In this document: piece after piece, positions 1 through 64,000 of the stretch | How positions within the stretch are numbered: position 1 is the first letter of the stretch | Layout: every line of letters begins with the position of its first letter | Source: Chiloscyllium plagiosum | Lineage: Eukaryota | Direction: 5' to 3' | Length of the DNA stretch: 64,000 bases | NCBI RefSeq assembly: GCF_004010195.1 | Contig: NC_057733.1 | Coordinates: forward strand, 40,068,441-40,132,440 | Program-made: the position numbers and the translations under genes | The notes under the pieces: model-generated | The model's input: the letters and a program-made list of their open reading frames with translations, nothing else | Databases searched by the model: none | What the model was told of the DNA's origin: nothing

Positions 1-152
1 TCAACTTTCACAACGTCTCATTGAATATTACAACAATGAAGGAGCACTTTGATCCATTGCACCTATGTTACCTCTTTGAAAGTGTCAACAATTTAGTATT
101 GCTCCCATTGTCTTTCCTCACAGCCTTACAATTTCTCCTTCAAGTATTTATC

Positions 153-355
153 CAGCATCCATGGAGAGAATAAGCTAATGTTTTGTGTCTAGATGCCTCT
201 TCATCAGAGCTGAAGAGTCTTCTGGCTGATGAACAGTCATCTAGACACAAAATGTTAGCTTGCTTTCTCACCATGGATACTGTCTGACCTGCTGTGATCT
301 CCAGAATTTGTTGTTTTCAGTACAGATTCCAGCATCGGCAGTAATTTGTTCCTAC
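153..355. mobile_element. Fold-back Penelope-like terminal-repeat fragment with two inverted, decayed hammerhead motifs
   Basis: Arms of about 153-207 and 226-282 are imperfect reverse complements. CTGATGA..GTCATCTAGAC..AAAATGTTAGC lies at 226-259 and its inverse at 174-210. Possible TSD agtatttatc/agtaattatc. Confidence 0.75.
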
Positions 356-1009
356 GAGTAATTATCTAACAGGCTTTCAAGATTGCAAATGGGTTTGCTT
401 TCATTAACATTTCATGTGGTTCATTCTTGATCATAACTCATTATGTTATTAAGTAAAATATCAGTAAAACATAACATATAATATAATACTATTATTAGTA
501 AAATATGTAATACAGATGCTGAACATATCTATATGATGTGGCTGACAGGTTTAAAAAATGCAAGTGTTTGTGGTAAAAAATGGGCAGATGGCAAGCTGGA
601 TATGAAGCTGCTACAATGGAAGGGCACAAAGAGTAATGGTGGGCAAGAGTGTTTAAGACTGGGAAGTTATTTTTGGGTTTCAATAGAACTCAATACTGAT
701 TACTTTGTTTTTGTGGTTACGTATCAATGGGTTAGATTAAAAAACATACAGATAATACAAAAATTGGCTTTGTGCTGAATTATGAGGAGGATACAGACTT
801 CAGGAAGCTGTCAATAGATTTTCCAAGTGGGCAAGGAGTCACAAACAAAATTGAACCTAGAAAAGTATAATGTCATGCATTTGGTGAGGGCAAACTCAGT
901 AAGAGAATACAAAAGAAGGTTATGCTAGAACTATATAAAACATGAGTTAGGCCAAAGCTATTGGGTCCTGTGGACAACCCTGATCACCTTTTTATGATTG
1001 ACATATAAT

Positions 1010-1802
1010 CATAGAACATAGCTATAGAACATTACAGCGCAGTACAGGTCCTTCGGCCCTCGATGTTGCACCGACCTGTCATACCAATCTGAAGCCCATC
1101 TAACCTACACTATTCCATGTACGTCCATATGCTTGTCCAATGACAACTTAAATGTACTTAAAGTTGGTGAATCTACTACCGTTGCAGGCAAAGCATTCCA
1201 TACCCTTACTACTCTCTGAGTAAAGAAACTACCTCTGACATCTGTCCTATATCTATCACCCCTCAATGTAAAGCTATGCCCCCTCGTGCTCGCCGTCACC
1301 ATACTTGGAAAAAGGCTCTCCCTGTCCACACTATCTAACCCTCTGATTATCTTATATGTCTCTATTAAGTCACCTCTCAACATTCTTCTGTCTAACGAAA
1401 ACAGCCTCAAGTCCCTCAGCCTTTCCTCGTAAGACCTTCCCTCCATACCAGGCAACATCCGAGTAAATCTCCCNNNNNNNNNNNNNNNNNNNNNNNNNNN
1501 NNNCAGTACTTTGCATTCCGGTTACTCCGACCAAAGTGAATCACCTCACACTTGTCCGCATTAAACTCCATTTGCCACCTCTCAGCCCAGCTCTGCAGCT
1601 TATCTATGTCTCTCTGTAACCTACAACATCCTTCGTCACTATCCACAACTCCACCGACCTTAGTGTCATCTGCAGATTTTCTAACCCACCCTTCTACGCC
1701 CTCATCCAGGTCGTTTATAAAAATGATGATTTATAAAAATGATGAACAGCAGTGGACCCAACATCGACCCTTGCGGTAAACCACTAGTAACTGGACTCCA
1801 GG
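1010..1802 (-). mobile_element. Young 5'-truncated CR1 LINE, RT C-terminus plus 3' UTR
   Basis: ORFs 1416-1646 (LQRDIDKLQSWAERWQMEFNADKCEVIHFG) and 1105-1458 (MLPGMEGRSYEERL..RGDLIETYKI..FFTQRVVRVWNALP). catagaa-type tail at 1010-1030. Confidence 0.95.
1474..1503. other. Assembly gap (30 N)
   Basis: Run of n inside the CR1 copy. Confidence 1.
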
Positions 1803-2361
1803 ATTTTTATACAGCTTAATATAGGAAAAACCTATTTCTCTTAACAGAAGAGCCAATAACTACAGGACAGAAATTTAAAATAAATGACAGATACATTGGA
1901 GGACAGTTGATCACATCTTCTTATGTTAGAGGGTCTGAAAACTGCTTCCTAATGCAGTGTTGGAGGCAAAAATTCTCATTGTATTTAAATAGTACTTGGA
2001 TAGGGACCAGAAGTGCTAAAGTCTGAAGATGAGCATACCAAAAACTGTAATATGGGATTCAGCTGGATGACTTCATGTCAACTCACATACAATTATACAC
2101 AATGATTCAATTTTCTATGTTTTAATTTGTCACATTTCTATGCATTGTATTATGATTCTTAAAGAGGTGAATTTTTTTTTAAAAGATTTCAATTCCCGGT
2201 GATCTACTTAAAGAATCTCTCAACTACATTTCATGCTTTAAGACATTCACTGTAACAAACAAACTAAAATCAAGATGGCTAAATATTATTTAGAAAACAA
2301 CTGATACACTAAACTTCAGCAAATATATTCCTTGGTAACATTCTAAATCATCATACTTTTA

Positions 2362-2506
2362 CATGATGTGGAGGTGCAAGTGTTGGAGTAGGATGGACAC
2401 ATGTCAAAAGTCACATGACATCAGGGATATAGTCTAACAGGTTTATTTGAAATTACAAGCTTTTGGAGCACTGCTCCTTCATTCGGTGAAATGTGACTTC
2501 TGACCA
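2362..2506 (-). mobile_element. PLE terminal-repeat fragment with decayed hammerhead (AGCT type)
   Basis: Similar to the ends of 4441-5059. The minus strand of 2455-2489 reads CACCGAATGAAGGAGCAGTGCTCCAAAAGCTTGT. Confidence 0.7.
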
Positions 2507-3932
2507 TGCTTTTGCATGGCACTGTATTCTTCTGGAATTGTAGTCACTACAAGAGCCAGTTCAAAGTTATTCCCAGCATCCAACAGGCTCACTGCTCCTG
2601 CCATGTTGAATCGTCAAATCCAATACCTGTTAAAGGTCATTCCTCTATCTTCTGAAAATTCTTGAACTGACTTCTAGTAACAAGGACCACTCCAACGAGT
2701 CATTCTCTTGACCATGCCAAGGTGAAACTCCCAGTGTTGTTAAATTTCCATCAGTCTGATCTCTTTGACACTGAACGAGATGTCAAGAGCCTTCTGCCTA
2801 TTGGCTAGCAGGGCAATTTTTTATTTCCTTGCTGTTCACAGCAGCTGCTGTTTATCTCTCTCTGACTGTCTCTTTTCTCTCATCTCCCTTGTCTCTCCTT
2901 CTCTGTCTGAGAATCTCTAAGACTGTAAGTTAGACAATATATAAGTCTGCTCAAAGCAGAGCCCCCATGCCTTTCTTTAATTTGAGCTGTGAAAGCCTGC
3001 ACTTGTGTTTCAAAAGGTCTTGATCTGGCTTCTGTCCCAATGTCTTTTAAGTCACAGAATCTTATGGTTAGGCAGAACAAGTAGAAAATCACAATCACAT
3101 GTTCCTCTTATTTACATTGAATTAAAAAAAATAATTTAAAACCTAACCGTCTTATAAAACCTCCCACTCATACCAACAAGAATCAATTTATTTCAATTAA
3201 GCAACTTAACTACAAATAAAATGGTATTACTGTGTTCATATTCATTCATTTACTAGGCCTCACATTTTAATCCAACTATTCTGCTGAAAGACTTCAAATG
3301 CAAATATACATTTGCTTTGGTGTTGCTTTTATGCAGTAAATGGCATTTGAAGGATTTTTGGAATCCATTGTCATTTTCATGATTTACTAAATGATTTCTT
3401 ACTGTGGATGAGTCATGCTTTTGTGAGTTGTTAACAAAACAGTTGAACTTTGCAAATAATTATAGTGGCAATGTGATCAAAGCTAAGCTGTGAGAATTGC
3501 AAAGACTGGCACCCAAAGAGTTATCAATCTTTCCAGCATCATCTGGCCAGTTTTTCATGCCCAAAATTTATTATTATCCAATTAGAACATTCCACCTTCA
3601 TCTCCTCAATTTAACTGTGAAGCTTTGTTTACAGATAGCATACAGGGATAAACTAGTGAATTAAATTATGCATAAAGAATTGGACTTGTGCATGTGTTAA
3701 CTGTGTAGCACCTTATAAACCTGGAAAAAAATGTGAATGGTCGTGTTCCAAGATTGGATGTATTTCCACTGTTTAAAACCTTGGCTATGGACTGTCCATG
3801 TTTCTAGAAGCAAGAAATTAGTCTGTACATTTAAAGTCACTTTATTCTAAATTAGAATGCTTTGACATAATTGATCGAACACCTAAATAAATTTTGTTTC
3901 ATAAATTACCAAACAATCTAGCTGTGTCAGCA

Positions 3933-4368
3933 AGTTTTGAGAAGATTTGTAGCTCAGGTTGAGGTTTTGGATGTCGGTTTGCCCGCTGAGCTGGAAGGTT
4001 CATTTCTAGACATTTCCTTATCCTACCAGGTAACATTTTCAGTGAGCCTCAGGCGAAGCAATACTGAAAATTCTGACTTTCTATTTGTATGTTTGGGTTT
4101 CTTTGGGTTGGAACTCTATCAACAAACACATTGAGTTAGACCCCATCTACCACCCCCTGAGAAAAGGAACAGGAAGTGACTTCACCACAGGAAATAACAC
4201 CACCACAGGAAATGACATCACCAACTCAAAGAAACCCAAACATATAAATAAAAAGCAGGAATTTTCAGCATTGCTTCACTTGAGGCCCACTGAAGATGTA
4301 ACCTAGTAGGGTAACAAAACGCCTGGAAATGACTTTCCAGCTCAGCGAGCAAACCTACATTCAAAATA
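3933..4368. mobile_element. PLE 3' fragment with inverted terminal repeats, each carrying a hammerhead motif
   Basis: About 3970-4100 is the imperfect reverse complement of about 4235-4362. Internal WNSINKHIELDPIYHPLR peptide matches the GIY-YIG C-terminal tail at about 9810 and 11450. Confidence 0.85.
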
Positions 4369-4494
4369 TTGCTGTGTATTACAGGAGAGAATAAAACTTG
4401 AATCAGATTGGCTTGGCAGAAGTTGCAGCATGTATTTGAACAAAGTTAAAAAACACACAACACCAGGTTATAGTCCAATAGATTCATTTGGAAG

Positions 4495-4529
4495 TATTAG
4501 CTTTCAGAACACTGCTCCTTCATCAGGTA
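4495..4529 (-). ncRNA. Minimal type-I hammerhead ribozyme motif (core intact)
   Basis: Minus strand reads TAC CTGATGA A GGAGC agt GTTCT GAAA GCTA ATA. Stem II pairs fully (WC/GU), AGCT is palindromic, and stem I has one mismatch. Confidence 0.75.
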
Positions 4530-4951
4530 GCTGTGGAGCAGGATCATAAGACACAGAATTTATCGCAAAAGATCACAGTATCATGCAACTGATACTATAC
4601 ATTGAACAAACCTAGATTGCTATTAAGTCTTTCATCTTTTAAAATGTGTTTCAGGTTTCAGTTCATTATTAAGTAAATTCCAGAACTTCTTTCAAATCAC
4701 ATTCTCAAGATAACTTAAGGTTTTATGTAAAAAAAGAAGTGACATATCAGCTCAGACAATGCAGTAAGGTGTAAGGGTAGAGTCTGTCTATATCCAAATC
4801 TTGAGTCAGACTGGTCCTACTTCCAAAGTAGGAATTTATAAAATGCTACATGGATTGACTACCTGCATTGACTCCCTGCAGATTGTGTGCTTTTTGGAAA
4901 AAAAGTACCTGCAAATACAATTCTGCAAATGCAAATTCACCCCATAGACTT

Positions 4952-4979
4952 TGTGTGTGTGTGTGTGTGTGTGTGTGCA

Positions 4980-5019
<40 letters not shown>

Positions 5020-5024
5020 TGTGT
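4952..5024 (+). repeat. Compound (TG)n(GA)n microsatellite
   Basis: Seen directly. Confidence 0.98.
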
Positions 5025-5224
5025 TTGTCCACCCCAGTCCAACACCAACACCTCCACATCATGTATTTGAATAAGGGAACATATAGATTTCAGTTTCTAG
5101 TAATTGAAAATGTCTAATGCATCAACTTAACTGTAGTCTTTGGGGTTGTCATCACTACAAAAAATGCAGTTCAAGTACTGTGGATACTGCTGAGGCTGAT
5201 CAGAGATTGAGACTCAACATGGGA

Positions 5225-5428
5225 AAAGTAAGGTTACCATAGTCCTACCAGAGAATAGGGCTGCTCTTTCATGAGAGAGGTATGACAGGGGTTGGGTTAA
5301 CCTGAGGATCACTGTGCCTCAGGTGAGTGGAGAGGTTAAGACGTTCATGATAGTCTCAGACAGTGCAGGACTTGAAGACACACTGTCAGCCTCACTCTGC
5401 ATAGCAAACCAGCTGTCCAGCTCACTGA
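5225..5428 (-). mobile_element. tRNA-headed SINE, decayed (same family as 30257-30448)
   Basis: Shares ttaacctgagg.tcac....cctcagg.gag.ggagaggtt with 30317-30358. Confidence 0.65.
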
Positions 5429-5899
5429 TTCCCTCTCAACATGGAGAAACCTTCAGATGGCTCTGTCAAAGAATAAGCATTCAGCGTAATAAAAAAAAGT
5501 GTGTATTTTGTCTACTACAATTAATTTTACAAATCTGAAACTTGAGGATACTTGTATTCTGATCACAGCTGATGTTATTACTGGATAAATCAGATCCCAG
5601 ATTAAAATCTGGCTTAATGGACCATGTATTGATTTTATTCAATGAGGTGCTGTTTCACTGAAACACAATCACCTAGCATATAATGCTGCACATCTCATTT
5701 TAATGAAAGAAAGAAGTTCATTATACAAAGTAAAGGAAGATAATATGGAACAAATCCACATATCTCACAATTTGAATGATTTTTGAACACAGTAAAACAT
5801 CAATATTCCATCTACCTCAACTGTATCCCTTGATAGTACTCAAAACAGCAGAAAAAAAACTCCCTGCTCTATCACTTCAATAGTTAGTTTTAGTTAGAT

Positions 5900-6036
5900 A
5901 ATCTGAAGAAGGGGCACTGAACGTGAAACATTAACTCTGCTTTCTCTCCATTGATGCTGCCAGACTTAATGAGTTTCTCCAACAATTTTTGTTTTTGTTT
6001 CAGTTTTCTAATATTTCCAGTTCTTTAGTTTATTTT
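5900..6036 (+). mobile_element. PLE terminal-repeat arm starting with a hammerhead motif
   Basis: CTGAAGA A GGGGCACTGAACGT GAAA CATT AA, followed by the ctctg..ttctctcca.tgatgctgccagac repeat also seen at 18120, 30048 and 39650. Confidence 0.75.
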
Positions 6037-7735
6037 AATGTTCTTCAATGTTTACCATGTCAACTCCTAAAGCTCTCCCAAAAATATATTTGTATTGGCA
6101 CTCCAAGAACTATTTATTCCACCATGTTGTTTTTCAAATAAAGAAAACCATGACTCCAAAAATACTGACAAGTTAATCATTAAACTCCTTCTTACATACT
6201 AACCTAAACTCATATGTCACTAGTTGAAAATCCAATGATATTAATATATATCACACCATAGATCATAGTTGTGTGACTTCATGCTTTAGGCAGTGCCTGG
6301 CACACAACTACGGAATATTTGATCTTTACAGGACTTGAAATGAATGCAACTTGCTGGTGCATTGCCAACAATTTTCCTATTGGTCTAATGCAAAGCCATA
6401 TTATTGATATGCAGTCTTGCAAAATTCACTATATATGCTTCTTTCTTTAATGTAAACACACAAAAAAAATTAAACATTGTCTTAATTTGATTACAGTTTG
6501 TGTTCAAGAATATTTTGTTTTCTATGTACCATATCACATAAAATATTCCATCTCTGTTGTGTATTATTCTTTATGTATATAGGTTATTTAATCCATTTAA
6601 TATGATTTCATCATTGGTAAATAATCACTTCAGAAAAAAAAAATCACATATCGAGTGTACATCTAACATCTGAAGGAACACAAACGATACCACAGGAAAT
6701 TCACTATATATTTGTGATAATATTAAAGCTTGTTGAAGACCTAGGGAACTGAGATTTCCTTTGCTACCATAGCAAGAAACATGAAAGCACATCATGAGAG
6801 TAGGACAGATGGTGTTTATTATCAAGGTCAGATCAGAAACCAAATTTTGATCAATGAATTTTGTTGCACCTCATTTTTCCACAGGATTGTTTGTTTTGAT
6901 CGTCAGTGTCTAAATTCCTTTCTTGACGGCACTGAACTCCCTCTTTCCTAAAATGTTGTCATCTCATTTCTCTTCGTAGCACACTGTGTTGACTTGAAAT
7001 GCCTGGTCATCTTTCTTTTGTGATACCTGTTCCTCATTAAGGCATTGAGTTCTCCATTGGAGACACCATTGAGAAAACTTTGAAGTGTGATTGGATGGAG
7101 TAAGAGGGCATAAAAGGGCAGAATGATCCATGGAAACAGAAAAGAAAAATACGAGAAGATAATTCTAAAAATGGAGCTTAGAAGGAAATGACTGAACACT
7201 TGTGAAACTGATAACAGAGATGAGGAAAGAATACAGTAAATTTGCCAAACAGCAACAATTTAAGTGGAGATGAATATAAATTAACAGGTATAAGTAGAGA
7301 ATTAATGAACGAAATAATAGGGAAATGTTCATAAAAGGAAATGGAAAAGCAATGATTGAAAGAAGAGAAAGCACACTGAATCTTTAAGTCTTACCAGATG
7401 TATTGCCTGGCTGAGTCACTGGAGATCTATCCATCATGAGAATAATACAAATAGAGTGAGGCCCAAAATAAAGGGAGACCAAAATAAATTTTTGTCTTGT
7501 TTCATTATTATTTTGTCATCATACAGGAGAGCACTCAATAACAGCTAATGGCTTTCACTTCTTTAAGCCTACTGTCACTGATTAGGAGAGAGACATACTT
7601 GTTCATTTAGTTTATGCCTTACATTTTGAATGGACTTTCTGAGGATCCATGTCTACAAGTCTACGTAATACTGAAAAGCAGCAGATAATTTTGGAAAAAT
7701 GGTGCCCTAGTTTAATGCCGTTCAATCTGACGACA

Positions 7736-7912
7736 GGGAGAAAGTGAGGACTGCAGATACTGGAGATCAGAGTCGAGAGTGTGGTGCTGGAAAAGCACAC
7801 CAGATCAGGCAGTGTCTGAGGAGTAGGAGAATTGACATTTCGGGCATGAGCCTGGCTTGTACCCGAATCGTCAATTCTCTTGCTGCCTGACCTATTGTGC
7901 TTTTCCAGCACC
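7736..7912. mobile_element. Fold-back PLE-derived element
   Basis: gtgctggaaaagcac..aggcag / ctgcctgacc..gtgcttttccagcac arms. The centre contains a hammerhead stem II remnant. Confidence 0.85.
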
Positions 7913-8521
7913 TCAATCTGAGGACAGTATTGTAATTCATTGCCTGCTGTGCACATTTCCTGGGATGGCCTATCAGAATGGCCAACAAAACCTGCAAATA
8001 AATTAAGACTTCTAACAAGTCTTCAATTAAAAAATCTCATTAATATAGATTGCTTGAGGATTGAGATTTTGGTATTTGAATTCTAGATGACTTTGTATTA
8101 CAGTTCAAATAAAATTCAGAAATATTTGACAATGACATGTAAATTACCTTCGGACAGAATCTAATGGTGTTGAGCATATAAACAGCCAGAACCTATGGTT
8201 CTTTACCATCATGATTGGGGTAAGCTTATTAGATCTTAAAACACTGAAGTGGTTATTCAGTGGGGTTTCTTTTGGGATCATTCCCAGAACAACAATGATT
8301 CAGCCGACCTGAAATTGCAGCCAATCAAGGGCTGTGAACCATAATATCACCTCAGAGCTAGTGGCCGCTTTTGTCACTGCAATTCTGAAATCCAGGAGGA
8401 ACAAGCATGGAAATTCGCAGGATGTGAGTTGGGCAGAGACTGGAGTCAGCTGGGTTGGTTACATGGGCAGGGAATAGCCTTTGGAGACAACACTGCTCTC
8501 TACTATGCATCACTTCAATTA

Positions 8522-8816
8522 AGGGAGAAAGTGAGGTCTGGAGATCAGAGTCGAAACATCAATTCTCCTACTCCTCAGACACTGCCTGACCTGCTGTGCT
8601 TTTCCAGCACCACACTCTCGACTCTGATCTCCAGTATCTGCAGTCCTCATTTTCTCCCTGTCGTCAGATTGAACGACACTAAACTACGGCACCATTTTTC
8701 CAAAATTATCTGCTGCTTTTCAGTATTACGTAGGCTCTGGCCCAAAACATCGATTTTCCTGCTTCTCGGATGCTGCCTGAACTGCTGTGCTTTTCTAGCA
8801 ACACATTCCCGACTCA
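8522..8816. mobile_element. Composite of PLE arms including an inverted copy of 7661-7842
   Basis: 8552-8733 is the reverse complement of 7661-7842 (8 mismatches in 182 bp by hand alignment). It is flanked by further arm pieces at 8522-8553 and 8734-8816. Confidence 0.85.
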
Positions 8817-8963
8817 CCCCTCCAATCATCTCAACTCATCTCTCCATTGTATTGATAGGGAATGTTGCCAGAATACAGTTCCTCATACATGCAGTCGGAA
8901 GAGGTGCTTCAATGGTCTTTACTTGACCGCTTTAGGATCTCAATTAATCTTAATTAATTCAAA

Positions 8964-10024
8964 GTTTGTAAGAAGATTTGTAGCTCAGGTGCTCGTTCTG
9001 TTCGCCGAGCTGGGAATTTGTGTTGCACTCAAACTACTGGACCTCTGCCTCACTACACACTTCACATATGAACAAATCAATGGCACACTCATGGGCTCAC
9101 CCATCTCTGGACTCATAGCAGAAGCTGTAATGCAAAGACTAGAATAAACAGTCTTACTGCAAATTCAACCCAAACTCTGGGTCAGATATGTGGATGACAC
9201 CTTTGTAATCATTAAAAACACAGAAATAGAGAACACACACTGAATCATCAACTCCACAATCACAGGAATCCGATTCACCAGAGAGGAAGAAAAGGACAAC
9301 CAACTCCCATTCCTAGATGTGATGGTACAGAGAACACCGAACGGAGAATTCACCACAAAGGTATACAGGAAAGCCACACACACAGACCAAGTCCTAAACT
9401 ACGAAAGCAACCACCCCAACACACACAAAAGAAGTTGCATCAAGACACTGTTCAAAAGGGCCACAACACACTGCAGCACACCAGAACTGCAAAAAGAGGA
9501 AGAAGAACACCTCTATAAGGTATTTGCCAAAAACGGATACCCCCGCAATTTCATCAACAGATGCCTAAGGGAAAGACAACGGACATGCCACAACCCAAAG
9601 GACGAGCCATGTTACCATACATCAAGAACATTTCTGAACTGACAGCCAGACTACTACGACCACTAGGACTCCCATAACAGCACATAAACCAACAGCCACT
9701 CTCAGACAACAACTCACCAGAACGAAGGACCCGATACCCATATAGGACAAGCCAAACAGAGAACAGCCAGGAAATTCCTAAAGGCATGGCACTCATCCAC
9801 AGATACTATCAACAAACACATTGACCTGGACCCAATATACCGGCCACTACAGCGGACACCTGGAACTGACAACCTGAAGCGGCAGAGACAAACCACTATA
9901 AATGCCGGAGGAAACAACACAGAAGCGCTTCACAGGAGGCTCCCAAGCCCTGAGGATGTCACCGAGATAGGGAATGAAACGTCTGCAACACAAATTCCCA
10001 GCTCGACGAACAGAACCACAACAA
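8964..10024 (+). mobile_element. 5'-truncated Penelope-like retroelement (pseudogenised RT, partial GIY-YIG, terminal repeat, inverted 5' repeat piece)
   Basis: Peptides YEQINGTLMGSPISGLIAEAVMQRLE, WVRYVDDTF, LPFLDVMV, TKVYRKATHTDQVLNYESNHP and NGYPRNFI, with in-frame stops. 8964-9027 is inverted relative to the 3' end. AATCTTAATTAAT at 8946-8958 and 10023-10035. Confidence 0.93.
9947..9986 (+). ncRNA. Minimal hammerhead motif in PLE terminal repeat
   Basis: GCC CTGAGGA T GTCACCG agat AGGGAAT GAAACGTC TGC. Catalytic boxes and the ACGT palindrome are intact; stem II is partly mutated. Confidence 0.7.
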
Positions 10025-11159
10025 TCTTAATTAATCAATTGATTGATTGACTATATCATTGTTCAATCCCAAGACCAAAAAGATGTCCTTCTTACCAAGG
10101 CAACGACCAGTGCAGCTGACTGCTGAACAGACCAGTGACCCATCTCCTCCTCAATGTCCATCAAATGTCATCAGCAACTGAAGACAAAGAAACAGAATTA
10201 TGCTCAATGTTGATTGGCTTCAAGAGTCAAACAGACTAACAACCTTCCAACAATGTCTCTAAAGAGTTCATTTCAATGATGTGAAAGAAATCTGGAAAGA
10301 GATGAAGACAGCATCACCTCATGCTGTAAATAAGCCATCGGCTACTATACCAAGAAACGTCAAAACTGGCTTTATGAGATTGACTGCATCATCCAAGATC
10401 TCATTAACAAGAAGAGAAAACCTCTTTTTAACTGGCAAAACAACATCGCCAGTGAGGCAAAGAGGAGAACCCATCAAACAGCAAAAATGAGAGTTACAAA
10501 GAATAACATGGGAAAGTAAGAACCAGTGGTGGACTGAAAAAGCTCAGGAGCTGCAACTCCTTGTTCACAAATGTGGCACCCAGGGTTTCTTCAATGCTGC
10601 CAATGCAAAGTACTGACCCAGCACACTTGGCCGGCAGCCTTTGCAGAATATGGATGGAACCCTTTTGAGACATGGTGAAAACATCTGTCTTCAATGGAGA
10701 TAACACTTCAATATAATACAATCATTGACGAGGACATGTTTGAGGATATTCCCCCAGTTTTTCATCAATGATGATCTTGGGTTCCCAACTAATATGTCAG
10801 AAGTTGAAACAACCATGAGACAGATGAAGAATGGAAAAGCCGCAGGAGTGGATGGGATTCCAGCAGAGATTTTCAAACTTGTAGCAGCAGAGCTTAGCCA
10901 TCATCTCCCTCAGTATTCCTGAATATCTGAGACAAAGAAGAAATCTCAGGGATGCTTCAGTCATCACCGTCTTCAAGAAAGGAAGCATATTGGACTGTGG
11001 AATTTCCCTATTCTCCATCTCCAAGAAGATCATAGCCAGAATACTCACTAAGTGCCTTCTCCCAGTCTCATCAGAAATCCTTCCTGAAAGTTTGTGAGAA
11101 GATTTGTAGCTCGGGTGCTCATTGTTGTGGTTCTGTTCGCCGAGCTGGGAATTTATGTT

Positions 11160-11199
11160 GCAGACATTTCGTCCCCTGTCTAGGTAACATCCTCAGTGC
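11160..11199 (-). ncRNA. Minimal hammerhead motif, best-preserved copy
   Basis: Minus strand reads GCA CTGAGGA T GTTACCT agac AGGGGAC GAAATGTC TGC. Stem I (GCA/TGC), stem II and the GTC cleavage triplet are present. Confidence 0.8.
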
Positions 11200-11590
11200 T
11201 TGGGAGCCTCCTGTGAAGCGCTTCTGTGTTCTTTCCTCCTGCATTTGTAGTGGCTTGAATCTGCCGCTTCCGGTTGTCAGTTCCATGAACACCAACTAGC
11301 CACGAAACGACACGACCAGCTATCCTTAGTAGCCACACACGCAGATGACAAGCAACATGAGTTCGACTGGGACAACACTACTATTATAGGATAAACCAAA
11401 CAGAGAACAGCCAGGGAATTCCTAGAGGCATGGCACTCATCCACAGATTCAATCAATAAGCACATCGACCTGGACTCAATATACCGACCACTGCAGCGGA
11501 CAGCTGGAACTGACAACCGGAAGCGGCAGATTCAAACCATTACAAATGCCAGAGCAAAGATCACAGAAGCGCTTCACAGGAGGCTCCCAA

Positions 11591-11628
11591 GCACTGAGGA
11601 TGTCATAGACAGGGGACGAAACATCTGC
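11591..11628 (+). ncRNA. Minimal hammerhead motif (2-nt deletion in stem II)
   Basis: GCA CTGAGGA T GTCATAGACAGGGGAC GAAACATC TGC. Confidence 0.65.
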
Positions 11629-13489
11629 AACACAAATTCCCAGCTCGGCAAACAGAACCACAACATCCTTTCTGAAAGCTTGTGAGACTTCCAACCAAAC
11701 TGTGGAACGATGAACATGATTTTCAGTGCTCATTAACTCCAAGAGAAATGCCAGGAATGACACCAACGACTCGACATGGCCTTCCTCGACAAGACCAAGG
11801 CTTTTGACTCAGTTAATCAGGAAGTGCTTAGGAAGACCCTGTCAAAAGTCAGCTGTCCAGTGAAATTTATCATCCTCTGTCTCCTCCATGATGGCTCTCA
11901 CCCATGATAATATGACAGAATCCTTAGATGTTAAATCATTTTTTCTGTCTTAATCACCACCAAGCTGGTGTGCACCTTGTCTACAGGATGGACAATCTCA
12001 ATTGGTTTAAATCCAAGAAAGAAACAATATCGACCTCATTTGTGGAACTTCAGTATATGGCTAATGAAAATTTTTACATCTCGCTTACTGCCTTCGCAGT
12101 AGCATACCGAAGAATGGGTCTCAGCCTCAACGTTTACCTTTACCAACACATCTGGTCAAGTTCTAGTCCATCCTTCCATTAAGATCAATGGAAAGATCAT
12201 CCTAAATGTGGAACATTTCCTTTACCTGGGAAACTAGCTCTTATCCAAGGCTGATATTGATGCGGAGATTCAACATCACAATCAATCAGTGAACACTGCC
12301 TTCGGAAACCTAAGGATGAAAGTCTTTGATGACTATGACATCCACGCTGATACTAAGATACTTGTGTATAATGCAGTCATCCTTCTCCCTCTTCTATATA
12401 GTTCTGAAACTTGGATTACTTATAGATGCAACCCCAAAAACCTTGAGAAGTACCATGCAAGTTGTTTGAGATGGATTCTCTGCATCAGCTGGGAGGACAG
12501 ATGTACTAACATCAGCATCCTTGAAGCAGACAATAGCACCATTATTGATACCATGACCATCAGAAACCAACTCCGCTGGGCCAACCATGAACTTAAGATC
12601 CTTGAGTTCTCATTATCAAAACAGATCATTCAAACAAGAGGAGGACAAAGGCGCTGTTTCAAATACACCCTGAAGGCTTCCCTCAAGAAATGCAACATGG
12701 ATGTCAACACATGAGAGATCCTTGTTCAGAAGAAGCCAATTTGGAAGAAACTCCTGTATGATTCTTTACGAACACCTGTCAGCATTAGGGAATACGGAAA
12801 AGGAACCAGATAAAGGAATCCCAATGAGCTCAAGGCCAAGGACCAATTCCACCTCCTGAAAACACCTGCCAAATGTGTGATTGGAGATATGGCTCTAGGA
12901 TTGGGCTTATCAGCCACAGAACCCACAGAACCCATGACCAGTGACACAGAAGTTTCAAGGTGGGCAATCATAGTAATTTACAAGTGATTGCTGACGATAA
13001 ATTAATTAATCTTAAGGGGCCTCCCTGACCAGAATCCACACAATTATCGTCCCCTCCTATTGACTTCATTGCTGCTTTGTGGGATGGGAGATTCCAAACT
13101 GTGAAATGCTTTGGTTTGTAGTAGTGTAAATTGCGCAGAGTGGTAGGACTAAATGTTCCTAGCCCCTGAATGATCTGGAATTTAATGAGTCAGCTGGGAA
13201 AAGATCGTGCATGGTAAAAACTGAGATCCTCAAGGGTTGAGAAAAAAAGTCTGCGTCTACAACTAAGTGTTGAGCAGTGAAATGAGAATCTCAGTAGTGT
13301 GTGATAAAAGGCCAGTTAGCATATACTTGTCATCAGAACCTAACCTCACCTCTTTGATAAGCAGTTTCCCGTTCTCCTGTGAACCAAATAGAAAATAATT
13401 CCTGACAAGAAAGTCAGAGTGTGTACTTAGCGACTCCAGCTCACCACTTGCTCCTTTAGGCCCCCATCTTGGACAGCAGTCCACAGAAT

Positions 13490-13740
13490 TGCAGGTTACA
13501 CTCCATGGGCAATGACCATTTGTATTCTGCATTCACTGAGGTTGGCAATGGACATCAGGCACACCTAGGATGCTCTGTTCTGCACAACAGGAGCAGGCAG
13601 AGAGCAGATGTGATGGACTCTGAAGGGCTGAGATAATGGTAGCAATTTCTGAGGAGGAACAACACTTTCAGCATGCCAGAGCAGTGCGGCACTCAACATA
13701 ACAAGCCAGACTGGACTTCATTGACACTTGATTCCAAAAC
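13490..13740 (+). mobile_element. Possible PIF/Harbinger transposase C-terminal remnant
   Basis: GCSVLHN at about 13569-13589 and QARLDFIDT*F at about 13702-13734 resemble the Harbinger CCxLHN and ARxxLIxxxF motifs. Very decayed. Confidence 0.35.
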
Positions 13741-15084
13741 ATGTGAGCTAGATACATTGATCATTCATTGACTGTAAATGTATAATTGCTTGGAAGACAA
13801 GCAGAGCTGAGATTTGTTTTGAAATAGCTTTTTGGATTGGACTTTGGGCTAAACCTGCTGCTGTGCTCAAAGAAAGAATCAGCCAACAAAGGGAATTTAC
13901 AGAGGAGCATTTTACAGAACACAAGTGGAGGTGGAGAGGTTTCAAAAAGAAATGCCTGAGTCCAAGGCTGAGGTGACATAACTAAGGATGCCTGAGTATA
14001 TTAAGGGGTTAAACATACAAAGGAGTATTTTTGGTGCAACCAGAAACTGATATCATTCAGCAAGCTAAGGAACAACATGTATTACTTCTGTACTTAGATG
14101 CACCACAGCCCTAGGACCAGCAGCATTCTCCAGCAGCTCCGGAACAGCCCCCACATGAAGCAATAGTTAAGAAATAGGATGGAGAGCTGACAAACTGGAG
14201 CCCTTTCCCTTCTACTTAAGAATAAGCTTTGTACTTACAATAAAGAAAGAGGGTTTAAGATGATCTGAAGTTTACAAAGGAAGGAGGATGGGAGCTCGGT
14301 GACAAGGTAATTAATATACTGACATTTGGAAATGACAGCTGCATGCCTGAGAGTTTCTGTGACAGACAGTGCGAAAGTAGCAATATTAGTGTGATGGCGA
14401 GTACACCGAGTCGGGAGATCAACTCAGAATCAGATATTGAATACAAAGTTGCAAATGGACTGCTACAGCCTGAGACAGAGAGGAAAATAGTGGCAAGTTT
14501 GGGGCAAATGCTAAAGATGATACATTTAATTCCCCTTAGGTTTCCATGGATGAAATTGCATCTCATCCACAGCTGGACATCAGATGAGCAGCTTCAAAAC
14601 ATCTTGCGTGCTGACGGTGAGGATGAGGTGAATGTTTACAGAATATATTTGAAAGTCGATTTACTCTGAAAGCACTGGAACGTATGCCAAATCCATCCAG
14701 AAGTGACAAGAAATCCAGACAGTGTTATCATAAATGCCTCATTTACATTCTCCTGGTCAAACTCCAAATTAAACATTGCAGAATATATGTGGAGGTCGGC
14801 AAACAAGAGTGAAGTTTAAGCTGGCAGGAGGTCACCACTCAAAGACTCCTGGGAATAGTAAGTGGCGAGGATGAGGATTCTGGAGTTGATCTAATCACAC
14901 GAGAGGGAAATCCTGGGAACAGCAGCCAAAATGATTCCTTCTGAAGCCTGATAATAGTTGAGGCTTGATAATAGTTGAGAATTCTTCCATAACTCCTCTG
15001 AGTTTTAGTTTTCTGTGACAGAATTAAATTTGTTCAGAAAATTTATCAAAATTTAACATGATATAGTAGAATTGTAATTGACTA

Positions 15085-15240
15085 TTTTTATTTAAGAAAC
15101 ATTTAGATGAGCACTTGGAACACAAAAGAATACAAGACTATGGGCCAAGCTCTGGGAAATAGGATTAGTATAGATAGGTTTTCATGACTTGTGCTGATAT
15201 GATGGCCAATGCTGTAAAATCTCTATAATTCGATTCTTGT
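15085..15240 (+). mobile_element. CR1 3' tail fragment
   Basis: tttaagaaacatttagatgagcac..tatgggccaagctctgggaaataggattag. Confidence 0.6.
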
Positions 15241-16028
15241 GATCATTTTTTTAAATTTTAGGACAGTTTATCACATTATGTTTATCAAATTGCTCACGTT
15301 AATTTGAGAAAAGACCCATCTGTTTTGTTTGGAAGAACTACAATGAAAGGTTACATATGTCTGCCCAGCTTTCTCAGGGACAGAGGGGAAACACATTTAA
15401 AATTATTTTAATTTAGTTTAATGTAATTGGACAATGGGTGGGGTCACTGGCTGAAAGCACATTTTCAGGATTTTCACATTTTCACATTTCCCTGCCTGGC
15501 ACCTGTCATAAGTATTTAGAACACATGATAGCAATTAAATGTGCCCAAGGGTGTTAAGCAATTTTCTCCTCGACTTGTCAGCAAAGTGTTTCATCTGCTT
15601 CTTTCTACTGAGAAATGGAACACATTTGGGCAGGATCCTCGCCAATATGCTCAAGGTCTAGACAAATGCTTAATTAGCCAATGGCAATGTTAAAGACAAA
15701 ACATTCAACCAGCCTCTGAGATGTGGTCTTTGCAGCATTCTATCACCAACCAAATTAGCATCATCCATCAACATCAACTTGTTCTACTTCTTGGTTTCAC
15801 AACTGAAATAGTATATTGATCGATGTTAATATCTTTTAAACTTATTTTGCTTGCAAGACTATTGTCTGAAATGTTGTATGGTGCAGTTGCAGCAAAGATA
15901 ACCTGAAGCTCTGCGTATCGCTCCCACGAAGTTGCCTTCATAATATGGCCAAGCAGTTGATGATCAGCTTATAAATCTTTCCAATTTACCTGATAGCAGG
16001 CAGTAAGAATAGGAGAGGCTGCTACCTA

Positions 16029-16229
16029 CCCAGACCCATTTCCCAAAACTACAGGCAATTTATCATGGCCAATTCACCTAACCTGCACATCTTTGGACTG
16101 TAGGAAGAAACCAGAGCAAACCCGGGGAGAATGTGCAAACTCCACACAGACAGTTGCCCGAGGTAGGAATTGAACCCAGGTCTCTGGTGCTGTAAGGCAG
16201 TGGTGCTAACCACTGAGTCACCATGCTGC
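16029..16229 (-). mobile_element. HE1/V-SINE-like tRNA-derived SINE
   Basis: Minus strand has an A box (TGGTGACTCAGTGG), a B box (GGTTCAATTCC) and the V domain gtctgtgtggagtttgcacattctccc. Confidence 0.9.
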
Positions 16230-16277
16230 TCATGGAGAAAAAAGGAGAAAAGACAAAAAATAAAAATAGTGTAGGTA

Positions 16278-17900
16278 TAGAAGATAGAACAGCATTAATC
16301 AGGTCATTTGGCCCATCATAGCTGTGCCGCCCATGACACCATTTCTAAATTAATCCCATTTACCTGCATATGCTCCATATCCCTCTATTACCTGCCTGTT
16401 CATAAGTCTGTTTAAACGCCTCTTAAACTTTGCTATGTGCTTGCTTCTACCACCTCTCCTGGCAGTACATTGCAGGCATCTCCCTTCTTCTCTATAAAAG
16501 ACTTTCCTTGCACATCTCCTTTAAAATTTCCCCCTCTCATCTTAAACCTATTCCCCAAGTATTTGACATTTCCAAAAGGGAAAAAAGAATCTGAGTATCC
16601 GTGCCCATAATAATTTTACATACTGCCCTCAGCCTCCAATACTCAAGTGAGAACAATCCAAGTTTGTCCTACCTCTCCTTTTAGCTAATATATTCCAACC
16701 AGGCAACATCCTGGTAAACCTCCTTTGCACCTTCGCCAAAGCTTCCACATCTTTCCCTTACTGTGAAGACCAGAACTGTATACAATACTTCAAATGTGGC
16801 CAAACTAAAGTCTTTTACAGCTCCAGCACGACTTGCTAGCTTTCATGTTCAATGCCCCAACTGATGAAGGCCAACATGCCGCATGCCTTCTTTCCAACCT
16901 TATCCATTTTCAGGAAACTTATGGGCGTTCACCCTAAGATCCCTCTGTATACCAATACTCTTGGCATTTACTGTAGATTTTCCTGTTGCATTTGACCTCC
17001 TAAAATAAATAATTTCACACTTGTCTGGCCATATATACTCCAACTGATTTATATCATGTTGCATCCTTTGATAATTTTCTTCACAATAGTGAGGTGCGGT
17101 GAAAATAGTGCGGTGAAGAAGGCATATGGCGTACTGGCTTTTATTGGTAGAGGAATTGAGTTCCGGAGTACTGAGGTCATGTTGCAGTTGTATAAGACTC
17201 TGGTGCGGCCGCATCTGGAGTATTGTGTGCAGTTTTGGTCGCCATACTATAGGAAGGATGTGGAGGCACTGGAACGGGTGCAGAGGAGGTTTACCAGGAT
17301 GTTGCCTGGTATGGTAGAAAGATCGTATGAGGAAAGGCTGAGGCACTTGGGGTTGTTTTCATTGGAGAAAAGAAGGTTTAGGGGTGACTTGATAGAGGTG
17401 TACAAGATGATTAGGGGTTTAGATAGGGTCGACAGTGAGAATCTTTTTCCACGTATGGGGTCAGCTATTACAAGGGAGCATAGCTTTAAATTAAGGGGGG
17501 GTAGGTATAGGACAGATGTTAGGGGTAGGTTCTTTACTCAGCGAGTCGTGAGTTCATGGAATGCCCTGCCAGTAGCAGTGGTGGACTCTCCCTCATTATG
17601 GGCATTTAAGCGAGCATTGGATATGCATATGGAGGATAGTGGGCTAGTGTAGGTTAGGTGGGCTTGGATCAGCACAACATCGAGGACCGAAGGGCCTGTA
17701 CTGCGCTGTATTCTTCTATGTTCTATGTTCTAATCCACAATTCCATCATTTTCATGTCATTTCTAAACTTACTAATCGGGCCATCTGCCATTTTCACACA
17801 GATCATTGATCTACATTTCAAGCACCAAAGATACCACCACTGATCCTTTCAGAACACCATTGGTCGCAGACCTCCATTAAGAAAAAAACACCTCTCCACA
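16278..17900 (-). mobile_element. Older CR1 3' portion, interrupted by a younger CR1 at 17090-17732
   Basis: Tail at about 16278-16330. RT similarity (..QRMQHDINQLE..PDKCEIIYF) continues collinearly at 17732-17900. Confidence 0.85.
17090..17732 (+). mobile_element. Young 5'-truncated CR1 with uninterrupted RT C-terminal frame
   Basis: ORF to 17652: AVKKAYGVLAFI..LYKTLVRPHLEYCVQFWSPY..WNALP. Followed by a 3' UTR and (TTCTATG)n tail. CpGs retained. Confidence 0.96.
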
Positions 17901-18119
17901 ATGACCAGAGAAATTGCCCTGGAACTTATGGACACTCCAGGTCAACTCATGTGTCTTGTTCTCAATACTTTATCTTTCACTTAGTAGGACAGTTTGCATT
18001 TTTCTTTGAACTCTAGCAACCAAGCCATCCAGACTCTGAAGTCAGGCAAACTCTAGAGTACATCACATGACCTTCTGCATTTCTCCTAAATTTAAAGTCA
18101 TTCTCAAATTATAACACTC

Positions 18120-18280
18120 AAGTAAAAGAGAGAACTGCAGATGCTGAAGATCTGAAGCAGCAACAGAAATTGCTGGAGAAACTCAACAAGTCTGGCAGCA
18201 TCTGTGAAGAGAAAGCAGAGTTAATGTTTTGAGTCCATTGACAGTTGTGAAGAAAAGCCCCTTGCCTCAAAACAATTAAA
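18120..18280 (-). mobile_element. PLE terminal-repeat arm with short fold-back
   Basis: Reverse complement of the 5900-6036 repeat type. Confidence 0.75.
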
Positions 18281-18674
18281 ATTCATGATTTTAAGCAAGA
18301 AAGCTGATCAGATATTTTATACTATTTGCAACAGAAAAGCAATGTTCTGGAATCAGTTCATTTGACCATTGAATTTAGAGAAAATTTTTGAGAATGTTAA
18401 ATAAGTTATGATCATGGGAGAATTCTGAAATAGTATTCTGGTAACCATAAAAACATACTTAGATGATTATCAAGTAATCAAAGACACAAGAAATGAATGT
18501 TCTGGTGGATTTTATGATATATCACATAGACAGTTACATACAGGGTTATAGGCATTTGGGAATTAACCAGGAAATTAGAAAAATAGAAACTTTGGAGTCT
18601 GAAAATACATTACTGTTTGGGAACCAATACAAAGATGCTAGAATTATAAAGGAGAAAGGCTAGAACTTAAAACT

Positions 18675-18860
18675 CAAGCATGTGGTGCTGGAAAAGCACA
18701 GCAGGTCACGCAGTATCTGAGGATGCAGTATCCCTCATCATGAAGGACTTTTGCCTGAAATGTTGATTTTCCTGATCCTCGGATGCTACCTGACCTGTTG
18801 TGCTTTTCCAGCACCACACCCTTGACTCTAACCTCCAGTATCTGCAGTACTCACCTTCAC
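18675..18860. mobile_element. Fold-back PLE-derived element with perfect 15-bp TSD
   Basis: CTAGAACTTAAAACT at 18660-18674 and 18861-18875. Inverted arms. Hammerhead remnant ATGAAGGACTTTTGCCTGAAATGTTGA at 18740-18766. Confidence 0.9.
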
Positions 18861-19299
18861 CTAGAACTTAAAACTGACTAACAGAAAGTTAAAAGCTTTG
18901 ATTGCAAAAATATTGGACATACAGTATAAGGCCAATGGCTGGAAATTAAATGGAAGATCAATTGCAGCAGTAGGAGTGCTTAAGAAATCCACAGTAATGG
19001 TTGTACCAAGAAAGGAGGTGGGTCTTAGAAATCTAGCAGGAGTACAGGTGAGACTTGTTCCCTCAGAACCAACTAGGTGTTCGCTTAGGATAGTCAAGAG
19101 AATTCTTCCTCAATTATTGTTAAGGAGAGTCAAACTATCAAAAGTTCTGGTTGTATTATCTCCAAGGGAGAAGTGTTTTCTTACACCTCCAAAAAAAAAG
19201 TAAATTTATAAAGAAAGATTTGAAGACTTTGTTCAAAGAGGAGAGGTATTCCCAGACTCTTCTCATCAATGAAGCAAACGAGCATGGAAATTGAGTGAC

Positions 19300-20200
19300 A
19301 TTGGAACAATTCAGGCACTGATGCTGAATGATGGTATAACTTGCCTTTCAGAAGGGCTAATGAAGGAACAACTTGGAGATATAAGCACAATTCATCAACT
19401 GGTCCCATTGCATAGAGTTGTAATTAAAAAAAACTGAGTAAGTGGAGAGCTTCTAGTTGGAGCAGTATATCACATCACAATAGAAAGAATTGATTTTATC
19501 TTGAGGAATTACCTGATGGTTCATAAATATTAGCTGCACTGAGGAACAGCCAATGGAAGTGAACATAAACTAATTTCTTGCAGGAGAAAAATGCAGATTG
19601 TTTTCTAACTATATTATGACTAGATCGCAGGTCCATGGAATTAGATGGGAAGAGAATAAATTTGATACAAAAGAGAAATACATTGCAAATTAATTTATCT
19701 GACATTATTTTTGAAAACAAGTGAAATAGAAGGTAAAGAGAATGAGGCTGAAATTTTTATCCCTCCCTTATTTACTAGTTCGCTGAGATACTAACAGTCA
19801 CATGGAAAGCTAATGGTCCTAATGGTTAATCCCTTTTGAATTAACATGCTGACTCTTATACAGCCTTATTAAACTGTCCATCTCATCCACTTTGGTGTGA
19901 TTTAGTGTCATCAAAATTACTGATAGGTAGAAAACTGAAGACTTAACTCCCTGTTTTACTAAAGATGCTAATCCACTGCTGAGTCTAAGAAACCATAAGG
20001 CTGTTTTAAATAGATAACACAATGCAAGATGGTTGATACATTTGAAGCAAGGGCAATGGATATCAATAAGAGATGTTAACAGGACTTGTACACTCATTCA
20101 ACAGGCAATAGATCTGTTAGGGATTGAATATTTTCTGTAATGCTGAAGATGTTGCATGAAGTCACCTCAAAAACCTTATTCCATTGCAGAACAATTGTAC
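19300..20200 (+). mobile_element. Very old CR1-like ORF2 remnant
   Basis: Faint, ordered SPGPDG-, WKxANV/YRPIS- and FDKVPH-like traces at about 19630, 19802-19875 and 20150. Confidence 0.35.
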
Positions 20201-20985
20201 TGAAATGATTGTTTGGGACAGAACTCGTGAGGAACATAATGACGATAGTGACAGTCTAAGGAGAGTGCAAGGTCAAGATCAAATTCATAGTCATGATCAA
20301 AATTGAGATCAAGAGTCTGGAATTCAAAGTCATGTCAATCTTCCAGATCCAAAGAATTTGTGGAATCAGAAACGTGGGGAGGAATGAGGTCGTCAAAATG
20401 GATGCTAACAATGTGAAAAATCTTGGGGAGAGGAAAAGATTTTGCATAATTTAATGTGAACAAATGAATGATTTTTTTCGTCATATGTATTTTACAGTGA
20501 GAAACCAATCAATGACAGTGAACGATTTGAATAGTTTTAAGAATAAGAAAAAAAGGAAGAAATAGCTTAAAGAGTGTCCATCAGTCCTGAACAAGCTCAT
20601 CAACAATGCCGCCTATACCACCATCCCTTCTCCACCATCTCACCATCATCGATGCTGAAACCAACCAGCGGTGAAGTTACCACTCTTTAGACCACACCTT
20701 TTGGTGCCAGATCAATGTTCCTCCATCACTGCCTAATTAGCGCCTACGCTGGACCCACTAAAAGCAGAGTCACATTGCTTGTCATTGCTTGTCACATTGC
20801 TGTGATGTCCTACCACCGCAGCCAGAGTTGGAACCTACCAACGATGAAGTTACCAATCCTCAGTTGGTATCTTACACCCTGGGCCTACCTCACTCATGTC
20901 ACCTCCACCAACATAGCAACTGCTGATTCCAATGTCAGGTCCCATTCCTGCCCCAGAAATGTAAGTAGGTAGGGGTTCACTTCAA

Positions 20986-21498
20986 TTCATGCTGGGCCCA
21001 ATCGGGTCTGTGCTAGGTCCACTCGAGTCAACACTGGGCCCCACTTCGGTCCATGCTGGGCCTATTCCTGTCCAAGCTGGGCACCACTCCAGTCCATTTG
21101 GGCTCACTCCAGTCGTGCTGGGCCCCACTCCTGTCCATGCTAGGCTCCACTCGAATCCATGTTGGGCCCACTCCAGTCTGTGCTGAGCCCCACTCCAGTC
21201 CATGCTGGGCTACTCAAATCCAAGCTGGGCCCCACTTCAGTCTGTGCTGGGCCCACTCGAGTCTATGCTGGACCCAATCGAGTCCACGCTGGGCCCCACT
21301 CCAGTCTGTGCAGGGCCCCACTCCAGTCCATACAAGGCTCACTCCAGTCCATGCTGGGCCCCACTCCAGAGCATGTTCTCCCCACTCCAGTCTGTGTTGG
21401 CCCCACTCCAGTCTGTGCTGGGCTCACTCCAGTCTATGCTGGGCTCACTCCAGTCTGCGCAAGGCCCAACTCCAGTCCATGCCGGGCCCACTCCAGTC
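20986..21498 (+). repeat. GC-rich minisatellite block 1 (21-22 bp unit GCTGGGCCC(C)ACTCCAGTC[CAT/TGT])
   Basis: More than 20 tandem diverged units, seen directly. Confidence 0.97.
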
Positions 21499-22168
21499 AT
21501 AGAGTCATAGAGTCATAGTCATGAGTGGCAGGCAAACAATTCCAAATTGTCCATGCCGACCAGATATCCTAAATTAATCTAGTCTCATTTCCCAGTACTT
21601 GGCCCATATCCTCCTATTCATAAACCCATCCAGATGCTTTTTAAATGCTGTAATTGTATGAGCCTCCATCACATCCTCTGGCAGCTCATTCCATACACGT
21701 ACCACCCTCTGTGTGAAAAGGAAAGACCTTGGTTATTCACCCTATCCATGCCTTTCATAAGTCTATTAACTAAATCAACCCACTGGCCCACCTGATCAAG
21801 ATCCTGTTGTACTATGAGGTAACCTTCTTCGCTGCTCACTGCACCTCCAATGTTGGTGTCATCTGCAAACTTACTAACTATACCTCTTATGCTCACATCC
21901 AAATCATTTATATAAATGATGAGAAGCAGTGGACCCAGCATTGATCCTTGTGGCACTCCACTGGTGACAGGCCTCCAGTCTGTAAAACAATCCTCCACCA
22001 CCACCCTCTGTCTTCTACCTTTGAGCCAGTTGTTTCAAAATGGCTAGTTCTCCCTGTATTCTATGAGATCTAATCTTATTAACAAGTCTACCATGAGGAA
22101 CCTTGTCAAGCACCTTACTGCAGGCCATACAGATCACATCGACTGCTCTGCACTCATCAATCCTCTTC
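21498..22168 (-). mobile_element. Internally deleted CR1 inserted in the minisatellite
   Basis: ORF 21669-22004 ([31 protein letters not shown]), the KVLDKVPHGRL peptide, and a (catagagt)n tail at 21498-21525. Confidence 0.93.
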
Positions 22169-22171
22169 ATG

Positions 22172-23236
22172 CCAGCTCCAGTCCATGCTGGGCCCACTCC
22201 AGTCTGCGCTGGGCCCACTCTGTGACAGGCCCACTTGAGTCTGTGATGGGCCCACTCGAGTCTATGCTGGGCTCACTCATGTCTGTGCTGCCCCCACTTG
22301 AGTCTGTGCTGAGCCCACTTGAGTCCATGTCAGGCCCACTCCAGTCCATGCTGGGCCCACATGCGTCTGTGTTGGGCCCATTCCAGTCTGCACTGGGCTC
22401 ACTCCAGTTTGTGCTGGGCCCACTTGAGAACACACTGGGCCCACTTGAGTCTGTGCTGTGCACACTTGAGTCTGTGCTGGGCCCACTCAAGTCTGTTCTG
22501 CGCACACTCGAGTCTGTGCTGTGCCTACTAGAGTGTCTTCTAGGAGAAAGTGAGGACTGCAGATGCTGGAGATCAGAGCTGAAAAATGTGTTTCTGGAAA
22601 AGCGCAGCAGATTAGGCAGCATCCAAGGAGCAAGAGAATCGATGTTTCAGGCATAAGAAGGGCTTATGCCTGAAACGTCGATTCTCTTGCCCCTTGGATG
22701 CTGCCTGACCTGCTGCGCTTTTCCAGCAACACATTTTTTACTCGAGTGTCTGCTTGGCCCACTCGAGTTTGCGCTGAGTCCACTCGAGTCCATGCTGTGC
22801 CTCACTCGAGTCTGAGCTGTAGCCACTTGAGTCCATGCTGGGCCCACTTGAGTCTGCGCTGGGCCCAGTTGGGTCCACAATGGGCTCACTTGAGTCTGCG
22901 CTGGGCCTACTCGAGTCTCTGCTGGGCCCACTTGAGTCTGCGCTGAGCCCACACGAGTCCATGCTGTGCCTCACTCGAGTCTGCACTGGGCCCACTCGAG
23001 AACATGCTGGGCCCATTCGAGTCTGCGCTGGGCCCACTCGAGTGTGCACTGAGCCCACTCGGGTCTACGCTCGGCCTACTCAAGTCTGCATTGAGCCCAC
23101 TCAAGTCCACGCTGGGCCCACTGGAGTCTGCACTGGGCCCACTCGAGTCTGCACTGAGCCCAATCAAGTCTGCACTGTGTCCACTCGAGTCCACGCTGGG
23201 CCTCACTCGAGTCTGTGCTGGGCCCAGTCAGGTCCA
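22172..23236 (+). repeat. Minisatellite blocks 2-3 (21-bp unit GCTGGGCCCACTCGAGTCTG[T/C]), split by a PLE fold-back
   Basis: About 40 tandem units, producing LGPLESA heptad pseudo-ORFs. Confidence 0.97.
22540..22739. mobile_element. Fold-back PLE-derived element in the minisatellite
   Basis: Arms of about 76 bp (22582-22657 and 22663-22738) with a 5-nt loop. Partial hammerhead GAAGGGCTTATGCCTGAAACGTCGA. Flanked by tact(a/c)gagtgtct. Confidence 0.92.
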
Positions 23237-24849
23237 CAATGGTTTCACTCTCCACCATTGATGGCATCCAAGCTCAGGACAGGACAAGAGGTCAGTAAAG
23301 AGAAGGAGAGAAAAAAATACAAGACAAGACAAAAAACCTGAAAGAAAAGTGGTCAGAGTGGATGAGTCCTGGCTCTGGAACTGTACTCCGCTGTCATCTT
23401 GATGATATGATGGATATTTCTAAAAAAGGCTAATACTGAAGACTGCAATTAGCTCCATCCAATCTGATAATGTCATACAATTTTGGGTAGGGATGAGGCA
23501 CAATATTTTAGGAACTTATAGAGTGCAGATCTTCATACGCAAGTTTCCTTACACAATTTTAGTAATAATTGCTGTTATGAAATAAATTACATCTTGTTAA
23601 GTCAAAAGTCTCTTCTTGTAGAGACTCAATAGTAGTTGCTCCTCTACCACCATAAACTAGATGAACCCTTAGCCCAGCCGAGGAAAGAGGAATGGTGGCA
23701 ATATTCTTCTACCCCTCGATGCTGCAATTATTGTATTGTCCTGACTATACTGACACATTAAATAACACTATAACAGCACCATTTGCCATGAAGCAAATGT
23801 TCACTGGAACAAAGGGCAACCATTGGAAAGCAATCCAGTTTTTTTTTCATTGTAGTGTCAGCCTGAAGAAAATCCAAAATGAATATTATTAGTTTTATAA
23901 GAACTAACACAGAGTTTAGATGTACAGTAGATTCCATATTTCACGAGGTCTCATCTGGATTCCTATGTCTTGAAACTACTTTAAATTCTAAGAAAGAAAA
24001 TACATTGTATTCCGGCATGTGACTTTAGAGATGTTTACAATTCGGACGAGAACCTGATTAGACTATTTATGGTCTCTGGTTTAGACACTGCTCAGTGCTT
24101 TCAAAACGGGTGATTTGCAATACATCTATGAGACAGTGACAGGTTAATTTTGTTTTTGTAGCAGTTACATTCATAAGTTACAAATTGTACTGCGTTTTAC
24201 ATTACAGGTATCAAAATATGACTTTATTTTAGAAAATGTAGAGAAACCCACAAATTGCTCCCAAGAATTCAAGGCACTTGATATTTTTCCAAAATGCGGA
24301 AAATATTTGGAAGAAAATGAAAACATTCTGACTGTTTTTTTCTGGCACTTGAAGTATTTCAAGAATATTCCAACTCTTCCTAATTATTTATTAAATGATA
24401 GATTTAGGACTGGAAACAAGAATCAGCTGAAACAGTGGTCACTAAACTTTTACAAGTTTTACATCTTATAAATTTGTAATTCAAGGTAGAGTTAATTGTA
24501 GATAAATGCACATTAATCGAGCAAACAGGCAACAAGGGAGAAATTAGCCCTCATTACACCTGTTTATGGACAAAATAGTGACACAAATTGGAAGAAATTC
24601 ATTGGACGAGTTTCCAGGTCCCAAGAACACCTCAGATTGCATTGTTCGTTTTTCAGTTGTGTCTGGTATTAATCCATTGGATATGCTAATCAATGGCTTT
24701 TGAAATGCTTTCAAAATTAATCTAGGAACCAATTGACACTCCTTGACAAAGACTGAAACAGCCTTTGATGAAAACTGCAACAAAGAACTATGATTATCTT
24801 CATATGAGTAAGCAGTTTGTATGGAAACTTATGACCTCATTGATGCATA

Positions 24850-25132
24850 TGTTCTCAGGGGCTTTATATCTAGAGGGGTAATTTCTCTTTGTGTGAGAAT
24901 CTAGGGCCAGAGGCCATTATTGCAGAATAAGGGGTTGCATTTTTAAGACAGAGATGAGGAGGGTTTTCATCTCTTAGAGTGTAGTGAATCTATGGAATTC
25001 TTTACAGCAGAAAGTAGTCAAGACTGGATCATTATGCACTTTCAAGTCTGAAGTAGACAAATTGGTAAGAAAATCAAGGGTTGTAGGGGAAAGGCACGAA
25101 AGTGAAGTTGAGGGTTTTCAGAACAGCCATGA
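24850..25132 (+). mobile_element. CR1 3' end fragment
   Basis: tttaagacagagatgaggagg..gtagtgaatctatggaattc..cagccatga. Confidence 0.8.
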
Positions 25133-25229
25133 ATGTAATTTTTAATTTGCACTGCAACAAATCAAACTTGCATTAACACCACCTCCCAACCCTATGATCT
25201 TTGTCACTGAGAGAATCAAGAGCAGTAAT

Positions 25230-25340
25230 ATATTGGTCTACCACAGTTCAAGAAGACCCATTGTTACTTTGAGGGCATCTAGTGATGGACAATTAAATGA
25301 AGCCCTGCCAGCATATCCATCCTCTGAAGAATAGATGAAA
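25230..25340 (+). mobile_element. SacSINE1/CR1-type 3' tail fragment
   Basis: cagttcaagaag..gagggcatctagtgatggacaattaaatg..ctgccagc, the inverse of about 40495-40560. Confidence 0.5.
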
Positions 25341-25416
25341 TGAATGATTGTTTATTGATCCAGGTGGAAAGTATAAAAGAATGTCATTATCAACTATTCC
25401 CTACTTTCCTACCATA

Positions 25417-25786
25417 TAGAGGTTTATAAAATCATGAGGGGCATGGATAGAATAAATAGACAAGGTATTTTCCCCAGAGTGGGGAAGTGCAAAACTAGAG
25501 GGCATAGGTTTAAGTTGAGAGGGGAAAGATTTAAAAGGGACCTAAGATGGAACCTTTTCACACAGAGGGTGGTGTGTGTGTATAGAATGAGCTGTCAGAG
25601 GAAGTGGTGGAGGCTGGTACAATTACAACATTTAAAAGGCACCTGAATGTATAAATGAATAGGAGGGGCTTTCAGGGATATGAGTCAAATGCTGGCAAAT
25701 GGGACTAGATTAATTTAGGATATCTGGTTGGCATGGACGAGTTGGTCCAAAGGATCTGTTTTCATGCTGTACGTCTCTATGACTCT
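25417..25786 (+). mobile_element. CR1 3' end
   Basis: ORF 25434 (MRGMDRINRQGIFPRVG..TRGHRFKLRGERF) and ctctatgactct tail. Same subfamily as 21498-22168. Confidence 0.92.
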
Positions 25787-26364
25787 CCAGCAGTGAAAAT
25801 TACTTTTTTTAAAAAAAGTTACTGACTGTAAAGGACATTGGAACTCCCAAAATTGTGAAGAACTCTATGTAAATGTTTAGTTTTAAAATTCAGTTATTAT
25901 TTAATTATGGACCAATTTTGAGAATATAGGACGAATGTTTCAAATTTATCATCTTCACATTTGGTTTGTTCCATGTCATTTGAATGCACTAGATCTGAAA
26001 ATCTTGACCTCAGGTCAGCCAATTATTGGAGAAGGACGTCTTTCTCCTGGATCGAATATACAATAACATCTGTGATTGACTTGCCCTCCCACTACTACCT
26101 CCCCAACCCTGCCATCTTCTCCACCCTTCCCTGCACCCGAGTGTTGCTATTGGCAAGGCAAGGGGAACAGAATTTGTTTTTGATAATAACTGAGCTGCCA
26201 ATAAATGTCTAACAGTTACTGTCAGCTCACCCAAATGATTGCAGTAAGGGCTGATGAACTGTGTGTTGAAAAATGGGTTTCATCAAACGTTAATCCCGTC
26301 AGGTCTGATTTTTGTCATGTATTAATTGTTACCGATACATTCAGCATTTCTGTTTGCTGTGGCT

Positions 26365-26625
26365 GAAGCCTGGCAGTTTTGGATGGGCAGCCTGGGTCCC
26401 CAGCAGTTTCGACAGTCCCCTGTGCTCAGCGGTTTTGACATGCCCTTAGTTCTTGACAAGTTCGGCAGGTCCCTGGTCCTCAGCAGTTTCAACAGCACCT
26501 AGTCCTCAGAGGTTTCAACCAGCGCCCAGGTCTTGGTGGTGTCGAGAGGCACCAGTCCTCTGCAGTTTTGACATGGTCTGGTCCTCGGCAGTTTCGAGAG
26601 ACCCATAGTCTTTGGTAGTTGCACC
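26365..26625 (+). repeat. Degenerate minisatellite (about 27-30 bp, core GTCCTCAGCAGTTTCGACA)
   Basis: About 9 recurrences of cagcagtttcga / cggttttgaca variants. Confidence 0.8.
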
Positions 26626-26869
26626 AGCACTCCCTCCCCCTTCCCCCATCCTCAAAAATTGAGCAGGCCCCATTCTTCGCAGTGGATGGTTTGTGAAACC
26701 AAGATGACATGGAATTAACAAAAAATTATGCTTGACTTAACTTTGTCTCTTCTATTATATATAAATTATGTAAATAAATGGCACTGTTTCCATGGTGATT
26801 TGTATACATTTTGCTGTATTTTCGCAAATACAATTAACAATAAATATCTGTCTATTTGTATTTTTTAAC

Positions 26870-27680
26870 TTGTGAGAGACAGGGATATTTAGAAGGAATT
26901 CCATATTCATCTAAACAAATCACACAAAGTTAAAAAGCTGGTGTACAACAAATTACAGTATAATTACAGTATAAGAGTAATAATACAACAATACAGGTTT
27001 TGATAAGGCTACATCTGGACTGTTTTGATTCAGATCTATACTTCCTTGGAAGGAGTACAATAAATATAGTCTAACTCTTGGGATGAGGAGATTGGGGTCT
27101 AGATTAGAATGGTGCTGGAAAAGCACAGCCGGTCAGGCAGCATCCGAAGAGCAGGAAAATCGACGTTTCGTTTTGCCCGAAACATTGATTTTCCTGCTCC
27201 TCTGATGCTGCCCAACCGGCTGTGCTTTTCCAGCACCACTCTAATCTAGACTCTGATTTCCAACATCTGCAATCTTCACTTTTGCCTGGATGAGGAGATT
27301 GACCTATGAGAAGAAATTGAGCAAGGTGGAGTGATAACCAATGGAGTAGTAGAAGAAGGAGAAATGATCTAATTGAAATAAGGAACACTCTTAAGGATTT
27401 TGACTGGGTAGGTGCTGAGTAAATATTTCCTTGGCTTTGGAACATGAAGTGACAAGGTGATGAGAAGTTTCTTTCTTGAAAAGATTAAGAAACCTGGAAT
27501 TTCCTACTTGAGAGAGCTGTGGATGGTCAGTCACTGAACATATTCAAGATAGGGATCATTAGATTTTTGGGTGTTAAAGGATATGCTGTTAGTTTGGAAA
27601 GGTAATGTGGAGGTAGGCACTCAGTTTTGGACTTGTTGAATTTGCAGAATGGACTCAAAGGGCCAAATAGCCTATTCCAG
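26870..27680 (+). mobile_element. Old CR1 3' portion containing a PLE fold-back
   Basis: Decayed LIRLHL..LEGVQ..YEKKL..DLIE..NLEF path and a CR1 tail near 27670. Confidence 0.7.
27095..27287. mobile_element. Fold-back PLE-derived element with perfect 14-bp TSD
   Basis: GGATGAGGAGATTG at 27081-27094 and 27288-27301. Arms of about 74 bp (27097-27170 and 27178-27251). Confidence 0.93.
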
Positions 27681-28799
27681 TTGTTATCAGTAATGACAAC
27701 AAATATAATGATGTTTTAATGATGTGTTCAACCGACCTTTCTTGCTTTCTTAGCATTTATTAATTGAAATATTTCAAGTACTTAAATGAGAAGTTTAAGA
27801 GATGTTACATTGCATAGGCGTGTGGCAATGTTACATTATTTTTTAACATGTGAAGGTCATGAGCCTCAATAAGGCTAAATAAATTCATCAGTGAGAAAAA
27901 AACTTTCTGCTTAAGCACTCATAAATCATTAAGTGAATTTTTCTTCATTCAACATTTGCATTTCAGTGTTATTGCAGAATAAATCAAAAGGATACCGGTT
28001 TGCTAATAATGTTTTTTCAGACTAATATTGCAAGAATGGTTCATTTACTGACATAGCTCTGGGGACAGTGTGCTGTGTTTTTTCTTAAATGTTTTTATTA
28101 AATTTCTTTGTGGTTCAGCATTTTGGCAGGCATGTGTAGCGTACCCCTAACAGATCATTTTATGGACCTTGGAGACGTCTGCTGTAATTGCTTGTATTTT
28201 TGTAAAAAGATTTCTACTGTAAATAGAAAAATAAAAAATAACAAATGAACAGTGGCCTTTACCAACACCAAAATAATATCCCAGAGTCAAAATGTCAGCG
28301 GTGCTGATTACTCCTGGGCATTACATGTAGATGAAGCAACATTTCCACCAACATTCATGGATGGATTATTAGAGTAACAAATAAACTCTATATACCACTG
28401 GGTCGGCTGAACTGGCTAAATTGGGAGGTTAAAAGGAGCCTGTGGATGAAATAAGACTTGCTTCAAGTTGAACAAAACATGATGAGGACTGCAAAAGTCA
28501 GCAAATGGCAGCAAAGCTTAAATTGGAAGGTGTTTTGCCGTGCTTTCTTATTCATTATTCTTTGCCTCTCCCAGGAGTTTATGTGGATTGGAGGGCAGGT
28601 GCGGAAGAAGGCAATGAACTAGTCAGTCTTATCCTTAGGTAACCACAGTGATAGGGATGTCTGGTGGAGCAGCTCATCATACCTTCTCTGCCAACTGCAT
28701 ATGTGAGGAAATATAGAGGGGCATATACACATTTTCTGAATGTGGGAGATTGAGGGAGGGAAACCTGCAGTCAGTCAAGGTGAGAAAGCCTATTGTGTT

Positions 28800-29333
28800 T
28801 TCCAGTATGGACAATGACCATTGAAAAGTTAAGAATTAGTTTCAGGCTGGGGAGTGTGTGCTATCCATGGGATGGGAGTCCCAGAAAGTGGTGCAGAGGC
28901 TTTTGGAAGCAAGGCAATGGATGGGTCTCAGCATCTGCAATCCTCATCAATCCCCTCCCCCACATTCACTACATCCAACTCCTCGATCTTGCACAGCTTT
29001 CTAAAGAGCAAGGACAGACTCACCTCGTACCTTCCCCTGAGCCCAATATCCGAACTCCCCTCATCCAATTGACAGCCCACTCATAGTTATCAGGCTGTCA
29101 TGTGTCTGATCTGGGGCTGAGATAATTGCAGCCGAACACAAATAGGTTCTGAAGTGGACATCAATTGACCACTTCAGGGCCTCGGTTAACAGTAGAGCTG
29201 GAAGATCGAGCTTGGGCCTTCCCCTCAACTAGAAGTAATTCCAATGGAAGTGGGACAGTGGCAGGACTCCAGTTTGCCACCATTCTCCTAATAATGTTCA
29301 TTTCCTGCCACTGAGCCTACAAGATTCCACCCA
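28800..29333. mobile_element. Decayed non-autonomous DNA-transposon-like repeat (Harbinger-like end)
   Basis: GC-richer segment ending aagattccaccc, similar to GGGC/TGGATTT-type termini. The left boundary is uncertain. Confidence 0.35.
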
Positions 29334-30047
29334 AAATGTCTGATAGTGTCAAATGTGATGAGACCAAAGATTTTGGCTGTATTTGAAGTATATAGTTACC
29401 TGAAGGTAATTGAGGTAAATAAATATGTCTGAAGAAATATCTTGCAAAATCAAGATATGAAAATATGTTAATTTTATCTCAGAATAGCTCCAGATTCATC
29501 AGCCAGAATGCAAATAGGTTTCACTTGTGAAACTGTTGTGGTCAAATCTAAATTTCTCCAAGATTCCTCATAAGTGACATATGTAGATAGAGCCCATAAC
29601 TCTCTCAATTGAGATGGCACATTGGTGTGACTCTGGTTGACACACTTAGGAATTCAGCAAAGTCAGACAGCTGATTGATTGTAAACTTAATTCTTATGTT
29701 TTCATAGAAAAGGATTGACTCTTAAGGATAAAGATTATGCACTCGTTAATATAAGCTTCAGAGTGGAAAAGGTGCTTAGGGATATTATGAAGATGCCATC
29801 AATGCCTGTCAAAGCTGTTCTCAAAAGTTCAAGCACTTGATCTTTCCAAGTGGGAGATACAGACCAGGAAGGAAAAACAAAAGGTAAAATGTCTCAAATG
29901 TCCTGCCAACCAGCAGTTAGTTCTATCAATCTGCTGTTCAGGCCATGAGATGTATCTGAGGAATGAGCTTTTGACTTTACTTTGTCAACTCTGTTGCCAT
30001 ATAGTGTGTTTATAAAATAAAAATACATATTCATCATTAGTAAACAT

Positions 30048-30141
30048 TCTGGAGGATCACTGGACTCAAAACATTAACTTTGTTTTCTCTCATCCGATGC
30101 TGCCAGACCTGTTGACTTTCTCCAGCACTTTCTGTATTCAT
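30048..30141 (+). mobile_element. PLE terminal-repeat arm
   Basis: ggatcactggactcaaaacattaac..gatgctgccagacctg, as at 5900. Confidence 0.75.
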
Positions 30142-30256
30142 CTGATAGGCATGGATATTTGGGTAGGCAATACCATTCCTGATCAAGTTATTGCAATTCA
30201 GCAGAAGTAGGAAGAAAGAAAATCTGCAAATCTTCATCATACGTTAATTTAAATTT

Positions 30257-30448
30257 AAGGTGCTGTAGTCCTTAAGCTGCTCCCTCCCATTGGAGAGAGA
30301 GATAACTAATAGTGGTTTAACCTGAGGGTCACCACACCTCAGGGGAGGGGAGAGGTTGACAAAGAGAGTCTTTCATGGTAACCTCAGTCAGTGTGAGAAT
30401 TGAATACACTCTGCTGCCATCATTTGCCATCCGGGCAACTGAGCTAAT
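30257..30448 (-). mobile_element. tRNA-headed SINE
   Basis: Minus strand has TTAGCTCAGTTG (A box) and TTCAATTCTC (B-box-like). The body matches 5225-5428. Confidence 0.7.
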
Positions 30449-31179
30449 TCTCATATGGTATGAAATAAATTTCAAATCATAAGTGATTTGCTGAAAGAAA
30501 TAATCTTGCTCAATTCAGTGAGCTGCCTCTATTTATCTGGTTTTTGGTTATCTCTGACTTCTATGGAGTTCATCACCGAAAAGGCATCATAGCTACAAGG
30601 AGATTTTGGTCCAGACCATGATGAAGTTTGATAAACATTGACCTAAAAAGTATTGAATCCATAAGGAAACATTACCCAGCTTGGGTTGACAAGCAGGAGG
30701 CTATGCCTCATTAATGATTTTCTTGAATTATTTGAGAATAGAAAAGTGAATAGAATTTATTTTTAGAAGGCATTTCATGGAGTTATTGTCATTTTTTTAT
30801 GCAGAGGAAGAGAGGCTGAGAATTAAAAAGCTTAAAATAACAATTATGGCAAGAAACTTTAAAAATGAGTCATAACCTTTTCCACACTGATTAATTTGGT
30901 TTGGACAAATTGGTTGCAACTAATAGTTGCAGCGAATCGAGTCTGACGTTTTTGAGCTACGGTCTCCAAATATCTTGAGAAAAGCTTTTGGAAAATATGG
31001 TTAATAGCAAGGCAGTTATATTTGCTATCCATTTGCTTTACGTACGCAGTACTGAATGTGTGCCACTTAACAGCGTGTGATGTACTGGACCTCATCCTGC
31101 AGACTCAAGGATAAGGAATAGAGTGAGGAAGCCTCAAACCATCTATTTCTCATACACTGCCAGTGCAATTAGAAGTATG

Positions 31180-31758
31180 GGGCTGGATTTAATGATTTTT
31201 GGGAGTGCACATTTTCAGCAGCAACTCAACATCCACATGACTAAGAATGCCCACTGGATCAAGCACCAATCAGGAATTTAAATGCGGTCCAGCAGGATTC
31301 TTGGCTTCTCAGATTGTGTGTTGCCACTAAAGTCCCATTCTATCTGAAGCCAATAGCTACAGACACTGTGAGTTGGACAGTGTGATGAAGGACATTTTGG
31401 CAGTCAATCAGGGACAGGTTTTGAGGAAATAAGGATGACCGCTGAAGATTACTCTCTGGCCTTGCCTCTGAACTCAACGTCCCAGTCCCCATGAAATCCC
31501 TTCCTGTGAGGCCCGAAAATGGAACGCTCCTGAAGCCTGGGCCTCTTGCAATAATGTTTTGTGTTTGGTTCCCAGCTTCTGGAAGGGCAGGACTTCAGCA
31601 TTGAGGCTTGTGCTTCAGCTGGAATTATGCCAATCAGCTCCGAAAGTGGCTGATTGATGCTTAATCTGATGAGCTCTCCAACTGGTGGGGCTATGGACTC
31701 AGTCACCCCTGAAGATGCTCACTCCCTCATTTTGTGCATGGAACATTAAATCTTGGTC
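31180..31758. mobile_element. Candidate MITE with imperfect TIRs (Harbinger-like)
   Basis: gggctgGATTTAATG at 31180-31194 versus CATTAAATCttggtc at 31744-31758. Interior is GC-richer than the flanks. Confidence 0.45.
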
Positions 31759-32017
31759 TTAGTGGTTGAAAGTGATTTCTAATATCCATTCACCTTCCCC
31801 CCCAACCACCCCCCCCGCCTCACCTTTATGTGTGGCCCTTGTTTTGAAAAATGTGCCTCCATTCCTGAGACCTATTAGCTTTTCTCACTCTATCATATCT
31901 GTTCCTATAATACCTGAATAACTTTGGTGACATTTTGAAAGATAAAACAAGCAACACAACAAAATTCATGAGTTGGCAGTTTCCTATTTTCCTGTCTCCA
32001 GTTAGTCTTCTCTTAGA

Positions 32018-32081
32018 TTCCTGTTAATGATAGAACTCCCTTTCCTGTTAATGATAGAACTCCCTTTCCTGTTAATGATAG
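32018..32081 (+). repeat. Perfect 24-bp tandem repeat, 2.7 copies
   Basis: TTCCTGTTAATGATAGAACTCCCT starting at 32018, 32042 and 32066. Confidence 0.97.
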
Positions 32082-34084
32082 TACACTCCTTAAGTACGCA
32101 GTTGCCCATTTCTTTTACATTCAATAAATGGAATAAATGCTTACTACCTTTTTTTTAATGCGCCATCACCAATTTTTGGAAATATAAATGATATTGCACT
32201 ATTAAATGTGACAACTTCTCTAAGTGCAATGAATACTCATATGCATAAGAAAACTACAATTTCAAGCTATGAAATACATATGTGGTGCACGTGCACTCTT
32301 TCCTTTAATTATAGCCATCAGATTGAATTATAGTTGGTAAGATGCACAGATGCCCAAAAGGGAAATATGTGATCCTTCCTGTCTAATGCACTCAATTAAA
32401 AATACATTGTGAAGACTATCTTATAGATTATTTGAGTAAGGAAGATGTAAATAAATAATATGGTAGTGAAAAATAAAGTAAAATCATTTTTATGGCTGAA
32501 CATGAGGGCTTTGGTTTCACTTTGAGAAATATAAGGCAAACATGTATAAGATATGATTCATCTCCTCAAAAGGCTTATCATAAAAGGGATGACCATTAAA
32601 GCCCAGTGCATCTACAGTGATTGCTTTTATTTCACAACTTTTCGCTTGATTAGTTGGATGTAATTTTAATATCTTATAATTTACCTGTTGCTGTTTTCTG
32701 TAATGAAGTCTCCAAACTGGATGTATATTCCTCAATGAAAAACAAAGTATTTATTTCAAAGTTCTTTTGCAATTTGTACCAGTGTTCAAGAGGTCTAACT
32801 TCCCAAATCAGATTTGTGTGAACAATAGTACATCTATTGATGAAAAATCTGTTTCTGTTTAATTCCATTGTTGCCTGGCTACACATTGGAAAATGGGTAA
32901 AATTTGGAGAGCAGAATAAAAGTTTTGTCGGATTGTATTATATTCTTTTAGAACCTCTGTAATTCAGGACCCACAATAATTTCAAACAGCCCATTCCTAT
33001 TCTGTGCTTGAAAACAGGAAACCGCAAAGATAGCTTATGAATTGGCAATGGGACACAATGCCTGAATTTAAATTCTGTTGCAATGAAAAGTGAAAATTAT
33101 TGGGGAAAATCTGTATCTAAAATGGAGTAGAGGTCTTGAGATGATAAAGAAGAACCATGCTGTGAGTGAACATTAGTGTACTGGTTGTGACACTGAGTGT
33201 ACTTAATGTGGACTCAATAACATCAAAACTGATGATTTACTGTCTGGCAAATCAACATCAAATGATAATCTAAATGAATTTATGCCAAATTGGTACTTTA
33301 ACCAGTTGGAAATCAATCAACAATTGTTCTTAACAAATGCAGAACTCTGTAGATGCTGGTCTATAAACAATCCTTGTTTACTGACTTCCAAAATTCCAAT
33401 CCAAATTGATTCAGAAGCCACAGGCAGAACCTTCCCAGACCCCGAATGATGTGGCTATGTCGAAAAATCTGGAGAATAGCCTGTGAAATTGAATGAGAGC
33501 TTTCTTGACATCGAGAGTAACAAGTCGCATTTTCTAACTGAGACTCAGACAACAAGATGCGATTCTTGCTATTGAGCAGTGAGGGCGAAATAATGGAGAT
33601 GATTGCTCCATAAAAACCTCACGATTACCTAATCTCACTTTATTAATCTGCAGGTTCCACTTCCCAATAGAGACTCAGAGAATTCATGGCACTAGCTCTT
33701 ACTCCAAGATGGCACTTATTCCAGCAAATCTCCACCTTGGACAACAGGCACAAACATCTTATGTCATATTCCATGGGTAGTGACTATGCACACCTCATTC
33801 TCCGCGGATGCTGACATAAAGCATATGGCAGCTTTTGTTCACCCTCGTGGCACATCTTAAGTGCACTTTCAGAATGTTGTTGAACTTTGATGCTGCACTT
33901 TTGAATACACATGTACCTTTTGGTACAAGCTGCTGCAAGGACTCTTTGCAAGGTGGTGGCCTAGACCAGGGGCATCTCTGGGCTGTTTGCTGGTTCTCTT
34001 AGCCCTCCCTTACTTAGCACTTTGCTTTGTGAAGGGTGGTTCTGGTTTGTGTAGTTCACTGCTTTCTCTGTCTACTTTAGGAGT

Positions 34085-34358
34085 TGTCTACTTGGTATCA
34101 GAAAATAAACCACAGATAAATATTAACAGATAAATACTTTCATAAGCAAGTAGTTTATTGCATGTTGTCAATGAGTACAGGTTACCTTAACTGGCTAGAC
34201 TTTATTACTCAGTATTATTAAGAATTGTGAAGAATGTAACTGCTCTTCTTAGGCACTCGTCCAGATCATAACTGCCTCCACCCAAAACCTGTGTGATTGG
34301 GTAAACTTAATACAACATCAGCATTAACTCCTTCAGAACCTTAGTATCTTATACAACA
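34085..34358 (-). mobile_element. Possible solo LTR (Gypsy-like)
   Basis: TG...CA ends (minus strand starts TGTTGTATAAGA), AATAAA on the minus strand at about 34154-34159, flanks gagt/gtgt. Confidence 0.4.
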
Positions 34359-34465
34359 GTGTCCGTACTCAATAGGATATCAAAGTCAGAATGTCTAACA
34401 TGAGACAAGTTAGGAGACCTGAATCAACTCATAAAGGAACAAGAATAAGAGGGTATAGACTTAAA

Positions 34466-34835
34466 GTGATCTACATGGCTTGGAAAGGGTGGACGTCAAG
34501 AAATTGTTTCCATTAGGCGAGGAGACTAGGACCCATGGGCACAGCCTTAGAATTAGAGGGGGTAAATTCAGAACAGAAATGTGGAGACATTTCTTCAGCC
34601 AGAGAGTGGTGGGCCTGTGGAATTCATTGCTGCAGAATGTAGCAGAGGCCAGGACGCTAAATGGCTTCAAGGCCGAGATTGATAAATTCTTGATGTCACA
34701 AGGAATTAAGGGCTACGGGGAGAATGCTGGTAAGTGGAGTTGAAATGCCCATCAGCCATGATTGAATGGCAGAGTGGACTCGATGGGCCGAATGGCCTTA
34801 CTTCCACTCCTATGTCTTATTGTCTTATGGTCTTA
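34466..34835 (+). mobile_element. Young CR1 3' end inserted in an older CR1 tail (about 34370-35070)
   Basis: ORF 34480-34743 (ERVDVKKLFPLG..FFSQRVVGLWNSL) and (tcttatg)n tail. Older CR1 resumes at 34836. Confidence 0.93.
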
Positions 34836-35199
34836 AAAGAAGCAAAGTGAAGATAACATTTTCACTCAGTCAATAACTAGGGTATGGAATATATTGCTTG
34901 AAAGTGTGGCAGAAACAGGTTCAGGTGAGGCATTTAAGAGAGTGTTGGATGATTATTTGGATATAAATAATGAGCAAGGGTGTGGAAAAAAGCAGGAGAT
35001 TGGCATTAGGTGATGATGCCATTGCAGGCAAGATGAGCCTCCTTCTGCACCACAACACTTTTATGAATTTCAGTCCCCAACTTGAAGACCCTCTTTCTCT
35101 TTTACTCTCTCCTTAATTATTATACCTGTCTATTAAAAACTGAACAAATAAAGTCCATCAACAGCCAAATGCTGATGTTCAGCAGTAGAGTCTGTTTTT

Positions 35200-35385
35200 G
35201 ATTAGATTAGATTAGATTCCCGACAGTGTGGAAACAGGCCCTTCGGCCCAACCAGTCCACACCGACCCTTCATTGATTAATCCACCCAGACCCATTTCCC
35301 TCTGACGAATGCACCTAACACTATGGGCAATTTAGCATGGCCAATTCACCTGACCTGCACATCTTTGGATTGTGGGAGGCAACCT
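35200..35385 (-). mobile_element. HE1/V-SINE-like 3' half with (gatta)n tail
   Basis: cagtgtggaaacaggcccttcggcccaac..gcaatttagcatggccaattcacct. Confidence 0.88.
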
Positions 35386-35589
35386 TGTTAGGTACCTTTT
35401 TTTAATCCACTCTAATGCCACCTCCACATGTCTGGCACAACTCACTCCCAAATTTTACCCCATGCGACTAGTGAAAAGTGAATTGGGCAATGAAAAATCA
35501 AACAGGCTTGGTAGCTGTTTGATTTGAAAGTGGGAGGAGGGCTTCAGATTTCAGAGACTGGTCAACACGTTGTCATTGTGCCTCATTTT

Positions 35590-35936
35590 ACATAGAATCC
35601 TAGAATCCCTACAGTGTGGAAGCAGGCATTTTGGCCCATCCAGCTCACACCTCCGAAGAGCATCCCACGCAGACTCACCCCTCTACATGATCCCTGTAAC
35701 CTTGTATTTCCCATGGCTAATCCAACTAGCACATCACTGGACACTATGGGCAATTAGGCATGGCCAGTCAACCTAAACTGCACATTGTTCAACTGTGGGA
35801 GGAAACTGGAGCATCCAGAAGAAACCCACACAGACACTGGAAGAATGTGCAAACTCTACAAACAATTGCCCAAAGGTGGAATCGAACCTGAGTCCCTGGC
35901 GCTATAAGGCAACAGTGCTAACCACTGACCCACCCT
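35590..35936 (-). mobile_element. Full-length HE1/V-SINE-like SINE
   Basis: Minus-strand B box GGTTCGATTCC and A-box region, V domain and CR1-like tail. Confidence 0.9.
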
Positions 35937-36675
35937 GTTTGGGAGAAGGGTGGTGATGAGCCAACCATTAATCCCAACCCTAAGTTTCAGGTTGATGGCC
36001 TTTCATTGGAATGGTTATGGTGAATGGTTAACAACTTCCAACAAATTCCTGCATCTTTTGTTTTTATTTCATTCGCTCTTGTTATTTATCTTAAACACAG
36101 TATTTCTAATCCATAGTTTCTATCTTATTCCCAAAGCTCCCTCTTCCTTCCTCGTTAATTTGCCAGGGGTATTCCTTTCAGAGCTGAAATAAAGCAATGG
36201 GTCTCTTCAATGGCATCACATCCACCATGGCCGTTGGTGAGTTTTCTGGAATGATCACCTGCTTTTCAGCTCAGTCCATCTGGAAGTGAGTGTGTTGCTT
36301 GTATTGCTTGATCCTTTCTTGGTTAAACATTCTGGTGGTGCATTTCAAGGCCACCCAGGCACTCCATCTCTTGCTACACACTACGAGCTCCACACCAGAC
36401 ACTGCTCATTGCCTCTAACAAATCTCCCAACCTCTTTACTCAGCTCCACCCACAACCCTCTCCCTGGAGATGTCAGCAAAGCACAAAGCTGCTTTTCCCC
36501 CCATATACTTACACACTATTTCCATTTAAATCATCATCCAATGATGACATGTTTTTGTCTGGAAGGTGAAGGTCATGCTTTGGTAGTTGTTCAGATGAAC
36601 ATAAGTCCTTCCCTGTTTTAAAATACTTTAGGTTTAAGCTCTCTTGGATTTGCTGTTGTTTCCCACAAAGAGAGA

Positions 36676-36720
36676 TTGTGTATGTGTGCGTGAAAGAGAG
36701 AGAGAGAGAGAGAGAAGAGA
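36676..36720 (+). repeat. (TG)n/(GA)n microsatellite
   Basis: Seen directly. Confidence 0.9.
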
Positions 36721-37019
36721 TGGATGCTTTCTATTTGCAGGCTCTGGAAGTTTTACTCAGTTGCTCTGGCACTTACAGCTTTTAACACTCAGCAGCTCAA
36801 CCAATCAGAGGACTGTTGTCAGGCAGAAGTTCGTTAACATGAAAGCTTCTAGGTGCTTCTCAGTCATGCATTCTCCCTCTTGCTGTTTCAAATAGCAATA
36901 TTGTATCATGCAATTCACTCAATACACAGCTTTTTTTTAGCTTTGAAAACTCTCCTGATGTTTCAATTAAAACACCTTGTATTTCTGTTTATAGATATTT
37001 TTAAAAAGTGGCTTTTTAC

Positions 37020-37160
37020 AATGTAGGTAGATTCTTGCTTGGCAAGGAAATTAAAGGTTATCAGGGTAGACGAGAATGTGGAATTTAAGACACAGCCATG
37101 ATCTTATTGATCAGTGGAGCAGACTCCAAGGGACATGTAGCCCACTCCTGTTCCTAATTT
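37020..37160 (+). mobile_element. CR1 3' tail fragment
   Basis: gtagattcttg..aaggaaattaaaggttatc..cagccatgatcttattga..cccactcctgttcc. Confidence 0.75.
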
Positions 37161-39649
37161 TTAAAATTTTTTTGGTGGATAGAGTTACAATTGGAGGTTT
37201 CACGTTGAATATTTCCTCAGCTTTAGCATCATGCACTTCCCTCAGCAGACCTGAGATCCACCATTGACTGGAATGTGAAATCACCTAACCACTTTTAATA
37301 TAATGGTAATTAAACTAGAAAGAAGTAAGACTCAAAACACTGGTCACTGTACTTCTGCTTGCTGAAGAGTTCCAATTTTGAAAGAGGGTGGGTCCAATTG
37401 CTACAGTATAGTATGAAAAAAATAATTATGGAATCAGACAGCAAACAAAAATGATATTCAGCACATAGTATTTTCGTGCAGTCGAAGCATGTCCAATTAG
37501 TCTAACTTGTTGCCCCATTACCATCAAATATTTCCTTTATACATAGATATCCAATATTTTCTTTTTGAAAGTCACCATTGAATCTGCTTCCACCAACCTT
37601 TCAAGCAATGCATATGGAAGTAATTTTTTTTTAATTGTATCTTTCACTAACTCTTTGCAGGTGTTTGTCTTTCTTCAGCGTGTCTTACAAAAATATTGGT
37701 TGCAAAATGTTCTTTCACTTAAAGTAATATTATTATACTGCTTTAGATTCCCAACAACAGCGGTGGACATTGTCATAAACAGTGGTACTTCCTCATGGCC
37801 CAGTTGATACTGATTGCCATCCAGACTGGCAGCAGTTTCAATCAATAGCTGGCTTAGATGGATCTAAATATTTTGACTGTTGATATCAGAGTTACATTTT
37901 CAGTTCTGTTAAAAACTTACAGAATTGGAATTAACAATATTTCAGTCACTACGACTTGAACCAGCAGACCTGTAACCAATTATATGTAAATGTGCTGGCT
38001 AATATTTCCTAAAAAATGGACAGATCAGAGCACAAGCATGCACAGAGCAAAGGGGTAAAAATGTAAAGAGTAAAGATCGCAGGAGCAACATTCATTTTAT
38101 GCAGGATTTTCTTGCTTTTTTTAAAAGAAAATTGCAAGATAAATATTGCGAAAAGTGGGCCAAAGCTGTTTTTATTATGAACTCTGCTGACCCAGGATCA
38201 GACTTGATTTAGCAATAATTTATTATCAATGTGCAAAGAGAAAAATAGATGCCACTGTCCAGTTTAGAATTGTTCAAGCTAACTTTTCTGTCAATGTGCA
38301 TGTTTATTTGAACAAAATCCTTTGTTCGGAGTGTTGACTTATGTTGTGATTACCATTATTTGAAACTGATGAAAATCTCACTTTTCATAAAATAACTCCA
38401 ATTTACTTTTATTGGCATCTTGATTGGATGCAAATCTGCAAAGGATGGAATAATTGAGAGAAGTAACACTGTCAAAGTGAATGAAGCTAATTATTTGCAT
38501 GGGCAATAAATGATCTTAAAGAAACAGCAGCCAGATTACCACTGTAATTCTCTCAACAATTTAAACACAATTTAGTCATTTGTAGTCTTAAAAAGAAGAA
38601 ACACATAGTTGTATATCATCTTATCAAGTCCTAAGGATTTTCCAGAGGAGTTAAACATTTAAATTAATTCAAATATTTTTAGAATTTCTTCAGATTCAAA
38701 AGTGTTCCTGCTGAGCCAGCCATGACCCTGCTACCCTTTGCTCTCTTCTCTTCTCTTTCCCTTTCCTCCTCACCTCCTGGAGTTTCCGTTTTCTTTTTAA
38801 TGATGTCTTCTGACCTGGGTCCTCAGAAAATTACCTGCGACCTGATCTTGAACCTGCTGCCAGCCTCATTCCACACTAGTAGCTTCCAAATCGAATTAAA
38901 CTGAGACCTGACCTTGAGAATGGCTTGGGCCAATTGTTGGTGACATTGAGTGGGTGGTACAATGGCAGAGATTAGCCCTCGTGTTCAAATATGTATGTGA
39001 ACCTTCAACTTCTTTGCATCAGTGTTAACATTGTAATGTGAAAAGCATCAAAAACAAAATAAGCTTGTTGCCTCTTTGAAAATGTTTTTGCTCTACTCTC
39101 CCACTGGTGCTCCAGCACAACAAGCATGTTCATTTCCAAGCATCACTAGCTTTTCACTTTGGAAGCAAATGAAAGGGCCAAGACATATCTTTCAGCCCAC
39201 TCAATCTATCACTGTAGATCAGTAAAGATACAGAGCAGACTCTCAGACACTCTGTAAATTGGATAATGGATGGGGAAATCCTTATATCGATTAATCTTTC
39301 AACAGCACCTGGAACTAAACAGGCTAACTTCAATATATTTCTGTCCATTTTGTAATATAATCAATTGATTTGAGGAATATGTTGTTAAGCTGTTCTGTGA
39401 CAATATTACACCTTCTGTTCATACCTCACCTGAATACGGAATCCTAAAATGTAGCCTGTGGCCCATTGTGGTTGTTCTGGTTCTTTAAGAGAAATACCAA
39501 GTTAGTTCCAGTCCTCTTCTTGCCCTAGCATCCATTCTTTTCCTTTTAATACAATGGGTTTCAAAGCAATGTGGTCTTTGTAAATGAAAAAAGAAAGGAC
39601 ACAATTCTCACCCAAAATGTACTATCACATTTAACTAACAAAAAAAACC

Positions 39650-39852
39650 TGAAGAAACTCAGCAGACTTGCAGGGATCTGTGCAGAGAGAAACAGAGTTA
39701 ATGTTTCAAGTCCAGCTTCAAAGAGGAGTCATCATGGATTTGAACCGTTAACTTGTTTCTCCCTCCACAGATCCTGCCAAACCTGCTGAGTTTCTACAGC
39801 GATTATTGTTTTTTTTATTTCAGATATCCAGCATCCGCAGTATTTTGTTTTT
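39650..39852. mobile_element. Fold-back PLE-derived element
   Basis: agaaactcagcag..gatctgtg.agagagaaacagagttaa / ttaacttgtttctccctccacagatc..ctgctgagtttct arms around a hammerhead remnant. Confidence 0.85.
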
Positions 39853-40491
39853 ATACCAGTGCGGTTTAACTTTGCTTTTTGAAATGCTTTCATTTACAAA
39901 CCTGCTTTGTGAAATCCTGAGGCCACCCGCTAGTTGGGTTTTTGCCTGCTGTGCTTTAAAATGTGGGCTTCGTTGTGAGAATCGACTAGTCAGGAGTTTT
40001 GGCAGCCACAGATTATGGCCTTCTGAACTATTCCACAGACATCTACAAATGGCCTATTCCTAATCTTCGCAGTGCTGTTAATGAATCGGAGTAGACAGTT
40101 GTGCAAGGCCAAAATTAAACACATTATGTATTAGTTGTATTTTTTAAAAATGCCATGCGGTGCACCTGTGTTTGTTCCTACAACTGGTCAGATTTTTGTA
40201 TTGAATTCAATAGATTTATTGAGCAATGTAGTTTGAAAGCCACATCTGACATTTGCTGATGGACATCTGGTCAAGTTCATGAAATCCAAGTGTGTGGGTG
40301 TTCTAGGTACTGAGTAATCAACCACTCCCACATTGCTGCCTGCTCATGAATGCAGCCTTCATTGCAGCTTCATTTCATCTTAAGATATACTTGTAAGCTT
40401 TTGGGAGATTCACAAGCCATCTTCAAGATTTGCTGGACATTTTCCATTCGCATAACATTAGACCCTGTTTCACTGACGGACAATGTTTTTA

Positions 40492-40845
40492 AAAATTAAT
40501 TCCCAGAATGTGGATGTCACTGGCTAGGCCAACATTTATTGTCCCTCTCTAATTTCCCGGTAGGCTGTTAAGAGTCAACCACATTGCTATGTGTTTGGAG
40601 TCACATATAGGTCTGACTATAAGGTTGGTAAATTTCCCTCCCTTAAAGGCATTAGTAAATCAAATTGTTTTTTGACAACAATTGACAGTAGGTGCATGTT
40701 CGTCATTGGTTTGCTATTTATTCCAGTTTATTTATCAAATTCAAATTTTATCATCTGCTATGGTAGGCTTCAAACCCATGTTTCCAAGACATTAACCTAG
40801 AGTTCTAGATTACTTGTCCAGTGACATTGTCACAGAATATTGCCT
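40492..40845 (-). mobile_element. SacSINE1/DeuSINE-like SINE
   Basis: tRNA-like head (minus GGGTTTGAAGCC), Deu-like core ttaagagtcaaccacattgct..tggagtcacatatagg and a CR1-like tail. Confidence 0.75.
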
Positions 40846-43800
40846 GGCCTTAATTTTAAACTGACAGGCACATATGATGATGAAGAAAATGGGATACTGT
40901 AGCTCTAATGATTGGGCATTAGACAAAAATTAGATGGGCCCAAGGAAAGGAAGTAGAAACACAATGAAGAACCAGGTACATAAGAAATGAAGCCATGTAC
41001 TTTTAAAACAGATTTCAAGTGGAATGCATGAAGCAAATTAAATGCAATCAGAAAGTGTGACACATTGTCTGGGGAAACAGGAAAAATCTGAGTGACAATA
41101 GGATTGACAGAAATAACAGTTTCCACATTTATTCTGTTATGGTCTATGGAGATGTACAGGACCTGGGTTCTCATTCACAGTTTTCAGCTGTATCTGTGGT
41201 ATAAAAGCAATTGTTGAAACAGAACATCAAATTACTTCTGTTTGTATATATACAGTTTCACTGGTATATATATGGCCTCTGAAATGTTCATGTTTATGAG
41301 AATTCAAGTTGCTCTTAAGTAGGTTTTAGGTTCTGAAATCAAGTTAGCCCCTGCTTGTTGTAGCGGGCAATAATTATTACAGCATAGTCCAAATAGAGAA
41401 ATGCCAAGACCTTTTACTGCAGTAGAAATTTTAGATATATCCTTAGTCACAGTTCAGAGCTTATCTTTATTTGCAGTATTGATAAGCAGACAGATAAGAA
41501 AGCTGCTATATGATATTAAATGTTTCTTTTTTCTCAAGAATTGTTAGCAGGAGTTTTGTCGTTGGATGTGGTGGGAGCTTGACGGCTCTCAGTGAACTAC
41601 CAAGATTGAGATTTAGCAGATACTTTTATTCAGTAAGAAAGGAATTTTGTGGTTGATTGTTATCAGCATAACTGAGCTGTTTAATGGTTTACAGGACAAA
41701 GTGATAGATTTTATGGATTTAATTTCCTCCTCTAGTTGAGTAGGTGTTTTACACCAGGAGAGATTGTCCTTGGAATCTGTCTGATCATTTCAGTCAGCAT
41801 TTTTATGGCACAAGCAATGCATAACGAAATGTTCTTGTCTGAGCAGTACATCAAAGTGTAGCAATATACAGTGAAACTATTGCTGTGGTTCTCACAGTGC
41901 TGTCCAATTGAGTGCACAATCCTGTACCTAAACTGAACCATTTTTACAACATAGTCAGTGTAATTGTGTCCACTTTATAATGCCTCAAATCCCATGCAGA
42001 ACCTAGGAAAATAGCACCACAGCTGAGAAACAATGCCACAATCTAAACTTGCATTAATTCCATAACAACAGTTGGAGTTAACTACCACAACCGTTACCTC
42101 TAAAATTTATCATGTTCTTTTGGGTTACAAGACGGTGGACACGACTTTCAACGACGGGACAAATTCAGTAAATTATACAATCAAAATGAATTTAGTTTTA
42201 TTGAAATTCCATTCCAGCATTTTAAACAGCCATAAATCCATTCATTAGTCCACCGATTAAGCTTTACTGTGAAATTCACTGAACCCACGGTCCAAACAGG
42301 AAGCTCCATTTGTCGATAACGTAAGTTAGCAATAGAGTTGGATCACCGATGCAGATTATCTAACCTTCAGTCGACTTCACTCCATTTCAGGCTCCTGCTG
42401 GGAGAATGAGATCAATATTTTATTGTATGAGCTGTTTTTGGGCCCCTTGCCAATCCCTTTTCCTATCCACCTCTTTAGAGAAGCATTGCTTCCTCTGTAG
42501 TACATTCTGTCTTTCCATGACACACAGTCGGCTAGCGGCTATTCATGACTTCCAATGGCAGTATATTTTACGCTGACACCAATTTGTACAAGGTTACTAA
42601 TGGAATATACAACTAGTATCCAAATCATTAAAAAAATCTCAAAACGTTTAGTGGTATCTTTTCATGCAGCTCCAAGTTATTCTGTTTTATAAATATGAGT
42701 CTAAATTCATGTATTGCATTATAGAATGCAGATTTTTATCTTTTTCTCACAAATGTTTGGACAATCCAATCAATGAAACAAATATTCTTTTGGTTTTCGC
42801 ATTTGATTATGGAAAACGGTGAATGTAACCTTTGTACAACGTACTTTTGAGTCGCTTGGGAATGTGAGAAAGAAGTTGCAATATTGTAGTTTTTAGTTCC
42901 ATTTTGGAGACTTCAATACATTTGCAGCAGTCTAGCATGAAATCCATGTAATAATTGACTTATGATTCTGTCACACCGTGACAAAGAGAAAACTGTTCAT
43001 TCCATTAAACCATCCTCCATCATCTTACAATATGTATTCAGTGTTCATTCTCTAAGCTGTCTGCTGATTGTCGGTGTTCATGCAACAAGCCTCAAGGTAT
43101 TGGTTTGCTTATTCTGGCACAGATGGTGCACCACTTTATGCTCCAAATAAATGTTCATTGGGATAATTTTGTTCTTTTGGTATTTTGAGTACTGCTTTTT
43201 TACAGTGACATTTGGGACTACAGGCTGCTAGTGGTATACAAAGAGGAGCATATTACTGACATGTAATTGCAGCAGGGAGTCTATGATGAGCATGACATCT
43301 TAAATCAAATAAAGTTTTATTCTTATTGGATTTTCCTTTTTTTCTGTACATTATCACTGAGAATGTGTGGATCCCATTTCCTGCAACAAAATGCGTTGCT
43401 ATCTTGAAGCATAATACAAGATCATCTTTATAATGCTGAAAAAAAAGAATAAAGACTTGTGTTATGTACAAAAGGTCTCAGAGCTACTGGTCCCATAAGT
43501 AAGTAAAATGATGTCTTTTTCATGAAATATATACAGAAATGGAAGGCCCCTGCATTTTAAAATGTCTTTTCAATTTAATGAAACTTGTTCCAAAAATATC
43601 TTTTTCAGTACAATTCAAGTTTATACATTTGCATTTCTCCCCTGTACTATGTACTATGTGTCAGTCACAGTGATAGAACCATAATAACATTGACCAGAAG
43701 CATTGACCAGAAGTAACACAAACTACATACCCCAGCAAAAAGTTTTGTAATGGATGGCACTTAGAGAATACTTTTCACATGCTTGGGAGGGGTGATAATT

Positions 43801-45060
43801 CAGGGGTTCTGTAACTTTAAATTGCTAAAATGATGATGCTAGTTCGGGGTAATGATGGTTTAAAGCTGCAACGGAACCAAGTGGAATTGGAATCAGACTA
43901 GTATAAACAGTCTGATTTGAATCCCCTGGACAGTTTCTGTCCTGTCCAAAAAGCACAATGTATACTTTGGGCTTGTAATGGGATACTCTCTGTAACAGTG
44001 TTATAAATCCTGGACTGAGCCAGAGTGACTGAGAACTTGGTCAGGGCAAAGGTGAATGTAAGCGCTGTGAGGCTGCACTCAGATTTGATCAACTAAATGA
44101 AACCTGAAGACAGTTCCCTCATGTAATGGAGTCTGCTGCAGCATCAAGACAGATGTAGATGACTGTGATAATGCAGGCAAAGCTTCAGGTGGTGACTAAA
44201 AACCTTGAAATTATGGTGCATCTGAATTTAGACGGCCAGTTTCAGCCTCTTTATTTTTGTAGCTTTAATAAAAGGCATCATGTTCCAAATCCTCCTCGGA
44301 CTGGTGTGTTAGAGAGGGTGTAGTGGGAGAGGGAGAAGGGGAAGGAGGGCCACAAACAAATATATCTCCCAGTGTTGGTGCAAGATTTGACTCATGTCAG
44401 ACAACTGCCTTTGGAAGCTGACAGCAGTTTGATCTCTGCACATGCCACGAGAAACAGGTTTTATAAGGATTCAAAGCAAATCTGCTCTGCATCAGAAGTC
44501 AAGGATACTGTATAATAATATTGAAATAAATGTATTGTTATACTTCAGACAGATGGAAGAACCCTCATCTACCTCTGTCCTGAAGAAATACTACTGCAAT
44601 TCCTGAAACTCTAAATATTTAAATGCTGAAAACATTAAGTCTCTGTGATCAGCTGAATGTCTCATGCAAGATATTGAAGAAACAAATTGACAGCTTTGAT
44701 AAGACCTTGCAGCCAGTTTTCCATTTTGATATTTAGGCCCTTTGAGTGACATGGAAAGCTGTTGTTTCGTGGTCCTGCTGTGTCAAATAATTTCTGGAAT
44801 TGCTGAAACAAGGCCTTTGATGTCAGCTGAGATATATTACCATTGCATTTATTTACAAAGGCTCATTGGATTGGCCACTTTCAAATTGGACAGTGAAATA
44901 TTTAAACTTTGAAAAAGTCTTGTCTGTGCTGTAGTACTGTGAACGATCTGCAATTGCAGCAAACACTGTTTTAAACCATGCCAGGCCCTTGCTGAAATGA
45001 CCTGAATGGCGTCCAAGTAAAATTAAGTCTTGAGTAGAGTTGTATTTGCCTATATGGCAG

Positions 45061-45212
45061 GAGCAACTTGCATTTATGTAACAACCTTATGGTGGTAAAA
45101 TATCCCGAGGTGCTTCACAGGTGGGTTATTAGGATCGCTGATCAAAACCTTTAAAATAAAATTAAATAAGGGAAGGTTTTAAGGAGCGTATTGAAGGAGG
45201 AAGGAGTGGCAA
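45061..45212 (-). mobile_element. LINE2 3' tail
   Basis: caacttgcatttatgtaacaacctt..aaaatatcccgaggtgcttcacagg, a typical L2 3' end in reverse. Confidence 0.7.
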
Positions 45213-46544
45213 TTGATAAGCTCAGTGTAAATATTTAAAAAAGCACAGTTTAAGTGCAGTACTTAGAGCCACGATATCTGTATGAATTATATATAGACAA
45301 CGAGGAAATCAATTTGTGAACACATGCCAGTCAAGCTTAAAATCTGAAATAATTTGAATAAATAAACTTGACATAAAATAATGTAGCTCTGCAATCTGGC
45401 AAAAGTGTCAAATCAAAGCAAACAAGTTAAATAATGAATGAACTATGATTGGCATCATGCAGTGAAGACCTTTGTCCACTTACAGTCTTGTCTGTGATGT
45501 GTTGTATTTGTAACACCGAAGTCTTTTTATACATTAGACATAATATTTTGATGTTGAGAAAAAAATCTGATTTTCCCATGAAGATTAAATCATGAGTTCA
45601 GAATCTTGCTGATGAGCAATGACTTCATTATTTCCATATATTTGCATATCATTAATAGTCCAAATTATATAATTTCTACGCAGCTTCCAATTCTTCTCTT
45701 GTTCGCTAAGAAAGTAGATGTACTCAGTTCTCAACCTGAAAGTCAGAGAGGGTGGCCTACAAGAGCTGCTCAGTATTTGCCTCTCCAGGTCTTAATCCAA
45801 CTCTCTATTTACTGATGTTTGTCTGCATGCTGCATGGACACCGTCCTCCTCCAACCTTCATCCTTGCAGATTGGCATTGCCAAATCATGTGCCTGCCCTC
45901 GGAGAAAAACTCAGATACCACTTCAGCCCTTCAGGATTTCAATTTGGAACACAAGGACAACTTTGTCTTGCATACAATTACCAATCTGTTTTGCTTGCAC
46001 AGAGACACACGTCTCATGCTGGCACACTGGCTGTGGCTCATAGTTTCATTTCTTAGGGCACACTTTCCTTTGTGCTTACTTGGACATAGTCAGCCTCGAT
46101 GGCTTGTACTGCTCTTCAGAGCTGGGGGAGAGGCAGACAGCTTGTTAAGGTCTGGTGCGCTGAACTGGCAAGGGAGTAGACATGTTGGTGCATATGGCAT
46201 CTGGCAATGTCAGTGTCATACCCACAGCCTGTATCAGCAGCTAATGTGGCCAACACATGGCACGTGTTTCCACTGAATGACCACATTGGAAAGTGAAAAG
46301 GGACCACTTCTTAGTGTGGTAAAGATAGACAGTGGTCTCTCAGGAGGAGAGCACTTTTGCCTCTCCTGTCACTCAGTTACATGAGATGGCTGCTGTGGAG
46401 GCTGTTTGAATACTTTGAGACAAAAGCCAGATGTTTGCATGAGGAAAGTTACCATGGGGATGGGGAGTCATGAATCTCACTGAGGAAAGAAACACCGCCA
46501 AAAAATGGAAAAATGCTGGCCCTTTCATTCCCATTTCTCCACAT

Positions 46545-46838
46545 CGTAGAATCCTTACAGTGCAGAATGAGGCCATTCAACCCATCACATCTGCACTGAC
46601 CCTCCAAACAGCATCCCACCCAGACCCAGCCCCCTACCCTATAATCCACTAGGCCTACACATCCCTAGACATTATGGGGTAATTTAGCATGGCCAATCTA
46701 CCTAATCTGTGCATCTTTGAACTATGGTAGGAAACCAGAACACCTGCTGGAAACTTATGCAGATACAATGAGAACGTGCAAATTCCATAGTCACCCAAGG
46801 CCTAAACTAAACCCAGATCCCTGACATTGTGAAGCTGA
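46545..46838 (-). mobile_element. HE1/V-SINE-like SINE
   Basis: aatttagcatggccaatctacctaatctgtgcatctttg..gaacgtgcaaattcca. Confidence 0.85.
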
Positions 46839-47009
46839 CCTACAATGGTATAACTCATGACAAGCAGAGTAGAAGTTCACCTTATTGGTAGAAAAAAAAA
46901 TGCCCTTGAACATTGGTATTCTCGTATCTTCTTATCTGTGATATTATTGTAGTTTCAACATATTTTATGCACATTTGGAATGAAGACCTCAAATTGGATC
47001 CTTCTTAAG

Positions 47010-47315
47010 ACTGATAAAAGTATTAGAATCATAACTAGAGTTACTCACGATGGATTATTAATTCAAGTCTCACCATAGTAGTTTGAGAATTTAATTCTAA
47101 CTTTTTAAAAGATCCAATAAATGTCATTATGAATCTGTCAAGTGTCTGTAAAACACCAGCTGACTTAAAAAAGAATTGCTTTTCTATCTCTGATTGGCCA
47201 ATATATTACCTCGGTCCCATACCTTAGGACTCTAGCACATCAAGCAAAGGTCCACCAACAGTAATTTTCAGGAAATTAATCAATGCCCACATATTGGGGA
47301 TGGATAAAAATAAAA
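47010..47315 (+). mobile_element. Highly decayed SacSINE1/DeuSINE-like copy
   Basis: ttcaagtctcaccatagtagtt.gagaattt..tgtaaaacacca.ctg..aatgcccacat, the inverse of 40492-40845. Confidence 0.5.
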
Positions 47316-50300
47316 TCTTCCCATGAATCTCACTGCTTGATCTGTGTCATAACTTTAGTGAAAGTGAAACTTATTCTCAGCTTTTGGAAATAGCTGGCAA
47401 AATTTGAGTTCCTAACAAGCCCAAGTATCAGCCAATGCAACCTTTTTGTGGTTTCTATGGAGAATCCCTCTTCTGTGTGATGTTAGCTTCCAAACATGAG
47501 CAACAATCACTCAGCAAACTTCTCAGGCCGACTGGCATTGCTGTCACCTTCTGTGTGTTTCTCTAAACAGGTTTCTGTCTGTATAAAGACATTTCTAGCT
47601 TGCAAGGCAAAAGAAAATAAACTGACACTCCCTTGTTAAAAGCGCGAGGGTGTTCATCTCTCATCTCAGGGAGCGATGTAAATTCTTCAGCACTCACATG
47701 TGTGTTAATAGGGACCAGCTGGTTAGTCTAGAGGATATGAAATTACTCAATGCCTTGTAAAGAGAGCTAGTGACAAATGTTTTGTCTTAATGCTTCAGAG
47801 ATACCTGCAACAGCGAAAGAAGTAGAGTCTTTGGAACTGCACCAAACAGGGAGTTTCTCTTTTGTACCCCTCCCCCTGAAAAAATACATTACAACATGGG
47901 ATCGTTTTTCCAAATGTTTCCAACTCCTTTTCTTTTTACATCTGGTTGTCTTTAAAGTAAGTGTTTCATGGGGAAATCCAAAGAATATCAGATATGGCTT
48001 GCGGTATAGATGCTGGTAGGAATTTTTAGTAGCTGCTGTGGGGCCTAGCTTTGGTCGTCTGTGCCTAAGATGAATTGCACTGTCAATGGATGAATGTATA
48101 ACTCCAAATTGGTACAATAAAAGCACGCCCTGCTAAAATAAAACTTGGTAGCACTCTTCTCAGAAAACCTCCGTGGTAATTATGACTGCATGCCAACTCA
48201 GTGCAGTACAAGAGATTAATCTTTATGCAGTCACCTTTCTGTTTGAGAATTACACAGTTCTTTAATGCTGAATTGCTGTGGTGTGTTGTTGTCAATTCCT
48301 TCTTGTTTCTCTTATCATCACGTGTCAATGTCACTGTGGTTTTTCACAACTGTGGTTGAATAAAACTGATAGCTTCTAATCACTTACCTAAAAAGAAATC
48401 AAATTCCAAGCACTTCACATCTCATCACTGCCAAACCTACATACATATGATTAAAAACATGGTACAACCCTTATTGAAAATTAGGCACTAGTTTCTGCAT
48501 TACCTGGAGCTTCATTCACCCTTGACTACAGCTGTTAACAATGAATGGGTGATAGTGCCTCCAGTTAGGTCACATTGCCAAGCATAACATTAGGTCATTG
48601 TGATTTTTGATGTGCTATAGATAGACTGCAACTAAATAATTAATCATGATCTTACCTATTTGTGAAAATTATGTGAGAACATAAGGTAGCAATTCTAACA
48701 TAAGTAAGGCAGCAACTTATAACCATTCCTTATTTGACTTGAGCAAAATCTAAATCTTGCTTGATTATTTTTATGCACTTCTTCCATGTTAAAGGTTATT
48801 AAAATAACCCCTTTAGATGATTATGAGATTCCCAGTTCAGCAATTATATTGATCAACTGCATTGAATTATTATTGTTTATGATGACCCCCTATCAGTAAT
48901 GAAGTCTACAAAGGCTCATTAATGTCAGCAAAGCACTTAACTGAAAAACTTGCTTTTCTCAATATAGAAGCAAAGTGTCATTTAGTGGTAATAATTTTAT
49001 TTCAGTTAGATACTGTAAAGAGTTTTGAATTTCATATTTGACTGCCTCAGGTCTCAGTGAAGATATAAAGTAGTTACTTCTGTTGATAATCAGGCATAAC
49101 TTACACGAAAAGTCTATATTGACAACATCAAGGCATATTGAAAATGATACAAACATTAGGTGTTTTACAGAGAATCAGTAAAATTTCAAGTTCATCATGA
49201 AAATCATTCCTATTCCCTATTCCTTTAATCCTTCCTCTGCTCAACCAATTAACTCTTTTTTAAAAAAAAGTTCATGACCACTGCCTCAATAACCACCATT
49301 GGTGTAAAATTACTTATGTGCTCGATTTTTATTCACGTACATTAATTGGGAAGGTGGCCTTCACTTTGTCAATTATAAATAGGTCGCTTATTGTGTGATA
49401 ATGTTTTACCTGTACACAGGGCTCACAGTCCACTCAGAATCATGTAATGCAATGGAATGGAAATGTGTTAATTAGATTTATATCACAACTGTGCAACATT
49501 GTTCAAAATTATTGTTTTTGCCAATTCTATTCACATTGTTAAAGTACAGACTAATAAAACAAACCTTTGGACAGACATAAAGTGGCTTTTTTTGCAATCT
49601 CCGTGTAATCAATGTATATCACAGATGCTAAATGTATTCACAGCATATTTTAAAGCTTTTAGATGTTTGCCATTTTGAGTTTTTTAATATAAAATTACCT
49701 TTTCATACTTTTTTAAAATCATTGATGTGCTTTGGCCTTAAAAGAAACTGATATGTTGTCCTGAAAGATAACATTTGTTTTTTTTTTCTTTCCTCTTTCT
49801 TGGGTAGGTATACTTAAGAACTGCCAAAGGAAAGTTTTAAATTGGACCCTCAATGAGTTTGAATCTCATTGCAGGGAAGAAGTGCATTGTGTACTATTGG
49901 TTCTCACATCAAAGCGGTACCGGGTACGGTATGTACTGTCATATTCAGCCATGTTTTACTGTCAGATATTTCCTGTTTCAAACTCTCACCACTGCAGTTA
50001 AATACCAAAACTGCTTTTGGAAAAATAAACATTTATAGACTCTAAGACAACAGCTTCTTTGTGGTTGTGCCAATTAATTCCAATAAATCTATTCTCAATG
50101 GCAGATGGCAATAATAAAATCATTCTGTTGCTAAACATTAACAACGAACCTTTCTGACTACAAGGGCGGACTCAAGGGTTGACGCTACTTAAATGTCATT
50201 TTCTGACACCTGAAAATATTGATCTCAGAAATTATCATGGTTATAAATTAATTTTATCCATCGGATGATCTTTTAACTGCTTGTGTCGTAACATCTACCC

Positions 50301-51409
50301 TTTTAAATTGAGTATCAGAATTGCAAACATCTGCATGTGTACCGGGTAATATAATTATATAAGCATCTACAGATAAGTAGAAAGAAGATTACAACTGCTT
50401 CACACTGTTTGGTGGGACCACAGGTGGCATTTTATAATTATATATGCAGCATTAAATCAGATGAGTGAACATAATCTGAGCACTTTAAAGGACATGGGAG
50501 ACTAATAAGCTTCAAACGTTCTTGGAAGCATAATTAAGCAGTATATATCTGTTGAGAATGCAATAACTCAATATAATCACTCATGATAAATTTTCATTGA
50601 AGACTTGTGGCCAAAGGTATGGAAGATAGCAGAGTACAGGTGTCTAATGACTTAGCAAACTCTATACTGAAGACTAAATTCATTTCTATATTGTATCTTC
50701 TCACAAGTGGCTTTTGAAGAATGCCCTATTTATTTCCAGCGTTTGAGTCTACATAATCTGCCATGGGTTAACACAAAGCAAGGAGGTGGGCCATCTGCTT
50801 CTACTAATTTACAAGAGTATTTTGATTTAACCCACAGTTAAGCACAACAGCTATTAGTAAAATGAAACAATGCATAGGGTGTAATGTATAAAGCTATTGA
50901 GCATATTCCTTGATTTGAGTTCATAAGATAGACTGTGCATTCATATGGTAGGGGTGCTTGGTATTTTAATACATAATTCATATTTGAAATTGGAATGTCT
51001 GGCTTTATTTGTATCTATCTTTCGGTGTATTCATAGCAATTTTCCATTCAGCAAGTATCCATGTGCGGCATCATTATTTGCAGAGTGGATAATATTGCCA
51101 TATTATCCAAGTGTTCACATATCATTTTGGGCAATTAAATTTGCATCTGTATAAAAGTGTCAAATCTGGAATTTGGGATAAACTTCTCATGCATAATTAG
51201 AATAGTTAGAATGCAGTTTGAATGTAGAATGAGCTACCACGGAGAATAATTGAGACAGATAATGTTTATTTAAGAGGGCACTAAATGATGGCACAAAGGA
51301 GAAAGGAATATAAGGATGGGATGAATTTGACAGAGGAGGCACAAACATTGGTACTGATTCATTGGGAGACAAATGAGCTGTTTCAGTGCTTTAAATTCCA
51401 TTCAGTCTG

Positions 51410-52660
51410 TAATAGGAGCTCATGGTATTGGGAGGTAAGGTATTAGTATGAAGTCAGCGAGTGTGTCTTTTTCTTAGGCTGGAATGATGTAACTAGTGGA
51501 TCAGTCCCAGAGCGTCAACTACAAGCCGACCGCCGTATCCGCAGGCCTAGTTTCCACAGTTTCAGTTACTGGAGTTTACTGCGGCCCGAACATATTACAG
51601 GGAACGTTCCAGAACCAGGGACCAAAGACTGCTGGGATGGTACATTTCCCATTTAAATGAATGGGTTCGTGACTATCTGCGGTTTTGGGCTTCCACGGTA
51701 GGTCTTGGAATGTTTACCCTGTGGGGACTGGGGCACTACTGTATTTACTATCTAATGACTTGGAGGAGGGGTCAGAGCCTAATGTATCCTAATTTAATGA
51801 TGAACCAAGGATCGTTGGGAAGGAATGATGCTATGAAGTAGTAAAAGGATATAGATAGTTTGGGAGAGGACAAAAAGAAGTTGGCAAATGGAGTTTAATG
51901 TTGGGAAGTGTGGGCTCATATACTTTGATAGGAAGAATCAAAGGCAGACTTTATGTAAATGGGAAGATATTCAAAAAAAGAAGTGGGTGTTCTTGTGCAT
52001 GACACTTAAAATGATAATCTGCGCTTACAGTAAGTAATTAAGAAGGTAAATAGAATTTTGGCCTTTATTGCACTAGGAATGAAGTTTAAAAAACAGGGAA
52101 CTCTTGTTACAATGGTACAGGGTGTTGGTGAGGCTGCTGTTGTATTTTGTACAATTTGGGTGCCCATATTGAATAAAGGACATGCTGATATTGAATGCAG
52201 TTCAATAAAGGTAAACTAACTTGATTCCTGGAATGAAGGGGTTGACTGAACAAGAAAGGCTTGTTAATGTTTAGAAAACAAGGGGTAATCTTATTGAAAC
52301 ATATCAGAATCTGAGGGGTGTTGACAGGATAGATGTTGAAACGATGTTTCCACTACTGGGGGAAATTCAGACCAGTACTCATTATTGCAGAACTAGGGGA
52401 TACTCATTTAAAACTGACGTGTAAAGGAATTTCATCTTCCAGAAGGCAGTCTGAAAATTTCTATGTCAGAGGTTGTGGAGTGCTAAATTATGAAAATATT
52501 TAAATAGGAGGTAGCTAGATTGTTTTGAAACTGAGGGCTGTGATAAGCTGGCATGAATGAGGAGTTGAGTCCTGGGGCTGGATCGGCCATGACTGACCCA
52601 TCATTCAACACAATCTTCAGAGGCTGAATGGGCTATTCCTGTTCCTGTTCCTTATATTCT
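51410..52660 (+). mobile_element. Old CR1 RT and 3' end, interrupted by a MITE
   Basis: WNDVTSG..QL|FTI..NDL, WQMEFNVGKC, GNLIETYQ and CR1 tail motifs, with many lesions. Confidence 0.85.
51522..51741 (+). mobile_element. Tigger/pogo-type MITE (MER44/Tigger7-like), TA TSD
   Basis: TA at 51520-51521 and 51742-51743. Removing the element restores the CR1 frame (caacta|tttactatc). Ends are ..gtatccgc / ..gcactactg. Confidence 0.85.
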
Positions 52661-52664
52661 TCTA

Positions 52665-52832
52665 CAGGGAGTCACACTTATTAAGTGAATACTAGCAATA
52701 ATTTTAAATATCTGACATATGAACTTGTAATTATGAATGGCCATTTTTTACATCCCTGCATTGTCTTCTGATTTGCATACAAATCGACACATGAACAGAC
52801 TCCAAACCTATTCGTAACCTGAGGACTGTCTG
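52665..52832. mobile_element. Second Tigger-like MITE
   Basis: ta-CAGGGAGTC ... ttcgtaacctgagGACTGTCTG-ta: imperfect TIRs with TA flanks. Confidence 0.65.
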
Positions 52833-55731
52833 TATATTGTTGTTCTCCTACTGGAAAACATGGCGTACCATTGTGTCTCATTTATCAGTTTCAATAAAAA
52901 TATGCACTAGACATAGGCACTGTACTTTTGTAAATAGCAATGGATTATAAGTTAGATAATTCAACAATAGTACAGAAAATCTATCAGCACTTGAAAGAGA
53001 AAGGATTTATGTTTTAGATGCTGATGAATTAGATTGTATATTTGCATGACTTTCCACCTATAATTATTTGAAGTGTGTAAGGCTTAGAATCACAAATGAT
53101 CTGAGGTAATTAGATGTCATTTTTAGATGCTCAATCAATCTATTCTTGGATAGCTATATGCACTTCTTTTATATATGTGAGTGTGGATTCTTAAGTTTTC
53201 TGATTTATTCATGTTTGTAGCAAGGGTGCTACACATAAATGATACATTTCAAAGTATGTTCCACCCGATTTGCTGCATAGATATCCATGATATTTTTGGC
53301 ACAAATGGTTTTGTGAGAAAGGTCAGAATAATTTGATCATGACAATTGCCCTGTTCTACATTTCTTTGAAGACGATTGCTTCAAACCTTTTTGAAACACA
53401 TGGACATCATCTGGTTTGACTTGAATGATGTGGTTACTTGCTCAATTGGCTGTGGAGTTCAGGGAGACATTTCACAGTTTTTTTTCAGGAACTGATTACT
53501 TGTGGTTACTCAATTTCCTCCCGAGGCTAAATAAGTTGAGAGATACCATGGCAGTGCAGATTAGTTATGGCCCATTGTGGGGAGGGCTCAATGAGACCAG
53601 CAGACTTTCAATGTGCTGTTTCCTAAGTACTTGTGGTCAAACTATAATATATTCTATAGTGAAGAGGATGCGATAGTTAAGACCGCAGGTCTCCCTGCAA
53701 CCACGAAACCAGCACTTTGTGAAACCTTATTCAAATTTGCACAAGCTTATGACTTAACATGGATGACCTTATTTTTCCATTGTACTCTTGTAGTAGCCTG
53801 ATTATAAGATGTTGTTAGTCTTCACAATACAAACAGTTCAACTATAAGATCGTTCTGGGACCTGAATTAATTTGAAAATTGTTACTTTTGTCAGTTGTAA
53901 TTAGATTCTTCTACTTTTGGGATTTACATGTTCACCTTTGAGACAGTAAGATTCACTCACATGGGCTTCTAACCTTGGTTTGTTTATGGCACATGAATTG
54001 TTGAAACCATGTAGTTAAAGCTCAACTCTCAAAAATGGGTGGGTTTGATCAGTTCAGTGAAAATCTGAAAGAGGAATCCAACTCTTCTCAAACTCTCATT
54101 TTTAAAAGTGGACAAGTGATCAATTCCCAGGGGGCAGGTTGGGCATTATAATAAGGTTCTATGTCCACATTTAATGTTTTTTAAACTCATGATTGTCTCA
54201 ATTTACAGGCTTCAGGAAACCCAACAGGTGAGGGGAAGAATTCATGAAGTAAATGCTTTCATTGACGGTTTGTGAGTTAGAAGAAGCTCTCTTCCACAAC
54301 CGTCAGAAGATTCTATTACTATCAAAACCCCCCCACTCTTGCAAACAGTGACTATAACAGCATTATTCCAAGTATCACAATTTTATTTGAAAGTAACAAT
54401 TTTGCATGCACCATCATTTGCAGTTACAAGTCACTCAAAGTCACAAAGGAATTTATTATCCACGAGCAAATGTGTTTATTATTCCAGTCTGTTCTAATTT
54501 CATCAATCTTTGCACATGCGTTGATTGCATAGACGTCAAATTATGCAAGTCTCCTAATGGAATAAATGGATGTTGTCATTGGCTATTTACCTGCTGACTA
54601 CATATCTTCTCCGGGGTGTGTCTCTCCTGCAGCAAAAACAGTTGCCTTGATAATAGTTGTTGCTGATCCATTTCTGTTGCTGGGAAACACATGGTCAATG
54701 GGATGGATGGTCATACTGTATCCTGTTTAAGTGATGAGGTCACCTTTCCCTTAGCTGCTTTCTGCATTGAAAGAGACCGGATTTACTTATTTTACATAGA
54801 TAATCAAGGTAACATCTGCTTAACTCAGATCCCAAGTTACCACATGGGCTGTCTTGTTGAGAGTGTTGAAAGTTTATGCTCAGCTCTAGCGATGACCTGG
54901 CAGTTTCATCAAAGAGAACATTTCACAGCGGATTTCAATCAGATTCATCAGCGAAGTTTCACTAGCAGTCTTCTTTATAGACTTGCTTTGTTTCTTCCTA
55001 ACTAAATGCTCTAATAAAAGTAATATAGCTTATTGTAGTTGGAACAATTCTTTCTTTGTAAAAGACGTGCTTTTCCACTCTTTGGTTCTTATTCTTCTGT
55101 TGGCTTTTCTGCAAATATAGCTTCTTTTTTTTTCCAATGCTTTGTTCTCATTTAAAACTGAAATTTCTCTATATAATGGAAAAACATATTTGTTTTCCCA
55201 ATAATATGCTTTAGTTGATGATTGATAATCTTAGAGCTTTTGCACATGTTGTAACTTTCTTCATGATAGTTTTCTCCTCTCTCAGGAAATGTGCTCTCAT
55301 AGCAGGATCACTTAAGCCTAAGGCAGTCCATTCTTTGATGAGTTTATCTTTCAGTTGTCCAAATTGACAGGATTCAGCTAGATGTATTGCACATACTAAT
55401 CAATAGACTCCCTCTTCCCCTGACCTCTAATGTTGAAGACTGACCATTCATAAGTAATATGGATAGAGGATTCAAAGTTTATTTTCCCAGCCTTTAAAAT
55501 CCAAGAAATCTGCCTTTTCTGCTCCTCAGTGAGATCTGGGCTTTATTACAGCTTATACTCTTGTAGCATACTTTCCCCAGAACTAATAGTCGGGTTGCTA
55601 CTCTTATTTGCTTAGTTCAAACAAAAGTCATAACTATTTCTTTTTTGAAATAGCTGGCTCTAAGCATCCATACATTCACAGCTACATCATTCAGTAAGTT
55701 TGAGACATTTTCTATGTAACCTTCTCAGAAA

Positions 55732-55822
55732 TGTCATTATGCACCTCTGGAGAATGTGGGACTTGAACCTAGGCCTCCTGGATCAGAGGTTGGGACATTG
55801 TCTCTGCATCACAAAACTCCTT
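55732..55822 (-). mobile_element. Short tRNA-derived SINE head
   Basis: Minus-strand B box GGTTCAAGTCC. Similar to 61755-61830. Confidence 0.65.
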
Positions 55823-57676
55823 CACTACATTTTCAGTGATATGTATTAAATTGCTGCCACAGTCTTTACAGATGGACACTTACAGAACAGGTAGAGGTCA
55901 TTTGACTATAACAAGTCAATCAGTACACCAAGTACAATTATAATTTCTCAATCTACATTAGGTGTATAAAAAACTCTTAAAAGGAAATAAACAGTAAACA
56001 TATTTATATACGAGGTAGTGGCTGATAGGTCTGCTGTAGTAATATTTATTAGAACATTGAATTTAACTTACTGTGTTATTTTCGCAGAACCTTCTGTGAA
56101 GGAGAAACTGATTCTTTCATTTATAAACTGTAATGATTTTATCAATCATCAACTTATTAACATAATCGAATGTCTTCAAATGCTTTTTTGTTATTTGATT
56201 TATATTTGTTAAATCATTGTGGAAACATAAAAGCTGCAATTATTCATTTCATGCTTTATTATATTGACAAATAAATACATATGACATTGCAGAACAATTG
56301 TTTTATAGTGGATAGGGATGTTTAGAGCAAATTTATATTTTTGTCACTTACTGGGCCTTAAAAGGTTAACTACAACTGTTCTGACATGTTTTCAGCATCT
56401 TCCTATCCACTTTGAGTGGAAAGTTATTTTAACTAGCAATAGACTGACCAATCCCCTTCTGTCAATAAGGGAAAGTTTGTCTGAGGTATTTCTGAAATAG
56501 ATTGGCAATTAGACTCCAGAGATTGAAAATGTTATTTCACTAGGAATATTTTCCACTTACTTGCTACTATACTCAAGGCACAATTTGTTCTTGAAGAGTT
56601 TATTTTTCCTTGCTCTCCCTTGATGCCGCAGTATGGTGATTTGCATCTGATTAACTTAACCATTTCCCTCCATATTTAACTAACACAGTTCCTCCATCTC
56701 AACAGGCCAATTTGATCATTACCTCTCGATAAAAACCGCAGCTAATACATTAATGAATATGTTTTTCAAAGGGTGGGAGATAGTTTTGGCAGATTAAGAA
56801 TAAGCCTTTCATTACCCTTACAAGAATACAGTTAGTTCAGTACAGAAATGTTGTAATGTTCTGGTTTCAATGTGCTGTCATTGTATTGAAACATCTTTAG
56901 CTCCATCTTAAATACTGATAAAGTTGTTATTTGTTATTAGGTCAATCAATAAAACATTTCTTACAATAGAAAACAATAAAATGTTTGTTTTGAATATTTA
57001 TTCAAAGTTATAAATATTTTGAAACGTTTAATTCCAAAGTAATAAACACCATTAACATTCATACATAATTCCAGGGAAAACATATATAAAATGAACAGTT
57101 GTAAGGGGTTTAAGAGAAGAGAGATCAGATTTAGTTGGCTTCATAATGAAGATAAAGAGCTATCAAATTGAGGCAGAAATTTAATTTGCATGTCACAGAT
57201 TACAAAAGTATTTAAATCGAGGGATTTTGGCAATTTTTTTGTAACTGAGTCTACTGTACAGCATATTAAGTTATTTAATAGGGCATGAATGACATGGAGA
57301 ATGGTGAGAAATATGGCAGAATCAAGTGAGAGGTCTGGTGGAGTCTGTCTCAGGATTAGGAGCAAGTTGTTGCATCCTTTAACTACTTCCAGATATCAGT
57401 GAGATTTAAAGACCGGAGTGGTGGTTTGCCTTATCTTGCTCATTAATGGCCTTGTTTACTCTATATCTTGCCTCCCAAATTTACAGCTTCCTATCCTACC
57501 ATTCACTGCAAGCAAACGAGACACAAAATTCTCAACGTGAAAGTTAGGGTGGGTGCCTGGTGATTTCAGTTCACTGATGGTTACAAAGAGGCTCCATGTT
57601 TCTCACAACACAACAACAGCAGAGGGCACAATTGGTGGACACAAGCACCCCCACCTTAACATTGGCATCCAATAAT

Positions 57677-57923
57677 AGATGTAGGTTTGCTCGGTGAGCT
57701 GGAAGGTTCATTTTCAGACGTTTCATCACTATACTAGGTAACATCTTCTGTGACCCTCCGGACAAAGAACTGCTGCTGTTTCCTGCTTTCTATTTATATG
57801 TTATATAAACACTGAAGACGTTACCTAATATGGTGATGAAATATCTGAAAATAAACCTTCCAGCTCAGTGAGCAAACCTAAATCCAGAACCTCAACCTGA
57901 GCTACAAATCTTCTCAAAACTTG
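57677..57923. mobile_element. Fold-back PLE terminal-repeat pair with perfect 15-bp TSD
   Basis: TTGGCATCCAATAAT at 57662-57676 and 57924-57938. Arms at 57678-57752 and 57810-57884. Same family as 3933-4368. Confidence 0.93.
57810..57847 (+). ncRNA. Minimal hammerhead motif (core intact, ATAT palindrome)
   Basis: CA CTGAAGA C GTTACC taatat GGTGAT GAAATATC TG. Confidence 0.7.
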
Positions 57924-58267
57924 TTGGCATCCAATAATTGCCAATGCCTCAGGATTCTTCTGGCATCTCTCTGATCCATTTACAGTTTGGCAAACTGAAA
58001 CATTGCTCCAGCATCTGCAGTGTGTACTAGTCGCCTGTGTAGCAAGCTCTCGGCACTTTAATTCAACTACATTACCCTGTTGGAAAGCAGTGGGTTGGAG
58101 GGGATGTCTAATCCTCAGATCAGTCAAGGCGGTGTAGGGAGCATTCTCACTAAGGGGGTCCTGGAACTGTCACAGACACAATCTTCACACAGTCCAGGGC
58201 TTTGGCCATGTTGAGTCCTCTGCTTGAATGTTAACAGATCATGGGACCAGAGTTTGCAGCGGCACTC

Positions 58268-59842
58268 ATGCCTGACAAATCTATTACAATTCTTTGAGGA
58301 GATAACAAGGAAATTAGAGAAAGGAGAGCCAGAGGCATTTGGATTTCCAGAAAGCCTTTGACAAAACGCTGCACAAGAGGCTGTTAAATAAGATAAGAGC
58401 CCATAGTGTTAGGGGCAAGGTCCTGGCATAGATAGAGGATTGGCAGACTGGAAGAAGGCAGAGGGTTGGAATAAAGGGATCTTTGTCACTATGGTAACGT
58501 ATGACTAGTAGAGTTCAACAGGCATTCCTGTTTGAACCACAACTATTCATGTTATGCACTAACAATCTGGAAAAAGGAACGGGGGACATTATTCCTACTT
58601 TGCAGATGACACAAGGTAGGTAGAAAGACAGGTAGTGTTGAGGAAATGAGGAAGCTGACTTAAACAGGCTCGATGAGTGGTCAAAGAAGTGGCAGATGAA
58701 ATACAATATTGGAAAATGTGAGGTAATGCACATTGGTAGGAAGAATAGAGGCATAGATATTTTCTAAATGTGGAAAAGCTTTTGAAATCTAAAGCTCAAA
58801 GTACTTGAGAGTCCAAGTTAAGAATTCCCTTAAAGTTAATCATAGAAGATCATAGAATCCCTACAGTATGGAAACAGGTCATTAGGCCCAACAAGTCCAC
58901 ACCAACACTCCAATGTGCCTCCCACCCAGACCCAATCCCCTACCCTATTACTCCCTATTTCCCAAGACTAATGCACCTAACACTATGCACATCTCTGAAC
59001 ACTATGGGCAATTTAGCATGGCCAATTCACCTAACTTGCACATCTTTGGACAATGGGAGGAGGAAACCAGAGCACCCAGTGGAAACCCATGCAGACATGG
59101 GGAGAACGTGCAAACTCCACATGGGCAGTCGCCTGACACTGGAATCAAAGGTGGGTCCCTACTGCTGTGAGGCAGCAGTGTTTTTGGATAGCAAATGCAA
59201 TGTTACCGTTCATTTCAAAAGAACTAGAATTTAAGAGCACATATGCACTGCTGGTATTGTAAAAAGCTCCGGTCAGAGCATATTTGAAATTTTGTGAGCA
59301 ATTTTGGGATCCGTATTTAAGGAAGATATATTGGCATTGGAGGGAGTCCAGAGGACGTTTACAAGAATGATCCTGGGCATGAAGGGCTTGTCATTTGAGG
59401 AGCAGTTGAAGACTCTGGGTCTGTACTTGATGGAATTTAGAGGGATACGTGGAGAGGGGCTGCAGAATCTAATTGAAACTTACATAATACTTAAAGGCCT
59501 GGATAGCATGGACATGGAGAAGATGTTTCCACTAGCAGGATAGAATAGGACCCCAAAGGACAGCCTCAGAGTGAGTGGACGGACATGTAAAACTGAGATG
59601 AGGAGGCATTTCTTTAGCCAGAGGGTGGTTAATCTGTGGAAGTCATTGCTGCAGAGGGCTGTGGAGACCGTGAGTGTAGTTAAGTCAGAGATAGTTAGAT
59701 AGGTATTTGATTAGTAAAAGGATCAAAGGTTATAGGCAGAAGGCAAGAGGATGGAGTTGAGAAACATATCAGCTATGATCGATGGAGCAAACTTGATGGG
59801 CTAAATGGTCTAATTCTGCTACTATCTCCTATTGTCTTACAG
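58268..59842 (+). mobile_element. CR1 RT and 3' end, interrupted by a SINE
   Basis: LDFQKAFDK, FADDT, KWQMKYNIGKCEVMH and LEGVQRTFTRMILGMKGLSFEEQL motifs, plus a CR1 tail. Confidence 0.92.
58840..59182 (-). mobile_element. HE1/V-SINE-like SINE nested in CR1
   Basis: Same body as 35590-35936. Confidence 0.9.
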
Positions 59843-60149
59843 TATAGGGAGAAGGCTGTCTGGGTGGGGCATCCTACAGAGCCAGCAGTAGTAGTCAGGA
59901 AACTGCAAATGCACCTAATTGGTCACGAGTCTGGTCAATCATGCCTAGGGCTTGCTTGTTCAATGTCAGTCAGAGGACACAGTCCTTGGGTCCATGCATT
60001 GAATATTCTTGAAGCTTCAAGGAAGGTGCTATAAGGGGCGAAGGAGGCAGGGCCAAGAAGGCTGGGGATGGAATGCAGAGGCATATGTCCAGTTGGGGAC
60101 AAGGACTGTGATGAAGTAACACCAAGGCATAGAGAGGTATGTAGAACAA

Positions 60150-60630
60150 CATATCATTAACATACCATTATATTATTTTCTTTCTCGTGCTTATCCAATT
60201 GTTTCTTAAATACAGTTAAATTATTCACATCAACTACTCCGTCTGGTAACCAGTTCTCTAGTCTGATCACTCTGTGCAAAGGTCTGTGTGTTATATGTCC
60301 TAATTTTGTTTCATACCGACTGCCTTATAGTTATAGGTTAAAGTTCTGATCTACACCCCCTACAACCCTCTTTTCTGTGTCAAACCTATCAATTTATTTT
60401 TTTCACAATCTTGAAAACCTTTACCAGATCACTCCTCCAACCTTTTGTAGAGAAAAAAGGTCCTGGATTTTTGTTTTTCAATCTTTCTTAATAGGTATAA
60501 CATTTCATTTCTTGGATCATCCCAGTAAATTGCTCCTGCACCTTCTTCTTTGCTCACAGGCACAGTTTACCCATGATTATACTTGTGTACAATGGAACAT
60601 TACTGCTTTCGAATTTTGTCCCTCCAGAAA
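60150..60630 (-). mobile_element. Old CR1 3' fragment
   Basis: ttatccaattgtttcttaaa..cacatcaactac..atcttgaaaacctttaccagatcac. Confidence 0.6.
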
Positions 60631-60984
60631 TGAGTCCCAATTCTTTGGTTTGATTAGACGAGACTAATTTCCCTTCAAAAATCACACAATCTGGGTGCAA
60701 ATTTGAACTTGATTTGATTCTTATCCTAAGTTAGAAATCATTTTCCATTATTTTAAACATGGGGTGGGTGAAGGCTGGAAACAGTGTGTGACATTTATGT
60801 CACAGGTTTTATATCTTCTCGTCTGGTCCCCTGAGTGGACATGGTTCGATTGTTGTTTTTCTTTTCTTTATTTGTTTTTCCTTATATATCAACCCCCACA
60901 CTACTGCCAAACAGTGGTAGTGCTTATTCCCCTCCAGCACCCATGTGTATGTGCAGGTGTAGGACACAGTGAAGAACAATGAGT

Positions 60985-61352
60985 GCAGAAACCTTTATTG
61001 ACATTCCACCACCAGGAAGAAAGGAAACACCCAAGTGGCCAGTGATAAGCAGTGCCCTTCTCATCAAAGGGCAATGTCTCTGTGATCAAAAAGTGAAAGG
61101 GGATGGCAGGGATTAAATCAAAATAGAATCGGGGGGGGGAAATAAAACATTCCATGCCCCGAGGTGTCAACCTCTCCCTGAAAACCTCGAGGGTGTTGGT
61201 AGACACGTGGTCCTTCTCCTGGGATACTCGGGCCCAAACGTAACCATGGAAGAGGGGCAGGCAATCGCCCAAAATGAGCCCTTCCACAGCCCACTGCCTG
61301 GACCTGATAATGGTCAGCCTGGCCAGGCTCAGGAGCAGACCCATGAGGAGAC
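60985..61352 (-). mobile_element. Tx1/L1-clade LINE 3' end (ORF2 C-terminus plus UTR)
   Basis: ORF 60901-61344 (GLLLSLARLTIIRSRQ..CLPLFHGYVWARVSQEKDH..TLEVFRERLTPRGMEC) resembles Tx1 ORF2 C-termini. AATAAA on the minus strand at 60993-60998. Confidence 0.75.
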
Positions 61353-61749
61353 ATTCATTTGTTGTATTCAGTTTATTTAAACTAGTAATGTTGATTAGTG
61401 GAGTATAGATTGTTCGTTTAAAGCCTTAACCATGAATTTGCAATTAGGGTGCAACTATTGAGTGTAAATAGACTATATTAAGCCGAAATGTACCTTGTAG
61501 ATCTGTAGAAGAAATGTGAAAAAAGTACTCATTTTTAAAGTATTATCAAATTGGTTTCAAAAATTGAAAGATAAATGTTTTTTAAGGTTAGAGTTTTGTA
61601 ATACGATGTTAGTACTTTGGTGAACATGTGAACAATATTGTGAAAAATGTTTAATTTTACAGATTTAACCAATTGAGTATAAATTTGAGTCTGAACTTTT
61701 AGATTGTAGGTAATCTTCCATACAAGAAACTCTGACAGAAATTTTAATC

Positions 61750-62137
61750 AACTTGTTCTGACACACCTCTGAAAAACATGAGACCCGAACTTGGGTCTTC
61801 TGGCTTAAAGATAGGGACTCTACTATTTCACCAGAAGAAACACTGGGAGTATTCGCAATTCATTACTTAACTACGAACATGATTCTGAAAAAAGTAGAAA
61901 CTGATTAGATTATTATCAGGTTTCTTATAGCAATATGAACAATAACTTGTTCTGACACACCTCTGAAAAACATGAGACCTGAACTTGGGTCTTCTGGCTT
62001 AAAGATAGGGACTCTACTATTTCACCAGAAGAAACACTGGGGGTATTCGCAATTCATTACTTAACTACGAACATGATTCTGAAAAAAGTAGAAACTGATT
62101 AGATTATTATCAGGTTTCTTATAGCAATATGAACAAT
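61750..62137 (+). repeat. 194-bp tandem duplication
   Basis: 61750-61943 versus 61944-62137, 2 substitutions. Confidence 0.97.
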
Positions 62138-63944
62138 TTCCAAGGCCATGAAAGGAGAGATATCCAAACTGTAGGCCTTTGACCTCTTAAGACTCTGACC
62201 TCTGATGCGGTGACGTTTGGAGCCCAGGTAATGGCATAGATTTCTTATTTTCTCATTTGATATTTAAATCTTGTGAGATTGGAATTTTGATACTAGTTAA
62301 ACATAGTTAATAGATAAGTGCAAAATCAGAATGCCAAAATCTGTTGTCAGCAACTCAAGAAATATATATTCCCGATCCCAAGGTTTCATGTAAGCACAAA
62401 GACTATGAAGACAAGAAAACCTGGATGTGACAGAAACTAAAAACATTGTAAGTACTTAATTCCTAATTGACACACATTTTTTAACTGGTCACTGGGAAGT
62501 TCAATGTATCCTACAGTAGAATATCATTCAGGTCAGTAATAGAAGGGACAGCTAGATTCCAATTTAAGTACAGACTCTGAGTAATCTTATCTATAAAGAT
62601 AATCAGAAGCATCAATCCCAAACCTGTAAAGTCCATTCAGATGGGTATGTGTAAGTTAATTAAATGGATTGGCCTATAGGACTTTGGGAGGATTGGGAGG
62701 GATTTAATTTGAGGCAGTGATGATGTGAATAATGATGGTCTATTATTACAGTTCAGTCTTGAACCCTGTTACTATTGATTTGAATGGAGAAGCAAATTAG
62801 TTCCTCATTCAGAGTTAATCGTATCCAGGTTTGGGTTTAATGGAGTGATATTATTGCCAAGGGTAGTTTTCAGTATGAGCAGTTGCTTATAACATGCTAT
62901 AATGGCTTGCTCTCAGTACGCAATATATTATGGGGCCTGTTTTAATTGTGCTACTGTCAGTACTGTGCCCACTGTAGTATATATTTCCCTTAATTTGCAC
63001 TTGAGCTTTATCGAGGCATATAATTGTCCTTATTCTATCTATTGGGTTACTATATGCTGATTGCAAATACATTGATTCTGTGACCAAATGAGAATTTGCA
63101 ATAATCTCTGAAAAATCAATAACTTCCCCATTTACGCTGGACTGTAATCCAGGTCAATCAAATTGTTACAATATTTGTCCTTGTTACTGCCACTATGACC
63201 ATCTCTCATGGTTATGCATCCCAAGATGTCAAAAATAGTTCAACTTGTCTAACATGTAATCTTCAATTGTATTTAACTCTTGAATTTATATCCATAGAAA
63301 ACGTTCAAGTACTACTTGTGCCTTGTGGTCATGATAAAATTTAATGTTGTCATATTTGTCATTTTTCTGTGTGGTGGGTACCAATTTTGAGTACCCAGTG
63401 GCAGTCACATCATCTTGTAAAACTTAGCTTTTTAGATTGAATCGATTCAAATAGTGTCGAAAAAGCCTAGCAAAATGTACCAGATGACATTGTTGTCTAA
63501 TTTTGAAATTAAACACAAAGCTAATTCAAAATATGTTATAATTATATAAAAGAACTTCAACAAAAGGTAAACACTGCAGAAGGAAAACTGAATGTGAGAA
63601 TTAAGTGATAATTGGAAATTTTTGGCAGATTAAAGGGGCAAGTGTAAATTAATTATCCTTGAGTCTCCCACAAAGCATGTGGGTTCTAAAACAATTGGAG
63701 AACTACCAGTTTTCCTTTCAGTGCTGTTGAATGTTTTGAGGTAAATAATAACATAAGACATTGATAAAATTGAGATATTGTAATCAATCAAATTGAAGTT
63801 GGCTTCAATTTGAACTTACTTTACCGTGTATTTGAATGAATGTATCTATCTCTACCTTCCTGGTGAGTATCAGTCTGATGTTCTTATTGTGATAATGAAA
63901 TGCTAAACAGAGTCAGAGAAATTCACCACTAGCCAATAAGTCTG

Positions 63945-64000
63945 ATTGGTCCACTCCTGCTGGTTGTTATTGGTTCACTCCTGCTGGTTGTTATTGGTTC
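63945..64000 (+). repeat. 24-bp tandem repeat running off the window end
   Basis: ATTGGT(C/T)CACTCCTGCTGGTTGTT starting at 63945, 63969 and 63993. Confidence 0.95.

Follow-up and report, generated by a model that had tools for sequence, protein, structure and literature searches.

Hammerhead-bearing repeats in the window

The window, that is, the whole 64-kb stretch of DNA analysed here, contains 27 copies of hammerhead-bearing repeats, recognised by profile HMM searches with E-values from 3.8e-5 to 5e-25, together with remnants of Penelope-type coding sequence found by tblastn. They are given below, with the family letters A to F of the earlier note on this DNA.

153..216, minus: D-type end fragment, G12-to-A; head-to-head with 225..298
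225..298, plus: D-type end fragment, G12-to-A
2412..2492, minus: C-type end fragment with three lesions in the core; its start lies about 8 nt ahead of the core
3967..4055, minus: B-type end fragment with a mutated G8, paired in inverted orientation with 4280-4363
4049..4180, plus: Poseidon-type C-terminal coding remnant running into a B motif (tblastn with the L182 ORF, 45% identity)
4280..4363, plus: B-type end fragment, G12 and U16.1 mutated
4454..4538, minus: C-type motif, intact core, broken stem I; about 326 nt of element upstream
5897..5976, plus: E-type motif, intact core, broken stem II
7789..7906, both strands: head-to-head pair of F-type fragments (7853-7789 minus, 7854-7906 plus), neither with a 5' core box
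8550..8605, plus: F-type fragment without 5' core box
8732..8795, plus: F-type fragment without 5' core box
8993..9027, minus: A-type tail fragment (L151), inverted partner; its first base lies just after the predicted cut site
9028..9963, plus: Poseidon-type coding region (RT end and endonuclease), 5'-truncated and frameshifted (tblastn, 71-95% identity to the L182 ORF)
9936..10026, plus: A-type motif, intact core, stem I broken beside the core
11120..11210, minus: A-type motif, intact core, both stems (I and II) able to form; no other copy of the window is as complete
11281..11604, plus: C-terminal coding remnant running into an A motif (86% identity)
11580..11666, plus: A-type motif, intact core, stem II with a 2-nt deletion
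18179..18244, minus: E-type fragment without 5' core box
18690..18809, both strands: F-type head-to-head pair (18724-18690 minus tail; 18730-18809 plus), plus copy core-damaged
22596..22724, both strands: F-type pair, head-to-head, folding into a long perfect hairpin; both cores truncated
27117..27231, both strands: F-type head-to-head pair, both without 5' core box
30053..30119, plus: E-type fragment, degenerate 5' box, G12-to-A
39655..39793, both strands: E-type head-to-head pair, both degenerate
57675..57761, minus: B-type motif, U4 mutated; inverted partner of 57806..57887
57806..57887, plus: B-type motif, intact core, 2-bp stem I, decayed palindrome

More than 15 motifs had been claimed, and all 19 positions listed then lie on such profile matches; all 19 are 3' end fragments of Penelope-like elements. 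The hand-reconstructed consensuses, with a 4-nt palindrome replacing stem III, match the majority base per column among copies sampled from other parts of the genome, and helix III is palindromic in 62 of 72 strict descriptor matches with a stem I of at least 2 bp. The core said to be common to all is indeed kept by the subfamily majorities, but only 6 of the 27 window copies retain all 12 core positions. Five of the 19 (18221 minus, 30048 plus, 39697, 27171 plus and 7835 minus) lack an aligned 5' core box, and at 22657 plus this box is partly aligned. A strict descriptor found no match in the window when stem I had to be at least 3 bp and one match at 2 bp or more; the corresponding numbers are 33 and 72 in 1,157,123 sampled bases and 0 and 0.05 in 20 dinucleotide shuffles of the latter. 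An Rfam scan of the window gave no hammerhead match at E<=1, its sole matches being miRNA-like and located on palindromes. Nor is the set dense, as had been stated: 379 copies in 1.157 Mb elsewhere predict about 21 per 64 kb, which makes the 27 seen here ordinary. Thus, the earlier observation is partly confirmed, being right as to kind and weaker as to integrity, for a kind of motif that was already known; its interpretation as a whole is partly supported.

Genome-wide, exact motifs number 3,738 for family A, 69,589 for F and 12,343 for C, at least 85,670 together, with none in reversed-pattern controls, and by extrapolation there may be about one million remnants. Around 4,000 motifs were reported for the coelacanth and 9,000 for Xenopus (PMC4209133), counted by different methods. 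The very large numbers expected by the earlier note are therefore real, but a ribozyme reservoir is not borne out. Among the 379 sampled copies 124 are core-truncated, 131 core-mutated and 124 core-intact, and only 16 of the 124 core-intact ones have an intact neighbour on the same strand within 1.5 kb. A partner lies head-to-head with 194 of the 379, an arrangement that encloses the motif in a long hairpin. Inactivation mostly by CpG decay was an overstatement: such lesions do exist (the CpG-type G12-to-A in 62 of 146 broken copies among 270 core-spanning ones, as the only lesion in 33), but this is just one of three fates. Non-CpG divergence is 0.03-0.10 in the core versus 0.04-0.13 in the flanks, and 0.20-0.36 at CpG, pointing to near-neutral decay. 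Core positions diverge 20-28% less than the flanks, which may be a detection bias; decay is not strictly neutral. The fragments in the window are likely inert where they lie.

Three lineages of Penelope-like elements

Instead of the six families proposed, three lineages were found: A and B (Poseidon-type), C, and D, E and F (Neptune-type). A and B fall into one profile, and so do D, E and F. The majorities of 11 subfamilies show the conserved core boxes and a non-G cut base, with CpG-type decay at G8 in subfamily C1. That stems I and II covary between families holds well, with 74 of 77 pairs formed over the 11 subfamilies (0 of 100,000 permutations). Related subfamilies are not independent units; over six units 40 of 42 pairs form (1 of 720 permutations). 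It is likely that selection on the source elements only has kept this fold.

The motif, its abundance and its inverted pairs were described by Cervera and de la Pena 2014 (PMC4209133), with near-identical layouts in fish, coelacanth, frog and turtle. The copies investigated here resemble these minimal hammerheads (min-HHR) in the pLTRs of metazoan Penelope-like elements in their core boxes, the palindrome for helix III, the extra base ahead of stem II and the G-C (or G.U) pair opening it, as well as in the many families per genome, mostly solo copies, and inverted pairs 100-700 bp apart. They differ by an A.G mismatch in stem II of family A and a stem I of only 2 bp in most F subfamilies, two features absent from the earlier note. 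No shark is listed in the single supplement examined.

The Penelope origin and the minimal type-I hammerhead architecture are supported, and each of the three lineages could be traced upstream to Penelope-type coding remnants. The location in a terminal repeat follows for A from L182, for F from L098, L134 and L189-218, for B from L150 and for C from L119, whereas D and E proper are tied to coding sequence only via a 3' flank common with F and the related subfamily L140. L182, a nearly full-length element of family A, carries the motif at either end. Its reading frame opens with an AUG within the motif and the stop codon lies in stem-loop II; RVT_1 is matched with E 8.3e-7, at 29.4 bits versus a curated cut-off of 29.6. 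A long open frame in L181 was rejected as an element owing to an N gap; the L182 frame is real. Atlas neighbours carry RVT_1, HTH_animal and GIY-YIG, and a putative GIY-YIG domain of the A/B lineage was recognised by eye and through such neighbours; Pfam called no GIY-YIG on any fragment scanned and gave nothing on 7 of 8 window frames. The F-linked L098 and L134 show RT motifs, a CX4CxxC linker and a GIY-YIG-like end (L134: RVT_1 E 0.0016, below the curated cut-off), and the C-linked L119 has a GIY-YIG-like end. In L098 the cysteine linker stands between RT and endonuclease, as does the CX2-5CxxC linker of Neptune/Nematis-type elements (Craig et al. 2021, PMC8557442). It is also present in L140, was not seen for family C, and occurs in Nematis, too. 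In the Penelope/Poseidon clade, RT and GIY-YIG endonuclease follow each other with no Zn linker. The A and F proteins are only weakly similar in BLASTP (E 0.033). The names Poseidon-type and Neptune-type are provisional labels based on motifs.

3' ends and 5' ends of the copies

The 3' ends of the copies fall on two fixed points about 35-40 nt apart: +74-76 and +110-114 in A, near +95-100 and +135 in F and E, and near +85-95 and +125-135 in C. At the 5' side, with C3 set to 0, 82 of 188 F copies and 28 of 72 C copies begin at -10 to +4, compared with 4 of 188 and none of 72 at the cut site. The four F copies beginning at +28 may reflect microhomology in stem I. Upstream of the short F and C copies lies either an inverted partner or unshared DNA. 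Even among F copies continuing into the ORF, 13 of 30 start at -7 to +4 and none at the cut site. Whole-genome counts for a young Neptune-type subfamily drop from 15,323 at +6 to 9,056 at -4, 4,663 at -14 and 4,231 at -34, so that 70% of its copies end within 20 nt at the 5' border of the ribozyme rather than at the cut site; the zone in which they stop spans about 20 nt, not a single base. Family C shows the pile-up, too, but lacks the initiator-like motif at this offset. An additional G at the 5' junction, as derived from a cap, was not significant (9 G versus 6 A), and the 5' ends of family E were discarded after a permissive alignment had over-extended them.

Poseidon-type family A shows no such stop: only 2 of 63 copies begin at -10 to +4, and 39 of 41 copies reaching the cut site run through it. 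In a first set of 30 copies, 6 were removed because of N or a contig end; of the 24 that could be resolved, 4 began at +32 to +35, suggesting ends at the cut site, but this failed to replicate: after removal of 6 duplicates and 2 copies with N from 71 examined, 2 of 63 new copies lay there versus 1.1 expected (P 0.30). This contrast between the clades, with a stop zone in Neptune-type and none in Poseidon-type families, is what is new here; 5'-end positions do not figure in the available portion of PMC4209133.

Family A resembles the Poseidon element PAc of Anolis (Frangieh et al. 2024, PMC11167929): its ORF starts in the motif at stem II, the cut site lies some 26-28 nt past the start codon, and two internal priming points define the tail; unlike in PAc, the stop codon is also within the motif. 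PMC11167929 tested the Poseidon element only, whereas the stop zone belongs to Neptune-type families. The adjacent inverted 5'-truncated copies and the optional tail are like those of Neptune/Nematis-type elements (PMC8557442).

Source, template and start of the copies

Very probably, the motifs are terminal minimal hammerheads of at least three Penelope-like lineages, scattered as short, often head-to-head end fragments. In the lizard element two internal points serve as starts of reverse transcription, and cleavage by the ribozyme requires the protein of the element (PMC11167929). The ribozyme would work within tandem transcripts of the source element, and because copies run through the cut site, most of them would have been templated by uncut or religated RNA. 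When 4 natural copies were folded as dimers, the double hammerhead came out 8-17 kcal/mol less favourable than the unconstrained dimer in each of them. A poly(A) RNA run of a same-label organism contains sequences of families A and F. In this run (X19) two small end clusters lie on L182 (6919, 6931), neither at the cut site, with none on L092 and no end pile-up in the F element, in a library which cannot map 5' ends; from another run (X20) no reads aligned.

For the pile-up in F and C, we infer with about even confidence that Neptune-type RNA begins at the 5' border of the ribozyme. Such a start, with priming at the nearby tail, would give run-off cDNAs of 100-140 nt, accounting for both the pile-up of 5' ends and the excess of solo motifs. 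Concerning the start site only, a serious contender, though one we hold a little short of even, is that the reverse transcriptase stalls or its cDNA folds back at this border, owing to structure, a protein bound there or microhomology provided by stem I. The chance of stopping is alike in all F copies (82 of 143 reaching +4) and at the upstream repeat (13 of 24), the palindrome L114 joins -4 to +28 via the stem I complement, and a broad zone suits stalling as well. However, for an enzyme travelling 3' to 5' on RNA the stop sits on the far side of the structure, family A lacks it despite having the same fold, and 34 of 82 short F and 14 of 28 short C copies have no directly adjoining inverted partner.

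We consider it improbable that the motif is kept for another job, as a promoter, start codon context or protein-binding fold, and rarely cleaves in the living animal. The read-through in family A, the start and stop codons inside its motif, and the lizard element, where insertion in vitro did not need cleavage and RNA ends were not seen at the cut site (PMC11167929), are in agreement with such a role. Yet three distant lineages whose stems differ have kept all catalytic core bases and the non-G cut base, the lizard motif is able to cut when protein is present, and read-through is also expected from religated circles.

The short copies might further be non-autonomous retrozymes multiplying as their own tandem units or RNA circles. 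The type I hammerheads of non-LTR retrozymes are reported to be related to Penelope ends (PMC7229834; bioRxiv 10.64898/2026.07.22.740005), and retrozymes derive from such ends and occur in the one chondrichthyan sampled (bioRxiv 10.64898/2026.07.22.740005); moreover, the nearest neighbour is on the same strand for 27 of 156 D/E/F copies. But retrozymes are head-to-tail units, and no tandem array of them exists in the window: the copies here stand alone or face each other head-to-head as fragments, their 5' ends being ragged and off the cut site, and upstream extensions run into Penelope coding sequence, which makes this origin very unlikely. A functional pool of host ribozymes made up of these copies, pairing in trans to cut host transcripts, is hardly credible despite the number of motifs and the poly(A) RNA, given the near-neutral decay, the rarity of intact same-strand neighbours, inter-copy pairing limited to the 4-bp palindrome and monomers uncut in vitro (PMC4209133).

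As originally flagged, the finding means little beyond extending the 2014 result to a shark-type genome in larger numbers; what is useful is how the clades differ in their 5' ends. The very young families, with more than 15,000 near-identical copies, offer a precise place for tests, from -13 to +6 around the core. Returning to the start at the ribozyme border, we suggest tentatively, and as a rather less than likely extension, that Neptune-type RNA starts on the first ribozyme bases and primes 100-140 nt downstream, yielding a retrovirus-like strong-stop cDNA. The latter would either integrate, leaving solo motifs and palindromes, or jump to the identical 3' repeat and continue. How the pseudo-LTR is rebuilt in Penelope-like elements and what role the ribozyme plays in these elements were stated to be open (PMC2377424, PMC8557442). 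If true, the strong-stop model would explain why about 55-70% of copies halt at the same border in every pass and would provide a mechanism for regenerating the pseudo-LTR, and the copies in the genome would be a fossil primer-extension map with uncut RNA as the template.

Occurrence and families of the hammerhead motifs

All 19 positions at which the earlier note had recognised hammerhead motifs belong to repeats whose head resembles a hammerhead. With profiles built up from natural copies, 27 such repeats were recovered in the window, which lies on contig C24, and 379 in a yardstick sample of 120 stretches of 10 kb, placed at round coordinates on contigs C1-C26 and comprising 1,157,123 non-N bases. 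From the sample one would expect approximately 21 copies per 64 kb; therefore the window is ordinary, and the high density formerly ascribed to it does not hold. Extrapolated to the 3.56 Gb genome, the profile count corresponds to approximately 1.2 million remnants. A strict descriptor gave 33 matches in the sample when a stem I of at least 3 bp was demanded (genome estimate 101,000; 70,000-142,000) and 72 with at least 2 bp (221,000; 173,000-279,000), while 20 shuffles yielded 0 and 0.05, respectively. Exact motifs of families A, F and C occur 3,738, 69,589 and 12,343 times in the whole genome (controls 0).

The six proposed families reduce to three lineages: C is separate, A and B merge into a single profile, and D, E and F into another. 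Covariation of the stems is borne out. Clustering led to 11 usable subfamilies, over which 74 out of 77 positions pair, a value reached by none of 100,000 arm permutations; in six coarser units the stems pair at 40 of 42 positions (1 of 720 permutations). These permutation figures are not probabilities because related subfamilies are not independent. The three unpaired positions are the mismatch of family A and the third stem I pair in two F subfamilies. One further subfamily, related to E and F and absent from the window, has a 4-bp stem II and a 3-nt loop (loci L140:4188, L127:9181 and L129:5315).

Penelope-like elements carrying the motifs

Upstream of the family A motif a Penelope-type frame is located, which matches RVT_1 slightly below the cut-off (E 8.3e-7). 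The Atlas neighbours of this protein carry RVT_1 and HTH_animal, and GIY-YIG in a minority. A near-full-length family A element (L182:4413-6931, minus strand) has the motif at both ends and begins exactly at the core position C3. Its frames of 222 and 658 codons are separated by a frameshift; the first methionine of the former is inside the ribozyme motif, and the stop of the latter is in stem-loop II of the 3' motif copy. The elements L098 and L134, which precede the F motif, combine reverse transcriptase motifs with a CX4CxxC linker and an end resembling GIY-YIG; judged by its motifs, this layout is like that described for Neptune/Nematis (PMC8557442). Upstream of the C motif a GIY-YIG-like end is found as well (L119). 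In the scanned element fragments Pfam called no GIY-YIG domain. In every lineage the copies end 3' preferentially at two points separated by 35-40 nt, corresponding to the tail which PMC11167929 attributes to two internal priming sites.

Frame pieces and further features of the window
9028-9963 and 11281-11604: pieces of the family A frame
4049-4180: piece of the family B frame
11077-11098 and 11665-11687: direct repeat of about 22 bp with 2 differences, flanking an inverted A pair within an older LINE; possibly a target-site duplication
7658-7842 and 8552-8736: inverted duplication of 185 bp, 95% identity, spanning an F tail and flanking DNA
1012-1521, 16996-17732 and 21669-22034: fragments from the reverse-transcriptase end of LINEs, the last of which matches RVT_1 at E 9.5e-8
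20988-21498, 22186-22534 and 22740-23226: three arrays, each with 17-24 copies of a GC-rich unit of 21 bp (matches about 73%)
16037-16225, 35213-35937, 46543-46787 and 58841-59180: copies of a different short interspersed repeat, with 68-85% similarity among them
61750-62137: a 194-bp stretch recently duplicated in tandem (98% identity)

The 21-bp arrays are broken up by a LINE fragment and the F palindrome. In type, the LINE fragments of the window resemble those of cartilaginous fishes.

Integrity and predicted folding of the copies

Only 6 of the 27 window copies keep all 12 core positions, no window copy passes the strict descriptor with a stem I of at least 3 bp, and an Rfam scan of the window gave no hammerhead match. 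The most complete copy (11120-11210, minus strand) fails the descriptor solely at the fixed A.G mismatch of family A in stem II. In the sample the core is covered in 255 of 379 copies and intact in 124 of these; under a looser rule 146 of 270 core-spanning copies are broken, 62 of them carrying a change of G12 to A, which is the only lesion in 33. CpG sites diverge by 0.20-0.36, other core sites by 0.03-0.10 and flanks by 0.04-0.13. Core divergence is 20-28% below that of the flanks, a difference which is probably mostly bias. The motifs are real, were correctly recognised and are of an already known kind, and in the window they are mostly decayed. Minimal hammerheads from sharks were not found in the literature searched, including part of PMC4209133, whose supplement file 1 could list one.

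A head-to-head partner within 1.5 kb accompanies 194 of the 379 sampled copies, and an intact same-strand neighbour 16 of the 124 intact ones. The F pair at 22596-22724 folds into a single long hairpin (-140 kcal/mol, z -17.8). In predictions for four intact natural copies, the hammerhead fold of the monomer lies 0-5 kcal/mol above the minimum; that of the double hammerhead is 8-17 kcal/mol above the free dimer. These predictions agree with the weak dimer activity described in PMC4209133, and also with the protein dependence in PMC11167929.

5' ends of the copies

With C3 set as 0, starts at -10 to +4 account for 82 of 188 copies in F and 28 of 72 in C, and starts at the cut site for 4 and 0, respectively; the survey leaves out copies with N or short flanks, and tail-only fragments are under-detected. 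An inverted partner lies upstream in 48 F and 14 C starters, and the remaining ones have upstream DNA common to at most two others. Among 30 F loci picked by their ORF-side sequence, 13 start at -7 to +4 and 11 further up, while the cut site is the start of none. In one young F subfamily, a fixed 3' anchor was combined with a 10-nt anchor moved stepwise upstream, and the resulting counts over the whole genome fall from 15,323 (+6) over 9,056 (-4, where the anchor misses a minor variant) and 4,663 (-14) to 4,231 (-34), i.e. by 70% within 20 nt and by 9% over the next 20 nt, a 12-fold ratio of rates. L209 and L210, two independent F elements, begin at the same point 306 nt upstream of the core, possibly a second start or stop site.

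Family A is without such a stop, starts at -10 to +4 being 2 of 63 in new copies and 3 of 35 in the sample. In a first set, 4 of 24 family A copies ended at the cut site, a hint that was not sustained by the 63 new copies, which gave 2 vs. 1.1 expected. Since 39 of the 41 family A copies that reach the cut site run through it, the RNA that served as their template had probably not been cut, or had been religated.

F copies start most often at -4/-3, the first base of stem I. We prefer, at about even chances, the reading that RNA starts at this position, with priming at the 5' tail. In E, F and the related subfamily this position lies in a Pol II initiator-like context, which weakly suggests an RNA start at -4/-3; its consensus is short and it is absent at that offset in C. 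Stalling or fold-back is a somewhat less probable source of the pile-up. The bolder extension, a stop or a jump to the 3' repeat, appears rather unlikely. The families are present in poly(A) RNA reads from an organism of the same label, from a library unsuited to 5'-end mapping and showing no end signal. No report of a stop at the 5' border was found in the literature searched, which covered part of the main text of PMC11167929 and few subscription papers; the supplements of the former show read ends at PAc, the Poseidon element of Anolis, and may bear on this claim. The main new content is the contrast between the putative clades in their 5' ends.

Follow-up and report, generated by a model that had tools for sequence, protein, structure and literature searches.

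Abundant short hairpins in a shark genome are probably minimal head-to-head insertions of a Penelope-like element

Introduction

How does a vertebrate genome acquire short palindromes whose fold-back point falls in a ribozyme motif? The question is raised by a 64-kb stretch of Chiloscyllium plagiosum DNA (NC_057733.1, positions 40,068,441 to 40,132,440, forward strand; 64,000 nucleotides, hereafter the window), in which a sequence-only reading had noticed mini-elements of about 190 bp. They had been taken for short ribozyme-processed RNAs that are mobilised in trans, i.e., for a retrozyme-like class, and were thought to be made palindromic at each insertion or to lose the hairpin apex later. 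Here, arm positions (+/−) are numbered from the predicted hammerhead cut of the Penelope-like element (PLE) described below, and the genome sample is 1.4 Mb of this shark genome with 198 loci of the PLE end.

Results

Hairpins in the window

Hairpins were present at all six places named in the window. Copies A, B and C (18675, 22540 and 27095) have matched arms of 51–84 nt with 86–93% complementarity; the copies at 7736 (copy D), 39650 and 153 have matched arms of 37–46 nt with 83–86% complementarity. The description as near-perfect hairpins does not suit copy A, however, in which 50 nt separate the matched arms. Flanking duplications of 13–15 bp had been claimed and were found for A (15 bp), C (14 bp) and D (15 bp, one mismatch), but B has only 12 bp with one mismatch, and at 39650 no such duplication was seen by eye. 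The features are as follows.

18660..18674, forward strand: left target-site duplication (TSD) of copy A, 15 bp, exact
18675..18724, reverse strand: inverted arm of copy A without tail, about +7 to +59
18725..18739, no strand: central junction insert of copy A, in part repeating the arm's own GCAGTATC
18740..18860, forward strand: long arm of copy A, about −25 to +95, in which a decayed hammerhead core is followed by pseudo-LTR and tail
18861..18875, forward strand: right TSD of copy A
22527..22538, forward strand: left duplication of copy B, 12 bp, one mismatch, within a tandem array
22539..22657, reverse strand: long arm of copy B with tail, 5′ end at about −14 to −17
22658..22739, forward strand: tail-less arm of copy B, about −23 to +59
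22740..22751, forward strand: right duplication of copy B
27081..27094, forward strand: left TSD of copy C, 14 bp, exact
27095..27170, reverse strand: inverted arm of copy C without tail, about −9 to +66
27171..27287, forward strand: long arm of copy C with tail, about −16 to +97
27288..27301, forward strand: right TSD of copy C
7722..7927, no strand: copy D, of the family of A–C, apex at stem II
7722–7736 and 7913–7927: TSD of copy D, 15 bp, one mismatch
7737–7852, reverse strand: long arm of copy D
7854–7912, forward strand: short arm of copy D
39649..39855, no strand: old hairpin with one-sided tail, different family, same layout, no clear TSD of 13–15 bp by eye
153..345, no strand: hairpin with one-sided tail, third family, CTGATGA on both arms

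Since copy B sits in a tandem array, its duplication is weaker evidence; in its tail-less arm, stem II is retained along with the cut site, but CTGANGA is lacking. Copy C folds with −124.3 kcal/mol (z = −20.4; 0/200 shuffles). Both of its outer junctions were seen in contigs from three other public runs and are therefore not an assembly artefact; its centre was spanned by no contig of these runs. The hairpins at 39650 and 153, listed earlier as further copies of one element, gave no BLAST match to the other four and belong to other families. A copy at 8524–8815 includes 79 nt from the flank of copy D, which indicates that some secondary copying occurs. When six ORFs of the window were searched against Pfam, RVT_1 on a LINE fragment was the sole match.

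Abundance and target-site duplications

The 198 loci of the genome sample comprised 49 head-to-head hairpins, 147 single ends and 2 simple same-strand pairs, and no head-to-tail ribozyme array was seen among them. Extrapolation from the 1.4 Mb gives about 130,000 hairpins genome-wide. The hairpins grade into solo arms and into kilobase inverted copies, the long inverted copies with shared TSDs accounting for 10 of 43 TSD-flanked pairs. A TSD score of at least 10 was reached by 38/63 head-to-head pairs versus 0/150 shuffled flank pairs. TSD length is variable (9–17 bp; 13–16 bp in 32 of the 43 TSD-flanked pairs), and only 27 of 109 solo-arm candidates had a TSD. Neither a target-site motif beyond 37% GC nor a DDE transposase partner was seen. 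The variable TSDs, together with a parent that encodes a reverse transcriptase (RT) and a GIY-YIG endonuclease and has the same end, bear out the earlier view that the hairpins are products of retrotransposition and not MITEs.

The parent element

Judged by its sequence, each arm of copies A–D is the hammerhead-bearing pseudo-LTR (pLTR) of an abundant PLE encoding RT and GIY-YIG. At locus L034, RT and GIY-YIG are followed by the same end as in the hairpin arms, with Pfam matches under curated cut-offs (GIY-YIG, E = 0.0017; RVT_1, E = 0.00035). Homologues of the parent carry RT, PF28514 and PF26215, some of them also GIY-YIG, and the best homologue is 92% to a Chiloscyllium protein. The repeated end consists of the hammerhead, about 65 nt and then a 35-nt tail. 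It also precedes the ORF and thus forms a partial tandem: the order in L205 is 3′ UTR, hammerhead, tail, ORF N-terminus and RT, and L007 and L097 show the same continuation after the tail. The GIY-YIG endonuclease is accompanied by a CxxxxCxxC linker, a motif that six of the nine long loci examined for it contain. The Neptune/Nematis clade is defined by a CX2-5CxxC linker upstream of GIY-YIG (PMC8557442), and on this linker motif we label the parent putatively as Neptune-type. No intact full-length element was present in the 55 loci that had been selected for RT or the N-terminus; most long copies adjoin N gaps.

The ribozyme motif is a hammerhead, identified from core letters and topology only, and its self-cleavage is a prediction. 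The features of a minimal type-I hammerhead are present (core letters, an extra base after A9, a palindromic 15.2–16.2 and a short stem I), stem II folds, and 48 distinct motif copies were listed, with 27,107 exact copies of one variant. Rfam reported no hammerhead in the window at the gathering threshold, and none at E up to 10 in a copy with perfect stem I.

Arm ends

All 43 TSD-flanked pairs combine an arm that ends at +91 to +102 with one that ends at +68 or less, so the earlier description of one complete and one clipped arm holds throughout. The modal ends are about +60 and +96. Shorter arms end at +53 to +68 in 36 pairs and at +26 to +45 in 7, the latter outside both preferred sites. 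Both ends are also used by solo TSD-flanked arms (n = 11; four at +60 to +63, seven at +94 to +98), from which we conclude that arms can end at +60 independently.

At the 5′ side, 178 of 214 sampled arms cross the predicted cleavage site, contrary to the idea of ribozyme-processed RNAs, and the main boundary lies about 32 nt upstream of the cut. Starts at −36 to −28 were found in 59/214 arms (6.6 per nt) compared with 10/214 (0.4 per nt) at −60 to −37; 50/214 arms extend far into the UTR or ORF. Solo TSD-flanked arms share this boundary. Starts exactly at the cut were seen in 6/214 arms versus 1.5 expected (p = 0.005, uncorrected). Such a peak can also arise from stem-I microhomology and from CpG decay, but a minority of arms may stem from cleaved templates. 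No excess of a cap-derived G preceded the −36 to −28 boundary (13/45). In 3′-type single-cell reads, which are paralogue-derived and possibly from another species, the family occurs on both strands with no pile of starts, and the same set contained no read from the locus flanks. A splice acceptor at −32 was rejected because the preceding letters are not AG. Another possible source of the boundary, in place of an RNA end, is cleavage of the element's own DNA by the endonuclease, given that the anole enzyme has a preference for ATT within its pLTR (PMC11167929).

Central junctions

The apex does lie in or near the hammerhead, as had been noticed: both arm ends fall within −36 to +1 in 27 of 35 unbiased junctions, and at least one arm spans the cut in 32 of the 35. 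The further claim that CTGATGA is usually removed held for three of the four window copies tested but not for the genome sample, in which CTGANGA (one mismatch allowed) was kept in 24 of 33 hairpins (on one arm in 20, on both in 4) and lost on both arms in 9.

The arms meet via microhomology of 1–4 nt or via short inserts. Microhomology of at least 2 nt was found at 15/25 insert-free junctions versus 20% expected (p = 1.4e-5). Inserts occur at 25/50 junctions; some of the long ones probably reflect failed alignment of arms that have diverged. At 26/50 junctions it is the tail-less arm that extends further 5′, and at 22/50 it is the tail arm. The apex is exactly at stem II in 86 loci. Most junctions in the sample are unique. 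A single junction recurs 1,545 times in one count and has 1,864 exact matches in another. The 100 matches listed for it fall into five loop variants, and the two arms agree in variant in 94 of them (38 expected; hand count), a concordance that fits one RNA as well as two RNAs from the same source. Five variants matched on both arms show that this junction arose repeatedly, in several subfamilies. Together with the microhomology, this points to formation of the hairpins at insertion. The earlier proposal of a palindrome made at each insertion is thereby supported, as it is by arm-versus-arm identity exceeding copy-versus-copy identity (92.5% versus 84.7%, n = 41).

Discussion

Proposed two-strand priming and its alternatives

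We think it probable that the hairpins are minimal head-to-head PLE insertions, in which each target strand, once nicked, primed its own cDNA near the 5′ end of an uncut RNA. The GIY-YIG endonuclease would set staggered nicks about 14–15 bp apart, and on the pLTR/ORF junction one target strand would prime RT at about +96, the other at about +60. With priming on the 5′-most repeat copy, both cDNAs would run out at about −32, where the RNA ends and where transcription probably starts. Their ends, which have like sense, would then be trimmed and joined by microhomology of the hammerhead's self-complementary letters, gap filling being the last step. Priming on the 3′ repeat copy would yield long ORF-containing arms, and a single priming event would yield solo arms. 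On this model, the apex lies in the ribozyme because the ribozyme forms the first 35 nt of the RNA and not because of cutting, and the hairpins are most likely dead by-products. We see about an even chance that one mechanism, i.e., two-strand priming at two preferred sites of an uncleaved RNA with its 5′ end at the hammerhead's first stem, underlies all of this.

In L1 twin priming, a scheme credited to Ostertag and Kazazian in 2001, the second target strand reportedly primes a second cDNA, giving an inverted junction with short microhomology; its second site is said to be variable, and its two pieces not to overlap. In the shark, there is a preferred second site, and the two arms overlap, being copied from one region. 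For the anole PLE, PMC11167929 reports that in vitro both strands are nicked and extended, that ribozyme cleavage is dispensable and that RT starts at two internal sites bounding the tail; in anole RNA-seq, no reads ended at the cut.

An unlikely alternative keeps the PLE origin and forms the hairpin by self-priming (fold-back) of one strand, e.g., of an antisense template, with endonuclease resolution of the intermediate setting the tail and possibly the −32 boundary. Antisense self-priming was proposed for head-to-head PLE junctions by Arkhipova et al. in 2013 (PMC3846280), and the tail has been ascribed to endonuclease resolution (PMC8557442). The 86 loci with the apex exactly at stem II and the shared subfamily of the arms in 94/100 listed matches would also fit. 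However, if a tail-primed cDNA folded back, no arm should extend further 5′ than the tail arm; 26/50 junctions depart from this, and self-copying of one cDNA cannot have produced them. An antisense-template version with resolution on either side may yet apply. Further, a loop of 2 nt would be required at the most recurrent junction of the sample, half of the junctions contain inserts, and there are solo arms that end at +60 and have a TSD of their own.

Mobilisation of ribozyme-released short RNAs in trans, as first suggested, is very improbable and largely refuted for most copies. It could draw on the small excess of starts at the cut (6/214), on the derivation of animal retrozymes from PLE pLTRs (bioRxiv 10.64898/2026.07.22.740005) and on the secondary copying seen at 8524–8815. 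Against it stand 178/214 arms and 32/35 junctions that span the cut, only 2/198 loci with simple same-strand pairs, none being head-to-tail arrays, and, in PMC11167929, the dispensability of cleavage in vitro and the lack of anole reads ending at the cut.

We give equally little credence to a few palindromic master copies, transcribed and amplified in a SINE-like or MITE-like way as families with fixed junctions. The recurrent junction (1,864 exact matches) would be such a family, and four of its five sampled copies have unusually short tail-less arms (+27, +32, +33 and +54; +60 in the fifth, L078), as 5′-truncated second-round copies would. Nevertheless, its five loop variants are matched on both arms, it accounts for little of the total of about 130,000 hairpins, most sampled junctions are unique, TSD length varies and no DDE partner was seen.

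Least probable of all is that long head-to-head insertions later lost their centres by hairpin or cruciform deletion: long palindromes are unstable and long inverted copies with shared TSDs do exist (10/43 pairs), but neither this idea nor the earlier one of later apex deletion gives a reason for the −32 boundary common to solo arms, short hairpins are not more diverged than long copies (identity 88.5% versus 89.3%, p = 0.30), and the youngest copies (98–100% identical to the query) include short hairpins.

Comparison with known elements

The hairpins stand closest to the complex insertions of endonuclease-positive PLEs. Those described in PMC3846280 and PMC8557442 share head-to-head inverted ends within one TSD, an inverted 5′-truncated pLTR, a one-sided tail of 30–40 bp (about 35 nt here), partial tandems and a hammerhead in the pLTR. 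The shark hairpins differ in that their arms have been reduced to the pLTR itself, giving about 190 bp without an ORF, in their high abundance, in the sharp common 5′ boundary of their arms and in TSDs of mostly 13–16 bp versus 8–10 bp in the rotifer examples. Poseidon_Ac of Anolis (Frangieh et al., 2024; PMC11167929), as far as its available text goes, likewise has a hammerhead at the pLTR/ORF junction, an uncleaved template (presumed here) and two RT start sites bounding the tail, the far one 85–92 nt after the cut versus about 96 here. It belongs to a different clade, the shark parent having the Neptune-type linker, and neither joined head-to-head products nor a fixed 5′ boundary are described in that text.

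The motif resembles the minimal type-I hammerheads of metazoan PLEs in the available text of Cervera and de la Pena (2014; PMC4209133) in CUGANGA, the extra base, a stem II opened by G-C, GAAAC-GUC without stem III and a short stem I. Those are mostly dispersed singles, with some opposite-strand pairs 100–700 bp apart; in the shark hairpins the motif, known from sequence alone, has often lost a part and would lie hidden within the long duplex. Non-LTR retrozymes (PMC7229834; bioRxiv 10.64898/2026.07.22.740005) are also non-coding, hammerhead-bearing and PLE-derived, but they are head-to-tail tandems with complete ribozymes and circular RNA. The shark elements are head-to-head pairs with truncated ribozymes: both arms are complete in only 4/33 hairpins, and the units are not bounded by the cleavage site, which 178/214 arms span. 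MITEs are similarly short, non-coding, inverted-repeat-shaped and numerous, in contrast to which the hairpins have a variable TSD of 9–17 bp, asymmetric ends, a variable centre and an RT/GIY-YIG parent.

In place of the retrozyme-like class proposed earlier, there is a continuum of PLE insertions without head-to-tail ribozyme arrays, at whose short end the hairpins stand. They are the shortest form of an already described PLE insertion and not a new class, and their annotation should read PLE, not MITE or retrozyme. We found no description of these shark hairpins in the papers searched, and Kojima (2018; PMC5753468) gave 0 matches for "palindrom"; the family may be catalogued in Repbase or Dfam.

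Significance

The steps of PLE integration after first-strand synthesis are stated to be unvalidated in PMC11167929, and two-strand priming departs from both explanations published so far, antisense self-priming for the inverted repeat and endonuclease resolution for the tail. With about 130,000 small events, each bounded by a TSD, statistics on ends and junctions can separate such integration models. If many hairpins are intronic, they are predicted to be a large source of RNA duplexes of roughly 60–80 bp. If two-strand priming is true, one mechanism would explain solo pLTRs as well as the inverted pLTR and its one-sided tail, the hammerhead would act here as a joining scaffold and not as a cutter, and the shark genome would be a fossil record of PLE integration, comprising on the order of 100,000 events.

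Hairpins in the window

The three named hairpins of the sequence-only reading and its three additional ones (7736, 39650 and 153) are all present in the window sequence. Four of them, copies A to D, belong to one family and are flanked by target-site duplications (TSDs); those at 39650 and 153 have no match to this family and represent other families with the same layout.

Hairpins of one family in the window
18660-18875: copy A, same family as B, C and D, TSD of 15 bp
22527-22751: copy B, same family as A, C and D, TSD of 12 bp
27081-27301: copy C, same family as A, B and D, TSD of 14 bp
7722-7927: copy D, same family as A, B and C, TSD of 15 bp

Folding of copy C gives -124.3 kcal/mol (z -20.4). 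Both its outer junctions were found in contigs of three other public runs, with flank differences of a few per cent; its centre was spanned by no contig among those runs. Since copy B sits within a tandem array, its TSD is weaker as evidence; it is inserted in the second of two blocks (20973-21500 and 22176-23250) formed by a GC-rich, degenerate tandem repeat of short units. At a distance of 700 bp from copy D, window 8524-8815 holds an inverted copy of the long arm of D with 79 nt of adjoining flank (95% identical to 7658-7842). This copy has the substitutions private to D, and joined to it is an additional arm of a different subfamily without the approx. 35 nt 3′ tail. The arrangement suggests a 3′ transduction, or else an insertion from a local template, postdating the ageing of D.

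Parent element and abundance

Many single arms extend upstream into a pyrimidine-rich UTR and then an ORF. At L034, one of the element loci collected from the genome, RT and GIY-YIG domains are encoded immediately before the same end sequence as in the hairpin arms. The best homologue of the element's RT is a Chiloscyllium punctatum protein (92%), and homologues contain RT, PF28514 and PF26215, with GIY-YIG in part of them. A CxxxxCxxC linker precedes the GIY-YIG motif in 6 of the 9 long loci tested; such a linker is a mark of Neptune and Nematis in the available text of PMC8557442. At locus L205, a partial tandem, the UTR, the hammerhead and the tail continue directly into the ORF N-terminus and RT. 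By this layout, the hairpin arm is the junction of pseudo-LTR (pLTR) and ORF, present at both ends of the unit. The hairpins almost certainly derive from a Penelope-like element (PLE).

Abundance in the 3.56 Gb genome was estimated from 1.4 Mb of sequence (including 51,913 N) in 140 pieces of 10 kb each, placed at round coordinates across 37 large contigs; the choice was arbitrary and not strictly random. Of 198 arm-matching loci, 49 were short head-to-head pairs, which extrapolates to approx. 129,000 hairpins genome-wide (95% interval 96,000-171,000) and, counting weak matches, approx. 520,000 arm-matching loci. The RT segment gave 63,761 first-look candidates. Most long element copies in L171-L225 adjoin assembly gaps; such gaps are expected for inverted and tandem PLE structures. 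Long-form copy numbers are probably undercounted.

Other repeats in the window

A second Penelope family occupies 8960-11665, 3925-4366 and 57678-57929. It contains disrupted ORF pieces of the RT region (9030-10050), motifs resembling a hammerhead (9950, 11167 and 11594) and ends inverted head-to-head; its motifs suggest a resemblance to the Poseidon type. LINE-type RT fragments, possibly CR1/RTE-like, lie at 1012-1521, 12238-12714, 16698-17732 and 21669-22034; one has an internal inversion, and only the last matches Pfam RVT_1. A 194-bp head-to-tail duplication of 99% identity (61750-62137) is either recent or an assembly artefact.

Outer ends and target-site duplications

Arm coordinates are numbered relative to the predicted hammerhead cut (GTC^), starting with the base that follows it. 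Among 63 head-to-head pairs within 2.5 kb with sufficient flank, a TSD score of 10 was reached by 38 (0 of 150 shuffled pairs) and a score of 9 by 43 (2 of 150). The ends were counted in these 43 pairs, excluding the remaining 20; they comprise 33 short hairpins and 10 pairs with 0.1-1.6 kb separating the repeated ends. Their TSDs measure 9-17 bp (13-16 bp in 32). One arm ends at +91 to +102 in every pair, and the second at +53 to +68 in 36 and at +26 to +45 in 7. TSDs were present at 27 of 109 solo-arm candidates, against 0 of 120 in the control; of the 11 that came from the sample, 4 end at +60 to +63 and 7 at +94 to +98. This two-ended layout is the one published for PLE insertions, an inverted pLTR carrying a tail of 30-40 bp, as described in the accessible parts of PMC3846280, PMC8557442 and PMC8969392. 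An old hairpin at L031:1389-1652 has tails on both arms, and in place of a TSD approx. 36 nt of the flank is repeated in inverted form on either side.

Inner ends and the hammerhead cut

The 5′ starts of 214 sampled arms lie upstream of -60 (50), at -60 to -37 (10), -36 to -28 (59), -27 to -21 (28), -20 to -4 (31), -3 to +1 (10) and +2 to +20 (26). An intact cut site is retained in 178 of them, which speaks against the proposal that ribozyme-processed RNAs were the source. Starts exactly at the cut were found in 6 arms against 1.5 expected (p=0.005, uncorrected), several of which are accounted for by stem-I microhomology or CpG decay; a minority of templates may have been cleaved. The usual removal of CTGATGA holds for 3 of the 4 window copies scored but not genome-wide: among 33 hairpins scored for CTGANGA, 20 have the motif on a single arm and 4 on both arms.

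A sharp arm boundary coincides with the 5′ edge of stem I, where all subfamilies have ATTCC, and young copies picked by their 3′ part alone have the same boundary. Loose ends at this base also occur in three other public runs, where upstream subfamily differences contribute. As its letters fit the pyrimidine-A-N-T-pyrimidine initiator consensus, a putative transcription start is our preferred reading of the -32 boundary; the competing reading is endonuclease cleavage at ATT. At L078:4988-5236 and L007 (approx. 1890), element sequence rejoins the -32 boundary directly in the same orientation, as if the RT had jumped templates upon reaching the RNA 5′ end; similar back-joints to L205 617-619 are present in other public runs.

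Junctions and formation of the hairpins

Fifty junctions were collected: 23 came from the sample, 15 from a search biased towards hairpins, 8 from young copies and 4 from loci with long copies. Half (25) contain inserts, some of the long ones probably being alignment failures, and 25 are blunt or overlapping; microhomology of at least 2 nt occurs in 15 of these 25 insert-free junctions (20% expected). One junction (-31/-26, with 3 nt shared) recurs in 1,864 exact matches, both stem-II loops being readable in 1,545. Among the 100 matches listed there are five loop variants, and the arms agree in 94 (hand count; 38 expected); the most distinct variant pairs with itself in 21 of 21. Thus, this junction arose repeatedly, from one source per event. 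The apex lies exactly at stem II in 86 loci. The comparison suggested in the sequence-only reading gave, for n=41, 92.5% identity between arms against 84.7% between copies; even so, an arm matches its own partner best in only 44%.

The data show the PLE origin, the two preferred 3′ ends, the 5′ boundary, the microhomology and the repeated formation. Two-strand priming with end-joining is the route that we consider moderately probable. The target strands would be nicked in a staggered fashion, both would prime cDNA that runs off at the RNA 5′ end, and the products would be joined via self-complementary letters of the hammerhead. The template may be the complete mRNA acting in cis, or a transcript reading through from a solo pLTR and used in trans. 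Two primings followed by an end-join are compatible with both classes of 5′ reach (tail arm further in 22 of 50 junctions, tail-less arm in 26). Fold-back of tail-primed cDNA cannot yield these 26, and self-copying from +60 fails as cDNA primed there cannot template the tail. Later deletion of the centre of head-to-head insertions, also raised as loss of the apex, is very improbable, since divergence is not higher in short hairpins than in long copies. In the available text of PMC11167929, two RT start sites bound the tail, nicking and extension take place on both target strands, and insertion is normal with ribozyme mutants.

Minimal hammerheads in PLE repeats, as dispersed singles and opposite-strand pairs, appear in the accessible part of PMC4209133. 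Retrozymes are head-to-tail and PLE-derived according to the available portions of bioRxiv 10.64898/2026.07.22.740005 (see also PMC7229834), whereas the hairpins are head-to-head and cannot be assigned to the retrozyme-like class once suggested for them. Nor do they qualify as MITEs by the criteria for that class. Within a partial coverage of the literature, outside Repbase and Dfam, we found no description of such hairpins in sharks or of twin priming in PLEs. The hairpins are real and abundant, and a further instance of a known PLE insertion type; their value lies in the statistics on the mechanism rather than in the object itself.
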